Program-made: the position numbers and the translations under genes
Assembly: GCF_964355755.1 (NCBI RefSeq)
Contig: NC_092673.1
Span: 19,279,648 to 19,343,647 of the forward strand
DNA length: 64,000 bases
Direction of reading: 5' to 3'
Source of the DNA: Antedon mediterranea
Taxonomy: Eukaryota > Animalia > Echinodermata
Shown here: positions 1 to 64,000 of the stretch, piece by piece
Numbering within the stretch: the stretch's first letter is position 1
How the letters are laid out: each line of letters starts with the position of its first letter
Notes under the pieces: generated by a model
The model's input: only the letters and a program-made list of their open reading frames with translations
Database searches by the model: none
What the model was told of the DNA's origin: nothing

Positions 1-1423
1 CCCCACACAAATACCCTGACTAACAGCCCTGGAGAAGCAGTGCATTTTAGTCTATTAATAAATGGATCATAAAGTAAGGTAGTACAATACCCCACACAAA
101 CACCCTGACTAACAGCCCTGGGGAGCAGTGCATTTTAGTCTATTAATAAATGGATCATAAAGTAAGGTAGTGCAATACGCCACACAAATACCCTGACTAA
201 CAGCCCTGGGGAAGCAGTACATTTTAGTCTATTAATAAATGGATCATAAAGTAAGGTAGTACAATACCCCACACAAATACCCTGACTAACAGTCCTGGGG
301 AAGCAGTGCATTTTAGTCTATTAATAAATGGATCATAAAGTAAGGTAGTACAATACCCCACACAAATACCCTGACTAACAGCCCTGGGAAAGCAGTGCAT
401 TTTAGTTTATTAATAAATGGATCATAAAGTAAGGTAGTACAATACCCCACACAAATACCCTGACTAACAGCCCTGGGGAAGCAGTGCATTTTAATCTATT
501 AATAAATGGATCATAAAGTAAGGTAGTACAATACCCCACACAAATACCCTGTCTAACAGCCCTGGGGAAGCAGTGCATTTTCGTCTATTAATAAATGGAT
601 CATAAAGTAAGGTAGTGCAATACCCCACACAAATACCCTGACTAACAGCCCTGGGGAAGCAGTGCATTTTAGTCTATTAATAAATGGATCATAAAGTAAG
701 GTAGTGCAATACGCCACACAAATACCCTGTCTAACAGCCCTGGGGAAGCAGTGCATGTTAGTCTATTAATAAATGGATCATAAAGTAAGGTAGTACTTAC
801 AATACCCCACACAAATACCCTGACTAACAGCCCTGGGGAAGCAGTGCATTTTAGTCTATTAATAAATGGATCATAAAGTAAGGTAGTACAATACCACACA
901 CAAATACCCTGACTAACAGCCTTGCTGGGAAGCAATTCATTTTAGTCTATTAATAAATGGATCATAAAGTGAGGTAGTACAATACCCCACACAAATACCC
1001 TGTCTAACAGCCCTGGGAAAGCAGTGCATTTTAGTCTATTAATAAATGGATCATAAAGTAAGGTAGTACAATACCCCACACAAATACCCTGACTAACAGC
1101 CCTGGGGAAGCAGTGCATTTTAGTCTATTAATAAATGGATCATAAAGTAAGGTAGTACAATACCCCACACAAATACCCTGACTATTATAGCCCTGGGGAA
1201 GCAGTGCATTTTAGTCTATTAATAAATGGATCATAAAGTAAGGTAGTACAATATCCCACACAAATACCCTGACTAACACTACAGCCCTGGGGAAGCAGTG
1301 CATTTTAGTCTATTAATAAATGGATCATAAAGTAAGGTAGTACAATACCCCACACAAATACCCTGACTAACAGCCCTGGGGAAGCAGTGCATTTTAGTCT
1401 ATTAATAAATGGATCATAAAGTA
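1..1423. repeat. 89-bp tandem repeat (~16 copies, runs off the window start)
   Basis: Unit ccccacacaaataccctgactaacagccctggggaagcagtgcattttagtctattaataaatggatcataaagtaaggtagtacaata repeats head-to-tail with few substitutions. Confidence 0.97.
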
Positions 1424-2150
1424 ATAACCAAACATTTCTATAACCTTTATACATTTCAAACAATCAGATGATTTTTAATTTATCTTTTGTTTAAATACAA
1501 AGTTAATATTTAACTGACGATAATGATTTTGATAGGATTTGTTTGGCTGTATCTAGGGGAAACAGGCAAACAGTAAACACAAATACACAAGGTCATTAAT
1601 AATAATCAGGCCCCTTGTTTTTCTGAATGTAAGCTTGTTGACAAATCTGCATAACATTTTTCTCAAGTAAAAAAACAAACATGGCTAAAAGGATTCCGAA
1701 ATGAAACACAATTCCTGATCAACTCCTACTGAACAATTACTTTTTTTCATAAGAAAAATCTCTGACAAAAATTGTTTTAGCTATGAAATTGTCAAACATT
1801 GAGTATGTTATATACAGAAAAATTATTTAAAAACATAATTTATCCTCTTTTATTTCTCTAGTTTCACATTTTTCTATTTCTTACTCAAAATGGGTTTGTT
1901 TCTACAATTAAGAAATTAAATTTCTTTAAAGAAAATGTCATAAGGGTTTTTTAGTGCAAAGCCTTTGCACTTTATTTTCTTCTAAACTTCTGAAGTTTGC
2001 GTGGATCACCTTCTAATTCCCCAGAAGTATTTAGGCTATAAAGATTTTCCATAAAAACTTGGTTTTCTTAGTGTCCAAACATAATACCACACACTGTATT
2101 CTAACGAGACCTAATCTTTTACTTTACTGTTGACTAGCTAGATTTCTAGT

Positions 2151-2805
2151 TTATAACAAATTATATTTTTTAGCCAAATAACTGTAACTTTTATTTGTTT
2201 GAAATTAATTTGTTTAAGTAGGTTTCTAGTCATATCATTAACTAATTGGTTAGTTATGCATTTGCTGCAATTGTGTCATTCATTCTGATACACATACACT
2301 AAGTGGGTGTTAAAACAGGTATTCACAATGAATACTTTAATTTAGTCTTATGTGGTATCCCATGTTAGATCTGGTTGATGTGCTCTCTTTTTTGGGTTTC
2401 ATGGGTCACTATCAGGGTCGTACGCAGCCCCCCCCCCCCCGCCAAATTGCAAAAGGTCCACATTTTATAGGGTCTTATCGTCTTCACTCAATATTATGAA
2501 AATGGTCCAAAATATATTAATCCGCATCTACCCAAATAAAATCCTGTGTACGGCCCTGACTATATTTGTCAAAATTGGTCTTATTTGAATGGGCTACAGG
2601 GACCTCTGATAGGTAATTTGTTATCTCACATTTGATCTGGTCTGGTTCAGGGTCTATATACAGTCAGAATACTTTAGCAAACATTTATTATCTTTATAAC
2701 AAATTATATTTTTTAGCCAAATAACTGTAACTTTTATTTTTTGGAAATTAATTTGTTTAAGTAGGTTTCTAGTCATATCATTAACTAATTGGTTAGTTAT
2801 GCATT
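2151..2805 (+). repeat. ~110-bp dispersed direct repeat (2151-2262 and 2694-2805)
   Basis: ttataacaaattatatttt...ggttagttatgcattt occurs twice, nearly identical. Confidence 0.85.
2413..2558. mobile_element. Short MITE-like element
   Basis: Imperfect terminal inverted repeats cagggtcgtacgcag / ctgtgtacggccctg, flanked by actat on both sides. Confidence 0.5.
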
Positions 2806-4394
2806 TATAATCTAAATATATTTTTTTACATATTGCTCTGGTCGGACAGTTTATATGATAACAAGTTCATTATAACACTTATACAGAAAACCAGGGTAGA
2901 AATTGTTATTAATGATTTGTTTGTTTTGATTATTGAGTTCCTGTTATACAATTGTTTATAGATAATCTTTACCATAGATTTAATATTAACATTGTATTCT
3001 AATGTTAAACAAAGATAATAAATAGAACACACAGCAGTTTATAGCTCTCTGTACTATTACCATTTTGGTTAATTACATAGAGTGAAAATAAAATGAAATA
3101 TGTCAATACTCTGTACTCAATCATTGTACACTACTATTACCAAAGTGATAATGAGGATGACCTAGTAATCTTGAATCCAGACGTTTCAAGGGCGGAAATG
3201 TCAATGATGTAGTAATAGAGCAAGTTCATGTGGTTGGTGGACATTACATAAAGCATTTAAAACATGCACTCAATCTCAAATATTATTTCATTATATACAA
3301 CATACAGTAGTAGTATTTATAATCCGATATGTTGATAGCCAAATTAGAAGTAAAGGAATTATAATTCAATGTTGGAAATTGTGTTGCGTCTAGTTCATTC
3401 GTCCATAGTTACTATGAGAGTTTTATTTTTATTCCAAATGGCCTATTTAGGCCTATATTTTTTATTAAACTTTGTTTACAGATGATGACCATAAACAACA
3501 AGCAAATGCGGACAATAAAGGGGCCCTCAAACAATATGATTTAGACAGTAGCCCAGGGCTGAGTCACAGAAATCAGCGTACACATGCAGCTTCCATGGCC
3601 CCAGTTTGGCACCGCTTTCCTTACAAAAACTCATATAATGAGGTTATAGTAAGTAGGCCTAGGCCTCTTTTGAAACGGTTTTCTGTATTCTAAAATTAAA
3701 ATCAACATGTTTTGGTTTTTCAATAATAACAGACGTAGGCTAAATTTAGTTTTTGTCATCACACGACGGCGATAATAGCGATAAATGAAACATAAAAAAA
3801 ATGTGGTTGATCACTTTTTTCGCGATATGAAAAAAAATCCAAAGTCTTTATACAATGACGCCACACACATACCAGCACCCCATTGGCTGATTATGACGTA
3901 ATGCAATTTTACCGTACCTTTAGTAAACAGAAGTTAGAATACGGTACCATATCTTTAGCCACGGCGATAAACCTACAGTACATGAGGTAAATTTGTCGAT
4001 TTTTATTCTTAAAAATCAACGAAAACCATGTACAGTTTCAACAGTAACATTTTAGTTGTATTAACATTGACAAAATATATTTAAATTGAACGTAATTTTT
4101 ACCAATAGATGCATTAAATATACGCATTCCACTGCCTTTTAAGCACTCTATTATAGTTCTCTTTTGGCGCTCCATAGAAACGTCAATATTGAACATGGAG
4201 TAGGCCTATGTGAAATTCACAAACTATGTGCAAGAAACGGTTTACGATGAAATCGGTCGCGTCTAAAATCGGTCGCGATAAAATCAACTTCCGGTATTTT
4301 GTATGGCGCGCCGCTAGAGCTATACGTTTGAAATCGGTCGCGTTTGAAATCGGTCGCGCTATTTTGTATGGAGCGAGATGCATGCTAGCGGGAT

Positions 4395-5595
4395 GCGATT
4401 TTTTTTTTCGTACATAAGTTGGGGACCCCATCATGAAACGTCACAAAATAAACATGAATAATTCATCAGTTAAATTTTCTTGTTCCGTGTGCACCCAAGC
4501 GTATAGCAACACGAAGTGATTACACAAGTGCGGTACGATTCTAGGCCTATCTCCGCTGATTTCATAATAGAATAGCGGAGTTTTGTGTGGATTGTCGAAA
4601 TAATCAGCCTTTAGTTTATGGTGTTTTTAATATAGTTTATTACTAAAGAATTACGTGTTAAAATTATAGTTTCTATTGATACTATTAGGCCTAATTACTA
4701 GTCTCTAAACCCCTGTATATTCTAGTAGTAGCTGTGTGGGTGTGTGTGACTTGTGTCTTTGGGCTATGTCCAATTACTACTTAGTTTAATGTTTTGCCTA
4801 GCTGTCGATTAGCCTCGACACATTTTGCATAGTGGACGTGTGTGTGAAGAAGAGTGCGCGAAGGCAATCACGTGAATTGACCTAGAATCCTAGGCCTATT
4901 ATTGTAGAAAGAATCGTATCGCAGTTGTTGTTCCGTGTGCACCCAAGCGTTCTTGGACATAGCCCAAAGAAAGCTTAGACCCACAAGAATAAAGAATGTG
5001 TATAATTTGTGTACTGTATTTTTTTAATTCTGCTATCAATTATCAAACAATATGCAATGTACTCAAAGGAACTTTAAAAATGCGCGTATATGAACACATG
5101 AGATGGGAAGATTTGACCCACGAGAATAAAAAATGTATTTTTGTGTAATGTTTATTGTTTAATTTTGCTGACTTATTACTCGGAATGTTTCATACCAAAG
5201 ATAGTGTAACTATCTTTGGTCATACCTAACACACACACACGTCACACACATCCACACAGCTACTACTAGAATAGACATGGGTTTAGAGACTAATAATAGG
5301 CCTAATAGTATTAATAGAAACTATAATTTTAACACGTAATTCTTTAGTAATAAATTATATTAAAAACACCATAAACTAAAGGCCGATTATTTCGACAATC
5401 AACACAAAACTCCGCTATTCTATTATGAAATCAGCGGAGATAGGCCTAGAATCGTACCGCACTTGTGTAATCACTTCTTGTTGCTATACGCTTGGGTGCA
5501 CACGGAACAAGAAAATTTAACTGATGAATTATTCATGTTTATTTTGTGACGTTTCATGAGGGGGTCCCCAACTTATGTACGAAAAAAAAAATCGC
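4395..5595. mobile_element. Foldback / Mutator-like non-autonomous DNA transposon
   Basis: ~360-bp inverted arms (4395-4755 vs 5235-5595) and a perfect 9-bp TSD tagcgggat at 4386-4394 and 5596-5604. No transposase ORF. Confidence 0.9.
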
Positions 5596-6602
5596 TAGCG
5601 GGATATACATTTTCTTCGTTTATATATTATATTATTGTATTATTTAATTGATATTTTTTAGGAACTAGATTATTTATGTGGATATTTTTTATTTTGGTTA
5701 ATAAATATTTATTATCATTTTTTTTTTATTTCACATGTCTCGGAGAAGAAGGACTGTGTCTTTTCTAAATGGCCATTTCTAAACACGTTTAAATATTTTA
5801 TTAGGCATATAATAATTTACCTCTATTTTATTATGTACTGTGTAATTAATATATTATATAGAGAATATACGTCTGTGTCTTTTATTAATCAAACAATATA
5901 TAGCCCGTAAAGCCAGCGTATCCATTTTTATACTTATGCATACTGTGGCAGATATATCATATCCATGTCGTTAAAAACTTACTATTGGATTACCTTACCG
6001 TATTTTAATTTCTATTTTATTTATGTCCGTACGTTATGTAGGATAATATTAAGTTTAGGCCTATAATGAATATTGTTGAGGCAAATCATGGGTATATTTT
6101 TATTTCTAATTTTATTAGTATTATCCTAAAACCATGCTCACGTAAGAGTGGCGGATATCGAACGTAAAAATCATCGTCATACATCATCTTCCTTTATTGC
6201 ATAAACCTCATTGAGCTGGTATCCACTTGCAGGTATAGAACTAGTTTCGTAATTAACTGTGATAAAAAAATACGCAATAGGCGCGTCTACTTGTTTAATT
6301 CAACATTTTTAAAACTTTAAACAGTGGCATGCTAATCTTTTCAAAAACGATTTTCTAAACGAACACATTACAATTATTCATTGACACCTGGAAGATCAAA
6401 TGAAAACACAAATTATTTATAAATAATGAGATAAATATTTATATTTAAGCCTACTGTACTAAAAAAATAACGATCGAGGTAAACAAAATGTTAATAGTAT
6501 TATAGATGACAAATTTCGTTTTTGTAAAAGCACAAGTTAACGGAGTACTTACTCGAACGTTTCGATCTCTATCAGAGATCCTTCTCAACTGACTGCGGGG
6601 TG

Positions 6603-9176
6603 TTAATGCAGCTTGGTCATTCTTGACGTCATCTGTTGATGACGTTGTACGCCTCCGGTTGTAGGTTGGAGGTTGTGCGGGGCTCGGCCAGGTGATGTGT
6701 CTATCAAATCATTGTACAAATGCGAGAGTTCGTGGGCTCCAGTGTCCCGGTTCATGGTCTTCTCTTTATTTCTCCTTATATGTAATGATTCTCTAATCTG
6801 TCTGTCTTTGCGTTTAGGCTCTTTGGTTAAGATGGTAGCCTCCCAGTTCGGTACATGATTGTGTTTTATGACATGTTCTGTAATGGCAGATTTGTGTATG
6901 ATCGAAGATGTGGATGTTCTGGAGGCCCTAGTCATTACTCCCCCCGTGTTTGTTGTAACATCTTTTTTGTGATCATTAATTCGTGTTTGTAATGCCCTCC
7001 CTGTTTCCCCAATGTAAACTTGTGGACAGTTGCGGCAGGTGACTTCGTAGATTACTCCACATGTATCCATCTTCTCGATTTTATCTTTTGGGTGGACGAG
7101 GCTATTCTTGATTTTATTTTGGGGTAGGAAATAGGTTCCGACATTGTGATAGGAGAGAGTGCGTCGTATTCTTTCTGCCATTCCTTTTACATAGGGGATT
7201 CCTATGCTACCTCGCATCTTGATCTTTTCCTTCTGTGGTTCGTGTCCTTTGTTCTTTTTTCTTTTTCGGTTTTCCATAACTCTCTGGAAGGACCACTCTG
7301 GATACTGGCAGTTGTGTAACGCTTTCTTGATGTTATCCATCTCAACTTTCCTCAAATCCATATCTCCCACTACCTTCTCAGCTCTGTCCACAAGCGTGTT
7401 TATAAGCCCCAGTTTGTGTTCAAGTGGATGATGTGAGTTGAAATGTAAATATTGGTCTGTGTGAGTGGGCTTCCGATAGACTGAGGTGGTAACTGTTCCA
7501 TTGTCATTGAGTGTGATGAGCATGTCCAGGAAAGGTATTGTGTTGTTTGTCATCGATTCTGTGGTGAACTTGATATTGTCAGTTATATCGATGTTATTAA
7601 GATGTGTGTTAAATGTATGTACTGTACCTATGGGGATAATAGCTAATACATCATCAACGTATCGTTTCCAATACACAGGCTTGATGTTAGTGGGTGCCGT
7701 GTTTATGGCTTGATGTTCAAGCCACTCTAGATACAAGTTCGCCAATATAGGACTTATTGGGCTTCCCATAGCAATGCCTTGTATTTGCCTATAAATGTTA
7801 CCATTGAACGAGAAATAGGTTTTGTTCACAATTAAACCGAGGAGCTCCATTATGTCTGTCACATGTAGTTTAGTTCTATCCAGAAGTGTCGGATCTGTTG
7901 TTAGGCGATTTTCGACAACTTTGAGGGCCTCTTCTACTGGTGTTTTTGTAAACAGAGATACTACGTCAAACGAGACAAATGTTTCACTTGGTTTGACTAT
8001 TATTTCTTTTAGTTCACTCGCCAACTCTCCTGAGTAAGTTACATGATGTTCTGTGTTTCCGACAAGCGGACCCAGGATTTTGGTGAGGAATTGTGCAACG
8101 GTGTAAAAAACGGTGTTGATGTTATCTACTATAGGTCTTAATGGCCAATTTGGTTTATGTATCTTCGGAAGACAATACAACCTAGGTACAATTTCAGCCG
8201 TGGGAAACAGCCATTCTTTCTCTCTGTAGTTGATTTTCTTTTCTTTGAACAACCTGCCTATGATGTTGACCACTTTTCGTTTATAGTTTTGTGTTGGATT
8301 ACGTTTTAGCAGTTCGTAAACATTCGTGTCGCTCACCATGGTTCCCACTTTATCTTTGTAATCATTAGTATTTAGGATGACAGTAGATCTACCTTTATCC
8401 GCTGGGAGAATAAGAATAGATTTATCTTTCTTCAAGTTGTTTATGGCCTTTCGTTCTTTGGGGGTTAAATTTGAAGGTGGTAGAGTGGTAGATTTTACAA
8501 TAGCTACAATTTTACTGCGAACGGTGTCTTGTTCTTCCAGGGGGACGAGATCAGCCGCTTTTTCAGCCGCTACTATGAGATCGTCAATGGGCATGGATCG
8601 TGGGCTCGCCGCATAGTTCAATCCCCTTTGTAATGCTGATATTTCGTCCTCACTAACCAACTTACTAGACAGATTTACCACCCATTTTTCTCTTAAGATC
8701 TTACCGGATAAATCCTGTTCTTGATGTAAATCTCTAGCTGCGTTTTCTGCTTTGTTTTTCCACCACAACAGTTTGTTTTGTTGTCGTGATCGGCATTTTA
8801 AGAATTCCGCTTCACACACTTTGTTTACGTGATTACATACATTGGTGATGTCCCCTCCGTTGGGAATTAGCGATACGATTTCCTCATTTAAATCTTTCTT
8901 TTTGCCTTCTAACTGTGTGATTTTGTTGGTGGTGATTCTTATTCTCTCACGTAAAAGCTGTCTTTCTGCATGTTTTATTATTTCCTCTGCTTTAGACGAT
9001 TTGATCGGTCGATATAATTTCAGGCTCGGAGGGGTAATGTCCAACCGCTTACAATGAAGGGAGAATACCCGGTGATTTCTCTGCCGTGAAATTTTCTTCG
9101 CGATATTTTCCTGTTTGCGTACGATGTTGATGGTTTCTTGACCATATTTTTCTCTTAAATCTTGAAAGAATTTCAT
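6603..9176 (-). CDS. PLE reverse transcriptase + GIY-YIG endonuclease (857 aa, uninterrupted)
   Basis: PLE RT motifs ADKG, LPKIHK, RPIV, SFDVVSLFT, GIAMGSPISP, RYVDD, FLD, YRKPTHT. C-terminal GIY-YIG motif GVIYEVTC..C..VYIGETGR.L.TR..DH. Confidence 0.96.
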   Translation of the reverse strand: MKFFQDLREKYGQETINIVRKQENIAKKISRQRNHRVFSLHCKRLDITPPSLKLYRPIKSSKAEEIIKHAERQLLRERIRITTNKITQLEGKKKDLNEEIVSLIPNGGDITNVCNHVNKVCEAEFLKCRSRQQNKLLWWKNKAENAARDLHQEQDLSGKILREKWVVNLSSKLVSEDEISALQRGLNYAASPRSMPIDDLIVAAEKAADLVPLEEQDTVRSKIVAIVKSTTLPPSNLTPKERKAINNLKKDKSILILPADKGRSTVILNTNDYKDKVGTMVSDTNVYELLKRNPTQNYKRKVVNIIGRLFKEKKINYREKEWLFPTAEIVPRLYCLPKIHKPNWPLRPIVDNINTVFYTVAQFLTKILGPLVGNTEHHVTYSGELASELKEIIVKPSETFVSFDVVSLFTKTPVEEALKVVENRLTTDPTLLDRTKLHVTDIMELLGLIVNKTYFSFNGNIYRQIQGIAMGSPISPILANLYLEWLEHQAINTAPTNIKPVYWKRYVDDVLAIIPIGTVHTFNTHLNNIDITDNIKFTTESMTNNTIPFLDMLITLNDNGTVTTSVYRKPTHTDQYLHFNSHHPLEHKLGLINTLVDRAEKVVGDMDLRKVEMDNIKKALHNCQYPEWSFQRVMENRKRKKNKGHEPQKEKIKMRGSIGIPYVKGMAERIRRTLSYHNVGTYFLPQNKIKNSLVHPKDKIEKMDTCGVIYEVTCRNCPQVYIGETGRALQTRINDHKKDVTTNTGGVMTRASRTSTSSIIHKSAITEHVIKHNHVPNWEATILTKEPKRKDRQIRESLHIRRNKEKTMNRDTGAHELSHLYNDLIDTSPGRAPHNLQPTTGGVQRHQQMTSRMTKLH

Positions 9177-9380
9177 TTAGCTTCGATTTTGTATAGATGA
9201 CAAATTTCGTTTTTGTAAAAGCACAAGTTAACGGAGTACTTACTCGAACGTTTCGATCTCTATCAGAGATCCTTCTCAACTGACTGCGGGGTGTTAATGC
9301 AGCTTGGTCATTCTTGACGTCATCTGTTGATCAGATGACAGATGACGTCAAGAATGACCAAGCTGCATTAACACCCCGCA

Positions 9381-9425
9381 GTCAGTTGAGAAGGATCTCT
9401 GATAGAGATCGAAACGTTCGAGTAA
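9381..9425 (+). ncRNA. Candidate minimal hammerhead ribozyme in the pLTR (also on the - strand at ~6550-6592 and ~9240-9283)
   Basis: ttgagaa-g-gatctc-tgata-gagatc-gaaa-cgttc: a variant core, a 6-bp stem II, GAAA and a palindromic aacgtt stem III. Stem I pairing is poor. Confidence 0.5.
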
Positions 9426-11941
9426 GTACTCCGTTAACTTGTGCTTTTACAAAAACGAAATTTGTCATCTATACAAAATCGAAGCTAAATGAAATTCTTT
9501 CAAGATTTAATAGTATTAGTTAGAAATTCTATATTCAAAATTAACTAAAAACATAATTAGCGTTTTCATTAAAAATGTATCGTAGTGCGTCCCATGCAAA
9601 ATAGCGCGACCGATTTCAAACGCGACCGATTTCAAACGCGACCGATATCATTAAACGTATAGCTCTAGCGGCGCGCCATACAAAATACCGGAAGTTGATT
9701 TTATCGCGACCGATTTCAAACGCGACCGATTTCAGACGCGACCGATTTCATCTGACACCCAAGAAACATGTCTAAATTCATCAATTTAAAGGATTTATTT
9801 GTTACTTTTTCTGTGATTCTCCATCGTAAAACTAAAAGTACTTATGAGGTCTAATTCTAAGGTGTGGTATTCAGGATAAAGTTCCTTAAAATTAACACAT
9901 TTGGAGTCGAAATAAAAGACAGGTGCGAAACGGAACTAGCGCCCCTAGGCCTAGTAGTGTAGTAGTACTGTACGTAGGCCCTAGACCTACATTAGACTAG
10001 GCTTAGGCCTAGCATAGTTTGTTAGCTAGCTAGGCTAGGTAGGGCCTATAGCCTAGGATACGAAAATAAGATCCAAAAAAAAAGACCTGCTATTAAAACA
10101 ATACAGGGATCAACCTGAGTTTTCGGCATGTATTGAATATAGGACTATTCCATTATTATTTATAGGGGTGTTAGTCAATATGTTGGGTTGGGTGTGCCAG
10201 GCTTGTTGAGGCTTCTATTGTTCGTGTCATTGTGCCAATTGTTTTGTATTTCACTGTGTTTGATAAAAACAAACAAAAAACTGCTGCTGTAGTTAGCCTA
10301 TGTGTCTGTAAATTATATCGTATTTTACACTATATTTATATAGCCTATAGGCCCTAACATGTTTTTTTACCGTCAACAGTTAAATCATATCATGTTTTAT
10401 TTTACATTTCATGTAATATTATTATATGTTTTTTTTCTCAACAGCCGAATCAAGTTGTATAGCCTCTTACAAATAACAAGAAAAAATACATTCAAACGTT
10501 ATTCACAATAAGGAGAAAACATATACAACTTATTTAATTTATGTTTTAATTTATATAAATCCAAAGGAAAATTAATGAAACAACAACAATGATGTGGGTA
10601 TCAGTGGCTGGATCTCAATAGAGATACAAAAAAAAAGCGAAAAGCTAAATCAAAACGATAAAGTAAAACAGCCAGAAAAACAATTTATATAAATACATCC
10701 ATGTTTGTTTTTTCCTCAACAGTTTATGACTTTAACAAATTCAGTACACTTAAAGGCATAAGATTAAGCAAAACATACATTGTGTAACATATTTAATTTA
10801 AGGTAAGCTTGTTTTCCTGTCGACGTAACGCCAGGCCTTGTCTTTTGAAAATTGTAGGTGTGCTACAAATTGCACTCCTGAATACATTTTTCAGGGGTGC
10901 TGCGTGTGTGATCGGTCCGCCTAAAAACCGGAAAAACCAAAAAACACCGGAAAAAACCAAAAAATACCGGAAAAAACAAAAAAATACCAAAAGAAACCGG
11001 AAAATACCAAAAAAAATGACTATTTACCGGAAAAAACAACAGATAAACAAATAAATTAAATGTGATTTTTGTGTCAAAGTCGATCGTCAAACGCCACAAG
11101 TAAACATCTTTGTATAGAGGGCGCAGTCAGATTATGGTTAAAATAATAATAAAATATAGGCGGCCATTCTTGCTGTAGTTAATCGAGGTCTAAAAAAATA
11201 AATATTTACAATACTGTAATATTATTATTAATTTTAATCAATATATTTTTTTTGTAGGCACGTACGCACCAAGTCACCCCTTTTGGCCAATTTATCCCAT
11301 TACACTATTTTCATAAATTATACATATATAAAAAAAAACACCGCATTATCTGTTTCAGAACTTTTAAATTGTCCATTTATTTGGCACAGATCATTCCAAT
11401 CCAAAATACTCGTTCATGCTTATTTTTCATGATAACATTAATATTATATACTGTACTGTACAAATAAATATAAATAAATTGATATAATTATATCTATATA
11501 AACACAACAGACAAAGAACATTTATTTTAAACCGCCCGGTGATATACTTAAATTTAATTAATTAATTAATTTGACACGATAAGATGAGGACATCTGTGAT
11601 AATGAAAAAAAAAATATTCGAACCCGGAACCTTCTGCTTCATATGCAGATGTCCTGAACATTCGAGCACTGGGGCTTTCATGTTCAAACTGGATAACGAC
11701 TTTTTAACACTCTGGGCCTGGTACGGCGGAACAGCACTCCCTCAATTTATATATAATTAATTATAGGCTAATTATAATTATTAACGTTTAGACCGTAAGT
11801 ATAAGGTACTTTCTTTGTTACCACTTCTTATTTATTGCGTAAGATATGCGTTTAAAATGTATGCAAACATTTAATAATTTAGAGTATAAGTAAACAAGGT
11901 AGATAAAAGAGAAAAATATTTTGTAGGAAAAAGTAAGTCAC

Positions 11942-12885
11942 CTTTCGTTTCTGCATTTTTTTGTTCTCTCTCCCTTTTCCGGTTTTCCTGCTTTGAATCC
12001 GTGTGCAGCGGTGCTTCGTCTGATTCCGATGAAATTATGATCGGGGACAACGACCCTGAATTACATAGAAAAAATAAGACCATACTTTTAATATAGTTGT
12101 AAATGGGCCGCTGTTTCACGATTTTTTTTGTGTGGTTTTGACCTTATACGAAATGTTTTTATGTCATCAAACGCTTTCAAAATTCAACGCAACTCAACGC
12201 AACTCGCCGTAACGTTACGTCGACAGGAAAACAAGCTTAACGCTTGTTAACAGTATGCGGTTTCTTACCTTTTGGTTGTTGATTTTGCTTGTAATTTGTT
12301 TTCTTGTCTTTCTCTTTTTCCAGCTTAGGCCTATTTGCACGAGGCAATGATTCGTAAGCTTCTGTTGGAATCGTTTTGCGGAATTTTGAACCTAAGAGAA
12401 ACCCAAACAATCTAAATCAATTAATTCTGAATTTTTACTTGTACATTATTTTGAAAATTTGTTCAAGTTTATATTTCAAATATTAATTTTTTTTACCCTT
12501 TCTTTGTTTTTGTTTTCTTTTTGTTTTGTTTTCTTTCGTCACATTTTTCGCTTTGAACGTCATGTCATCGGATTCTATTTCTGGCATGGAGGACAACGAT
12601 TCTAAACAGACGAAAATAGCAAAAAAAATATAAAAGCACTGGTAATTATGACAGTAATTATCTGTGTTCAGGGGCAACTGTTTTTGAATTAAACAAGTTA
12701 GGCCTAAATGGGTTTTGTGGAGTTAAATTGTTTACAGTATTATTTATGAAATTATGACATCAATACCTCATTGGCTTAATTATTCTTACCATCTAGCTTT
12801 TCGTGCCCTTTGCGTTGTCTTGACTTGTCAATGCTTTCGTCTGATTCGGATGAGCTTATCGTAATTATGGGAGATGTTTTTAAAC
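11942..12885 (-). CDS. Four short downstream Lys/Ser/Glu-rich exons of the PHD/OTU gene (~12790-12885, ~12497-12601, ~12269-12391, ~11942-12055)
   Basis: Each is bounded by AG...GT, appears to be phase 1 and is open. Two are paralogous (SPIITISSSESDE vs SPIIISSESDE). Confidence 0.55.
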
Positions 12886-12993
12886 CTGATTTGAAATACA
12901 AAGAGCAAACCATTAGATGCCAGAAACTTAAAATAAAAAATTAACTTAATGAATAAAGTTGTTAAATTTAATATAATAGACCTAAAGTTATAC

Positions 12994-14056
12994 CTTCAGA
13001 TTTGTCTTGGCATTTCTTTAAATTTATTTTAAGACCACTTCTGATCTTGCCTTTGTATTTTCTGTTTGCTGTCAAATGCGGAACATCCATTAGCGGCACA
13101 AAGTGATTGGGTGTCCAAATGTGTTTCTCTTCTTTCGGATCCAAGATTTGTGTGCTCGTCCACATGATAAAAATTGGCTGACTACCTGCCTTTTGTTTAC
13201 ACGGGTAAAAACTTCTATTCAGAATTCGATACACCTTGTCCATCATGCCATTCAATGGTGGGTATATTGAAACTATTTCGTGACCTATGACAGTGGCTAA
13301 CGCTTGAATTTGCCATGAAGACGAATATCCACTTTCACGACTACAATCCATACAAGCCGTGTCATAATCAGGGCTCACAAGGCCTATTTTTGAGTACTGG
13401 TGCATCTCTATATAGAAATCTTTCTTCGAAACCATTTCAATAAATGTTCGGACGCGCAATTCAATAGATAGTGTGTCATCCCCGGTCAGCGCCATGGACA
13501 CGGCATTGAAAAGGCAGCTTCCGTCACCAGAGACTGATATGGGTTTCAATTCTCTGACATTACCACATCTTCTCAGTAGTGCCATTGACACTTCATCAAT
13601 TTGAAAATTCCCAGTCAACTGAGATGTTAGAACATTAAAATGTGTATCTCTTAGCAAAAAATCTTCCATCTTGGCCACTTCCTTTATATCTACATCATTT
13701 CCAATTGCTGATGACATTCTGAATAGTGACTGAAAGTAGTCAAACGTTCCGTCGTATAAGCAACAACATTGTTTACAACTGTAAGCCAAACTAGTATTTG
13801 CGAGGTACTTAAGGCTTGCTTTGGTTACATTTTCACATTTTATATGAAACCATCGTTGACATAAATCGCAATAAATTGAATCGCCTGCACAACTGATGTT
13901 GCAAACGCCACACAGCCATTTCCTCCCGGCATGGCTGCAACTCTGACAAGACTTTCTGGATTTCTTTCTCCTTTTACTTTCCAGCACCTTATCTGCAGTA
14001 AAAGGAACTAAAAGAAATGTTTCTTGAACGGACTCAGTTTCAGGAAAGTCACTCAA
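12994..14056 (-). CDS. PHD finger + OTU-like (vertnin-type) cysteine protease, main exon; possibly a pseudogene
   Basis: PHD pattern CGVC...CDLCQRWFHIKC...CKQC, OTU-like catalytic motif SGDGSCLFNAVS and distal NHF. GT donor after 12994. An AG acceptor at ~14080 is followed by an in-frame TAA before the ORF. Confidence 0.8.
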
Positions 14057-17000
14057 TCCAATGCTTTATGTCGGATCACCTAAAAAAAAAGTTTGCCTGT
14101 AAGCGAAAAGTCTTCAATTAACTATGGAATTGATAAAGTTCACGTTAGATTATTTGAATTTAAATTTCTAAATATAATTTTTATTATATTGTTGAATAAC
14201 CATAACGGATCATTCGTCGTAATAACAAAAGTTAACATTTTGATATTGTTATTGTTATTTAGGCATATTATTAACAGAAAATTGAAACATGTCATAAAAA
14301 ATTAATTGAATCAAATGCCCAGTATTTGGTGCGGCATTAAAATATCATACTCATTGTTTAAAATAGGCCTAATTTATTTTTAGTTGGACAATTAGACCGT
14401 ACCTTTACTATAACTTACTAAGTCTACCTAATATCTGAAGACATTAAAAACAGCTTATTTATTCAATACTTCCAAACGACAATTACCAACTACAACTTTA
14501 TTCTACTGAATAAATAGGACAGGGGTAGTGACCTACTTTTTAAAAATATCCCACGTACAAATAATCTTACTCTTCACACATACCATAATAATTTTAATCG
14601 ACGTTTGTCCTATAATTGAAATTGATTCAATTTCAATTTATTTCTATAATATAACATACATAATAATATAAAATAACATAATGTTAATTATTAATAAATA
14701 AAATTGCATATACATACAATGAAAAGTAGTTCAGTCATGTGGGGTGAGAGTCATATAAATCATAAATACTTGATATTAAATAGACAATTATAAAATCATA
14801 TAACTCTTTAATTTTGAAAATAATCAGACTTGACGACCTAGGAAGGACGAAGTTGGACTATTCTTATCTTCGTGTGTCAAACACGTGTAAACAAATTACT
14901 TCCTTGATCGACGTCAGGCTTGTTAACTTGATTTATCGCGAGTTAACCTTTCAGGTTTACCGATTGTTACATTGCACGCGACGGATACACTCATGGGCTG
15001 TGTTTGACCTAAACATAATTCCATGTGATGAATAATCATTATGATACACACAGTACCCGCGAATGGAATTCCATTTTTTAAACTACAAATATTGCTGATG
15101 TATTGTATTGGCTAAACTTAATTTTTGGTAGTATTTATATCGTCATTGTTACTGTCAAATCAAATACTGTTAAAATAGAAAAACACGCTCTTAGAAAAGA
15201 ATGTTATAAATGCGCAAATGTAATGTTTATTATTCATCACACATGGAAATATGTTTATATCAATTTAGATTTGATAGATTGTATTTTAAGCAATTAAAAA
15301 CTTTAAAAAATTGTAATGTGACGAATCCGCGATCTGTAAATAATATTAAGTATCAACGCTTAAAGCAAAAAAATCAAAACCAGACAACAATGTAATTACA
15401 AAACTAGCAAAATAGATACCAAACCTCACACAATTGCTAAGTATAAAAACCCATTGAAAAAAAATAAATTGTCTGATTCTGATGCATATCCAGTATTGCT
15501 TTTATTTTGTAGCATACATTCAAAGTAAAGAAATCCTTTGTGTATAACAAAATCAATGGCCGTAAATGGTTCCGAATTTTATTATTGGTAAAACATGAAA
15601 AACGAAGATTAATTAAATCTTTGAATATGTTATTTTGTAGTTTTAATAAAGTTAATCACTTCCATTTTTTGCTTTAAATTACATTTTTTCAGGTAAATAC
15701 ATTTTTTTCGATCCAATTTTTGGTCCAAATTGATAACTATTACGTTACACTAAAATGGAATATTCAACAAAAAAATGTTTAAGATTTATTTTTTCAGGGC
15801 GACAATACATCTTTAATAGTTTGTCAGGTAATAGTGCTAGTAATAGGGAAGAGTGCACTTTTATTACACTTAGCCATCCCATTGCAAAATATCAAACCAT
15901 CAAAATAACAAAATGTGAATGAATAAATATGAACACACATCAAACAAAGCGATTCCAAATGGTTTGATTGTCGAACATGAAATCATGGAGGTGTATAGGC
16001 CTATACCTCCGTGATGAAACCAACTTAACCATTTGTGTTTCCGCAGCAATGTGTCGATTTAGCTATGTATCAAATAATTAGTATACCTGGAAAACACCGG
16101 AAATACTGGCCTATATAGTTTGATATTTTATACTTTCGTTTCGCCCATCATCTAATTCACACAGCACGATTTTTCTTTAGCGTCTTTATTTTCGTTAAAT
16201 TCAGAACAGTCAAAAGAAAAGGTATAAAGTTCTATATCCAGTAATGCTTTCATTTTTTATCCTACATATTTCAAAGTGAATTGCTAATATAATAAAATCA
16301 ATGGCCATAAATAGTTTATCAAATGCTGTTATAAATAATAAACTACACGCTCTCAGGGGAAAATCTTGCAATGCGCAAATGTAGTACGTTATATTTTTAT
16401 TGTGTGGAATTAATAATTATTATTCATCATAGGGAATTATGTTTATATCAATTTAGATAAGATAAAGTATATTTAAAGCAATTACACGTTTTACATAAAA
16501 AAACGAAAAATCCTGTAAATGCGTACCTATAAATATATTGTTATTAAGTGAAATTAATTTTATTCGTCACATAACTATGTCTCAATTTAGACACGATTAC
16601 GTAGAAAAAAAAAACAATCCCAAAACAACTGGAGATCTTCGATCAATTTAAAATGAATGTTTTTCTTCGTTTGTGTTTGCGTAATTAGGCCTAATTCAAT
16701 TGCATTCAATCTAGCAAAAAAGGCATGGACCTCTTGCACAAGAAAAAAGGCATTATCCTTCCGATGCGATCCGAGTCCCTTAACAAAATTAAAAGTCAGT
16801 ACGACACAAAAATGAAATATAAGCAATGTGGGTTTCATTGATCCTCTTAGTGGAAGATAATCGCAAACAAAATATAAGTATACACATCGTAATTCAGGTA
16901 ATTTTAGTTGAAAGCCAAAATTGTATTATTCAATTATTTCAATTCAGTTTATATAACTTAACTATATAAGGAAAAATAAATTGGCCTACAGCACTACTTA

Positions 17001-18111
17001 CTTAGATGTATTCTTTAATTGCTGGAATTTCAAACTGGTAGCAAACAAAGTTCTCAATTATTTTATTTAGTTTATATCGACTTTTTCATCAATGCATGGT
17101 GTATGAAGACAATTTCTTTTACACATTTTTAATAACTTAATCTGTATTTATAGACATTTAGCAAAAAGAAATTACGGTTGCTAACCAATCAAAATGTAGG
17201 AAAGAGATTCTGATGTACGTACCAATCAATCAAACAAACAAAAAACAGTGTTGATTATTTTCATTAACCTGTAACTTTTTGTAGGCCATTATCCGTTCTT
17301 TAGCCTATATTTACATTCCTCGTGGTTTATGCAATGTCCTTTGTTGCCCCGACTTCCTTTCCCTTGAAATCCACATCCTCTAATCCATCATATTTTAACA
17401 TTCCTAAAGAATGACACTCGAGGCCTCCTTCCCTCAAATCATAGACATGTTATATAGTGAACTATGTCGCTTGCTCAAATCAAAATGTATGAGATGAGAA
17501 GTTGATAATTTCTCGATGAAATTATTTCGTAATTCATTGTATTAATAAATGACTCAAATAATTAATTAATTTACAGCTTAATCACAACCTACATTCAGTA
17601 ATTTTAACAGAATCGGACTCGCATCTTTATATTGTTGTTGTAGGCTCATGCGAAAACCTTTGTCTGTATGTGTATTGATTGCATTTTGCTCTGTAATAAT
17701 ACATTTTATTAATTGTTGATTTAGGTTACAAAAAGAATTGAAGTGAATGAAATTAAATTTACCATAAAGATAGAAAGGATGAAGGAGGCAAGGTGTTCAG
17801 GCGATCGCATCCGTATTTGAAACAAAAGGATATTCAACCAGTTTGAATCACTGATTGACTATATTAATTACTATTTTTATTTAAACGTAAACTGGCGTCG
17901 TATAAATGAAATTGAAACACTTTTCTTTATACTAAGTATCCCACCAAGTACGACTTGTTTAAGTATTATTTTGGCCTATTGTATATTGTGTGGGTTATGA
18001 TCCTAATTAAATACAGAAATGTAATTTTGTAACAAAAATACAATAATGTAACACATGCCAGATAAACCTACTTTAATTACATTGTGGTATCTGGTGCGCG
18101 TGTAATCGATG

Positions 18112-18310
18112 GACTTGTACTGTTCCATCGTACCACTCCGAGAGTGTTAAAGAGTCGCTATCAAATCGGATCTTAACAATACCATGAAAGCCCCGGGTAA
18201 TGGTTACGACATCTGCATATCAAGCAGAAGGTTCCGGGTTCGAATCTCATTCTCACAGATTCCTCTCTTATCGTTTCAAATTAATTAATACATTTTCAGT
18301 ATACACCAGG
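18112..18310 (+). repeat. Interspersed repeat with a tRNA-derived core (SINE-like); inverted copy at ~11535-11745
   Basis: Anticodon-like stem tctgc-atatcaa-gcaga and B-box ggttcgaatc at ~18190-18247, with no proper acceptor stem. A diverged reverse-complement copy is at 11535-11745 and fragments at 18385-18570. Confidence 0.6.
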
Positions 18311-20631
18311 CTGTTTAGAGTTTATGTTCTATGCATGATGTGTGTCTATCCATTAGACCACAGGTGCTTTTCACATGGTATTAGTGGTACGGCGGAAGAA
18401 CACTAGTGTCCCTCAATTGTCCCAAATTGATTCGCCCTCATTTTTAAGTATTTTATTCACGAACCGGGATCTCCGAAGAGAATTGTATATAAGTCGCCCG
18501 TGATATACTGAAATTTAATTAATCAATTTGAAACGGTATAAACATGAGGAAATCTGTGAGAATAAAAAAAGACGTCCCAACCAAGATTTGCTTGCAGCAG
18601 TTTCCGTTTCGTGATTGCTGATTTATTAGTAATATAATATTTACATTCTTGCATAGTTTTTTAACTGTCACTATGGACACTGATCGTCATAAATAAATGC
18701 ACCTCTTTTCTATTTATCCTTTTATGGTGCCGAAACCTTGGATTGAATCAACAGTTCGGACGTAAACTCAATAAATAATGATTGACATGTAAAACTGTTG
18801 CCGATTTGATAACCCATGCATGGTTCCTGTGGCATTCACCTTGTTCGTGGCTATCAAGGTTGTTCCCAGTTTTTGTAAATTTACGTCATAATATCTACTG
18901 TGCATAATAATAATCTAGTCCCAAACTTTTAACATCAATGCAAAGCGTGTGTCCTATAAATTGATTTATGTTTTATACTGCGTAGGGCATACTTGTACCA
19001 TTGAGGAAAACACGCTAATACCCAGTCATAGTAGGTCTACAACACTCCATCACTTTTTTCAAGGTTTCATTCGGACTGCTTGAAACATTAAACATGGTTC
19101 TCCATTATTCATAACCAAGACATTTAGATCACATAAACAAAAGCACCAAACTCTTCATGTTCATAATTCATATTTTTTATTAAGGTCGAACTCATAATAA
19201 ACAAGTTTTGTATTATCTATTTTATTCGGGAACACATAACAACTTAAAACGACTTGGTTACCCCAATGTGATTTTAGGCAATACAATTCTTTTATAAATA
19301 TCGTTAAATTAATTTTAAAAATGTTGATAGAGAGACGCCCAGTTTCACTTCAACTGTACTGTACGATGAAAGCGAGGAGGTACGACGGTGATTAAATGGG
19401 AATCCCATCTCCTCATTAGCCGCCGTAAAAAGCAACTCGTTCGTTTAACGAACTGACACGTCTCTAAAGCAGCTTTCCGCAAACTTCGCAGCCCAAAACT
19501 TTTGACTGGGCTCTCAGTGCTTTTCTTTATTCCACCCGTAGTTATGTATATTTTAATTAATTATCATATTTTGCCCATAGTGTCTGTTATCTATTCATAA
19601 TTGTTTACTAGGATATTATAATCCTTGTATAATCATATCAAAATTCTCATCGGAGTTATTACCATTACATAATAAATAATACTCATTTTGATCACTGATT
19701 CATTCGATTATATCCCCTACATATTATGTATTGTGTTTATAAAAATATTAAATTTTCTCTTCTTTTAAATTAGTTTTCTATTTTGTACATATTAACCCTG
19801 TTATTTATGTTGTGTGTAGCCTAAAAGTTATTTATGTTTATTTTGTTGTCCAGAGTTGGAGGCGATAGTTGCCATTGCTCGCTTGTCCTCGGTGCTCCCT
19901 TTTTTCACCACTGAAAGGAATAATACATAATTAAATGTCATCATAAATAACAGCCAATTACATTTTGAAATACGACCTACAACTTCGTATCAAATCAAAG
20001 ATTTTAGGATAGGATTAAGGATAGCCGGCCCACATTCCGTAGACTACCGGTGGAGGTCCTTCTCATCTCATTCAAACATCTAAGACTTCAATAATATAGC
20101 CTATTATGCAACAAATAAAAGAAAGTTATCAACAACTACTTTCATTGGATTTGTGAAATGATATTCCTTAACATTTCATTTAGAGATGCGAAGCATAAAA
20201 TAATATTTATACTGAAGTTTTATGTGAATACATGGACATTTTATTATTTCTAATTGTACAGTTACAAATACACATTCAAAATCAATTAAATAAATGTATA
20301 GAGGGCAGCAATCAGAAAAATCGATATTATTTATAAATGCGCCCTCTATTCGTGAAATATCACAATTCTACAATTTTTTCCGGTAATTTCCTGTCTTTTT
20401 TCTGGTAAATAGTCATTTTTTTGGTATTTTCCGGTTTCTTCCGGTATTTTTTTGGTTTTTTCCGGTATTTTTCGGTATTTTCCGTTTTTTTGTGGTTTTT
20501 TCCGGTTTTTAGGCGGCCCCTGTGTGATGTTTGTATTTTGGTGTGTACTGTGTGTAGGCCTAGAAGTTTACCAAATTTATTATTTAACTTTTCTGTGTTG
20601 TAAATCATCGCCTCCCGGCAGTTTAGCCTAG

Positions 20632-21672
20632 GGGTGTCACGAAAGCTCAGACCACGAAAGCTCAGACCCCCTTAGACCTAAGATCACGAAAGCTAAGAGT
20701 AAGACCCAACACCTAAGATTACAAATATTTATCTTTCGCACCTGCCTTGTATTTTAACTCCCAACATTTATTCTGAATACCACACCTTAGAATTGGCACT
20801 TTCATGAAAAAGAATCACATAAAAAGTAACAAATACATTTTTAAATTGATGATTTTACAGACGTTTTTCTCGCACACAAAATGACTAGCCTACAGTACAG
20901 TAGGCCTACCCCATGGGCCATGTTCAATGTTTTTGTTTCTATGGAACGTCAAAAGAGCAAAAATTATATAGAGGGCTGAAAACTCTGTGGAGTCCATCTA
21001 CAGTGTGGATGGAACAATGTAAAATTAAAATTGTAATGATAATAGTATAATCATGCAAGTACGAAGAAATAAATACTGGCAAATAAATTTTAATTTAAAA
21101 ATCATTATAAGTTTTTTTGTTTCGTTTTCTTTCTGTTTTTATACTTGTACTATTATTGTTGCTCTTTTGGCGCTCCATAGAAACAAAAACAATAATAATA
21201 AATAATCATAAATTTAAAGGATTTATTTATTTGTTATTATGTGTTTCTCCTTCTGAAAGTACTTATAAGTCCTAATTTTAAAGTGTGGTATTCAGGATAA
21301 AGTTAGTCAACAAATTTGGAGTCAAAATACAAGAAAGGCAGGTGCGTAAGAAAAACATCCTCTGAAGCAACACAATGGAGTAAATATATACCAACAAACA
21401 ACCCGTCAAGTTTGTTTGTTGTAAAGAAAAAATATACATTTACTCAACGGGCGAAAATAATGTGAGTTTATCTATGTTTTGCGGTAGTATTAAATTATAT
21501 TTATGGTAATAAATGAAACCTACTGTGTTTAAAATTATGTATGGATAAACAAGTATTGTTTTTAAGCTGTAGTATATCTTAGAATTTGTAATCTTAGGTC
21601 TTGGGTCTTAGCTTTCGTGATCTTAGGTCTTAGGGGGTCTTAGCTTTCGTGGTCTTAGGTTTCGTGACACCC
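20632..21672. mobile_element. ~1.04-kb MITE with gggtgtcacgaaa...tttcgtgacaccc ends (copy A)
   Basis: ~95-bp TIRs with cgaaagctaagacc subrepeats, plus an internal second pair of inverted arms. The two flanks do not form a TSD. Confidence 0.9.
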
Positions 21673-24600
21673 ACCTGCATTGTGGTATTATGCATACACT
21701 GAGGTATGACACGCTAACGTTACATTGACAAATAAATAGCTGCTCATAAAAGATAGACTATAGTGTACTACCTGCATTGAGGTATTATAATGCATACACT
21801 GAGGTATGACACGCTAACATTACATTGACAAATAAATGACTGCTCATACAAGATAGACTATAGCATACTACCTGCATTGTGGTATTACAATACATACACT
21901 GAGGTATGACACCCTAACACTACATTGACAAATAAATGGCTGCTCATACAAGATAGACTATAGCATACTACCTGCATTGTGATATTACAATACATACACT
22001 GAGGTATGACACCCTAACACTACATTGACAAATAAATGGCTGCTCATACAAGATAGACTATAGCATACTACCTGCATTGTGGTATTACAATACATACAAT
22101 GAGCTACGACACCCTAACACTACATTGACAAATAAATGGCTGCTCATACAAGATAGACTATAGCATACTACCTGCATTGTGGTATTACAATACATACACT
22201 GAGGTATGACACCCTAACACTACATTGACAAATAAATGGCTGCTCATACAAGATAGACTATAGCATACTACCTGCATTGTGGTATTACAATACATACACT
22301 GAGGTATGACACCCTAACACTACATTGACAAATAAATGGCTGTATCATACAAGATAGACTATAGCATACTACCTGCATTGTGGTATTATGCATACACTGA
22401 GGTATGACACGCTAACGTTACATTGACAAATAAATGGCTGTATCATACAAGATAGACTATAGCATACTACCTGCATTGTGGTATTATGCATACACTGAGG
22501 TATGACACGCTAACGTTACATTGACAAATAAATGGCTGTATCATACAAGATAGACTATAGCATACTACCTGCATTGTGGTATTATGCATACACTGAGCTA
22601 TGACACCCTAACACTACATTGACAAATAAATGGCTGCTCATACAAGATAGACTATAGCATACTACCTGCATTGTGATATTACAATACATACAATGAGCTA
22701 CGACACCCTAACACTACATTGACAAATAAATGGCTGCTCATACAAGATAGACTATAGCATACTACCTGCATTGTGATATTACAATACATACAATGAGCTA
22801 CGACACCCTAACACTACATTGACAAATAAATGGCTGCTCATACAAGATAGACTATAGCATACTACCTGCATTGTGATATTACAATACATACACTGAGGTA
22901 TGACACCCTAACACTACATTGACAAATAAATGGCTGCTCATACAAGATAGACTATAGCATACTACCTGCATTGTGATATTACAATACATACACTGAGCTA
23001 CGACACCCTAACACTACATTGACAAATAAATGGCTGCTCATACAAGATAAACTATAGCATACTACCTGCATTGTGATATTACAATACATACACTGAGGTA
23101 TGACACCCTAACACTACATTGACAAATAAATGGCTGCTCATACAAGATAGACTATAGCATACTACCTGCATTGGGGTGTCACGAAACCTAAGACCACGAA
23201 AGCTAAGATCCCCTAAGACCTAAGATCACGAAAGCTAAGACCCAAGACCTAAGATTACAAATATTTATCTTTCGCACCTGCCTTGTATTTTAACTCCCAA
23301 CATTTATTCTGAATACCACACCTTAGAATTGGCACTTTCATGAAAAAGAATCACATAAAAAGTAACAAATACATTTTTAAATTGATGATTTTACAGACGT
23401 TTTTCTCGCACACAAAATGACCAGCCTACAGTACACTAGTAGCAGTATACTGTAATGTAACTCCTCGAGCTCCCCATGCTCAATGTTTTTGTTTCTATGG
23501 AACGTCAAAAGAGCAAAAATTATATAGAGGGCTGAAAACTCTGTTGGAGTCCATCTACAGTGTGGATGGAACAATGTAAAATTAAAATTGTAATGATAAT
23601 AGTATAATCATGCAAGTACGAAGAAATAAATACTGGCAAATAAATTTTAACTTAAAAATCATGATAAGTTTTTTTGTTTCGTTTTCTTTCTGTTTTTATA
23701 CTTGTACTATTATTGTTGCTCTTTTGGCGCTCCATAGAAACAAAAACATTGAGCATGGGGAGCGGAGTTACATTACAGTATACAAAGAAACGTCTGTAAA
23801 ATCATAAATTTAAAGGATTTATTTATTTGTTATTATGTGTTTCTCCTTCTGAAAGTACTTATAAGTCCTAATTTTAAAGTGTGGTATTCAGGATAAAGTT
23901 AGTCAACAAATTTGGAGTCAAAATACAAGAAAGGCAGGTGCGTAAGAAAAACATCCTCTGAACCAACACATTGGAGTAAATATATACCAACAAACAACCC
24001 GTCAAGTTTGTTTGTTGTAAAGAAAAAATATACATTTACTCAACGGGCGAAAATAATGTGAGTTTATCTATGTTTTGCGGTAGTATTAAATTATATTTAT
24101 GGTAATAAATGAAACCTACTGTGTTTAAAATTATGTATGGATAAACAAGTATTGTTTTTAAGCTGTAGTATATCTTAGAATTTGTAATCTTAGGTCTTGG
24201 GTCTTAGCTTTCGTGATCTTAGGTCTTAGGGGGTCTTAGCTTTCGTGGTCTTAGGTTTCGTGACACCCACCTGCATTGTGGTATTATGCATACACTGAGG
24301 TATGACACGCTAACGTTACATTGACAAATAAATAGCTGCTCATAAAAGATAGACTATAGTGTACTACCTGCATTGAGGTATTATAATGCATACACTGAGG
24401 TATGACACGCTAACATTACATTGACAAATAAATGACTGCTCATACAAGATAGACTATAGCATACTACCTGCATTGTGGTATTACAATACATACACTGAGG
24501 TATGACACCCTAACACTACATTGACAAATAAATGGCTGCTCATACAAGATAGACTATAGCATACTACCTGCATTGTGATATTACAATACATACACTGAGG

Positions 24601-25650
24601 TATGACACCCTAACACTACATTGACAAATAAATGGCTGCTCATACAAGATAGACTATAGCATACTACCTGCATTGTGGTATTACAATACATACAATGAGC
24701 TACGACACCCTAACACTACATTGACAAATAAATGGCTGCTCATACAAGATAGACTATAGCATACTACCTGCATTGTGGTATTACAATACATACACTGAGG
24801 TATGACACCCTAACACTACATTGACAAATAAATGGCTGCTCATACAAGATAGACTATAGCATACTACCTGCATTGTGGTATTATAATGCATACACTGAGG
24901 TATGACACCCTAACACTACATTGACAAATAAATGGCTGCTCATACAAGATAAACTATAGCATACTACCTGCATTGTGGTATTATGCATACACTGAGGTAT
25001 GACACGCTAACGTTACATTGACAAATAAATGGCTGTATCATACAAGATAGACTATAGCATACTACCTGCATTGTGGTATTATGCATACACTGAGGTATGA
25101 CACGCTAACGTTACATTGACAAATAAATGGCTGTATCATACAAGATAGACTATAGCATACTACCTGCATTGTGGTATTATGCATACACTGAGCTATGACA
25201 CCCTAACACTACATTGACAAATAAATGGCTGCTCATACAAGATAAACTATAGCATACTACCTGCATTGTGATATTACAATACATACACTGAGGTATGACA
25301 CCCTAACACTACATTGACAAATAAATGGCTGCTCATACAAGATAGACTATAGCATACTACCTGCATTGTGGTATTATACATACACTGAGGTATGACTCGC
25401 TAACGTTACATTGACAAATAAATAGCTGCTCATAAAAGATAGACTATAGTGTACTACCTGCATTGAGGTATTATAATGCATACACTGAGGTATGACACGC
25501 TAACATTACATTGACAAATAAACGGTTGCTCATTGCTCAGACTATAGTGTACTACTTGCATTGTGATATTACAATACATACAATGAGGTACGATGCATAT
25601 ACATTATATTGCTAAAGAAACGGCTGGTCATTCAAGATAGACGATAGCAT
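21673..25650. repeat. 100-bp tandem repeat (~28 copies in two blocks), interrupted by MITE copy B
   Basis: gaggtatgac recurs at 21901 and 22001, giving a 100-bp period. Blocks are 21673-23173 and 24269-~25650. Confidence 0.96.
23174..24268. mobile_element. ~1.1-kb MITE (copy B) inserted in the 100-bp satellite
   Basis: Same TIRs as copy A, with a 10-bp TSD acctgcattg at 23164-23173 and 24269-24278. Confidence 0.92.
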
Positions 25651-26631
25651 ACAAACTTAAATTGTGGTATTACATAATAATAATATTACAATTGCAACAG
25701 CCCCTACTGTTGGGCGGAGGTTTTCACTTGAACTATCAAATAAACTATCTTTAGACAACTTGTAACGCATCAAACACTTTATTCAATCTCAATGGCGATG
25801 GCCATGGCAACTTGCCGATGTGATGAAGATCACGATAATGACGCTGATGATGATCAGCTATTGAATAAAGACTGACTTTACTGATAATGGTGATGATGGT
25901 TTCAACTAGAAACAAAAGATAATAACATGTTTGTTATTATAACAAGTATTTACGTTTAAATAACTCTACGGAGCTCCAAACATAACAACAACAAACACTT
26001 TCGTGTAAATAGCTCTTGAATAGAGCCGTGCTCAATCAAGCGGAACGAGCACCGTCTGCATCACACTGGATTTCATCCCATGACAACCGCGGGAGAATTG
26101 CGAACGTTACAACATTATACAACAAGCATGAACATGCTTTCAATCTTGGCCACAGATAGGCCTACACTCCACGCACCATTTAGACGGCGTTCGGAGTCAA
26201 AATTAACTATAATATAACTTCAATCAACTACTGCATAAATCATAATTTCTTATTATTATCACAATATTATTCATTAGATGATTAAAACTTATGTTTGTGT
26301 CTCTTCTAGATAGACCTACGCATAGAACACATTATCTTTGTGAGCGGACATATTAGACAACTTTTAATTATAAAGGGCGCTAAACTAACAGATGAGCCGT
26401 AACAACAATTGTGTTGTTAAAGAAATGACAGCTCAATTTGAAAAGTTTCTAGTGATTAATATTTCCAAATATGAAAACAGTAAAAATGAATGGCTTTAAA
26501 TCTCATGGGCTGCAATAGGCAATGTGAACTATATTTGTTATTATTTCTGTTTGTTATTATTTCTGTTTGTTATTGCAATCCATTGTTTATTGCACTAATG
26601 GTGAACTAAACCACCACAACGTCATTTCTTT

Positions 26632-27131
26632 TCATCTTTGCAACAACTTATTAACCTCATCTATTTTGTCTTCACTCAGCAACCCTCGAGGAACAAAATC
26701 AAATATCAGACTCCAGCTGTCTGCATACTTCTTAAGGACAGGGAAGTTGTGTCTTGCATCAAGTCTTCTGATAGCGGAATCCTTAAGATTTTTTCCAAGA
26801 TTAACAATCTTCATTGTGTGTGCAGGAAATGATACTACCTCACGTTTCTTGACGTCTTTGAAAGCAGGAAGCTTTTCTGTGACTGTTGACTCGAAGCCAA
26901 ATTGTTCAGTTACTTTTATTGCATCAAACAGTACAGACAGATTTGTTTGACTCAATCGCCCATTCGCAGATAAAAGAGTTAACAAGTCAATTGTACTGGT
27001 AACTTTTTTCAACTCTTCAATGTTGCTTACTATTCCTATGAATAGGACTTGTAGCCTGTTAAGGAGTCCACGTTCATCAAACCATTGTGCAAAGTCTGTA
27101 ATCAAGTGTTTAAAATCATCCTCTGAGAAAT
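26632..27131 (-). CDS. Last coding exon: tandem death-effector-domain-like helical region
   Basis: Acceptor tatag|at. DFKHLITDFAQW...IDLLTLLSANGRLSQTNLSVL and HTMKIVNLGKNL...WSLIFDFVPRGLLSEDKI resemble DED patterns (F..LL..l...L / LF..Le..g.l...nl..L). Judged by eye only. Confidence 0.62.
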
Positions 27132-30100
27132 CTATATGGTTGAAGAAAAGCAAGTTTTCAATATTATGAAATATATATATTTAGCATAATTATCATAATT
27201 GTTTACAATCATAATCAATGTTTGAATATGATTATGAATATGAATTATTAAAACACCATAATAATTTTCTAGTAATAAAATAAATTGATAACAAAAATGA
27301 TGATGCTACATAAGAAAATATGTAATGTCCAAAAGATGTACAGACAAGGTAGTTTAATTTGAAAATGTGATCATAAACATTGTTGACCATAGGTGATTAC
27401 ATGAGACCTATGGTAGAAAATTATTGTGATCAAATTTTCAAATAAACTGTGGAAAATCAACTATCTTCTGTACTTTTTTAAAATAATGTAGAAAAATTAG
27501 CTTTAGAAAAAAGTACTACAGTAAATAAATACTCACTCCCATTATTTTATGTGTAATAATTAGTATTATTCTTTTTATTATATAATAATATAATCCCAGA
27601 AATTCATCATTTAAACATCACTATAATATATGATTATATTGTTTAAAGGTTTGCATAGAGTGCAAATAAACACTAGTAAAGTCAGGTTAGGGGTATATAC
27701 CATGTGTTTCTATAAAGGAAGTAAAGTTGTAAGGTTTGCATAGAGTGCAAATAAACACTAGTAAAGTCAGGGTAGGGGTATATACCATGTGTTTCTATAA
27801 AGGAAGTAAAGTTGTAAGGTTTGCATAGAGTGCAAATAAACACTAGTAAAGTCAGGGTAGGGGTATATACCATGTGTTTCTATAAAGGAAGTAAAGTTGT
27901 AAGGTTTTCATAGAGTGCAAATAAACACTAGTAAAGTCAGGGTAGGGGTATATATCATGTGTTTCTATAAAGGAAGTAAAGTTGTAAGGTTTTCATAGAG
28001 TGCAAATAAACACTATTAAAGTCAGGGTAGGGGTATATACCATGTGTTTCTATTAAGGAAGTAAAGTTGTAAGGTTTGCATAGAGTGCAAATAAACACTA
28101 GTAAAGTCAGGGTAGGGGTATATACCATGTGTTTCTATAAAGGAAGTAAAGTTGTAAGGTTTGCATAGAGTGCAAATAAACACTAGTAAAGTCAGGGTAG
28201 GGGTATATACCATGTGTTTCTATAAAAGAAGGAAAGTTGTAAGGTTTGCATAGAGTGCAAATAAACACTAGTAAAGTCAGGGTAGGGGTATATACCATGT
28301 GTTTCTATAAAGGAAGTAAAGTTGTAAGGTTTTCATAGAGTGCAAATAAACACTAGTAAAGTCAGGTTAGGAGTATATACCATGTGTTTCTATAAAGGAA
28401 GTAAAGTTGTAAGGTTTTCATAGAGTGCAAATAAACACTAGTAAAGTCAGGGTAGGGGTATATACCATGTGTTTCTATTAAGGAAGTAAAGTTGTAAGGT
28501 TTGCATAGAGTGCAAATAAACACTAGTAAAGTCAGGATAGGGGTATATACCATGTGTTTCTATAAAGGAAGTAAAGTTGTAAGGTTTGCATAGAGTGCAA
28601 ATAAACACTAGTAAAGTCAGGTTAGGAGTATATACCATGTGTTTCTATTAAGGAAGTAAAGTTGTAAGGTTTGCATAGAGTGCAAATAAACACTAGTAAA
28701 GTCAGAGTAGGGGTATATACCATGTGTTTCTATAAAGGAAGTAAAGTTGTAAGGTTTGCATAGAGTGCAAATAAACACTAGTAAAGTCAGGTTAGGGGTA
28801 TATACCATGTGTTTCTATTAAGGAAGTAAAGTTGTAAGGTTTGCATAGAGTGCAAATAAACACTAGTAAAGTCAGGGTAGGGGTATATACCATGTGTTTC
28901 TATAAAGGAAGTAAAGTTGTAAGGTTTTCATAGAGTGCAAATAAACACTAGTAAAGTCAGGTTAGGAGTATATACCATGTGTTTCTATAAAGGAAGTAAA
29001 GTTGTAAGGTTTTCATAGAGTGCAAAAAAACACTAGTAAAGTCAGGGTAGGGGTATATACCATGTGTTTCTATTAAGGAAGTAAAGTTGTAAGGTTTGCA
29101 TAGAGTGCAAATAAACACTAGTAAAGTCAGGATAGGGGTATATACCATGTGTTTCTATAAAGGAAGTAAAGTTGTAAGGTTTGCATAGAGTGCAAATAAA
29201 CACTAGTAAAGTCAGGTTAGGAGTATATACCATGTGTTTCTATTAAGGAAGTAAAGTTGTAAGGTTTGCATAGAGTGCAAATAAACACTAGTAAAGTCAG
29301 AGTAGGGGTATATACCATGTGTTTCTATAAAGGAAGTAAAGTTGTAAGGTTTGCATAGAGTGCAAATAAACACTAGTAAAGTCAGGTTAGGGGTATATAC
29401 CATGTGTTTCTATTAAGGAAGTAAAGTTGTAAGGTTTGCATAGAGTGCAAATAAACACTAGTAAAGTCAGGGTAGGGGTATATACCATGTGTTTCTATAA
29501 AGGAAGTAAAGTTGTAAGGTTTACATAGAGTGCAAATAAACACTAGTAAAGTCAGGGTAGGGGTATATACCATGTGTTTCTATTAAGGAAGTAAAGTTGT
29601 AAGGTTTGCATAGAGTGCAAATAAACACTAGTAAAGTCAGGGTAGGGGTATATACCATGTGTTTCTATTAAGGAAGTAAAGTTGTAAGGTTTTCATAGAG
29701 TGCAAATAAACACTAGTAAAGTCAGGGTAGGGGTATATACCATGTGTTTCTATAAAGGAAGTAAAGTTGTAAGGTTTGCATAGAGTGCAAATAAACACTA
29801 GTAAAGTCAGGTTAGGGGTATATACCATGTGTTTCTATTAAGGAAGTAAAGTTGTAAGGTTTGCATAGAGTGCAAATAAACACTAGTAAAGTCAGGGTAG
29901 GGGTATATACCATGTGTTTCTATTAAGGAAGTAAAGTTGTAAGGTTTGCATAGAGTGCAAATAAACACTAGTAAAGTCAGGGTAGGGGTATATACCATGT
30001 GTTTCTATAAAGGAAGTAAAGTTGTAAGGTTTACATAGAGTGCAAATAAACACTAGTAAAGTCAGGGTAGGGGTATATACCATGTGTTTCTATTAAGGAA

Positions 30101-33100
30101 GTAAAGTTGTAAGGTTTGCATAGAGTGCAAATAAACACTAGTAAAGTCAGGATAGGGGTATATACCATGTGTTTCTATTAAGGAAGTAAAGTTGTAAGGT
30201 TTGCATAGAGTGCAAATAAACACTAGTAAAGTCAGGGTAGGGGTATATACCATGTGTTTCTATAAAGGAAGTAAAGTTGTAAGGTTTGCATAGAGTGCAA
30301 ATAAACACTAGTAAAGTCAGGGTAGGGGTATATACCATGTGTTTCTATAAAGGAAGTAAAGTTGTAAGGTTTGCATAGAGTGCAAATAAACACTAGTAAA
30401 GTCAGGGTAGGGGTATATATCATGTGTTTCTATAAAGGAAATAAAGTTGTAAGGTTTGCATAGAGTGCAAATAAACACTAGTAAAGTCAGGGTAGGGGTA
30501 TATACCATGTGTTTCTATAAAGGAAGTAAAGTTGTAAGGTTTGCATAGAGTGCAAATAAACACTAGTAAAGTCAGGGTAGGGGTATATACCATGTGTTTC
30601 TATAAAGGAAGTAAAGTTGTAAGGTTTGCATAGAGTGCAAATAAACACTAGTAAAGTCAGGGTAGGGGTATATACCATGTGTTTCCATAAAGGAAGTAAA
30701 GTTGTAAGGTTTGCATAGAGTGCAAATAAACACTAGTAAAGTCAGGGTAGGGGTATATACCATGTGTTTCTATAAAGGAAGTAAAGTTGTAAGGTTTGCA
30801 TAGAGTGCAAATAAACACTAGTAAAGTCAGGGTAGGGGTATATACCATGTGTTTCTATAAAGGAAGTAAAGTTGTAAGGTTTGCATAGAGTGCAAATAAA
30901 CACTAGTAAAGTCAGGGTAGGGGTATATACCATGTGTTTCCATAAAGGAAGTAAAGTTGTAAGGTTTGCATAGAGTGCAAATAAACACTAGTAAATTCAG
31001 GGTAGGGGTATATACCATGTGTTTCTATAAAGGAAGTAAAGTTGTAAGGTTTTCATAGAGTGCAAATAAACACTAGTAAAGTCAGGGTAGGGGTATATAC
31101 CATGTGTTTCTATAAAGGAAGTAAAGTTGTAAGGTTTGCATAGAGTGCAAATCAACACTAGTAAAGTCAGGGTAGGGGTATATACCATGTGTTTCTATTA
31201 AGGAAGTAAAGTTGTAAGGTTTGCATAGAGTGCAAATAAACACTAGTAAAGTCAGGGTAGGGGTATATACCATGTGTTTCTATAAAGGAAGTAAAGTTGT
31301 AAGGTTTTCATAGAGTGCAAATAAACACTAGTAAAGTCAGGGTAGGGGTATATACCATGTGTTTCTATAAAAGAAGTAAAGTTGTAAGGTTTGCATAGAG
31401 TGCAAATAAACACTAGTAAAGTCAGGGTAGGGGTATATACCATGTGTTTCTATAAAGGAAGTAAAGTTGTAAGGTTTGCATAGAGTGCAAATAAACACTA
31501 GTAAAGTCAGGGTAGGGGTATATACCATGTGTTTCTATTAAGGAAGTAAAGTTGTAAGGTTTGCATAGAGTGCAAATAAACACTAGTAAAGTCAGGGTAG
31601 GGGTATATACCATGTGTTTCTATAAAGGAAGTAAAGTTGTAAGGTTTACATAGAGTGCAAATAAACACTAGTAAAGTCAGGGTAGGGGTATATACCATGT
31701 GTTTCTATAAAGGAAGTAAAGTTGTAAGGTTTGCATAGAGTGCAAATAAACACTAGTAAAGTCAGGTTAGGAGTATATACCATGTGTTTCTATAAAGGAA
31801 GTAAAGTTGTAAGGTTTGCATAGAGTGCAAATAAACACTAGTAAAGTCAGGTTAGGAGTATATACCATGTGTTTCTATAAAGGAAGTAAAGTTGTAAGGT
31901 TTGCATAGAGTGCAAATAAACACTAGTAAAGTCAGGGTAGGGGTATATACCATGTGTTTCTATTAAGGAAGTAAAGTTGTAAGGTTTTCATAGAGTGCAA
32001 ATAAACACTAGTAAAGTCAGGGTAGGGGTATATACCATGTGTTTCTATAAAGGAAGTAAAGTTGTAAGGTTTGCATAGAGTGCAAATAAACACTAGTAAA
32101 GTCAGGGTAGGGGTATATACCATGTGTTTCTATAAAGGAAGTAAAGTTGTAAGGTTTGCATAGAGTGCAAATAAACACTAGTAAAGTCAGGGTAGGGGTA
32201 TATACCATGTGTTTCTATAAAGGAAGTAAAGTTGTAAGGTTTGCATAGAGTGCAAATAAACACTAGTAAAGTCAGGGTAGGGGTATATACCATGTGTTTC
32301 TATATAGGAAGTAAAGTTGTAAGGTGTGCAGAGTGCAAATAAACACTAGTAAAGTCAGGTTACCAGTACACCATGTGTTTCTAAAAAGGAAGTAAAGTTG
32401 TAAGGTTTTCATAGAGTGCAAATAAACACTAGTAAAGTCAGGTTACCAGTACACCATGTGTTTCTATAAACGTCGTGAGGTGGTTTCCCGATTAATAGTA
32501 CGATCAAAACGGTACTGGGTATGATCAACTAGCGTTCGTGTTCCCAACTAATCATCCATTCATAGAAGTACTGATGAAGATATCAATCTGTGGCGACAAT
32601 AGAATGGACCCGAGACCTGTCGTAAGGTAGTTTCCCGATTAATCGTACGATCAAACGGTACTGTCGTGAGGTGGTTTCCCGATTAATCGTACGATCAAAA
32701 CGGTACTGGGTATGATCAACTAGCGTTTGTGTTCCCACCTAATCATCCATTCATAGAAGTACTGATGAAGATATCAATCTGTGGCGACAATAGAATGGAC
32801 CCGAGACCTGGCTATCTTCGACTTTTAAATAATAGAAAGTTTAGAAAAATGTTTTTGTTAAACTAGAAATGTACGTTGTATGTATATAGAAAAATGGTTT
32901 TAGTTTTCAAAATTACATTGTATAAGTTGCGATGTGAAAAACTGTTATTTGATCGTTAGTTGTCGTGTACATAAAGCAAAAATATAAATATAATAAAATA
33001 AAATAAAAATCGTTAGTAAAACTTTTAAAAAGAGTAAAGATATAAGGAAGAAAAGCAAAGAGATCATGGAGCGGCTGTACCAGAATATACAACACTAAGT

Positions 33101-36100
33101 ATTGTAAAGTTAAAAATTTAGGCGATTCTTGTCAAAGGTCAAGCGCCTTCAGCCTGCCACGTTTCGATATTCAATATTGAACTTGACCTGACGTGGTTCC
33201 ACAATATCTTTATATGAAAATGGTAGAATTGATAGGAAATAATAATTAATTCAAAATTTACCTAAAAATGGTTTTGAACTGAATCGATGGATGTCTTGTC
33301 GTTGTATGGTTTTGGTTTGGTTTAAAAGTATGTTCGATAAAGTGCGTGAGCGTATTAGAATGAAATGCTAGCGTATACAATGTGCGCGATGTCAAGTTGT
33401 GTACTGTGTGATACATGTAAGATTATAAGTGTATCGTACATTGTAGTAGAGCGAAAATAACATAGGTATAAAGGTAGGATATAAATAAGTAGTATAGGAT
33501 GTATAGAAAAAGGAATGGGTTGTTAGTTACAGGAAAGATTTTGAATGTCGTGAGGTGGTTTCCCGATTAATCGTACGATCAAAACGGTACTGGGTATGAT
33601 CAGGGTAGGGGTATATACCATGTGTTTTCATAAAGGAAGTAAAGTTGTAAGGTTGAGAGACTTTCTCATATCATAATCTTTATCTACTAGTAACTTACCT
33701 TCTCTTGGTTGAGATTGGTGACTGGATGATGTGCTTTCATTTTGGTCCTTATCACTACTGCCTAAAAATGATTAAAATGAGATGTACATTTACTAATTAG
33801 AAAAATGTTTATAGTACACAATGCCATTGTACAGTCTGTGGTGGAATATTGACAGTTACACTGCATACATTGTTTAACTATAGTCTCACATGGAATATTG
33901 ACAGTTCCACTGCATACATTGTTTAACTATAGTCTCACATGGATGCAATACAAAGATATAGGTTGCAATACACAGCTAATATGAGATCTATCCAATCCGT
34001 CACTTGTCATTGGTCAAATTACTTATGTTGTGTCTACGTTCTTGCATTGTAGTGATAATCCAAACCTTATCCACATATTATAGTCTTTTCATAGAAAAAA
34101 CTATTGTAATACTGTACTTAAAACTATTAATACACAAACAAGTTTGTGACAGATAAAATTATGTATTACTTATTCAAATATAATAATATGTTTTATAAAT
34201 ATCTGGCCTATTTAAACATTGAACCTCCAACATTAACATTTTTTTTAAACTTTAACTATCTTGACATTATTAAATAAATTATAGATTGCTAGTACAACTG
34301 GTAGGAGGGATGAAGATATCACAGCTAATAGCATCATGTTGTAACAATGTATAGATTATCAATAATGATTCTGATAGTACTACTACTGGTAAGAGGAATG
34401 AAGATATCACAGCTAATAACAGCATGTTGTAACAATGTATAGATTATCCATAATGATTCTGATAGTACTACTACTGGTAAGAGGAATGAAGATATCACAG
34501 CTAATAGCAGCATGTTGTAACAATGTATAGATTATCAATAATGATTCCGATAGTACTACTACTGGTAAGAGGAATGAAGATATCACAGCTAATAGCAGCA
34601 TGTTGTAACAATGTATAGATTATCAATAATGATTCTGATAGTACTACTACTGGTAAGAGGAATGAAGATATCACAGCTAATAGCATCATGTTGTAACAAT
34701 GTATAGATTATCAATAATGATTCTGATAGTACTACTACTGGTAAGAGGAATGAAGATATCACAGCTAATAGCAGCATGTTGTAACAATGTATAGATTATC
34801 AATAATGATTCTGAGAGTACTACTACTGGTAAGAGAATGAAGATATCACAGCTAATAGCAGCATGTTGTAACAATGTATAGATTATCAATAATGATTATG
34901 TTGTACTACTACTGATAAGAGGAATGAAGATATCACAGCTAATAGTAGCATGTTGTAACAATGTATAGATTATCAATAATGATTCTGATAGTACTACTAC
35001 TGGTAAGAGGAATGAAGATATCACAGCTAATAGCAGCATGTTGTAACAATGTATAGATTATCAATAATGATTCTGATAGTACTATTACTGGTAAAGAGGA
35101 ATGAAGATATCACAGCTAATAGCAGCATGTTGTAACAATGTATAGATTATCAATAATGATTCTGATAGTACTACTACTGGTAAGAGGAATGAAGATACCA
35201 CAGCTAATAGCAGCATGTTGTAACAATGTATAGATTATCAATAATGATTCTGTTAGTACTACTACTGGTAAGAGAACTGAAGGTATCACAGCTAATAGAA
35301 GCAGCATGTTGTAACAATGTATAGATTATGAATAATGATTCTGATAGTACTACTACTGGTAAGAGGAATGAAGATATCACAGCTAATAGCTGCATGTTGT
35401 AACAATGTATAGATTATCAATAATGATTCTGATAGTACTACTACTGGTAAGAGGAATGAAGATATCACAGCTAATAGCAGCATGTTGTAACAATGTATAG
35501 ATTATCAATAATGATTCTGATAGTACTACTACTGGTAAGAGGAATGAAGATATCACAGCTAATAGCTGCATGTTGTAACAATGTATAGATTATCAATAAT
35601 GATTCATTCTGATAGTACTACTACTGGTAAGAGGAATGAAGATATCACAGCTAATAGCAGCATGTTGTAACAATGTATAGATTATCAATAATGATTCTGA
35701 TAGTACTACTTCTGGTAAGAGGAATGAAGATATAACAGCTAATAGCAGCATGTTGTAACAATGTATAGATTATCAATAATCATTCTGATAGTACTACTAC
35801 TGGTAAGAGGAATGAAGATATCACAGCTAATAGCAGCATGTTGTAACAATGTATAGATTATCAATAATCATTCTGATAGTACTACTACTGGTAAGAGGAA
35901 TGAAGATATAACAGCTAATAGCAGCATGTTGTAACAATGTATAGATTATCAGTAATGATTCTGCTAGTAATTACATTACATAATAATCATTTGTTTTTGG
36001 GTCAAATAAATAAATGAAAATAAACTTGTATATATATTACTCTTACCTCCAAATAAACACTTGTAACGTAAAACATCCATCGTAACAGACTTGCCAGTTT

Positions 36101-39100
36101 TGGTGCATGTCAACTTCTCGTCATGGAAATTTTCAAGATTTTGAATGTGCTTCTTTTCTGATGTATCACTACATACACCACACAGTATGCATCTCTCAAA
36201 ATGAATCCCTCTTCTACCACCATCTTTAGTAGGTTCAAATGACTTTTGAATTGTTAACAAAACCTAAAGGTACAAATTGAATGGCAAACTGCAATTAACA
36301 CTATATGACAATAAAAACAAACAATATAGCAAACGTTGTGTTCACTAAACATTTACAATACAATAAAACCAATAACACAATAACCAAAAAATAGAAGGGG
36401 GAGGGGAAGGGGGATTTGGGGTTGTTCCCAGAAGAAAAGGGTATAGTACTTCTGAGACTGAGTATTTGAACCATAGGCCCCTACCCCCCACTTCCACTTA
36501 ATGGTCGGAGATGTGGCAAGGGAATTTTGTTTAAGGACACCCCTAGATGGGCGGAAAAATTCATGATATGGCAACTTTAGTTTGCCAGAAATGACACTCC
36601 ACTGAGCGCACTAGCAAACAGCAAAACCCATCTCATTCTTCCCACACGGGGCGGTAGACACATGCAACTAACAATATATAAAATTGTTTGCGTTCAATAA
36701 GAACGTCAGGGCAAGTCCCCGCTAAAGGCACTTCCGATACGATCATTATAAACGCTAATAAGGTCCCCAAAAAATTGTTTGTTTGTTTGTTTTCCCTGGA
36801 AAATTGTTAGAGGGGTGGGTAGAAAAAATGTGTTTTTGTTTGTTTTTGTTACATATCTTTCGCTATCTTATAATAGTTTCACATGCAAGTTATTCTCTCG
36901 TATACACATGCGTAACAGAGCGTAAGCAACGTAATTGAATTTAAGAGATCGTCTCAATTATTAGACATATTCCCCACAATGTGGTACCCTCCCCCCCCCA
37001 CCCCACCCCTACGATATATGAAATGATAACAAACCTCTTTACATGCGTCAGAAGAGGGTTCATCATTACTTGTTCTATTACAAGCAGGAGTTCTTTTAAT
37101 AGTCACCTAAAAAAGAAGAAAAGTGATGTTTTGATATTTGAATTGAGTTTATGCTTAGAATAAATTATGACTTATTTCACAACAAATTATATGATACAGC
37201 ACCTTTAACAAGAACTTTCTTTCATCCTCCGTAGTCACAAATTTGACAAGAGATAAGGTCACATGATGATCTTGGTCAAAGTAAAGTTCAGCATGGTTAT
37301 ACAAGAGTATTGGGTCAACTCCTTTCTTTTGAAATTTGTTGAGGAAATCAATAATCATATATGGAAACAATACATCTGGCAGATATCCCTTAAAGTCGTA
37401 ATAGACACTGATAGATTGTGAATCATCAGGCACTGGTTTCACTTCACTTGATGTCTTAAAAGCAAGGCGTAGTGGCACAAAGAATGATCGCTTTCCAACA
37501 GATTCCTGAAATTGTTGATTTGTAAAATGGCATTCAGATTTCTTTTAGAAAATTAAATATCATATCCTGTACATGTTAAAAACATCTTTCAGTAGATAGT
37601 TTAATCAAAATATGTCCGAACCCTACAATAATTTTAAAATTTAAAGTAAAATTTCACCAATTATGTATCATACCAAATTTTTTTTCTATTTCATAATCTT
37701 GCATACAAAACATGTTAGAAAAGATAACTGAACAAAACCTACTGTAGATGTACTTGCCACATCTTGGCTGCTGGTTGTCTTCCTCTCACAAATAAAACCT
37801 AATTGAATCATCAGTTCTACAAGAAACTCAAAATTCTTTCCGTCGTCAACTTTACGCTTTTTCCATAATCTTCGCAACAACTTTTCTTCCAGTATGCCCT
37901 TGTCAAGCTTATCAAACGCATCGATATACGTGGCCGGCTAAAAAACACCACCAATTAGCCATACTTAGTATTTTGTGTTTATTTAAAGTTATCAAACAAT
38001 TAGAGTCTAAAGGGATGCACATGTATAAAGACTTGTAGATGCAATTACATCTAATATACAATATACCCCTCAATGTTAAATTAAGGAAACTGTCAGACAT
38101 TGCTTTTGATACTACAGCACCTATAGGAATTCAAATGTACCTCAATTATTTCCTAAAAAAACACTGCATTAACATTTTCATGAGACTACTTACTGGAAAT
38201 TCTGGTGGAATGACAGTTACAAAAGCAGTAACAATTTCAACCAGCTGCATCGGATCTAACACCGCTTTATCTTTCAATAATTTGTTGTCAGGCCTGTAAA
38301 CAATTTCACCAAGATCGTACAAAAAGTTTAGAAGAAAGGATTGTTTTTTTTCATCTGCAATACCATTCTTACTTGCCAGCATTTTGAGCTAAAGAAAAAA
38401 TTGTTTACTATTCAGATACAACTAAAATATCAAAAATATGAAACCAAAGGTAGGTATACATTTACAACATTAGTTTTGTCCTTTACAGCCTGAAATGTTT
38501 TGAAATTTACTTGATAACATGTACTGCATAACTTTGGATCTGAAGGAAAACGTCTCTCTCAGGATGGGGGAAACGTAACTGCAATTTTTCTCACAGAATG
38601 TAATTGTCAGTGTTGCAATGCAAATATTCCATAAAAAATACTAGGCCGATGTAATTGCTCTGATTTTTTTCAGATAGGAAACCATAACAGCATGGATAGG
38701 ATTATATATTTTTATATTATATTACATTAACATTATTTTACCATTCAGATTTAGAGCAGTGAAGATGAAAATATGACAAAAATATTATCAATATTATTAT
38801 ATAGTACTGTAGTTATATATAATAGTGGGTAGAGTCTTTTGTTTATACTTTTTTAAATACTACTATTTCCAACATATTTCTATTCTGAAAACAAAACACT
38901 GAGGAATGATGCCAATTAAATTTACCTCTTCAACTGGACACAAAGAAAAATGTTTTTTTCTCCTTAGATCATGTAGATCACATCGAAAACGCATCCACTT
39001 TAAAGGAACTTCTTTCTCTAAAGCAGTCATAAGGTCATCAATAACTTTTTTAAGATCACTAAAGCTCTTATCTGTTGTTTCTTGGCTGTTTTCAACGGCA

Positions 39101-42100
39101 AAATATACGTTGTACACATGTTTTATAAACTCTTTCTGTTTAAGTGCATCTCGAATCATTTTAAAGGCCTTCTTTGTCTGGTTGTAAACAATTTAAATAA
39201 ATGAAAACATGGGGTTAAACTGTAATTTCTTTTAAATAATATCTAAATACTTCAAGTCCTATTAGAGTACTGTAAAGAATACATTCATATAACAACTTTT
39301 GATATGAATGTATTCGATACAGTACTCTAGTAGCTAGTTTCTTTACATTAGCTTTTAGAACAGAAATGTATACTTGATTGATTGCTAATTTTAATAATGC
39401 AAGTATTAACCTCATCATTTTGTTGTTTTTCAGTCTCACCAAGCTTACCCTTATGTGTACCTACAATAAGGATAGTTGGTTGGTGAACTTCATTCTCCTC
39501 ATCTTCTTTCACAATACGACTATGAGAATAAACTGACAGGATGTAAGATAATATGAACTGGAGATTGGTCCAATGATGTTTACACTTTTGCTGTAAAAAA
39601 GAAAGACTAGTTTAAAAAACATTTTATCTTTGTTCTAGTAAAATGAAATTAAGAAGTAAATGATTTCTAACCACAATTAAAATGGTTAGGTTTCAAATAT
39701 GTAAATGTATGCAGCTCATTTGGAAGGTATGAAATAAAACTCTTTGTAATGCATAAAATATATAGCAAAATACTTACTCCATTGGAATCAATATAAACAG
39801 CAGGATCATTGAGGTCTACACTTAGGTCGAACACTACAATATAAAGTGCTTGTAATGTCATGAACATCTGCAAAAACACAATTTGTTTTTATTCAAATAT
39901 TTGATTAATATGCTTTAAGCAAAGATTGTATAGCACCGCTACGCGGCGCAAGATAGGTGACTGCACGACTATCATTTTATTCTGTAGGTTGTCTTTTGAT
40001 AAACTGTGTTTATACATTTACTATTGATACTCTTTTTAATGAAGCATTTTTCTAGTACAAATTCATATAAAACTGTTAAAATCAGTTATGATTGAAAACA
40101 GTTACTGAAAATACTTTTTTTATTGATGTAGGCAAAATTAGTAATAACACTTTATATAAAGCAGTACCATGGAAAGATGTTTGCGATTACTGAATGAACA
40201 AAATAAACCTTGGTCATACCATTATGTTAGTATATACAGAGACATTTCATTTTAACTGTGTATAGTATTTAAACAATGTCAATATAATATTAACTTCAAG
40301 GGAAATACATATATTATAACTTACCCGATGTATACCATGGTATATTAATTGACCTCCATTATCCCAGATGTTAAATGTTTCTTCCAAGGGGTCCTCCTTT
40401 TTTTCCTCAACTTTCTTGATTACATCTTTATCTAACTGCTGCTCTGTATCAAATGTAACAGCTTTAGTAGCTGTATAAGAACCTGTAGTGGAAACAAGTG
40501 TTTTGGTCACTCTCACCACATGTAAACAAACATCACTTCTAAATTATTGTAAAAGTCATTAACATATTGTTATAGTTGTTCTGATTATCATCACTGTTTT
40601 AATTGTCATTATCATTATTGCAGTCTTCATTATCATTATCATTGTTACACTGAGTCACCATCATTGTTATCATCATTATAGTTTTAGTTGACACTGTCAG
40701 AGTAGAGGTAGAAAAGTATGACTGTCACCATAATTGTTACACAGGTTAAAGGTTGCCTTACCTCCACCTCTGATCACATACATTTAATAATTTTATAGGA
40801 AAATTAAAAGTTACTTTAAATTGGAAAATCTAATTAATAATCTAATTAATTCAAATAACTACAGCACAAACTTAATATCACAGAAATTGCAAATTAGCTA
40901 CAAAATGTAATGTATATGTATTATGTAATATGTAATAATAATAATTAGAATTTAATGGAAAGTTACATACTATCATTTTTGTAATCATTGTTGTCGTTAT
41001 TTTTGTAATCATCATTGTTGTCATCCTTATTGTAGTCAACAACAATACCATCATCATCCTCGACATCATCTGTAGGTGGTTTCATGTCAATCTGATAAAT
41101 AACACAAAAAATGGATATAAAAAAGAAATAAATGTTTATTCAAAGTTAAATACAGTTTTGTTTACAATTTAATATAAGAGAAAACTAATATTATTTACTC
41201 TCAAAAACAAAACCAATTTGTTAGAGTAAATTTTTAAAGGATTGGAGCAAAAAAAAAAATGAAATAGCTGCTCATAATGCATCATGATTCATTTAGAAAG
41301 AAAGCCTAAGTGACTGGTTTGCAATAGTCCTGTAGGTGCTACTTTATTCATTTTATGTTTTCATTACACAATTATTTACATACGTTTATAGTTTTCTTTT
41401 CTCTCAGTTTGTCAGTGACGAATTTTGTATACTGTTTTAAAGGATTACCTGTAGAGAAAAAAGACATTTGCACATATTATTACAGCAGATACATTGATAG
41501 GTGACAATACTTTAACTGATTGATTAATTAATGTAAAATTACAGTACATCAACAAACAATAGGTTGCGTGTTAAAGGATCATGGAGTAACAATTGGTGTA
41601 TGTATGTGAAAATATGACTGTTGACATCATACTACAGTTGTATGCATTTATTGAATTCCATTCTACATCTCAGTTTCATTGTGGGCCTGTTTGTGTCTAT
41701 GATAATGAGATCAAAGATAAATATTGTTACATTGACTATGATGATGGGAAGAGTAATATGCTAATTTGTATTCATGTTTACCACTATCAGCTTTAGCCTC
41801 TTTCCATGTTGTGCTTACAGTCCTTATCACTGCTATGCCATCTGTAACTTTATGTTCTTCCTCAAATCTGAGATACATATAATAATAATATAATAATTTG
41901 AAACCAACAATGAATGTCATTCATTTTTAGTGCTGTAAAATTCAATTTTCTCTTTTTAATTATAGATACCAGTAGTTACTATTTCAATAGTCTTTATTTA
42001 TAAAATACACATTTTAAATCAGTTATTTAGTCAACAATTAAAATGATCTTTCATTTAAAATTACAAAACAATGTTAAAATTTAATTCTATTATCTATTAT

Positions 42101-45100
42101 TGTTATAATTAGGCAGTACCTACATGTATTTTGTAATTTCAATTTTACTGTCCAACTACTTACATCTTTCCAAGACAGGCATTTATGAGGCATGTTTTAC
42201 CCACTCCTTCCTGTCCAATCACCTTAAGCATTCCAAGATTGACTGCGACAGATCCTCCTTTCAAAGCTTCCTTGTAAGCTTCCTGATACTCTAATTCACG
42301 AGCAGCAATATCAGATGGAATATCTGAAAATTGAATCAAGATTTTAATAGATTTTTAAAACATCTGGAGTAAATAAAGTTAAAAAAAAAAAAATCATCAA
42401 TCAAGCATGCCACATAAATCTGCAAACTAGCTCCATTCCATTATTACAGTATTTTGGATGAAAACAATCAACTGTTTTATTTATGATAAATAAAATCTCT
42501 CCATTTGTTATTAGTTGCACACTTTTTCGCCTTTTTACAGTACCGCACAGAAATAATGCTTTTTTTAAATAACATTAGCGTCTAATTCTCTCCTTACTGA
42601 AATCCCATTTTAATCACAATTGTGTTAAATTATATATAGATACAATCATACAACATACAGCAGCTCTTGTGATTCTTATTAAACTCACCACTCTCTGGCT
42701 TACGAAGTTTTGTTATCTGTTTGTCACTTGTCGGTTTCTGAAATTGTGTTTGAAATTGCTCATCAACAGTACTTGGTAAATCTAAAAAAATACCAAAACA
42801 AAAATATTACATATTACATATTTTCATAAAAAACACTATATTAAAAGTCACAGCTTGGCAAAACTCTTGAATTGTCATATGGTATCTTTAAACTTTTTCA
42901 ATGGTATAAGGTTATATAAAAGCTTGTGGGTGACTGTGTACAAGCAATCGACTATACATGAAAATGGTAAACCTCATTCATTCTGGATATACTATAATAA
43001 TAATGTATTTTTTTTAACTAAAATGTATACAGTTAACAACTACAGTTATTAATTATGTCCTAAAAAATGTGTGGAACTCAAACTCATCCAAACATATAGG
43101 CGTTATGCAACATTTTTTGACAGAGATCCTGAATCTAAATCATTTCTAGCACCATACGGTTGATTAGGATTTCAATGTGTAAAGTGAAAATAAAGTAATC
43201 CTGAAATGAATAACTGGTATGATTCAGAATTTGCCAGTAGGAATTATTGACCACCTATCGTAAGTTTTTAATATGCCTTGAACTTTTTAAATGTTTTTAT
43301 TTATATTCTGTTTTATGACCAGTAACCAATTTTGTTTTTATACCTGTGTGAAAACACAATAAAGATAACTTGAACTTGAGCCCACCATGGTTTGGGCTGA
43401 ATTTTGCCAATATAGACCTGGAATTGCATTTTTAAAGGCCTACAATAAAGGCACTGTTCTTTATACACTTGGTAGAGCTTGGTTATGCTTTGTGGGACTT
43501 GGTGTTTAGAATAACACATGTATGATGCTTAATTTTAGATACAGAAAAATAGTATTCTTAAGCTGGCTTAAAAATGTGTGAAGAAAATTCATTCATTGTG
43601 GAAACAAAAAATGGGATTAACAAGAAAATGTTTTATTTTTATATTCAATATTTATCTCCTCCTATCGTAAATTGTTTTCCTCGAAGGCGAATGTGGGAAG
43701 GAGGAGTTTGAATTTGTCTATTGGTTTTACCCATAGTAAAAAAATTAGTAGAATTTAAGTAGACTTATTAGTAGAAATAGCTCTATTTTCAGTAGTTTTT
43801 TAGTAGACCTTTTTATCTCGACTACTAAGGATTTTAACTGAATGAGTCAACGATGGAACGACTACTTCCCAGCTATAAAATAGATAGTTGATTAATATTT
43901 AACTGGCTATTATCAGTTTCTTTATAGTCTATTGATAGGTCATTGGTAGTCTTGTATAGCTATAATAAGTAGACAGTAGATAGATAGATATGATACTCAT
44001 AGATTTCTAATAGCTATCTGGTAGTCCATATCTATCTATTGTATAAAATAGATAGTTTATTAACAGTTACTGGCTATTATCAGTTTGTTTATGTCTATTA
44101 ATAGGTTGCTGGTAGCCTATTGTATAGCTATTGTAAGTAGACAATAGATAGATGCATACAACTGTGTTACTCACAGATTAAAAATAGTGAAAAATCTATC
44201 TAACACTATTAGTGGGGGTTTTGAATTATGCTAATGAGGTAAAACCTATTAGGAACTATCTAAATTCTACCTAAAATCTACTTATTAGTAGGTGCTTAAT
44301 AGGTAATAGAGCTATATCTATTAAGGGGATAACTTTTAAGGCGAATAGATATAGAGATATATCTACTAAGAACTTTTAATTAAGCGCCATCATTTACGGT
44401 AGTAACCTGGTACGCACGGCGCGCTGAAAATCCGGTGATTCAGCTCCTCGAAGAAGACGAATTATTATTTAAAATGTGTGAAGGAAATTCATCCATTGTG
44501 GAAACAAAAACTGGGATTTAACAAGAAAATTAGATTTTTATATTCAATATTTATCTCCTCCTATTGTAAATTGTTTGCCTTGAATGTGAATATCAATTGT
44601 ACATAGCATTATATATAAAATAGATTAGATTTAAAAAAAAAAAATCTACATTTTACATTTATGTGCAATTAATAAAGTTCAAATATTCCTTAACAATGCA
44701 TGTCCCCCGTCCGATTATTGTAACTAGTTTAAAGTGAAGCCTCCTATCAAAAGCCCCTTGAGGTTTATTGAAGGTCCCTTTCATCTTAAAATCATCATCA
44801 TCATCATCATCATTAAAATCTCTTTATTTTTGTTATGTGTACTGTTTTGATGTATTGAATAAAGAGATTGATTTGATTTGAAAAATGATTTATTTAATAT
44901 TTTTATTTACAAGGAATTTTAAAGTTTGCGTTTTTGTGTTATTTTTATCGTATTTATAGCAAAATAATTTACATCTTGCAACATATCACAACTTCCATGT
45001 ATACTACTATCCCACTGAATTATTTAATCTATAATAAACCTGTGAATGATATATCATAAATGTTAATTTTCTTTATCTGGACATTCTTCTTCACTTGATG

Positions 45101-48100
45101 AGAAATCAAATCTTTATCGTTTGTAATGAAAACTAGTTGATCCTAAAATTTCAATAATTAAAACTTCACTTACCTTCTAAGAAGTTTAAAATTTCAGTTT
45201 TACTTTGCTCCTCTATCCACCTGTTACTTTCTAAAACTGAGACAAGTGTATTTCCATCCTATTAAAAAAATGGGTTTAGTTAATAGTAGTTTTGAGAAAT
45301 TATTGATATACAATATAACACACTTTAATTACGCATCACATACATACAGTATTATGTCATGGCTCAAACATTTACCATCTAGAGATTGGATGAAAGAGCA
45401 TCATGTGATAACACATAGATTTACTATTTTTTAACATTGGTTGTAAATTAGGACGTGAATAGAAATTACTATTTGCTAATAAATGACATCAACTTGTACA
45501 GTGCGCCTATAACACCGCCTTCAACATTGAAAGATGGAGGAGAGAGATAAATTTAATAAAAGTTTACTTTGGAAATGTAGGTAGATGTGTTAAAATGTTT
45601 GAGCCATAATAGAAAACAACAAATAGTTTTACTATAAACTTTCAAAGCAAATAATATTTGGATACTATCCAGAAACAAATGAAATATCCCTGTATAATCC
45701 CAGTACACTACCTTCTTTGCAATGTTGCTGGTGTATAATACTGACAACAAACATTATGTGAAATTGGGTTTTTTTTGTCAACCCAAACCACAGCAAAAAT
45801 TACTGCTAAATAATGTGGTAAATAATCATAAATGTCGACTATTGATAAATGAAAACAAAATATAATATCTTACCATGGATCAAATGTAGTATAGTGTCAT
45901 TAAAATCTACTTACTGTACAATATCAATCACAAAATTTGAACATTAATAATTTAATACATATTTTATAAAATTGTACAAACAAATGTTTAGATGTTAAAC
46001 ATAATGTATGAGGCCAATAAGCAGTTAAATGAATTTAAATATAAATTTAGGTAATGGGAAATTTCAGTAAATTAAGTGCAACTTCTAGAATTTTTACTCA
46101 ATGGTAGAGAAAGTTGGTACATCCTTTCAGTACTGATTTTTAACACCCAATGAAACCAATATCATACTTAAGATAAGTTAGATATTAACGATAACAAATT
46201 TAGTTTAAACCATTTGCCTCAATGAAAATCATATCATATCATGAAGCCTGATACCATCCCATCATCCAATGTACCAAAACAGGAATTTGGTGAACAATAC
46301 CGTGTAATAAACAAAATTAAGGTAATTCTCAGGATGACAATTATATTTGACTACATAAATCCCATCATATCTGTATTTATTTGCTTTGTGTACAGTGTGA
46401 CTTGGACAATTTTTAGTTATTTCCCAAAGTTTATTTATTCGAGAACCATTTGTGGGCACTTAATACTAGTATATTCAATTTTAACTAGCAACTTTATAGA
46501 ATCATTTTTCCAAAAAAGGTACGGGACTGTTTGAAAAGAATAATTTCATATTATGAAAAAAAAGATCCTAGGTTGGAAAAGGATCTCTTTAAGGCCATGT
46601 TCATAATTAGGTGGGTAGATGGACAGAAGCATTTTTTTTATAAGGTAAGGGAGGGAGCAGGTTATTCATTAATAATTATTTTTTATTAAAATTAGATTCT
46701 ATTAATTTTTTTAACATACATTTTTTTATTTGTTGTTTTATTATTAGTCAATGTAGTTGTCCCATTTTATTTCATATTTACAATTAATTAGACCATTGTC
46801 AATCGTTGCTATCTTTACAGCTACATAGGAGCAATTTATATTTGTTTTACGGTCAAAAATATGTAAACAAAATTATACTGATTCACCTGAACATATAAAA
46901 AAAGTAGATTTTTTTGTTCATTAAGAAAATTAAAGATGTATGTTATGTGATAGGAACAATGCCATGCAATAAACAAAATTAAGTTAATTCTCAGGATGAC
47001 AATTATATTTGACTACATAAATTCCATCATATCTGTATTGCTTTGTGTACAGTGCAATTTTCAGTTATTTACCAAAGTTCTTGTATTCAAGAAGCATCTG
47101 TGAGCACTTACTAGTATATTATATTTTAGCGAGAAATCATTTTTCCAAAAAAGTCATAAGATAAGAGACGGAACTTTTCTTAAAAGCATTCAGTTTGAAA
47201 AGAATAATTTCATATTACCTTTCTTTTTTAAATTGCATTACTCAAACAATTTAGATTTTGAAAACTAACAAAACATTGTTTACATTTCTCTTCCTTTTGT
47301 GGCCAAATGTTTGCACAAAAAGATCCTAGGTTGGAAAAGGATTTCTTTAAGGCCATTTTCATAATTAGCTGCATTTTTTTTGTAAGATAAGGGAAGGAGC
47401 ACATTATTAATTAATAATCGTTTTTTCTTAAAATCAGATTCTATTAATTTTTTTAACATAAACATTTTTAGTTGTTTAGTAGTTGTCGCATTTTATTTCA
47501 TATTTACAATTAATTAGACCGTTGTCAATAATTGTTAATTAATAACTGAATATATTAAAAAATAGATTTTTTTGTTGATTAAGAAAATTAAAGATTTATG
47601 TTATATGATAGGTAACTGTACACTTTAAATCAGATCATAAATCATATATAACTATTTAGTTATTTTTTTATTTGGTTTGTTTTAATCAAATTTGATTTTT
47701 GTTAATGTGCTTACTTTTTTCTCTCATTAAATGGTTTACTTTACAGATCTATATAATGTTAGCTTATTACACTAGCAAATCCCTGTACATTTACCTCATT
47801 TTGCAATGCTACTGGTGCCCCATGCTGAATGAGACAAGTCACTATTTCTAAGGTAGCTGTACATACACGCCTCAGATATGAATGTAATGGAGTGTCACCA
47901 TCCAGGAAAGGAATCATAATGAAGTTTATAAATACTGACAACAGACATTATGTGAAATTGTTTGTTTTTTGTCAATACAAACAACAACAATTGCTGCTAA
48001 ATATTATGGTAAATAATCATAATTATCATTATTAATAAATGAGTAGAACAAAATAGAATGGTTTACCACAGCATATCTATAGAATGTTAGCTTCTTACAC

Positions 48101-51100
48101 TAGCAAATCCCTGTACATTTACCTTATTTTGAAATGCTACTGGTGCCCCATGCTGAATGAGACACGTCACTATTTCTGAGGTAGGGTCTCTATGCCTCAG
48201 ATAGTAATGTAATAGAGTGTCACCATCCTGGAAAGGAATCATAATGAAGTTTATAAATACTGACAACAGACATTATGTGAAATTGTTTGTTTTTTTGTCA
48301 ATACAAACAACAACAATTGCTGCTAAATATTGTGGTAAATAATCATAATTATCATTATTAATAAATGAGTAGAACAAAATAGAATGGTTTACCACAGCAT
48401 ATCTATAGAATGTTAGCCTATTACACTAGCAAATCCCTGTACATTACCTTCTTTTGCAATGTTGTTGGTGTATAATACTGACAACAGACATTATGTGAAA
48501 TTGGGGGTTTTTTTGTCAACCCAAACCATAGCAAGAATTACTGCTAAATAATGTGGTCAATAATCCTAATTGACATGATTGATAAATGAGAACAAAATAG
48601 AATATCTTACCATGGATCAGATCTAAAGATTGTTAGCCTATTACTATTACAGAAGCATTTTTTTGTAAGGTAAGGGAGGGAGCAGGTTATTAATTAATAA
48701 TTATTTTTTTATTAAAATCAGATTCTATTAATTTTTTTGACATAAGCATTTTTATTTGTTATTTTATTATTAATCAATGTAGTTGTCCCATTTTATTTCA
48801 TCTTTACAATTAATTAGACCATTGTCAATCATTGTTATCTTTACAGCTACATATGACCAATTTATATTTGTTTTACGGTCAAAAATAAGTAAACAAAATT
48901 ATACTGATTCACCTGAATATAAAAAAATGTCCAATTGCATTGCTCGAACAATTTTAGATTTTGGAAACCACTATAAACTAAACATTATTTAGTTTTACAT
49001 TTCTCTTCCATTTGTGGCAAAATGTTTGCAAAAAAAAAAAATGCTGGAAAAAGATCTCTTTAAAAGGCCATATTCAATCTGTAATTAGCTGGATATACTG
49101 ACAGAAGTATTTTTTTGGAAGGTAAGGGAGGGAGCAAGTTATTAACAATTAATAATTCTTTTTTATTAAAATCAGATTCTATTAATTTTGTTAACAATAA
49201 CACAAACATTTTTGTTTGCTATTTTATTATTTGTCAACAAACTGTAGTTGTCCAATTTTATTTCATATTTATAATTAATTAGACCATTTTCAATTGTTGT
49301 TATCTTTACAGCTACATATGACCAGGGAGTTGTCATTTTACAACTCCCTGATATGACCAATATATATTTATTTTATGGTAAAAATATTTAAACAAAATTA
49401 TAGTGATTCACCTGAATATAAAAAATTACAAGTAGATTGTTTTTGTTCATTAAGAAAAAAGATATATGTTATTTGATGAATAACTGTATACTTTAAATCA
49501 GTTATCATAAATCATATATAACTGTTTAGTTATTATTTTAATTTGATTTCTTTTAATAAAATTTGATTTTTGTTAATGTGCTTACTTTTTTCTCTCATTG
49601 AATGGTTTACTTCAGCATATCTATATAATGTTAGCTTATTACACTAGCAAATCCCTGTACATTTACCTTATTTTGCAATGCTACTGGTGCCCCATGCTGA
49701 ATGAGACAAGTCACTATTTCCAAGGTAGCTGTAAATCCCATCACCAGATATGAATGTAATAGAGTGTCACCATTCTGGAAAGGAATCATAATGAAGTTTA
49801 TAAATACTGACAACAGACATTATGTGAAATTGTTTGTTTTTTTTTGTCAATACAAACAACAACAATTGCTGCTAAATATTGTGATAAATAATCATAATTA
49901 TCATTATTAATAAATGAGTAGAAAAAAATAGAATGGTTTACCACAGGATATCTATATAATGTTAGCCTATTACACTAGCAAATCCCTGTACATTACCTTA
50001 TTTTGCAATGCCACTGGTGCCCCATGCTGAATGAGACACGTCACTATTTCTAAGGTAGGGTATCCTCTCCCCAGATATGAATGTAATGGAGTGTAACCAT
50101 CCTGGAAAGGAATCATAATGAAGTTTATAAATACTGACAACAGACATTATGTGAAATTGTTTGTTTTTTTTGTCAATACAAACAACAACAATTGCTGCTA
50201 AATATTGTGATAAATAATCATAATTATCATTATTAATAAATGAGTAGAACAAAATAGAATGGTTTACCACAGCATATCTATATAATGTTAGCTTATTACA
50301 CTAGCAAATCCCTGTACATTACCTTATTTTGCAATGCCACTGGTGCCCCATGCTGAATGAGACACGTCACTATTTCTAAGGTAGGTGTATATCCACCCCA
50401 CAGATATGAATGTAATGGAGTGTTACCATTCTGGAAAGGAATCATAATGGAATTTATAAATACTGACAACAGACATTATGTGAAATTGTTTGTTTTTTTT
50501 TGTCAATACAAACAACAACAATTGCTGCTAAATATTGTAGTAAATAATCATAATTATCATTATTAATAAATGAGTAGAACAAAATAGAATGGTTTACCAC
50601 AGCATATCTATAGAATGTTAGCTTATTACACTAGCAAATCCCTGTACATTTACCTTATTTTGCAATGCTACTGGTGCCCCATGCTGAATGAGACACGTCA
50701 CTATTTCTAAGGTAGGTGTATATCCACCCCACAGATATGAATGTAATGGAGTGCTACCATTCTGGAAAGGAATCATAATGGAATTTATAAATACTGACAA
50801 CAGACATTATGTGAAATTGTTTGTTTTTTTTTGTTAATACAAACAACAACAATTGCTGCTAAATATGGTGGTAAATAATCATAATTATCATTATTAATAA
50901 ATGAGTAGAACAAAATAGAATGGTTTACCACAGTATATCTATAGAATGTTAGCCTATTACACTAGCAAATCCCTGTACATTTACCTTATTTTGCAATGCT
51001 ACTGGTGCCCCATGCTGAATGAGACAAGTCACTATTTCTAAGGTAGGTGCAGAATATCCAATCACCAGATAGTCATGTAATGGAGTGTCACCAGACTGGA

Positions 51101-54100
51101 AAGGAATCACAATAAAGTTTATAAATACTGACAACAGACATTATGTGAAATTGTTTGTTTTTTTTGTCAATACAAACAACAACAATTGCTGCTAAATATT
51201 GTGGTAAATAATCATAATTATCATTATTAATAAATGAGTAGAACAAAATAGAATGGTTTACCACAGCATATCTATAGAATGTTAGCCTATTACACCAGCA
51301 AATCCCTGTACATTACCTTATTTTGCAATGTTACTGGTGTATAATACTGACAGACGTTATGTGAAATTGGGGGGTTTTTTTGTCAACCCAAACCATAGCA
51401 AGAATTACTGCTAAATAATGTGGTCAATAATCCTAATTGACATGATTGATAAATGAGAACAAAATAGAATATCTTACCATGGATCAGATCTAAAGATTGT
51501 TAGCCTATTACTATTACAGAAGCATTTTTTTGTAAGGTAGGGAGGGAGCAGGTTATTAATTAATAATTATTTTTTTAATTAAAATCAGATTCTATTAATT
51601 TTTTTGACGTAAGCATTTTTATTTGTTATTTTATTATTAATCAATGTAGTTGTCCCATTTTATTTCATCTTTACAATTAATTAGACCATTGTCAATCATT
51701 GTTATCTTTACAGCTACATATGACCAATTTATATTTGTTTTACGGTCAAAAATATGTAAACAAAATTATACTGATTCACCTGAATATAAAAAAATGTCCA
51801 ATTGCATTGCTCGAACAATTTTAGATTTTGGAAACTACTATAAACTAAACATTATTTACATTTCTCTTCCATTTGTGGCAAAATGCTTGCAAAAAAAAAA
51901 ATGCTGGAAAAAGATTATTCTTTTTATTATTCTTTATTAAAAACAAACCAATTGGCAGCAAATCTGCTGAATTGCATGGTAAGGAACAATATACATTCAA
52001 AAGACAAGAAAAGTATAGTCATTATAAAACAAAATAATCGCAATTACAAAATATATTTAAATGTAAACATAAAGTTTAAAAAAATAGTCAAATTGCAAGG
52101 ATATAGTATATACATTATAACTTAATTACAGTATAAAAATATAATCTTAAATTTAAGTTGCAGTATTTACATTGGTTTCTTAATTAAAGTCGACTTCAGA
52201 CAATTAAATAATTACAATTAAACATTTACAAAAACATCAAATACAAAATTAAATGAGAATTAAGAATAAATTGAGTCAAATTCAAGAAATTTCTACTAGG
52301 CCAATATGTCAAATTAATTAATATCTGGTTACATTATACATTTATTTTCTTTTATTATTTAATCAATACTGTTGAGGCAGCGAGTGAGAAACGGGATTGC
52401 ACTGTTTCCATATCTATTTGTCTTATTTTTGGGGACCTGGTATGTATTACTTTTCCGTAAGGCCATATTATGCGTACTCATATTTCTCGGAAACCACTCA
52501 GCATATCTATACGCATTAGCACATTTCTTTGCAAATTCAATGCAAAGTTGGTAACGTCTCTCAGTCATGGTATGGAGTCCCAACTGCTTCAGTGATTCCG
52601 TGTATGATACGTAATCCGCACCCACGATAATGCGGCATGCTCTCTTTTGGATTCGCTCCAATTGGTAGGTCTGTTCCTTGGTTATACTGCTATGCCAAAC
52701 CGGGACAGCGTACTCACTTATTGGGCGAACATAACACGTATACACGGAGGTCAAATCTTCAGTCGGGACACCAAACCGTTTGAGACGTGATAGCATGTAT
52801 AGTCGTCGACTACTTTTACTAATAATATCATTAAGGTGGGACTGCCAGCCAAGATTGGACTGGATAGTCAAGCCCAGAAGCCTGGTCTCAGACACCACCT
52901 CGAGCTCCACCCCAGCGATTTGAAGGTGAGGAGGGTTAGGCGGTTCCTTCATAAAACAAACCTGCATAGCCTTGCACTTACTGGGGTTGAGCTCGAGACG
53001 GTTGTCCGTTGCCCAAGCATCCAGATCCTGAACATCCACTCCAATCTGGCTGGGTTGATTTGCGGGACGAACTTCTACAAGGCTGAGGTCATCAACATAC
53101 TTAAAACTTTCAGCCAGAGACTCCTCAGAGGCATTATTGATAACTACCATGAAGATTATGGGGCCTAGCTTGGTGCCTTGTGGGACGCCACAGGAAAGCG
53201 TCTCCCACCGTGACAAGGCAGAGTGGTATTGCACTCGTTGGCGACGAGATGTAAGGAAGTTTGTTATCCATGGCAGTAACTCGCTTCTGACACCAAGCTC
53301 GAAGAGTCTCTGAATAGCTAAAGTATGATCGATACAGTCAAACGCCTTGGAGAAGTCCGTCACAATAAGGGTGCCAACATTCTTACCCTTGTCTGTACCT
53401 TTAAAAAACAAATCAAGTATTTCAATAAGACAATGGGCAGTGGATGATCCTTTTATGCCACCATATTGGTTACGATCAATTTCTTTACCTATATCTTCCA
53501 TAACCCAGTTGGAAACAAATCCCTCGCATACCTTCGCAAGAATCGATGTCAAAGATATTGGTCTTAATTTAGAGATTGAGGCAGGGGTAGTCTTTGGGAT
53601 AGGGGAAATTGTGGCATCCTTCCACATTTTAGGAACAATTCCCTCTTTTAGAGATGAGTTAAATAAGTCACAAACGGGAACGCTGAACTCGCACGCGAAC
53701 TCTTTAAGAAGTCTCCCAGGGAGGTCGTCGGGTCCAGCCGCTTTCTTACTTTTCAAATTTTTCAAGTTATTGTACATTTCCCACACTTCAATCCTAGGTG
53801 GAGCATTTGCAGGTAGAAAGGTAGGTAATTGTTTTAAGTTGATTGGGGGTCTACCTTGGGTGACAGAAGCAAATTCATTACTTATAGCTTCTGATCTGTG
53901 TACGTAAACTATGCAATCTAAAAAATCGAACCATGCTAAAATTCCCTGGCCACTCAAATCAAGATCTTGCAAATGATATCAATAACCACTTTGCATCTGT
54001 GTGCCGACAGCTTCCCCCAGTTGATGTAAATGCTCTTCCTGCATATTTGCCTTCACCTGAACCCCCGCCAAAAATTTTTCCTGGACAAGTCAGACGATTG

Positions 54101-57100
54101 ATTAATAAACTAAAGTCAAAGAAGTCTAGTCACCCTGATGACTTGCCAATTAAACTTATAAAAGAATTCGCCTTTGAAATTGCTACTCCACTTGCCCATA
54201 TTTTTAATTGTTGTCTTAATGAAGGTGTATTTCCCGAGTTATGGAAGTTAGCAACAGCCATTCCTGTTCCAAAAGTTCCTAATGTGACATCATTTCAAGA
54301 CCTCAGGCCAATTTCACTTACCCCCATCTTTGCCAAGTTGTTTGAGTCATTCCTTACTGATTGGGTGACTAGTGACATTCATCAACATTTAGATATTAAA
54401 CAATTTGGTTGCCGTAAAGGCTCATCTACTAGCCATTATCTTGTGGACATGATTAAGTCTGTAATTAGTGATATTGAAAAAGGTGATTCTTTTGTGGATA
54501 TTTGTGCCGTTGATTTTACGAAGGCCTTCGACCGAATTGACCATACGGTCATTGTTAGAAAGCTTGTCGACATCGGAGTGAGAACATCTATTATTCCCAC
54601 CATCTGTAGCTTTCTGACGGATCGTAAAATAAATACTAAACTTAGTTCATCCTTTTCCCCTTATGCCAACATCACATGTGGGATTCCACAGGGTACAAAG
54701 CTTGGGCCAATTTTGTTTCTTATATTAGTCAATGATATCTCTATGGAAGGCTGCAGATGGTGGAAGTATGTTGATGATCTCACTCTTGGTGACACTGTTA
54801 AACATGGTAATGCTCCTAAACTTCAATCTTGTCTTGATGACCTTACTGAGTGGTGTGATACAAATCACATGGTCCCTAAACCCTCTAAGTGTCATATCAT
54901 GAGAGTTAATTTTTTGAAAAGAAATATTCCCCCTCCTAATTATTACCTTAGCGGTACAACACTTAATGTTGTTTCGTATATGAAGCTCCTTGGACTTATA
55001 ATCCAGGATGACTTGAAATGGGATAATAATGTCAGTGACATGGTAAAAAGAGCATCCAAAAGGTTGTATACGTTATATATCCTTAGAAGGGCCAATGTAC
55101 CAGTTCATGATATGATATCCGTTTATGTTTGTTATATTCGCCCAATCTTAGAATACGCCTGCCCTGTGTGGCATGGAAGCATCAATAAGGCCCAAATATC
55201 GACCATTGAAAGAGTGCAAAAGAGAGTTTTACGTATTATTCTGGGTCCCGCTTTCCTTACGTATGATTCTTGAGCTTACTGATATGACCACTCTCGCATC
55301 CAGACGAGAGACGTTGATTCAAAAATTTGGAGAAAGGCTCTTGAAATCGGAATTGTACAGAACTATTTTGCCCGACTACCGCATTATTAATAGAGAGCTT
55401 AGATCAACCACGGTAGATAAACCCCTAATTAATATACCTGTTTGCAGAACTAACCGTCTTAAGACTTCGCCTGCCCTTACCATAAGTAGAATCCTTAATT
55501 CAAACAGTACCTGATCACGCTGAAGATGGCTATGTTATAAATATTTACATATATTGGCCTATGCATTTGTATATAAATTTTGGAATCTTTTTAACATAAC
55601 ATAATTTTATTTTTTTAACTGATTTTTTCAAATTTTTTAATGTTTTGTATAAATTTTTGTATTTTTTTAAATGTTTCTGTTTCCATATATTTATATATAT
55701 ATTTTTGTAAATCAACAATTTCAGCCTTCGGGCTGCATGTTTTTTATTGTATAAACCTGAATAAATAAATAAATAAAAAAATAAAAAAAAATCTCTTTAA
55801 AAGGCCATATTCAAACTGTAATTAGCTGGATATACTGACAGAAGTATTTTTTTGGAAGGTAAGGGAGGGAGCAAGTTATTAACAATTAATAATTCTTTTT
55901 TTATTAAAATCAGATTCTATTAATTTTGTTAACAATAACACAAACATTTTTGTTTGCTATTTTATTATTTGTCAACATACTGTAGTTGTCCAATTTTATT
56001 TCATATTTATAATTAATTAGACCATTTTCAATTGTTGTTATCTTTACAGCTACATATGACCAGGGAGTTGTCATTTTACAACTCCCTGATATGACCAATA
56101 TATATTTATTTTATGGTAAAAATATTTAAACAAAATTATAGTGATTCACCTGAATATAAAAAATTACAAGTAGATTGTTTTTGTTCATTAAGAAAAAAGA
56201 TATATGTTATTTGATGAATAACTGTATACTTTAAATCAGTTATCATAAATCATATATAACTGTTTAGTTATTATTTTAATTTGATTTCTTTTAATAAAAT
56301 TTGATTTTTGTTAATGTGCTTACTTTTTTCTCTCATTGAATGGTTTACTTCAGCATATCTATATAATGTTAGCTTATTACACTAGCAAATCCCTGTACAT
56401 TACCTTATTTTGCAATGCTACTGGTGCCCCATGCTGAATGAGACACGTCACTATTTCTGAGGTAGGGTATAGACTCCTCAGATGTACATGTAATGGAGTG
56501 TCACCATCCTGGAAAGGAATCAAAATCATGAAGTTTATAAATACTGACAACAGACCTTATGTGAAATTGGGGTTTTTTCACAATACAAACAACAACAATT
56601 AATGCTAAATAAAGTGGTAAATAATCATAATTATCATTATTAATAAATGAGTAGAACAAAATAGAATGGTTTACCACATCATATCTATAGAATGTTAGCC
56701 TACTACACTAGCAAATCCCTGTACATTACCTTCTTTTGCAATGCTACTGGTGCCCCATGCTGAATGAGACAAGTCACTATTTCTAAGGTAGGTGCAGTAT
56801 ATCGACCCCGCAGATATGAATGTAATAGAGTTTCACCATACTGGAAAGGAATCATAATGAAGTTTATAAATACTGACAACAGACATTATGTGAAATTGTT
56901 TGTTTTTTGTCAATACAAACAACAACAATTGCTGCTAAATATTGTGGTAAATAATCATAATTATCATTATTAATAAATGAGTAGAACAAAATAGAATGGT
57001 TTACCACAGCATATCTATAGAATGTTAGCCTATTACACTAGCAAATCCCTGTACATTACCTTATTTTGCAATGTTACTGGTGTATAATACTGACAGACGT

Positions 57101-60100
57101 TATGTGAAATTGGGTTTTTTTGTCAACCCAAACCATAGCAAGAATTACTGCTAAATAATGTAGTCAATAATCCTAATTGACATGATTGATAAATGAGATA
57201 AAAATAGAATATCTTACCATGGATCAGATCTAGAGATTGTTAGCCTATTACTATTACAGAAGCATTTTTTTGAAAGGTAAGGGAGGGAGCAGGTAATTAA
57301 TTAATAATTATTTTTTATTAAAATCAGATTCTATTAATTTTTTTGACATAACCATTTTTTATTTGTTATTTTATTATTAATCAATGTAGTTGTCCCATTT
57401 TATTTCATCTTTACAATTAATTAGACCATTGTCAATCATTGTTATCTTTACAGCTACATATGACCAATTTATATTTGTTTTACAGTCAAAAATATGTAAA
57501 CAAAATTATACTGATTCACCTGAATATAAAAAAATTACAAGTAGATTTTTTTGTTTGTTAAGAAAATTAAAGATATATGTTATTTGATAGGCAACTGTAA
57601 ACTTTAAATCAGTTATCATAAATCATATAAACTATTTAGTTATTATTTTTATTTGGTTTGTTATAATCAAGTTTGATTTTTGTTAGTATGTTTATTTTTT
57701 TCTCTCATTTAATGGTTTACCGCAGCATATCTACAGAATGTTAGCCTATTACACTAGCAAATCCCTGTACATTACCTTATTTTGCAATGCTACTGGTGCC
57801 CCATGCTGTACGAGACACGTCACTATATCTTACCATGGATCAGATCTAGTGATTGTTAGCCTATTTACTTAATGTAAGTTATTAGTCATTAAATCTACTT
57901 ACTGTACAATATCAAACACAAAATTTGAACATTAATAAAATACATATTTCATAAAATTGTACAAACAAATGTTCAGCATTCAAAATATGAGGCCAATAAG
58001 AAGTTTAATGAATTTATATATAAATTTAGGTAATAGGAAATTTCAGTAAATAAAGTGCAACTTCTAGAATTTTTACTCAATGGTAGAAAAATTGGTACAT
58101 ACTTTCAGTACTGATTTTTAACACCCAATGAAACCATTATCATAATTAAGCTATTAAGATATTAGATATTAACGATTAAAAAAAATTTAGGTTAAACCAT
58201 TTTCCTCAATGAAAATAATATCATATCATGAAGCCTGATACCATCCCATCATCAAATGTACCAAGACAGGAATTTGGTGAACAATACCATGCACTAAACA
58301 AAATTAAGGTAATTCTCAGGATGACAATTATATTTGACTACATAAATTCCATCATATCTGTATTTATTTGCCTTGTGTACAGTGCGACTTAGACAATATT
58401 CAGTTATTTACCGAAGTTTATGTATTCGAGAATCATCTGTGGGCACTTAATTACCAGTATATCAAATTTTAACTGGCAACTTTAATAGAATCATTTTTTC
58501 CAAAAAGTCATAAGATAAGATATGGCACTGTTTGAAAAGAATAATTTCATATTAAATTTCTTTTTGAAATTGCATTGCTCAAACATTTTTACTAAACTAA
58601 ACATTATTTACATTTCTCTTCCTTTTGTGCAAAATGTTTGTTTGGAAAAGGATCTCTTTAAGGCCATATTCATACTGTATGTGATAAGACTGTCAGAAGT
58701 ATTTTATTGTAAAGTAAGTAAAGGGCAGGAGCAGGTTATTAACAATTAATAATCCTTTTTTATTGAAATCAGATTCTATTTTTAACATAAACATTTTTTA
58801 ATTTGTTATTTTATTAATAGTCAATGTAGCATGTCCCATTTTATTTCGTATTTACAATTAATTAGACCATTGTCAATCGTTATCTTAAAGTACATACAGT
58901 AATAATGAGCAATTTATATTTGTTTTACGGTCATAAAAATGTTAACAACATTGTAGGTTTCTAATATGAAGATTTTTTTGTTCATTAGAAATAAAAGATT
59001 TATGTTATTTGATATGTAACTACACATAATCAGTTCATAAATCAAATGAACTATTTAGTTTTTTATTTGGTTTGTTGTAATCAAGTCTTCACTTTTTCTC
59101 TAATTGTAACATTTTTCACAAAATCATGTCTGGTATGCTTCATTTAGATTCTGCTAAGCTTTGATTTATTTATATTATTATTTTTAGCCTAATGTTGTTA
59201 ATCAGTGCATGCAGGTTATACCTCCATCATCAGCGTGTATTTATATTATTATTTTTAGCCTAATGTGGTTAATCAGTACATGCAGGTTATACCTCCATCA
59301 TCAGTGTGTATTTATATTATTATTTTTAGCCTAATGTGGTTAATCAGTACATGCAGGTTATACCCCCATCATGAGTGTGTATTTATATTATTATTTTTAG
59401 CCTAATGTGGTTAATCAGTACATGCAGGTTATACCCCCATCATCAGTGTGTATTTATATTATTATTTTTAGCCTAATGTTGTTAATCAGTACATGCAGGT
59501 TATACCTCCATCATCAGTGTGTATTTATATTATTATTTTTAGCCTAATGTTGTTAATCAGTACATGCAGGTTATACCTCCATCATCAGTGTGTATTTTAT
59601 TATTATTTTTAGCCTAATGTGGTTAATCAGTACATGCATGTTATACCTCCATCATCAGTGTGTATTTATATTATTATTTTTAGCCTAATGTGGTTAATCA
59701 GTGCATGCAGGTTATACCCCAATCATCAGTGTGTATTTATATTATTATTTTTAGCCTAATGTGGTTAATCAGTACATGCAGGTTATACCTCCATCATCAG
59801 AGTGTAAATATATTATATTATTTTTAGCCTAATGTGGTTAACACGTTCACTGCCACGGCGTATTTATACGTCAAAAATTGCGTGTCGCTACTTGCCAAGA
59901 CGTAATACTACGTCAAAATCGTAGCACTTTTGTATTGTATGTAGAATCGCTGGCAGTGGTGATTGGAACAGGAATTATCGCATGGCAGTTTATGAATGAT
60001 GTACGTAAACGATAATCTAAAAATAAATGTCATATGTTTGTTTGTGTTTATTCCCTCATGCATTGAATATGGTTGATACGATGGCGCCCTCACACTCAAT

Positions 60101-62604
60101 ATAATCATCTCAAACATGTCATAAATTGCGCTAATAGTAAATAAAAATAATAAAGGATGAAATGATTCAGTGTGGTTTACTGTTTTTATCTCTCGATGAT
60201 AGGTTTGACCGATTTTAGCGCGGAAAATCCCCGACGTATATTTACGTTCCTGGCAAAGTCAATAAAATTGTTGGACCATTGCCAGTGACGTATTTATACG
60301 TCTCAACGGTTTTTCCCGCCATCGTATTTTGAATGACATCATGATAGTCTGTGACCAGATGTTACACTTTCAAACTGTAATTTAATATGTAAACGGGACT
60401 TGGCACTGGGACAGAAATTACGGAAAATGCCTTGGCAGTCAATGTGTTAATCAGTGCATGCAGGTTATACCCCCATCATCAGTGTGTATTTATATTATTA
60501 TTTTTAGCCTAATGTGGTTAATCAGTACATGCAGGTTATACCTCCATCATCAGTGTGTATTTATATTATTATTTTTAGCCTAATGTGGTTAATCAGTGCA
60601 TGCAGGTTATACCTCCATCATCAGTGTGTATTTATATTATTATTTTTAGCCTAATGTGGTTAATCAGTACATGCAGGTTATAACTCCATCATCAGTGTGT
60701 ATTTATATTATTATTTTTAGCCTAATGTGGTTAATCAGTGCATGCAGGTTATACCTCCATCATCAGTGTGTATTTATATTATTATTTTTAGCCTAATGTT
60801 GTTAATCAGTACATGCAGGTTATACCTCCATCATCAGTGTGTATTTATATTATTATTTTTAGCCTAATGTGGTTAATCAGTACATGCAGGTTATACCTCC
60901 ATCATCAGTGTGTATTTATATTATTATTTTTAGCCTAATGTGGTTAATCAGTGCATGCAGGTTATACCTCCATCATCAGTGTGTATTTATATTATTATTT
61001 TTAGCCTAATGTTGTTAATCAGTACATGCAGGTTATACCCCCATCATCAGTGTGTATTTATATTATTATTTAGTCTAATGTGGTTAATCAGTGCATGCAG
61101 GTTATACCTCCATCATCAGTGTGTATTTATATTATTATTTTTAGCCTAATGTCGTTAATCAGTACATGCAGTTTACCCCATCATCAGTGTGTATTTATAT
61201 CAGTATTTTTAGCTTAATGTGGTTAATCAGTACATGCAGTTTATACCTCTATCATCAGTGTGTATTTATATTATTATTTTTAGCCTAATGTTGTTAATCA
61301 GTACATGCAGGTTATACCCCTATCATCAGTGTGTATTTATATTATTATTTTTAGCCTAATGTGGTTTAATCAGTACATGCAGGTTATACCTCCATCATTA
61401 GTGTGTATTTATATTATTATTTTTAGCCTAATATGGTTAATCAGTACATGCAGGTTATACCCCCATCATCAGTGTGTGTTTATATTATTATTTTTTAGCC
61501 TAATGTGGTTAATCAGTGCATGCAGGTTATACCCCCATCATCAGTGTGTATTTATATTATTATTTTTAGCCTAATGTGGTTAATCAGTACATGCAGGTTA
61601 TATCCCCATCATCAGTGTGTATTTATATTATTATTTTTAGCCTAATGTGGTTAATCAGTGCATGCAGGTTATACCCCCATCATCAGTGTGTATTTATATT
61701 ATTATTTTTAGCCTAATGTGGTTAATCAGTGCATGCAGGTTATACCCCCATCATCAGTGTGTATTTATATTATTATTTTTAGCCTAATGTGGTTAATCAG
61801 TACATGCAGGTTATCCCCATCATCAGTGTGTATTTATATTATTATTTTTAGCCTAATGTTGTTAATCAGTACATGCAGGTTATCCCCATCATCAGTGTGT
61901 ATTTATATTATTATTTTTAGCCTAATGTTGTTAATCAGTACATGCAGGTTATACCCCCATCATCAGTGTGTATTTATATTATTATTTTTAGCCTAATGTT
62001 GTTAATCAGTACATGCAGGTTATCCCCATCATCAGTGTGTATTTATATTATTATTTTTAGCCTAATGTTGTTAATCAGTGCATGCAGGTCATACCAACAT
62101 CATTAGTGTGATATTGCAAAATAATTGTAATTCATTATATAAAAAAATGTTATAATAACTAATAAAGAAAATTACAATCTCTATAATTTTAAACTTTAAT
62201 TAAATTTCTTCTTTGATAATATTATAAAAATAATGTACATCTTGTTTTAAATACCTTATTGATAGATTTCACAAGATCTGGTTGCGTCTTACAGATTTGT
62301 TTAATTGTTTGCAAATCACTCCCGTACCACAAAGCTTCTTCTAATTTGTTCCTGTTAAAATGTAAGAAATAATGAATTATTACACTATTTTATGAAAATG
62401 ATGATTGATGGAAATAATCAATATCATCATTATATTTGATGAGAATGAGCCCTTTAATTGTAATATTTATGATTTCATAATCTTTTAAGAAAGTTTTAAA
62501 GTATTGCTAACTATTCAAACATTTTAATTTGTTTTTAACAGTTTACATATTGAAGCTGGTTATTTTTGTTGGATTTGAAATAAAAAACAAACGTACCTTT
62601 CCAT
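26632..62604 (-). CDS. Multi-exon ankyrin-repeat / ROC GTPase / COR / DED-like protein (ROCO family), ~1,240 aa
   Basis: Hand-spliced GT-AG exons with consistent phases: 62597-62604, 62255-62351, ANK exons (56730-56840, 56404-56508, 50985-51095, 50654-50761, 50323-50430, 49997-50101, 49667-49774, 48123-48227), 45174-45258, 42689-42781, 42164-42323, 41782-41867, 41384-41448, 41049-41091, 40325-40482, 39778-39867, 39411-39590, 38926-39177, 38194-38388, 37743-37937, 37203-37505, 37035-37106, 36047-36263, 33699-33761, 26632-27131. They total 3,723 nt in one open frame. Confidence 0.88.
27645..32470. repeat. 85-bp intronic tandem repeat (~56 copies)
   Basis: Unit gtcagggtaggggtatataccatgtgtttctataaaggaagtaaagttgtaaggtttgcatagagtgcaaataaacactagtaaa. 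One further partial unit at 33601-33655. Confidence 0.98.
32472..33601. mobile_element. Unclassified ~1.1-kb insertion with ~148-bp internal direct repeats
   Basis: gtcgtgaggtggtttcccgattaa...cgagacctg at 32472-32619 and 32663-32810, with partial copies at 32619-32662 and 33547-33601. The 85-bp satellite resumes straight after. Confidence 0.5.
34285..35968. repeat. 88-bp intronic tandem repeat (~19 copies)
   Basis: Unit tactactactggtaagaggaatgaagatatcacagctaatagcagcatgttgtaacaatgtatagattatcaataatgattctgatag-like, 88-bp period. Confidence 0.96.
36047..39177 (-). CDS. COR-domain exons of the ROCO gene
   Basis: EVPLKWMRF, LNFLYDLGEIVY, AVLDPMQLVEIVTAFV, GILEEKLLRRLW, LVELMIQLGFICE, FFVPLRL and LPDVLFP are COR-type motifs. 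A distal CILCGVC...H...C cluster follows. Confidence 0.85.
39411..42323 (-). CDS. ROC GTPase exons of the ROCO gene
   Basis: G1 GQEGVGKT (exon 42164-42323), G2 TDGI (41782-41867), G3 IWDNGGQ..Y...H (40325-40482), ALYIVVFDLS (39778-39867), G4 ILIVGTHKG (39411-39590). Confidence 0.9.
47795..47902 (-). pseudogene. Ankyrin pseudo-exon with acceptor AG->TG
   Basis: The + strand reads tccaggaaag at 47901 where sister cassettes read (tc)ctggaaag. The exon itself is open: DGDTPLHSYLRRVCTATLEIVTCLIQHGAPVALQNE. Confidence 0.75.
47795..56840 (-). CDS. Array of single-ankyrin-repeat phase-0 exons (8 intact, 1 with a broken acceptor)
   Basis: Exons of 105/108/111 nt encode xGxT(P/L)LHxYLxxxx(x)(P/A)T(L/S)EIVTCLIQHGAPVALQNK, each with a ctttccag acceptor and GTAA donor. 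Cassette period is 326-331 bp. Confidence 0.92.
51916..53893 (-). mobile_element. 5'-truncated LINE (CR1/L2-group-like) RT fragment with 3' UTR
   Basis: ORF 52359-~53893 has KAAGPDDLP, RPISLT, QYG, DFSKAFD, GVPQGTKLGP and KYVDD. The 3' end has the hairpin aattcagcagatttgctgc and an aataa-rich tail. Confidence 0.93.
53894..55790 (+). mobile_element. Second, different 5'-truncated LINE (CR1/L2-group-like) RT fragment, frameshifted near the C-terminus
   Basis: ORF 53933-55273 has RPISLT, QFG, DFTKAFD, GIPQGTKLGP and KYVDD, continuing in another frame to 55514. The 3' end has the hairpin tcagccttcgggctgc and an (aata)n tail. Confidence 0.93.
59175..62110. repeat. 71-bp intronic tandem repeat (~32 copies), interrupted by a MITE
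   Basis: Unit ttttagcctaatgtggttaatcagtacatgcaggttatacctccatcatcagtgtgtatttatattattat; cctccatca recurs at 59221 and 59292. Confidence 0.96.
59842..60446. mobile_element. piggyBac-type non-autonomous element (605 bp)
   Basis: TTAA duplicated at 59838-59841 and 60447-60450. TIRs cacgttcactgcca / tggcagtcaatgtg. Subterminal palindromes such as gacgtatttatacgtc. Confidence 0.9.
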
Positions 62605-62762
62605 TTCAAAAATACAGTGTGTTCATTTAACAATTATTAATACGGATAGCTTCTAGTGTAAAAGTAAGCCTACACATTCTGTTCTGAAAATATGAAAGGT
62701 AAAACATAATTTCATCAGACAGAAACCTTTGCATTAAAGGCTACGACAATTCAATTGCACCG

Positions 62763-63265
62763 GTATGCTGGCATTACTGAATGAAGATGACCTGTATGCT
62801 GGCATTACTGAATGAAGATGATCTGTATGCTGGCATTACTGAATGAAGATGATCTGTATGCTGGCATTACTGAATGAAGATGATCTGTATGCTGGCATTA
62901 CTGAATGAAGATGACCTGTATGCTGGCATTACTGAATGAAGATGACCTATATGCTGGCATTACTGAATGAAGATGACCTGTATGCTGGTGTTACTGAATG
63001 AAGATGACCTGTATACTGGTGTTACTGCATGAAGATGACCTGTATGTTGGCGTTACTGAATGAAGATGACCTGTATGCTGGTGTTACTGAATGAAGATGA
63101 TCTGTATGCTGGTGTTACTGCATGTAGATGACCTGTATGCTGGTGTTAGTGAATGAAGATGATCTGTATGCTGGTGTTACTGCATGTAGATGACCTGTAT
63201 GCTGGTGTTACTGAATGAAGATGACCTGTATGCTGGTGTTACTGAATAAGATGACTCCTGTGCTA
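62763..63265. repeat. 31-bp minisatellite (~16 copies)
   Basis: Unit tgtatgctggcattactgaatgaagatgacc, shifting to a ggtgtta variant half-way along. Confidence 0.95.
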
Positions 63266-64000
63266 GCATTACAACATATTATACTTTAGATTTTTAAACT
63301 GTTATACTTGTTATTAAACAAATAAAGCATATTGTGTACATTGTGCGATTGTAAAATCTAAGTTTATCACCAAGTTGATATTAAACTGGCCATGGTCTCA
63401 TCTTTAAATATTTAAAAAATTATTTTGTTCATAATAATTGATTGACAGATCAACAACTGGAAACATTGTTTTGTGGATTCATTTTCCCAAACGGCAATTA
63501 TGACTTTTCTTTAATTAATACACAACAAATGGCTGCCATTCAGTTTGGCCCACTTTACTTTAAACCCCAAAAAAAAACAGCAAAAACATCCCTCTAGGCA
63601 ATTGTGAGTATCAGAAAAACATATCAGTTATTTGGTCAAAAATGTTGTTAATCTCTCTCTAGGCTGGGTGCCAGGGGCCGCCAGGGGGTCTAGAGGGCAA
63701 AGCCCCCGGAAGTAACGCGTTCTAGCGTCTTTTGAGGCCATTTTAATCAGATTTAGGGTAGCCACTTTTTCCATTTTTTATAATGCATAAATAAAATACT
63801 GCGTGCAAAAAAACCGATGCGCAATGATGACTGTGGCAATCCATTTCAATTTTAAAAATGAAGTGACCTTTAAAGTTCAAAATATGCCTATATTTATTGA
63901 GTATATTGTAGCATAGAAAATATACACAAATGTAAAACGTACCCACAGGCAGGAACTGAGCTAAGACATTTTTGAAAATTAGAGCTGATTATAGGTCCTG

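Follow-up and report, generated by a model that had tools for sequence, protein, structure and literature searches.

Does a single gene lie behind the ankyrin, ROC-COR and death-fold exons on this stretch of the Antedon mediterranea genome, and would its product serve as an immune receptor? We analysed the whole stretch of 64,000 nucleotides, referred to as the window in this text. Our preferred answer, held with moderate confidence, is one crinoid ROCO gene whose product acts as an intracellular sensor, with ligand binding by ankyrin repeats, switching by the ROC-COR module and recruitment through a tandem death-effector domain (DED). That such a sensor would work in immunity is a role that we infer and consider likely.

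An independent rebuild from the sequence gave a model of 27 exons on the minus strand (as are all features below), running from an ATG at 62604 to a TGA at 26632. GT-AG borders were found at 52/52 splice sites, and the coding length of 3801 nt (1266 aa) forms an open frame with a single stop at its end. The phase-consistent 27-exon coding model proposed in an earlier note on this DNA was borne out in this way, as a prediction of splicing. Exon 1 (62597..62604) holds the start codon (ME-), and the model start MER-NKLEEAL is the annotated start of the Antedon protein P0015. About 40 nt past the stop lies a candidate poly(A) signal, AATAAA (26586..26591), recognised from its sequence only. The nearest relatives of the 1266-aa product are crinoid proteins, and residues 352-1265 share 69% identity with the paralogue P0001. 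With 20 Antedon hits among the annotated crinoid proteins from which paralogues were counted, the idea of a lineage-specific family held up as well; comparison of the paralogues shows that members exchange N- and C-terminal modules. The earlier note had also stated that kinase and LRR domains are absent. A tblastn search of the whole window with the collected proteins, kinase- and LRR-bearing ones included, indeed found neither, and its sole match beyond the model exons was a spare ankyrin unit.

Judged by sequence, it is the ROC and COR domains that make the locus a member of the ROCO family. A linker ahead of ROC is encoded by exon 12 (42689..42781; 87% to P0001, P0012 and P0016). Exon 13 (42164..42323) starts ROC with the G1 P-loop at 42193-42216, and exon 14 (41782..41867; 100% to P0018) carries the G2 threonine region at 41834-41848, which aligns with the switch I of C. 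tepidum-type Roco. Exons 15 (41384-41448) and 16 (40971-41091), spanning 40971..41448, encode an acidic insert, rich in D and N, that separates G2 from G3; G3 itself lies at 40349-40366 in exon 17 (40325..40482). Exons 18 (39778-39867) and 19 (39411-39590), spanning 39411..39867, include G4 at 39447-39461. The end of ROC and, directly adjoining it, COR are encoded by exons 20-25 (36047..39177; singly 38926-39177, 38194-38388, 37743-37937, 37203-37505, 37035-37106 and 36047-36263), with 86-98% to the best paralogue per exon. Single model exons score weakly against Pfam Roc (E 0.079, and 0.009 for exon 17 alone), and exon 21 alone reaches COR-A at E 2.5e-7 (31.1 bits, below the 35.3 cut-off). 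P0001 passes both Pfam cut-offs, with 55 bits for Roc and 47.2 bits for COR-A, and a profile of the paralogues matches bacterial Roco (E 1e-20) and the ROC of LRRK2. The exon 21 match and the 69%-identical P0001 support the order of COR after ROC given in the earlier note. Pfam rows for Fer4, RsgA and AAA on single exons were set aside as chance or P-loop cross-matches. NACHT gave no match on the 17 model-exon stretches scanned (faint P-loop AAA rows fall on exon 13), and NACHT-bearing proteins gave no tblastn match beyond the model exons in the window.

The claim that all four ROC motifs G1-G4 are present stood in part. G1, G2 and G3 are intact and could be aligned with bacterial Roco structures, but G4 reads THKG and has no aspartate. 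We rejected an alternative donor within G4 by which an aspartate would be gained: the frame then runs into a stop in exon 20, and THKG is common to the paralogues. The aspartate is lost (KG or KA) in 19/19 Antedon domains of the model's clade that cover the motif, one of the 20 hits in the clade having no coverage there; the other Antedon ROC clade retains it, as do 5/6 Anneissia hits. Its loss makes a GTP-specific GTPase switch a less secure claim; the family assignment is unaffected, since it rests on ROC-COR.

Downstream of a serine-rich linker (exon 26, 33699..33761, phase 1-1, 90% to P0003), exon 27 (26632..27131) encodes what we predict to be a caspase-8-like tandem DED, with DED1 at about residues 1-89 and DED2 at about 95-165, followed by the stop. 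The earlier note had called this exon DED-like and had proposed an HMM or structure search. The predicted structure (pLDDT 95) has the caspase-8 tandem DED as its best fold match (Z 15.2, rmsd 2.6, 154 residues aligned), residues 5-165 aligning with 2-166 of a 183-residue chain, as against Z of at most 8.2 for PYD, DD and CARD folds. Foldseek gave TM scores of 0.70-0.76, but E values of 0.0016 or weaker. Pfam DED came out at E 0.002, below its cut-off, a profile search reached FADD only at E 0.009, and a single-sequence search of the PDB returned nothing relevant (SKP2, E 0.76, a chance match). The top ESM Atlas cluster (0.93) has PF01335 in 51% of its 87 members, mostly Echinodermata; this recognition is below threshold and is a lead only. 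The death-effector fold was confirmed at the level of a structure model, with the correction that the domain is a tandem rather than a single DED and that its second half is shortened.

Relatives sharing this module are found on several classes of proteins. Among 141 of them scanned, NACHT occurs in 23, Roc/COR in 13, TIR in 4, caspase in 2, and a RIG-I helicase and Rel in 1 each. Outside its own Antedon subfamily, the closest death-module relatives are N-terminal domains of crinoid NLRs: in the module tree, two of these share its clade (support 0.987), and the module of a caspase-8-like protein, which is from Anneissia, not Antedon, joins them in a wider grouping supported at 0.881. Among the papers listed in literature searches, made mostly at title level, none dealt with crinoid ROCO-DED proteins or with a crinoid tandem-DED network, although the architecture source data of PMC8195603 could list such proteins.

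Such company raises the question whether the module activates or dampens. cFLIP and viral FLIPs cap or sequester DED assemblies, and the shortened tandem DED of a regulator or decoy encoded by the same single gene might do likewise, dampening NLR, RIG-I or caspase-8 signalling. DED2 of exon 27 has no last helix and ends about 10-17 residues early, whereas the modules of NLR, Rel and other ROCO proteins retain a further helix-like tail beyond that point. The truncation is common to the closest Antedon subfamily and hence looks maintained. In addition, the RxDL of the E/D-RxDL triad is absent, and in the fold search FLIP structures (Z 11-12) rank next after caspase-8. However, the top structural match is caspase-8, not FLIP, several DED contacts are made by a hydrophobic patch rather than by RxDL according to a passage in PMC4558505, and a diversified sensor array suits ligand-triggered action, though this leaves the sign of the output unfixed. 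We regard a dampening role as unlikely, yet as the most probable of the alternatives.

A different question is whether the ankyrin exons belong to this gene at all. Paralogues support 25/26 junctions (24/26 directly, and that between exons 12 and 13 with a 4-residue gap); the junction of exons 11 and 12, which connects ankyrin to ROC, is the sole one for which no paralogue support was found. The exons could instead belong to two transcription units, with exons 1-11 forming an ankyrin-only gene upstream of a ROC-COR-tandem-DED gene (exons 12-27): in P0001, P0012 and P0016 other N-termini precede the exon-12 sequence, and read-through past exon 11 meets a stop after two codons, so that an ankyrin-only product is conceivable. 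Against this, the two exons are joined by GT-AG sites of compatible phase across a 2.4-kb intron, in which tblastn found no match to those alternative N-termini and in which there is no CpG island. Furthermore, the same ankyrin type is joined to ROC in two annotated proteins, P0015 and P0169, where the C-cap runs straight into the ROC domain; the ROC of both belongs to a different clade with about 27-34% identity to that of the model. P0169 (XP_071964198.1) is one annotated Antedon protein with the entire ANK-ROC-COR-DED order, with 8 ankyrin repeats of the model's subfamily followed by Roc, COR-A and DED. CpG o/e is 0.21-0.55 across the gene regions tested, retroelement inserts excluded (0.50 in intron 11), compared with 0.97 at 1.5-21.6 kb, and such depletion fits one methylated gene body. 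We consider a split into two units distinctly improbable and infer a single transcript from exon 1 to exon 27.

The sensor end of this proposed single gene starts with an ankyrin N-cap (exon 2, 62255..62351, 76% identity to P0015) and ends with a C-cap with a phase-1 donor (exon 11, 45174..45258, 46% to P0015). Between them lie eight repeats, one per exon, all phase 0-0 and multiples of three in length (8/8), so that exon skipping would preserve the frame: exons 3 (56730..56840), 4 (56404..56508), 5 (50985..51095), 6 (50654..50761), 7 (50323..50430), 8 (49997..50101), 9 (49667..49774) and 10 (48123..48227). The array described earlier was confirmed by these eight exons, 3/4 of those scanned passing the Pfam Ank cut-off (exons 5, 6 and 8, E 4e-5, 2e-5 and 5e-6) and exon 4 falling slightly under it (E 8e-4). 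A spare full unit at 47795..47902 was rejected as an exon because its acceptor is TG, not AG; it is likely skipped. Five partly deleted units (about 57.8k, 57.1k, 51.3k, 48.5k and 45.8k, within 45737..57830) sit within nested block duplications of 0.3-1.4 kb, and two retroelement fragments lie in the interior of the array.

Variation among the repeats is concentrated where a ligand would bind. At the positions varied by design in a library of ankyrin binders (PMC4308713), which we took as the binding face, 10/18 columns vary, compared with 21/210 intron columns (p 1e-5); over all 31 alignable codons the figure is 17/93 (p 0.059, not significant). Because the copies are related, these p-values overstate independence. 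The library positions replaced a set of 'surface' codons picked from the alignment itself (13/15), which we dropped. Codons 1-10 have pN 0.177 and pS 0.048, and the last 21 codons, the framework, 0.025 and 0.081. This distribution bears out a variable repeat region and, with the ROC-COR homology and the predicted tandem DED, the earlier picture of a kinase-less ROCO protein with variable repeats and a death-fold C-terminus.

These features also bear on whether the ankyrins might bind a host protein instead, in a DAPK1/MFHAS1-like scaffold for stress, development or regeneration that senses no pathogen. ANK-ROC-COR-death fold is the DAPK1 order less the kinase. PMC4104024, in the part drawn on here, describes broad non-immune roles for animal ROCO proteins. 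The lineage expansion, mosaic exons, binding-face variation and immune-type partners are marks of conflict genes rather than of conserved scaffolds, and we find a scaffold very unlikely. Least probable of all is a recent, unexpressed or decaying chimaera produced by unequal crossing-over in a tandem cluster, with ankyrin units that are a neutral 330-bp minisatellite, as might be suggested by unit introns about 97% identical between copies, six broken units and two retroelement fragments in the array and a patchwork similarity to paralogues, because all 27 exons are free of stops and frameshifts, ankyrin exon lengths are divisible by three, framework codons have pN < pS and the replacement excess is confined to specific codons.

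If the immune-sensor reading is right, ligand binding would fall to the variable ankyrin array, and ROC-COR would shift its assembly state with its nucleotide; nucleotide-dependent switching between dimers or oligomers is known for other ROCO proteins. The predicted tandem DED might then recruit crinoid partners bearing the same module by DED-DED contact, such as a caspase-8-like protease or NLR, RIG-I or Rel-type proteins, with cell death or NF-kB as the output. This would point to a crinoid-wide tandem-DED network, the module being N-terminal in RIG-I and NLRs. A bolder version seems to us rather doubtful: crinoid innate immunity would be rewired around one private tandem-DED module on NLRs, RIG-I, Rel, TIR adaptors and caspase-8-like proteases, and Antedon would have added a second receptor class. 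In this class, ROCO proteins would carry variable, DARPin-like ankyrin arrays produced by exon shuffling, and their ROC, no longer specific for guanine, would run on ATP or any NTP, a convergence with STAND receptors that starts out from a Ras-like fold. If our main reading is right, the locus also offers a ROC that naturally lacks the G4 aspartate and is useful for studying the nucleotide needs of ROC-COR, which bears on LRRK2 and DAPK1.

How does the locus compare with known systems? The earlier note drew a parallel to NLR/STAND receptors with a GTPase as switch. A repeat sensor, an NTP switch and a death-fold output are shared, and the same module occurs on crinoid NLRs. On the other hand, the crinoid gene has ankyrin instead of LRR and a Ras-like ROC, with its G4 aspartate missing, instead of NACHT/NB-ARC. 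The order is also reversed, NLRs having C-terminal LRRs and an N-terminal effector and the crinoid protein reading ANK-ROC-COR-tandem DED. With this order and no STAND ATPase, it is an analogue and not a member of the NLRs, a ROCO protein that likely works with NLR-like logic. The exon 27 model resembles the tandem DEDs of caspase-8 and cFLIP in fold (PDB 4zbw, 7lvj, 8ybx; Z 14-15), but is C-terminal, has 16% identity and is missing the last DED2 helix and RxDL.

DAPK1 consists of a kinase, ankyrins, ROC-COR and a C-terminal death domain. The crinoid gene shares all but the kinase, has a tandem DED rather than one death domain and has lost the G4 aspartate; DAPK1 is a conserved gene, whereas the crinoid family is expanded and variable. 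The kinase of DAPK1 is N-terminal (PMC4104024, in the section consulted), and a CaM-regulated kinase of this type is absent here: the start is that of P0015, and kinase-bearing relatives had no extra tblastn match in the window. A lineage-specific ROCO expansion is also described in Trichoplax, with at least 17 genes carrying CARD, death, TPR or LRR domains; the passage in question names neither DED nor ankyrin, nor repeat diversification at the level of exons (PMC4104024).

Similar logic is known from brown algae and bacteria. In what we drew from PMC11378527, brown-algal LRR-ROCO candidate immune receptors, of simple LRR-ROCO build, combine ROCO expansion, one repeat per exon and diversification of the concave face, and Ectocarpus has spare repeat exons in non-coding DNA (passage in PMC4104024). 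One repeat per exon, spare copies and binding-face diversification are all found in the crinoid gene, which differs in its ankyrin repeats, its C-terminal tandem DED and its occurrence in an animal. Prokaryotic AP-GTPase (Roc)-COR conflict systems have variable repeats, Roc-COR and a variable C-terminal effector in the same order, and one genome holds several copies with different effectors (part of PMC8195603); the crinoid gene is metazoan and intron-rich, with an ankyrin sensor and a DED-class effector. Brown-algal ROCOs and bacterial AP-GTPase systems already provide published examples of the sensor-switch-effector logic as such. If our reading is right, this locus adds an animal case to the view of ROCO proteins as diversified immune receptors, for which the argument has so far come chiefly from brown algae and bacteria, and its defined death-fold output offers a way to put that view to the test.

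An independent rebuild of the coding model reproduced the count of 27 exons and the gene ends claimed in the earlier note. By sequence reading and a script test, the model runs on the minus strand from an ATG at 62604 to a TGA at 26632 and comprises 3801 nt encoding 1266 aa. All 52 predicted splice sites are GT-AG and the only stop codon in frame is the terminal one. Reading along the minus strand, exons 1-2 encode an N-cap, exons 3-10 eight ankyrin repeats, exon 11 the ankyrin C-cap, exon 12 a linker, exons 13-20 ROC, exons 20-25 COR, exon 26 a serine-rich linker and exon 27 the last 165 residues. Minisatellites fill intron 26 (85-bp unit, 27646-32470), intron 25 (88-bp unit, 34293-35969) and intron 2 (71-bp unit, 59167-62115); others lie at 21673-25674 (about 100-bp unit) and 1-1424 (89-bp unit).

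Exons 1-27 very probably form one gene. Known proteins span 24 of the 26 junctions, a support that is generic for the ankyrin-ankyrin junctions and does not tell which copies get spliced. The related protein P0001 spans junction 12|13 with a 4-residue gap. Junction 11|12, from the C-cap exon to the pre-ROC linker exon, is spanned by none of the proteins compared and read-through of exon 11 meets an immediate stop, both of which would suit two genes in place of one. However, P0169 (XP_071964198.1) carries the entire order in a single annotated protein, its eight ankyrins, which belong to the same subfamily, being followed by Roc, COR-A and a tandem DED, and P0015, with two such repeats, shares the model's start and has a C-cap running into ROC, although the ankyrins of both precede a ROC clade different from that of the window gene. 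The other N-termini of P0001 and P0016 match nothing in the window, and CpG is depleted over all gene regions tested, which also argues against two genes; we regard that reading as improbable. Among the matches listed in the ankyrin-ROCO search, only 3 of 120 proteins come from Antedon, a count that does not point to a numerous ankyrin-ROCO type.

Each ankyrin repeat is one phase-0 exon within a tandem unit of ~330 bp, and the units were amplified as nested blocks, which also hold six non-exon units (one acceptor-dead, five partly deleted). The introns of the eight copies diverge by 3.2-3.5%. In codons 1-10 pN is 0.177 and pS 0.048, as opposed to 0.025 and 0.081 in the last 21 codons; beyond codon 10, the loop differs between copies in sequence and, by whole codons, in length. 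In the ANK-N5C binder library, as described in an excerpt of PMC4308713, repeat positions 2, 3, 5, 10, 13 and 33 were randomised. At these positions 10 of 18 nucleotide columns vary in the window (two of the six are invariant), compared with 9/78 in other aligned codons (p 1.6e-4) and 21/210 in introns (p 1e-5), while the excess over all 31 alignable codons relative to introns is not significant (p 0.059), all p-values being indicative only because the copies are related. The P0169 ankyrins likewise vary most at loop codons, but with more scatter elsewhere. The pattern fits selection for diverse candidate binding surfaces upon a conserved frame. Within intron 4 of the array lie two fragments of non-LTR-type reverse transcriptase on opposite strands (52362-53978, minus; 53888-55270, plus).

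In the ROC domain, G1, G2 and G3 are intact and alignable to bacterial Roco structures, and an acidic insert separates G2 from G3. G4 reads THKG. Every Antedon domain of this clade in which the motif is covered (19 of 19) lacks the G4 aspartate, which is retained in 5/6 Anneissia matches and in the other Antedon ROC clade. In TRAFAC GTPases this aspartate is reported to determine the preference for guanine, and SpoIVA, where it is changed, to owe its use of ATP partly to that change (PMC7952092, in part); for ROCO proteins a nucleotide-dependent dimerisation cycle has been proposed (PMC4104024, in part). ROC-COR is therefore plausibly a switch, though not necessarily one that runs on GTP, as the GTPase switch proposed earlier would.

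Exon 27 matched the Pfam DED only under the cut-off (E 0.002). An AlphaFold2 model from 68 sequences reached pLDDT 95 and pTM 0.88, and all 25 Foldseek matches listed were DED structures of caspase-8, cFLIP or vFLIP, with TM reaching 0.76 and E no better than 0.0016. The top match of VIA-align among 48,161 chains was the caspase-8 tandem DED (154 residues aligned, rmsd 2.6, Z 15.2); Z did not exceed 8.2 for PYD, DD or CARD. By its predicted fold, exon 27 is therefore a tandem DED, which refines the DED-like exon first described. It stops ahead of the last DED2 helix, a short end common to the closest Antedon relatives, and its product lacks an RxDL motif.

A phmmer search with this module among 1.84 billion representatives found 147 relatives, crinoid in all 35 whose names were checked. 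In the 141 scanned (E 1e-5), the module accompanies NACHT (23), Roc or COR (13), TIR (4), caspase (2), RIG-I helicase (1) and Rel (1). The RIG-I-like helicase, P0083 (XP_033103796.1), and the Rel-domain protein, P0084 (XP_071955940.1), both crinoid, carry it N-terminally; Pfam finds no CARD on P0083 at E 1e-5. In a midpoint-rooted FastTree, which was restricted to modules of at least 120 profile positions and so included 159 of 178 proteins with 200 modules, the window module falls into a 14-member subfamily (support 0.997), joined next by modules of two NLRs (0.987). A wider clade of 30 members (0.881) takes in a module of an Anneissia caspase-8-like protein that has SHG and QACQR motifs. Shared ancestry suggests these proteins as candidate partners of the gene product, though not binding itself.

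Matches to the last exon among longer proteins (11/11) and to ROC-COR (26/26: 20 from Antedon mediterranea and 6 from Anneissia japonica, some being isoforms) are all crinoid. None of the proteins compared matches the model over its whole length, so we read it as an Antedon-like crinoid gene with no annotated A. mediterranea equivalent among them; P0001 is 69% identical across aa 352-1265. Exon by exon, identity forms a patchwork over different paralogues: up to 93-100% to P0018/P0019 in exons 14 and 16-19, 86-98% to P0022 in exons 20-22, 93% to P0015 in exon 23, and 90% and 77% to P0003 and P0001 in exons 26-27. P0018 and P0019 end in a tandem-DED subtype unlike that of the window gene. Family ends vary, with N-terminal ankyrins in P0015 and P0034, a tandem DED in P0017, a kinase in P0026 and a death domain in P0033; tandem-DED-type modules occur in 14/26 ROC-COR matches and death domains in 5/23 scanned. 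From this patchwork and the differing terminal modules we infer a tandem family shaped by recombination and module swapping. As annotated, P0015 (XP_071947615.1) has two ankyrins followed by two tandem ROC-COR units of different clades; either this is a genuine double ROCO or the annotation has merged two genes. P0188 from Antedon combines the same ankyrin type with a C-terminal tandem-DED-type module and has no Pfam Roc or COR match. Many long unnamed proteins from ENA records (e.g. P0187, P0192) pair ankyrins with a Roc match, so this pairing is probably widespread outside crinoids.

Elsewhere in the window, an 857-codon ORF (6606-9176, minus) matches reverse transcriptase and GIY-YIG, a combination we take to be Penelope-like. 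A 365-codon ORF (12971-14065, minus) with PHD-finger and OTU-like protease matches is flanked at ~10.9k and ~20.4k by A/C-rich tracts of 10-31-bp repeats, apparently mutually inverted; the region may belong to a large DNA transposon.

The observation of an ankyrin-ROCO-tandem-DED gene is real. Its architecture and variation are established and its fold is predicted, whereas each functional step that follows is a proposal. Somewhat favoured, and the most likely reading, is that a ligand would bind the ankyrin face and shift the ROC-COR assembly, clustering the tandem DEDs, which would recruit partners bearing the same module and lead to caspase or Rel activation. That the product is instead a FLIP-like decoy is unlikely, if worth keeping in mind beside the cFLIP and vFLIP matches. 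A non-immune scaffold is considerably less probable, and a decaying chimaera marginally less so again. In literature searched mostly at the level of search results, we found no report of ankyrin-ROCO-tandem-DED genes or of the crinoid module. The NLR-like ROCO of the earlier note is by its ROC-COR a ROCO and not an NLR, and its logic is already known from other lineages. Brown-algal ROCOs are reported to encode one LRR per exon under diversifying selection (PMC11378527), repeats and effectors that both vary are joined in the AP-GTPase-COR proteins of bacteria (PMC8195603), and in Trichoplax CARD and death domains occur on ROCOs (PMC4104024).

Follow-up and report, generated by a model that had tools for sequence, protein, structure and literature searches.

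The window, by which we mean the whole 64,000-nucleotide stretch of Antedon mediterranea contig NC_092673.1 analysed here, contains on its minus strand a predicted gene of 27 coding exons, all bounded by GT-AG, whose 1266-aa product has no internal stops. The predicted domain order is N-cap, ankyrin cassettes, C-cap, ROC-COR and tandem death effector domain (DED); the protein opens with the N-cap helix, and no signal peptide is evident. The features, in transcript order and with the evidence for each, are as follows.

62597..62604, minus: first coding exon part (start codon); N-terminus common to paralogue models P0033, P0036 and P0001
62255..62351, minus: N-capping repeat exon; 94% to P0033, 75-78% to P0001/P0036; two helices in paralogue model
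57776..57830, minus: remnant cassette, 5' half deleted, donor retained; sequence comparison
57060..57082, minus: remnant cassette, reduced to its exon end and donor; sequence comparison
56730..56840, minus: cassette exon E1 (ankyrin, 111 nt); exon anatomy, Pfam
56404..56508, minus: cassette exon E2 (ankyrin, 105 nt); peptide identical in paralogue P0033
51916..55770, no strand: intronic insert, LINE-type reverse transcriptase (RT) ORFs in opposite orientation, boundaries approximate; empty site near 49055
53888-55270, plus: LINE-type RT ORF in intronic insert; ORF
52362-53978, minus: LINE-type RT ORF in intronic insert; ORF
51317..51339, minus: remnant cassette; sequence comparison
50985..51095, minus: cassette exon E3 (ankyrin, 111 nt); exon anatomy
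50654..50761, minus: cassette exon E4 (ankyrin, 108 nt); exon anatomy, Pfam
50323..50430, minus: cassette exon E5 (ankyrin, 108 nt); recent duplicate of E4
49997..50101, minus: cassette exon E6 (ankyrin, 105 nt); exon anatomy
49667..49774, minus: cassette exon E7 (ankyrin, 108 nt); exon anatomy, Pfam
48448..48470, minus: remnant cassette; sequence comparison
48123..48227, minus: cassette exon E8 (ankyrin, 105 nt); exon anatomy
47795..47902, minus: cassette E9 (108 nt), open frame, without AG acceptor; splice-site check
45712..45734, minus: remnant cassette, the oldest, end approximate; sequence comparison
45174..45258, minus: C-capping repeat exon; gene model, comparison with P0032
42689..42781, minus: linker exon; gene model, paralogue comparison
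39411..42323, minus: ROC GTPase exons, P-loop exon 42164-42323; junctions align gap-free with RefSeq paralogue P0032 over 286 aa
36047..39177, minus: COR and following exons; COR-A E 2.5e-7
33699..33761, minus: short linker exon; gene model
26632..27131, minus: last exon, predicted tandem DED; weak Pfam DED and predicted fold

Organisation of the cassette array

The first-pass annotation had described a single array of nine exons in cassettes of about 330 bp, differing in length by whole codons. The span (47795..56840), strand and peptides of the nine exons stand as described, the unit period of exon plus intron measures 326-333 bp, and the lengths of 105, 108 and 111 nt are all multiples of three, with a splice-frame check placing every exon in phase 0 on both sides. 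However, only eight exons are usable as they stand, and the cassettes, while they do repeat, fall into three blocks (2 + 5 + 2 exons) rather than a single run, with duplicated spacers between them, one of which carries the ~3.9-kb insert with its two RT ORFs. A GT donor is present in 9/9 cassettes and an AG acceptor in 8/9, E9 being the exception; the two nearest AGs that might substitute (-32 and +32) give frameshifted exons with stops. E9 may be a silent spare cassette, an allele or an assembly error. Over 44900-57200 contigs of four sequencing runs cover the introns, and none spans the array; the canonical base seen among them at the E9 acceptor position, 47904, and the exon joints listed may stem from other loci, as paralogous units pile up there. 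Five truncated, donor-only remnants (57776, 57060, 51317, 48448 and 45712) are interspersed, and a blast search of the window with E4 found no inverted repeat exon. The introns of the gene also hold satellites.

The gene model and its ROCO context

Exon junctions are consistent with RefSeq models P0032 and P0002, the latter being the model at this locus and spanning the COR part only, and the frame stays open even with zero cassettes included. Among the proteins retrieved, the N-half of only 1/9 cassettes was found. The C-cap differs from that of P0032 at 5/28 residues, as against 9/258 downstream (Fisher p 0.007).

The ROCO context originally proposed is borne out by ROC motifs G1, G2 and G3 and by a COR domain directly behind them (COR-A E 2.5e-7 on one exon). 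Pfam Roc is weak on single exons and scores 53.7 bits with paralogue P0032, whose identity is 96%, and COR lies above the Pfam cut-off in the full-length paralogues P0004, P0011 and P0013. G4 is atypical, without the usual aspartate in this subfamily, so that the use of GTP by the predicted ROC domain is not assured. Neither the 15 exon translations nor the full paralogues gave a Pfam match to NACHT or NB-ARC (STAND ATPase).

The last exon matches Pfam DED at E 0.002, below the cut-off, and a sequence search against solved structures returned two weak, unrelated matches only; the assignment was settled by fold. The predicted model (pLDDT 87) contains two six-helix DED folds, its best Foldseek match is the caspase-8/cFLIP tandem DED (TM 0.74, E 8e-4), and the Foldseek matches listed are all caspase-8/cFLIP/vFLIP DEDs. 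We predict on this basis that the exon encodes a tandem DED of caspase-8/cFLIP-like fold.

Diversity and codon selection

All nine cassette copies are mutually distinct, with differences that are mostly non-synonymous and site-specific, and mean column identity among their peptides is 84%. The introns show a pi of 0.039, with 28 of 216 gap-free columns segregating, whereas 17/30 first and second positions segregate in codons 1-15 (Fisher OR 8.8, p 4e-7). In these codons pN is 0.261; in the C-half pN is 0.023 and pS 0.082. Both the near-invariance of introns and C-half and the faster divergence of coding positions noticed at first sight are upheld in the aligned cassettes. The pattern is plain in E2 and E7: of the first 39 nt, 11 are different between the two exons, yet the 542-bp spacers that follow share 99.4% identity.

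Codon models were run with custom code and naive empirical Bayes rather than with PAML or HyPhy, and without codons 14-16, which are made ambiguous by indels and which inflate pS in the diversity comparison. M2a was favoured over M1a on 4/4 trees (2dlnL 37-43; omega 11.5-16), with sites assigned to positive selection at codons 1, 3, 8, 11, 12 and 13; omega = 1 was rejected for codons 1-13 alone (LRT 19.2). A parsimony count of non-synonymous versus synonymous changes in codons 1-15 reached only p 0.051. It is likely, as had been suggested, that the predicted binding-face codons are under diversifying selection.

Ankyrin fold and position of the variable sites

The ankyrin identity of the repeats was confirmed by Pfam Ank in 3/3 cassettes tested, two of them at or above the curated cut-off, and by structure prediction for a paralogue with 81% identity (pLDDT 93), for which DARPins lead the Foldseek list at TM about 0.8. 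The DARPin scheme comprises six variable positions. The proposed likeness of the variable surface to that scheme holds in part: 4/6 selected sites coincide with positions that differ among the repeats of DARPin 6mol_A (hypergeometric p 0.004), but the remaining two DARPin-variable positions, in the hairpin, are fixed in the cassettes, which additionally vary at positions 8 and 13 and in a helix1-helix2 insertion of 2-4 residues. The variable sites fall in the inner helix and hairpin, as defined by DSSP of the paralogue model; that they share one binding face is predicted from secondary-structure position and by analogy.

Recombination and the paralogue family

The four-gamete test fails in 66/136 informative site pairs, as expected of mosaic, recombining cassettes, and the E2 peptide recurs in P0033. 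The nearest C-half neighbour lies within the same gene for 37/39 repeats (ties allowed). In diverged Antedon paralogues on other chromosomes the same positions are variable, and per-position variability correlates with that of the separately homogenised arrays of P0072 (rho 0.59) and P0079 (rho 0.58). RefSeq isoforms P0216 (X1) and P0092 (X2) of one paralogue differ by exactly one 36-aa repeat. No ankyrin form from Anneissia or other echinoderms appeared among the top ~8000 candidates scored.

Discussion

We consider it probable that the cassettes make up the variable portion of a feather star gene of the ankyrin-ROC-COR-tandem-DED type, with one phase-0 exon per repeat between fixed cap exons, and that its product is likely an intracellular immune sensor; the labels 'library' and 'immune receptor' that the first-pass annotation attached to it are inferred. 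In such a gene the near-identical introns would favour gene conversion and unequal crossing-over, both inside a paralogue and from one paralogue to another, and these would add, delete or swap whole repeats without frameshift while homogenising the framework. Selection would retain new contact residues in the cassettes, and cassette skipping would likely add isoforms. A foreign or modified-self molecule might then bind the concave ankyrin face and so switch the ROC-COR unit to another state, and caspase-8/FADD-like partners would be brought in by the tandem DED. The scheme would be that of an NLR in which a ROCO GTPase plays the role of the STAND ATPase.

The same diversifying receptor could also serve a non-microbial ligand, in allorecognition, in gamete or symbiont recognition, or in conflict with selfish elements, and the best-studied hypervariable arrays of near-identical repeats, those of Podospora HNWD, act in allorecognition (PMC13449251). 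We think this unlikely, since the lack of an evident signal peptide and the predicted terminal tandem DED suit a cytosolic death-pathway sensor, and a family spread over several chromosomes with many fragments suits birth-and-death immune genes, although allorecognition would be compatible with both.

A little less likely again is a reading without selection for novelty, in which the surface codons simply lack constraint or are subject to local hypermutation, and in which introns and C-halves stay alike through gene conversion or the demands of splicing. The introns are probably homogenised, as their pi lies below the C-half pS, and are alone a weak neutral yardstick; under a harsh null of hot neutral codons with free recombination, 3/76 simulations reach the observed LRT (p about 0.05); and the same positions vary across ankyrin repeats in general, being the most variable in 17/21 ANK-Roc proteins examined, so that their recurrence at the protein level can by itself reflect low constraint. 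However, five framework codons interleaved with the variable ones are invariant, third positions included, a model with a selection class fits better, by 5 lnL units (LRT 10.5), than one of as many parameters with a neutral fast class, and relaxed constraint alone would limit omega to 1, far from the estimates of 10-16.

Mutually exclusive splicing of the Dscam type, with one or two cassettes per transcript between the caps, draws on the phase 0 of every cassette exon and on paralogue models P0032, P0033 and P0001, which have two repeats only. We judge it improbable and reject it at the level of annotation, given that annotation assigns 4, 6 or 8 repeats in a single chain to other paralogues, that 220-nt introns with full splice sites leave no steric exclusion, and that reverse-complement matches of the unit intron to the flanking introns reach 11 nt at most. 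Least probable of all is a decaying copy or assembly artefact, to which the lost E9 acceptor, the five remnants, the RT inserts and satellites in introns and the fragmentary RefSeq model might point, but which sits poorly with an open frame across 27 exons and with nine distinct copies whose site-specific, mostly non-synonymous pattern is unlike errors.

Beyond the diversified sensor that we favour, a wider reading can be offered only tentatively: a crinoid germline repertoire of ankyrin binders on ROCO sensors spread over several chromosomes, in which the cap-and-cassette module would move between GTPase subfamilies, loci trade repeats, individuals differ and exons be skipped combinatorially, feeding a caspase-8-type death pathway as a natural deuterostome DARPin system convergent with the brown-algal LRR-ROCOs. 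If so, the eight cassettes of this gene would yield up to 256 exon subsets by skipping. The sensor that we favour would itself place ankyrin repeats among the few scaffolds on which animals build diversified recognition, and in that class of echinoderms whose immunity has been studied least; brown algae and an animal would then have arrived convergently at sensors with one exon per repeat and a ROCO GTPase in the same chain. A chain that combines putative sensor, switch and death effector offers a handle on the role of kinase-less ROCO proteins, and protein engineers may find use in the naturally varied ankyrin positions, including a length-variable helix1-helix2 loop absent from standard DARPin modules. 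As annotation pipelines fragment such loci, the genomes of other invertebrates may hold further arrays of this kind that have gone unnoticed.

Comparison with known systems

Animal ROCO proteins with ankyrin repeats include LRRK1/2 and DAPK1, the last with a death-fold domain; these are single-copy kinases with ordinary, diverged ankyrin repeats, whereas the feather star gene has no kinase. Arthropod Dscam1, an Ig-domain receptor of the cell surface with mutually exclusive exon choice, likewise derives receptor variants from tandemly duplicated exons in an invertebrate; the feather star repeats are predicted to be cytosolic and appear additive. The predicted product resembles DARPins in having an N-cap, variable internal modules, a C-cap and a constant framework, and its caps vary as in later DARPin libraries (PMC8229355, PMC8602657). 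DARPins are, however, artificial and built of 33-residue modules, as against 35-37 residues, a variable helix1-helix2 insertion and a small germline repertoire here.

In fungal NLRs with highly conserved ANK, WD40 or TPR repeats, the portions of the reports consulted describe a few positively selected positions, in inner helix and hairpin, together with changes in repeat number and exchange of repeats between genes (Dyrka 2014, PMC4986451; PMC13449251). Near-identical ankyrin repeats, hypervariable positions on the predicted binding face and a layout of sensor, switch and death effector are shared with these, but the fungal proteins have a NACHT/NB-ARC switch, a C-terminal sensor and an N-terminal effector, in place of ROC-COR, an N-terminal array and a C-terminal DED; with ROC-COR as the switch and no NACHT/NB-ARC match in the exon translations or full paralogues, the gene does not class with the NLRs built on a STAND ATPase. 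Those same portions describe neither one exon per repeat nor splicing-based variation for fungal NLRs.

The brown-algal LRR-ROCO genes, the precedent named from the outset, do match their description: ROC-COR with an N-terminal array of one exon per repeat (Zambounis 2012, PMC3341825; Teng 2024, PMC11378527), repeat exons that lie inactivated in introns, recombination both within and between genes, diversifying selection, alternatively spliced repeat exons and an immune role that is proposed and unproven (PMC3341825; PMC11378527). Exon-per-repeat structure, dead repeat exons, recombination and likely diversifying selection all recur here. The algal exons, of 72 nt (in phase 2 according to Teng 2024, PMC11378527), encode LRRs, a repeat type ruled out for the cassettes by Pfam and fold; the feather star exons are ankyrin, 105-111 nt and phase 0, and the gene, in a deuterostome animal, adds dedicated cap exons and a predicted C-terminal tandem DED. 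It also departs from the algal genes in that the E4 search of the window met with no inverted repeat exon. The first-pass annotation knew of no ankyrin-based animal example, and our literature search found no description of an animal combining an ankyrin cassette array with ROCO and DED; hypervariable ankyrin arrays are known from fungal NLRs. The single ingredients are already familiar from brown-algal cassettes and fungal ankyrins; what appears new is their combination in an animal.

Cassette array and gene model

The array proposed by the first-pass annotation is real and essentially as described. It comprises nine minus-strand ankyrin exons of 105, 108 or 111 nt (E1-E9 in transcript order) with phase 0 at either end; the units, which had been put at about 330 bp, measure 326-333 bp.

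Features of the array, in window coordinates
62255-62351, minus, exon of the N-terminal capping repeat (N-cap)
56730-56840, minus, E1
53888-55270, plus, reverse transcriptase (RT) ORF
52362-53978, minus, RT ORF
47795-47902, minus, E9
45174-45258, minus, exon of the C-terminal capping repeat (C-cap)
57776, 57060, 51317, 48448 and 45712, truncated cassette remnants

A GT donor is present in 9/9 cassettes and an AG acceptor in eight of the nine, the exception being E9, for which both nearest alternative acceptors are out of frame. Dead cassettes occur alongside five remnants, which retain only the exon end and the donor. The array falls into three blocks (E1-E2, E3-E7 and E8-E9); the duplicated spacers between them share 97-99% identity, and the E2-E3 spacer contains the two RT ORFs. 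These are opposed, LINE-type (Pfam RVT_1) and were inserted together; an empty copy of the insertion site lies near 49055.

The gene model, assembled from splice sites visible in the sequence, spans 62604 to 26632 on the minus strand and has 27 coding exons (E1-E8 included) encoding 1266 aa; every intron is GT-AG, there are no internal stops, and the reading frame survives removal of all cassettes. The encoded order is N-cap, cassettes, C-cap, linker, ROC, COR, short linker and last exon. Pfam Ank was matched by all three cassettes tested (25.1, 21.2 and 17.9 bits; cut-off 21.1), Roc weakly by two exons, and COR-A by one (E 2.5e-7). The last exon gave a sub-threshold DED match and a predicted fold of pLDDT 87, for which every listed structural match was to a tandem DED of caspase-8, cFLIP or vFLIP (best TM 0.74, E 8e-4). 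Within the COR region, one exon matches an Antedon mediterranea RefSeq protein (P0002) at 100% identity, and 28 of its 29 protein matches are from this species (24 on one 36.2-Mb sequence), the other being from Anneissia japonica. As P0002, the RefSeq model at this locus, covers only 37811-34026, the gene is annotated as a fragment. The junctions of P0002 agree with our model, as do those of the paralogue P0032, gap-free over 286 aa. The last exon of P0002 (34026-34166, minus) partly duplicates the final stretch of exon 36047-36263. The G4 motif of the ROC domain (39411-39590, minus) lacks the usual aspartate, as in the close paralogues P0004, P0011 and P0013, and this residue is retained in the paralogues P0072 and P0035 and in the Anneissia relative; the nucleotide specificity of the domain may differ.

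Divergence and selection

The claim that coding positions outpace the neighbouring introns held: intron pi was 0.039 (216 gap-free columns), and non-synonymous change in the N-terminal half of the cassette ran at about six times the intron rate (p 1e-11). Over codons 1-15, pN was 0.261 and pS 0.135, the latter raised by indel-affected and multi-hit codons, and over codons 18-37 the values were 0.023 and 0.082; the five framework codons interleaved with variable codons are invariant at all three positions. Counted directly, the non-synonymous excess over synonymous change in the N-terminal half was only marginal (p 0.051). E2 and E7 have 11 differences in their first 39 nt, against 99.4% identity in the 542-bp spacers that follow them.

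Codon models (our own implementation of M1a and M2a, 34 unambiguous codons) favored M2a on the exon, intron, combined and star trees (2dlnL 38.8, 39.1, 37.4 and 42.8; omega 11.5-16). The amino-acid excess is site-specific, with sites 1, 3, 8, 11, 12 and 13 exceeding 0.9 on all four trees and site 5 on three. The cassettes are mosaic, the four-gamete test failing for 66 of the 136 informative site pairs. We therefore applied a harsher null in which the fast codons are neutral; the fit still improved when omega was added (LRT 10.5), and omega = 1 was rejected on codons 1-13 by themselves (LRT 19.2). Of 76 null simulations with free recombination, 3 reached 10.5, and the support that the dN/dS analysis with recombination control gives to the proposed diversifying selection on the cassettes is therefore good but not overwhelming. 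The C-cap also evolves faster than the GTPase (5/28 against 9/258 residues differing from a paralogue; p 0.007), and N-caps differ at the end of the first helix.

In a predicted structure of the paralogue P0030 (N-cap and three cassettes, 81% identical to E4; pLDDT 93), which matches designed ankyrin repeat proteins (DARPins) at a TM of about 0.8, the hairpin preceding helix 1 holds sites 1 and 3, sites 5, 8, 11 and 12 lie on helix 1 roughly one turn apart, and site 13 and a 2-4 residue insertion occupy the helix 1-helix 2 turn. From these positions and by analogy, the variable sites would face one surface. DARPins are randomised at six positions per repeat, and the inter-repeat differences of the DARPin 6mol_A correspond to cassette positions 35, 37, 1, 3, 11 and 12. 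The suggestion that the DARPin-randomised positions are those that vary is correct for four (p 0.004); the remaining two do not vary among the cassettes, and one of these sits at the splice donor.

Paralogue family

Cassette-profile searches found the same repeat type in Antedon proteins encoded on the 36.2, 39.0, 22.3, 28.6 and 41.4 Mb sequences.

Representative proteins
P0072, N-cap, eight repeats, C-cap, ROC-COR and DED
P0230, four repeats
P0079, six repeats
P0247, six cassette-type ankyrin repeats and a KH-like domain, without a Roc match (Antedon)

The last of these suggests that the module may occur on further receptor types. Within a gene the repeats resemble one another (identity 0.75 in P0072 and 0.76 in P0079) more than they resemble those of the window (0.63 and 0.46), and per-position variability tracks that of the window (rho 0.59 and 0.58). 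An exon-per-repeat layout is likely in the paralogues, since the first five residues of the P0032 model are intron-derived and identical to those at the window acceptor, and the P0033 and P0036 models break at a repeat end. E2 is found unchanged in P0033. RefSeq isoforms X1 (P0216) and X2 (P0092) of one paralogue differ by exactly one 36-aa repeat, which we take as cassette skipping at the level of annotation.

The window ROC-COR is 72-85% identical to those of neighbours that include the DED-first ROCO P0013. As identity falls to only 25-27% for the ROC-COR in P0072, P0035 and P0230 and in the first half of P0001, while the P0001 N-cap is 75% identical to that of the window, the cap-and-cassette module was likely transferred onto a second GTPase subfamily. 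In Antedon, the window's own ROC-COR subfamily is also joined to further modules (N-terminal DED, kinase and death domain among P0013, P0026, P0023 and P0024), pointing to extensive domain shuffling. A set of unnamed ANK-Roc proteins counts against uniqueness of the array: at the protein level, 17 of the 21 examined have at least three parsed repeats, with a mean identity of at least 0.70 in seven, varying at the same positions. Records of this kind (P0228-P0323, P0062 and P0134), many with repeats that are internally similar, possibly constitute a second undescribed family.

Other elements in the window

6606-9176, minus, 857-aa ORF with RT and weak GIY-YIG matches, likely a Penelope-type retroelement
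12971-14065, minus, open frame of 365 codons matching a PHD finger and an OTU-like protease, possibly transposon-borne and unrelated to the array
59167-62115, large intronic/intergenic satellite, period 71 bp
62759-63255, the same, 31 bp
34293-35969, the same, 88 bp
27646-32470, the same, 85 bp
21673-25674, the same, about 100 bp
1-1424, the same, 89 bp

Proposed mechanism and comparison with known systems

It is reasonable to postulate that unequal crossing-over and conversion among near-identical units would allow repeats to be gained, lost and exchanged in frame, that selection would keep new contact residues, and that cassette skipping could supply extra isoforms. Ligand binding is predicted to act through the ROC-COR switch, ultimately exposing the tandem DED to caspase-8/FADD-like partners.

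This ankyrin-ROCO family goes unmentioned in the accessible portions of PMC8195603, PMC9334734 and PMC11463336. Our literature search, made chiefly in open-access papers, returned neither crinoid ankyrin-ROCO genes nor an animal exon-per-ankyrin hypervariable array. Animal examples with ankyrin repeats may be included in figure 8 or the supplements of PMC13449251, or in figure 2 of PMC11378527, which deals with animal ROCO architectures. The DARPin layout, with randomised caps, is described in the available text of PMC8229355 and PMC8602657. From the portions available, brown algae have ROCO genes with one exon per LRR, subject to shuffling, selection and alternative splicing (PMC3341825, PMC11378527); the window gene works like these LRR-ROCOs, yet is not one of them. 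In a fungal NLR with near-identical ANK repeats, five concave-face positions are positively selected (PMC4986451, in part), and repeat exchange is reported for fungal-type NLR arrays, such NLRs being said to be present in animals as well (PMC13449251, in part). The window ROCO gene works like these arrays, yet is not a member of them.

Follow-up and report, generated by a model that had tools for sequence, protein, structure and literature searches.

Putative heritable turnover of ankyrin exon cassettes in a predicted ANK-Roc-COR-tandem-DED gene of Antedon mediterranea

Receptors with one repeat per exon

Brown-algal ROCO-LRR genes encode one LRR per exon, contain dead cassettes and have recently arisen paralogues whose differences lie in the LRR domain, as described in part of PMC3341825. 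Splice variants of these genes appear in passages of PMC11378527, which also state that reports of somatic recombination are lacking. The gene analysed here lies in a 64,000-nucleotide stretch of Antedon mediterranea DNA, referred to as the window, and resembles the algal genes (Ectocarpus, Saccharina) in several respects. In both, N-terminal repeats are carried on Roc-COR with one repeat per symmetric exon (here 8 of 8), inactive cassettes lie within the repeat domain, close paralogues differ mainly in their repeats (here P0033 and P0032, both automatic models), variable sites fall on the predicted binding face, and genes undergo birth and death. The algal LRR exons are 72 nt long and in phase 2, whereas the ankyrin exons of the window are 105-111 nt long and in phase 0 with a loop of variable length. 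Opposite-strand cassettes are found in the algal genes and not in the window gene, which belongs to an animal and, unlike them, ends in a C-terminal tandem death-effector domain (DED). Splice variants are reported for the algal genes, whereas only one annotated pair is available here, in a paralogue. With its ankyrin repeats, phase 0, lack of inverted cassettes and DED, the window gene works like a brown-algal ROCO-LRR gene but is not a member of that family.

Other systems share parts of this design. Brown-algal NB-ARC-TPR genes also have one repeat per exon and coding-strand dead exons and are candidate immune receptors (part of PMC3341825), but combine TPR with an NB-ARC ATPase where the window gene combines ankyrin with a Roc GTPase. 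Internally conserved fungal NLRs (Podospora NWD/HET-E type) have repeats that are homogenised within a gene yet hypervariable, a death-type effector domain, and gain, loss and shuffling put down to unequal crossover and conversion, according to portions of PMC13449251. They possess a STAND ATPase instead of Roc-COR, and the units of the window gene include an intron homogenised along with the framework. Portions of PMC13449251 also cite truffle ankyrin NLRs diversified by mini-exon splicing and mention internally conserved hypervariable repeats outside fungal NLRs. DARPins are alike in having an N-cap, self-compatible internal repeats, a C-cap and variation in the beta-turn and helix 1 (parts of PMC8683736 and PMC4308713). 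They are engineered and have 33-residue repeats, in contrast to the 35-40 residues, variable-length loop and fixed positions 2 and 33 seen in the window. Sections of PMC12314368 describe ankyrin-bearing expansions in corals, with no ROCO among them.

Our literature search, in which subscription journals were thinly covered, found nothing on Antedon with ROCO or ankyrin or on crinoid ankyrin-ROCO genes; crinoid proteins may be listed in the supplements of ROCO surveys. No published account was found of a ROCO GTPase family that combines exon-cassette ankyrin sensors with a death-effector output. The human ROCO proteins DAPK1, LRRK2 and MFHAS1 have a Roc-COR core and are encoded by conserved single-copy genes with no known hypervariable exon array. 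DAPK1 carries ankyrin repeats before Roc-COR and a death-fold domain after it, an order shared with the window gene, which differs in its hypervariable exon array; DAPK1 and LRRK2 have kinases. Arthropod Dscam, likewise a recognition protein with tandemly duplicated exons, selects a single exon from each cluster through RNA pairing. Its exons are mutually exclusive, whereas introns in the window allow all cassettes in and no pairing was found in the four regions searched. Echinoderm immunity includes large TLR and NLR families and SpTransformer.

Gene model and domain order

The window gene is encoded on the minus strand from 62604 to 26632 and comprises 27 exons with borders fixed by coordinates. 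The resulting model is 1,266 aa long, contains zero internal stops and uses GT-AG at every intron. Its order is start exon, N-cap, eight intact ankyrin exons, C-cap, linker, Roc GTPase, COR, linker and a tandem-DED last exon. Outside the cassette array, the parts are:

62597..62683, minus: start exon (5' UTR and ATG at 62604), ending in phase 2; its N-terminus matches paralogue models P0001, P0032 and P0044
62255..62351, minus: N-cap exon, 97 nt, phase 2-0
45174..45258, minus: C-cap exon, 85 nt, phase 0-1, beginning DGNTLVSVLES
39411..42781, minus: linker and Roc GTPase, 8 exons, with P-loop GQEGVGKT in 42323-42164
36047..39177, minus: COR region, 6 exons
33699..33761, minus: short linker exon, phase 1-1, deduced from splice sites and frame
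26632..27131, minus: last exon, predicted tandem death-effector domain and stop

The original prediction, that the N-cap ends and the C-cap starts in phase 0, agrees with the exon model in both coordinates and phases. The caps, which it called unique, are so within the window, whereas paralogues carry near-identical ones, with 33 of 34 aligned N-cap residues identical in P0032.

P-loop and switch motifs of Roc are present in the model. Pfam Roc matches are weak for single exons, and the linker-Roc part is identical at 249 of 258 residues to P0033, which passes the Pfam Roc cut-off. The G4 motif (39411-39590, minus) is THKG, without the usual aspartate. Relatives of the P0034/P0150 type have THMD in place of the THKG of the window gene's subfamily, a difference that may alter nucleotide specificity. 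An Asp/Asn low-complexity insert inside Roc (40971-41091, minus) varies widely in length among paralogues. The COR call was made via relatives, with a Pfam scan that covered these and single exons rather than the spliced model: residues 730-945 share 93.5% identity with P0025, in which PF16095 is found, and P0011 (74% over 771 aa) passes the COR-A profile cut-off. Judged by its sequence, the window gene is a ROCO family member with COR directly after Roc and a predicted GTPase. A NACHT or NB-ARC ATPase is absent; the core is Roc-COR and the product hence no NLR/STAND receptor. An Rfam search gave 0 matches.

The last exon is predicted to fold with a pLDDT of 90.4 into two packed death-effector domains of the caspase-8/cFLIP prodomain type. 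All 28 rows listed by Foldseek are tandem DEDs of caspase-8, cFLIP or vFLIP, with TM up to 0.76 and a best E of 0.0036, no DED row reaching E 0.001. The Pfam DED match is weak (E 0.0028), and a PDB sequence search with this exon returned no useful match.

Among the public proteins listed, annotation covers only 220 residues of the gene model, through P0002, which is identical to residues 860-1079; the rest is matched at 100% by no listed protein. Since annotation misses most of the gene, the ANK-ROCO family is probably under-counted. P0002 uses an alternative short terminal exon (34026-34090, minus) that would drop the tandem DED and could be either a prediction artefact or a DED-less isoform.

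Several other elements are found elsewhere in the window. A long open frame at 6603-9176 (minus) matches reverse transcriptase and GIY-YIG, and from this pairing we take it to be a Penelope-like element. A frame with a PHD finger and an OTU-like match (12968-14065, minus, with small exons to about 11900) is possibly part of a transposon-borne gene. At 21204-25674, a 1.9-kb block is duplicated at 96.5% within a 100-bp satellite, representing a real duplication or an assembly effect.

Ankyrin cassettes and their turnover

The array between the caps contains intact ankyrin exons, inactive units and repeats:

59167..62115: minisatellite of 71-bp units lying in the intron that follows the N-cap, with about 600 bp of other DNA inside (about 59842-60440)
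57776..57830, minus: 5'-truncated cassette remnant, 3' half and donor retained
57060..57082, minus: emptied cassette, exon tail and donor left
56730..56840, minus: ankyrin exon A1, 111 nt, phase 0-0; Pfam Ank E 0.0039, under cut-off
56404..56508, minus: ankyrin exon A2, 105 nt, phase 0-0; protein identical to a P0032 cassette
52359-53978, minus, and 53888-55273, plus: two LINE-type reverse transcriptase pieces in the A2-A3 intron; RVT_1 E 5e-25 and 8.5e-20
51317..51339, minus: emptied cassette, donor only
50985..51095, minus: ankyrin exon A3, 111 nt, phase 0-0
50654..50761, minus: ankyrin exon A4, 108 nt, phase 0-0; Pfam Ank over cut-off, borders joined head-to-tail in public run X5
50323..50430, minus: ankyrin exon A5, 108 nt, phase 0-0
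49997..50101, minus: ankyrin exon A6, 105 nt, phase 0-0
49667..49774, minus: ankyrin exon A7, 108 nt, phase 0-0
48448..48470, minus: emptied cassette, donor only
48123..48227, minus: ankyrin exon A8, 105 nt, phase 0-0; Pfam Ank over cut-off
47795..47902, minus: ninth cassette A9, full length, open frame, acceptor TG instead of AG
45712..45736, minus: emptied cassette, donor only

The repeated unit of about 330 bp consists of one exon and one intron, cassette introns being 221-223 nt long. As originally predicted, all eight intact cassettes are 0-0 with near-identical splice signals, the 12 acceptor bases being invariant and the donor occurring in two variants. All cassettes are on the coding strand and no inverted copy was found. 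The inactive units comprise one TG-acceptor copy (A9), one truncated copy and four emptied ones, that is, five deleted remnants plus A9. In A9, the first internal AG would yield a 76-nt frame-breaking exon. Its TG acceptor and a private A4 base at 50754 occur in no aligned public-run contig, which fits private mutation and assembly error alike because contigs drop rare variants. A8 has a private base 11 nt upstream of its donor. The full-length cassettes (9 of 9) keep frame across three lengths while the introns carry non-triplet gaps.

All 256 subsets of the intact cassettes translate in frame to the same stop, as the original prediction held for its 2^8 subsets, an arithmetic that applies to any tandem of symmetric exons. 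By the logic of exon shuffling, a duplicated exon persists only if it is symmetric, and the 0-0 phase is therefore expected in any such array. Seven of the 17 non-ankyrin internal exons of the gene are also 0-0, seven of them consecutive through Roc-COR. Phase symmetry alone proves little for the array.

The two LINE pieces (52359-55273) are different, oppositely oriented and slightly overlapping, and split the array between A2 and A3. Looping out of a cassette by them was ruled out, both lying in one intron and sharing only two 25-nt matches. Four satellites are located in introns or upstream of the gene, at 27646-32470 (85 bp), 34293-35969 (88 bp), 59167-62115 (71 bp) and 62759-63255 (31 bp).

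Duplications of 1.2-1.4 kb, at 92-95%, relate the three blocks of the array to one another, and there are additional local tandem copies. A4 and A5 are one base apart in codons 1-13. A1 and A8 show 0 differences at aligned upstream-intron sites and differ at 8 of 39 coding sites. Twelve informative sites form 66 pairs, of which 28 fail the four-gamete test (Rm 5), a pattern that can also arise from recurrent mutation. Public contigs break off within the 3' half that the cassettes share (63 nt), and cassette order therefore cannot be phased from them; their summed depth over a cassette is 5-16 times that of the C-cap bin and is not a copy number here.

A search with a COR exon identified 29 proteins (28 from Antedon mediterranea and one from Anneissia japonica), of which 24 are encoded on a single 36.19-Mb contig. 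Matches to ankyrin, Roc, COR-A and DED are all present in the full-length relatives P0034 and P0150, whose genes lie on other contigs. Paralogues were compared as proteins from automatic gene models, many of them fragmentary. The two cassettes before the C-cap in P0033 agree with those of the window at no more than 9 and 10 of their initial 13 residues, and P0032 has A2 exactly and not A1. Across the window and three paralogue models, 14 of 15 cassettes are distinct, with lengths of 35-40 residues. Repeat counts in paralogue models, many of them fragments, range from 2 to at least 11. Among 9 of 13 listed relatives from Anneissia japonica, all partial models, none has two or more near-identical cassettes (seven have one motif match and two none).

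P0001 carries the N-cap, two cassettes and two tandem Roc-COR modules and could be a genuine double ROCO or an artefact of fused prediction. P0013, P0024, P0026 and P0023 have the same Roc-COR type with other heads or tails (N-terminal DED, kinase, death domain), which suggests domain swapping across this ROCO family.

Duplications, deleted remnants, mosaic cassettes and differing paralogue sets, although the traces at the locus are read from one haplotype, support a putative heritable turnover of cassettes in the DNA. They support the copy-number change by crossover put forward in the original prediction. We consider it probable that this is an intact ANK-Roc-COR-tandem-DED gene for what is likely a variable sensor inside the cell, and that its diversity comes mainly from exon-plus-intron units being gained, lost and exchanged heritably.

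Splicing, variable codons and readings of the array

Possible transcript evidence for the cassettes comes from public run X5, which is RNA by guess only. Three of its contigs join the last base of a cassette to the first base of a cassette with no intron between, a joint absent from the three other runs, and its loose ends resemble the N-cap and C-cap exons. These joints support the predicted exon borders for the gene family, and neither for this gene specifically nor for cassette order. Of the 75 entries for public-run contigs over 41300-47980, the 15 covered include no exon-exon joint and so say nothing on skipping. One paralogous gene is annotated with two isoforms, X1 (P0280) and X2 (P0046), that differ by exactly one 36-residue cassette. 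In the parts of PMC5737279 that describe it, the 2017 NCBI pipeline retained alternative variants only with transcript support.

This isoform pair speaks in favour of combinatorial exon skipping as the main diversifier, in which one allele would give tens to hundreds of combinations across cells or conditions. Such skipping would be helped by the in-frame subsets and by the identical splice signals that make cassettes interchangeable, and splice variants of repeat exons are described for brown-algal ROCO genes in passages of PMC11378527. A weak hint is given by an X5 loose end that resembles the P0030 N-cap followed by a cassette starting like the second one of P0030, an ambiguous match made by eye from a two-contig consensus. 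Against this, the pair is the only one among the paralogue clusters looked up and belongs to another gene. In cassette donors, 7-8 of the 9 consensus positions are matched, and acceptors contain 13 pyrimidines, within the ranges of the 17 other exons (5-9, median 7, and 9-16, median 11). The cassette splice sites look constitutive, as strong as or stronger than the others of the gene. The 221-223-nt introns permit ordinary sequential splicing, and the 0-0 phase is shared with other exons of the gene. Docking-selector pairing between a cassette intron and four unique regions was equalled by 47-56 of 60 shuffles, which leaves room for short pairings elsewhere. A 33-nt inverted repeat (79%) shared by cassette introns and intron 1 was dropped as a docking site, since 54 of 60 shuffles pair as well and its use would remove the N-cap and break the frame. 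Exon skipping as the main diversifier is unlikely on this evidence, and we place some skipping in the window gene at about an even chance. The skipping proposed originally is thus possible and annotated once in a paralogue, but comes without a pairing signal and with splice sites of constitutive appearance.

Entropy in the window cassettes peaks at codons 1, 3, 8, 11, 12 and 13, and largely the same codons vary within P0150 (8 repeats) and within P0157 (6 repeats), models whose frameworks are distinct from each other and from that of the window. The nearest framework is found in the same gene or subfamily for 37 of 40 cassettes. By alignment to solved ankyrins and DARPins, we take the variable codons to be ankyrin positions 3, 5, 10, 13 and 14 and the following loop. 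Placement on the binding face relies on this alignment and on published work because a single-sequence fold of P0030 was of low confidence (pLDDT 46.8). According to parts of PMC4308713, designed binders randomise positions 2, 3, 5, 10, 13 and 33, on one binding surface. Four of these six positions vary in the window cassettes, while positions 2 and 33 hardly vary. In 4 of 4 runs from two organisms, public-run contigs thin out at the loop (50714-50731). Cassette variation appears confined mainly to predicted binding-face codons.

Among the eight intact cassettes, whose pairs are not independent, pairwise distance is 0.033 for the upstream intron, 0.036 for the downstream intron and 0.038 for the last 21 codons, in contrast to 0.22 for the 5' part. 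In the same non-independent pairs, pN is 0.208 and pS 0.053 in codons 1-11, with the opposite direction in the last 21 codons (pN 0.025, pS 0.081). Across nine cassettes, segregating sites make up 10 of the 30 in codons 1-10 and 27 of the 217 in introns (p 0.006 by Fisher's test), and the last 21 codons (8 of 63) are on a par with the introns (p 1.0). Minimum changes in codons 1-10 amount to 12 non-synonymous on 22.6 sites versus 2 synonymous on 7.4 sites, both small counts. Synonymous changes in codons 1-13 (4 on 9.7 sites) exceed the intron rate, indicating that patch conversion or hitch-hiking contributes. Overall, these patterns suggest selection for diversity at the 5' binding-face codons, with positive selection short of formal proof.

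An alternative is that units of a decaying gene cluster rich in repeats were passively duplicated in tandem, without selection for diversity. The satellites and LINEs that fill the region, the remnants and dead acceptor within the array and the many fragmentary paralogue models are all consistent with this idea. The same codons, however, vary in three independent frameworks, all nine full-length cassettes hold their frame over three lengths next to introns with non-triplet gaps, and the frame is open over all 27 exons. We regard purely passive duplication as quite improbable. A programmed rearrangement of the cassettes in the somatic DNA of immune cells is extremely improbable: all that speaks for it here is an anatomy of fixed caps with interchangeable and emptied units, a RAG-type heptamer, in the form that we take to be its motif, is absent from the gene and matches the window once, at 10252, no cassettes are inverted, and germline events account for all traces. 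It was once proposed for Ectocarpus, as a hypothesis in part of PMC3341825, and passages of PMC11378527 state that even in brown algae no somatic recombinants are on record.

Under the preferred explanation of heritable turnover, unequal crossover and gene conversion between 330-bp units would drive the gain and loss of cassettes, with phase-0 symmetry as the precondition for survival of duplicated units. Misaligned exchange would homogenise introns and framework, while selection would maintain differing residues at the beta-turn, helix 1 and following loop that make up the putative binding groove. The stacked repeats between fixed caps may bind a ligand, and binding may switch the Roc-COR GTPase, upon which the tandem DED could recruit partners of the caspase-8/cFLIP type. 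Single-cassette skipping would probably add to the variety in a secondary role. By analogy with the systems above, the window gene is a likely candidate for an immune sensor.

The fixed unique caps make germline shuffling, splicing and somatic change testable against one another. Recurrence of the brown-algal design with another repeat type, in an animal, points to convergence on exon-per-repeat receptors. A more far-reaching possibility, which we consider doubtful, is a natural DARPin library: ankyrin-ROCO-DED immune receptors encoded on multiple chromosomes, the groove of which would be rebuilt between generations by exchange and within the animal by skipping, with caspase-8-type DED signalling. 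If true, this two-level ankyrin-ROCO-DED scheme would represent a new variable-receptor system in a deuterostome.
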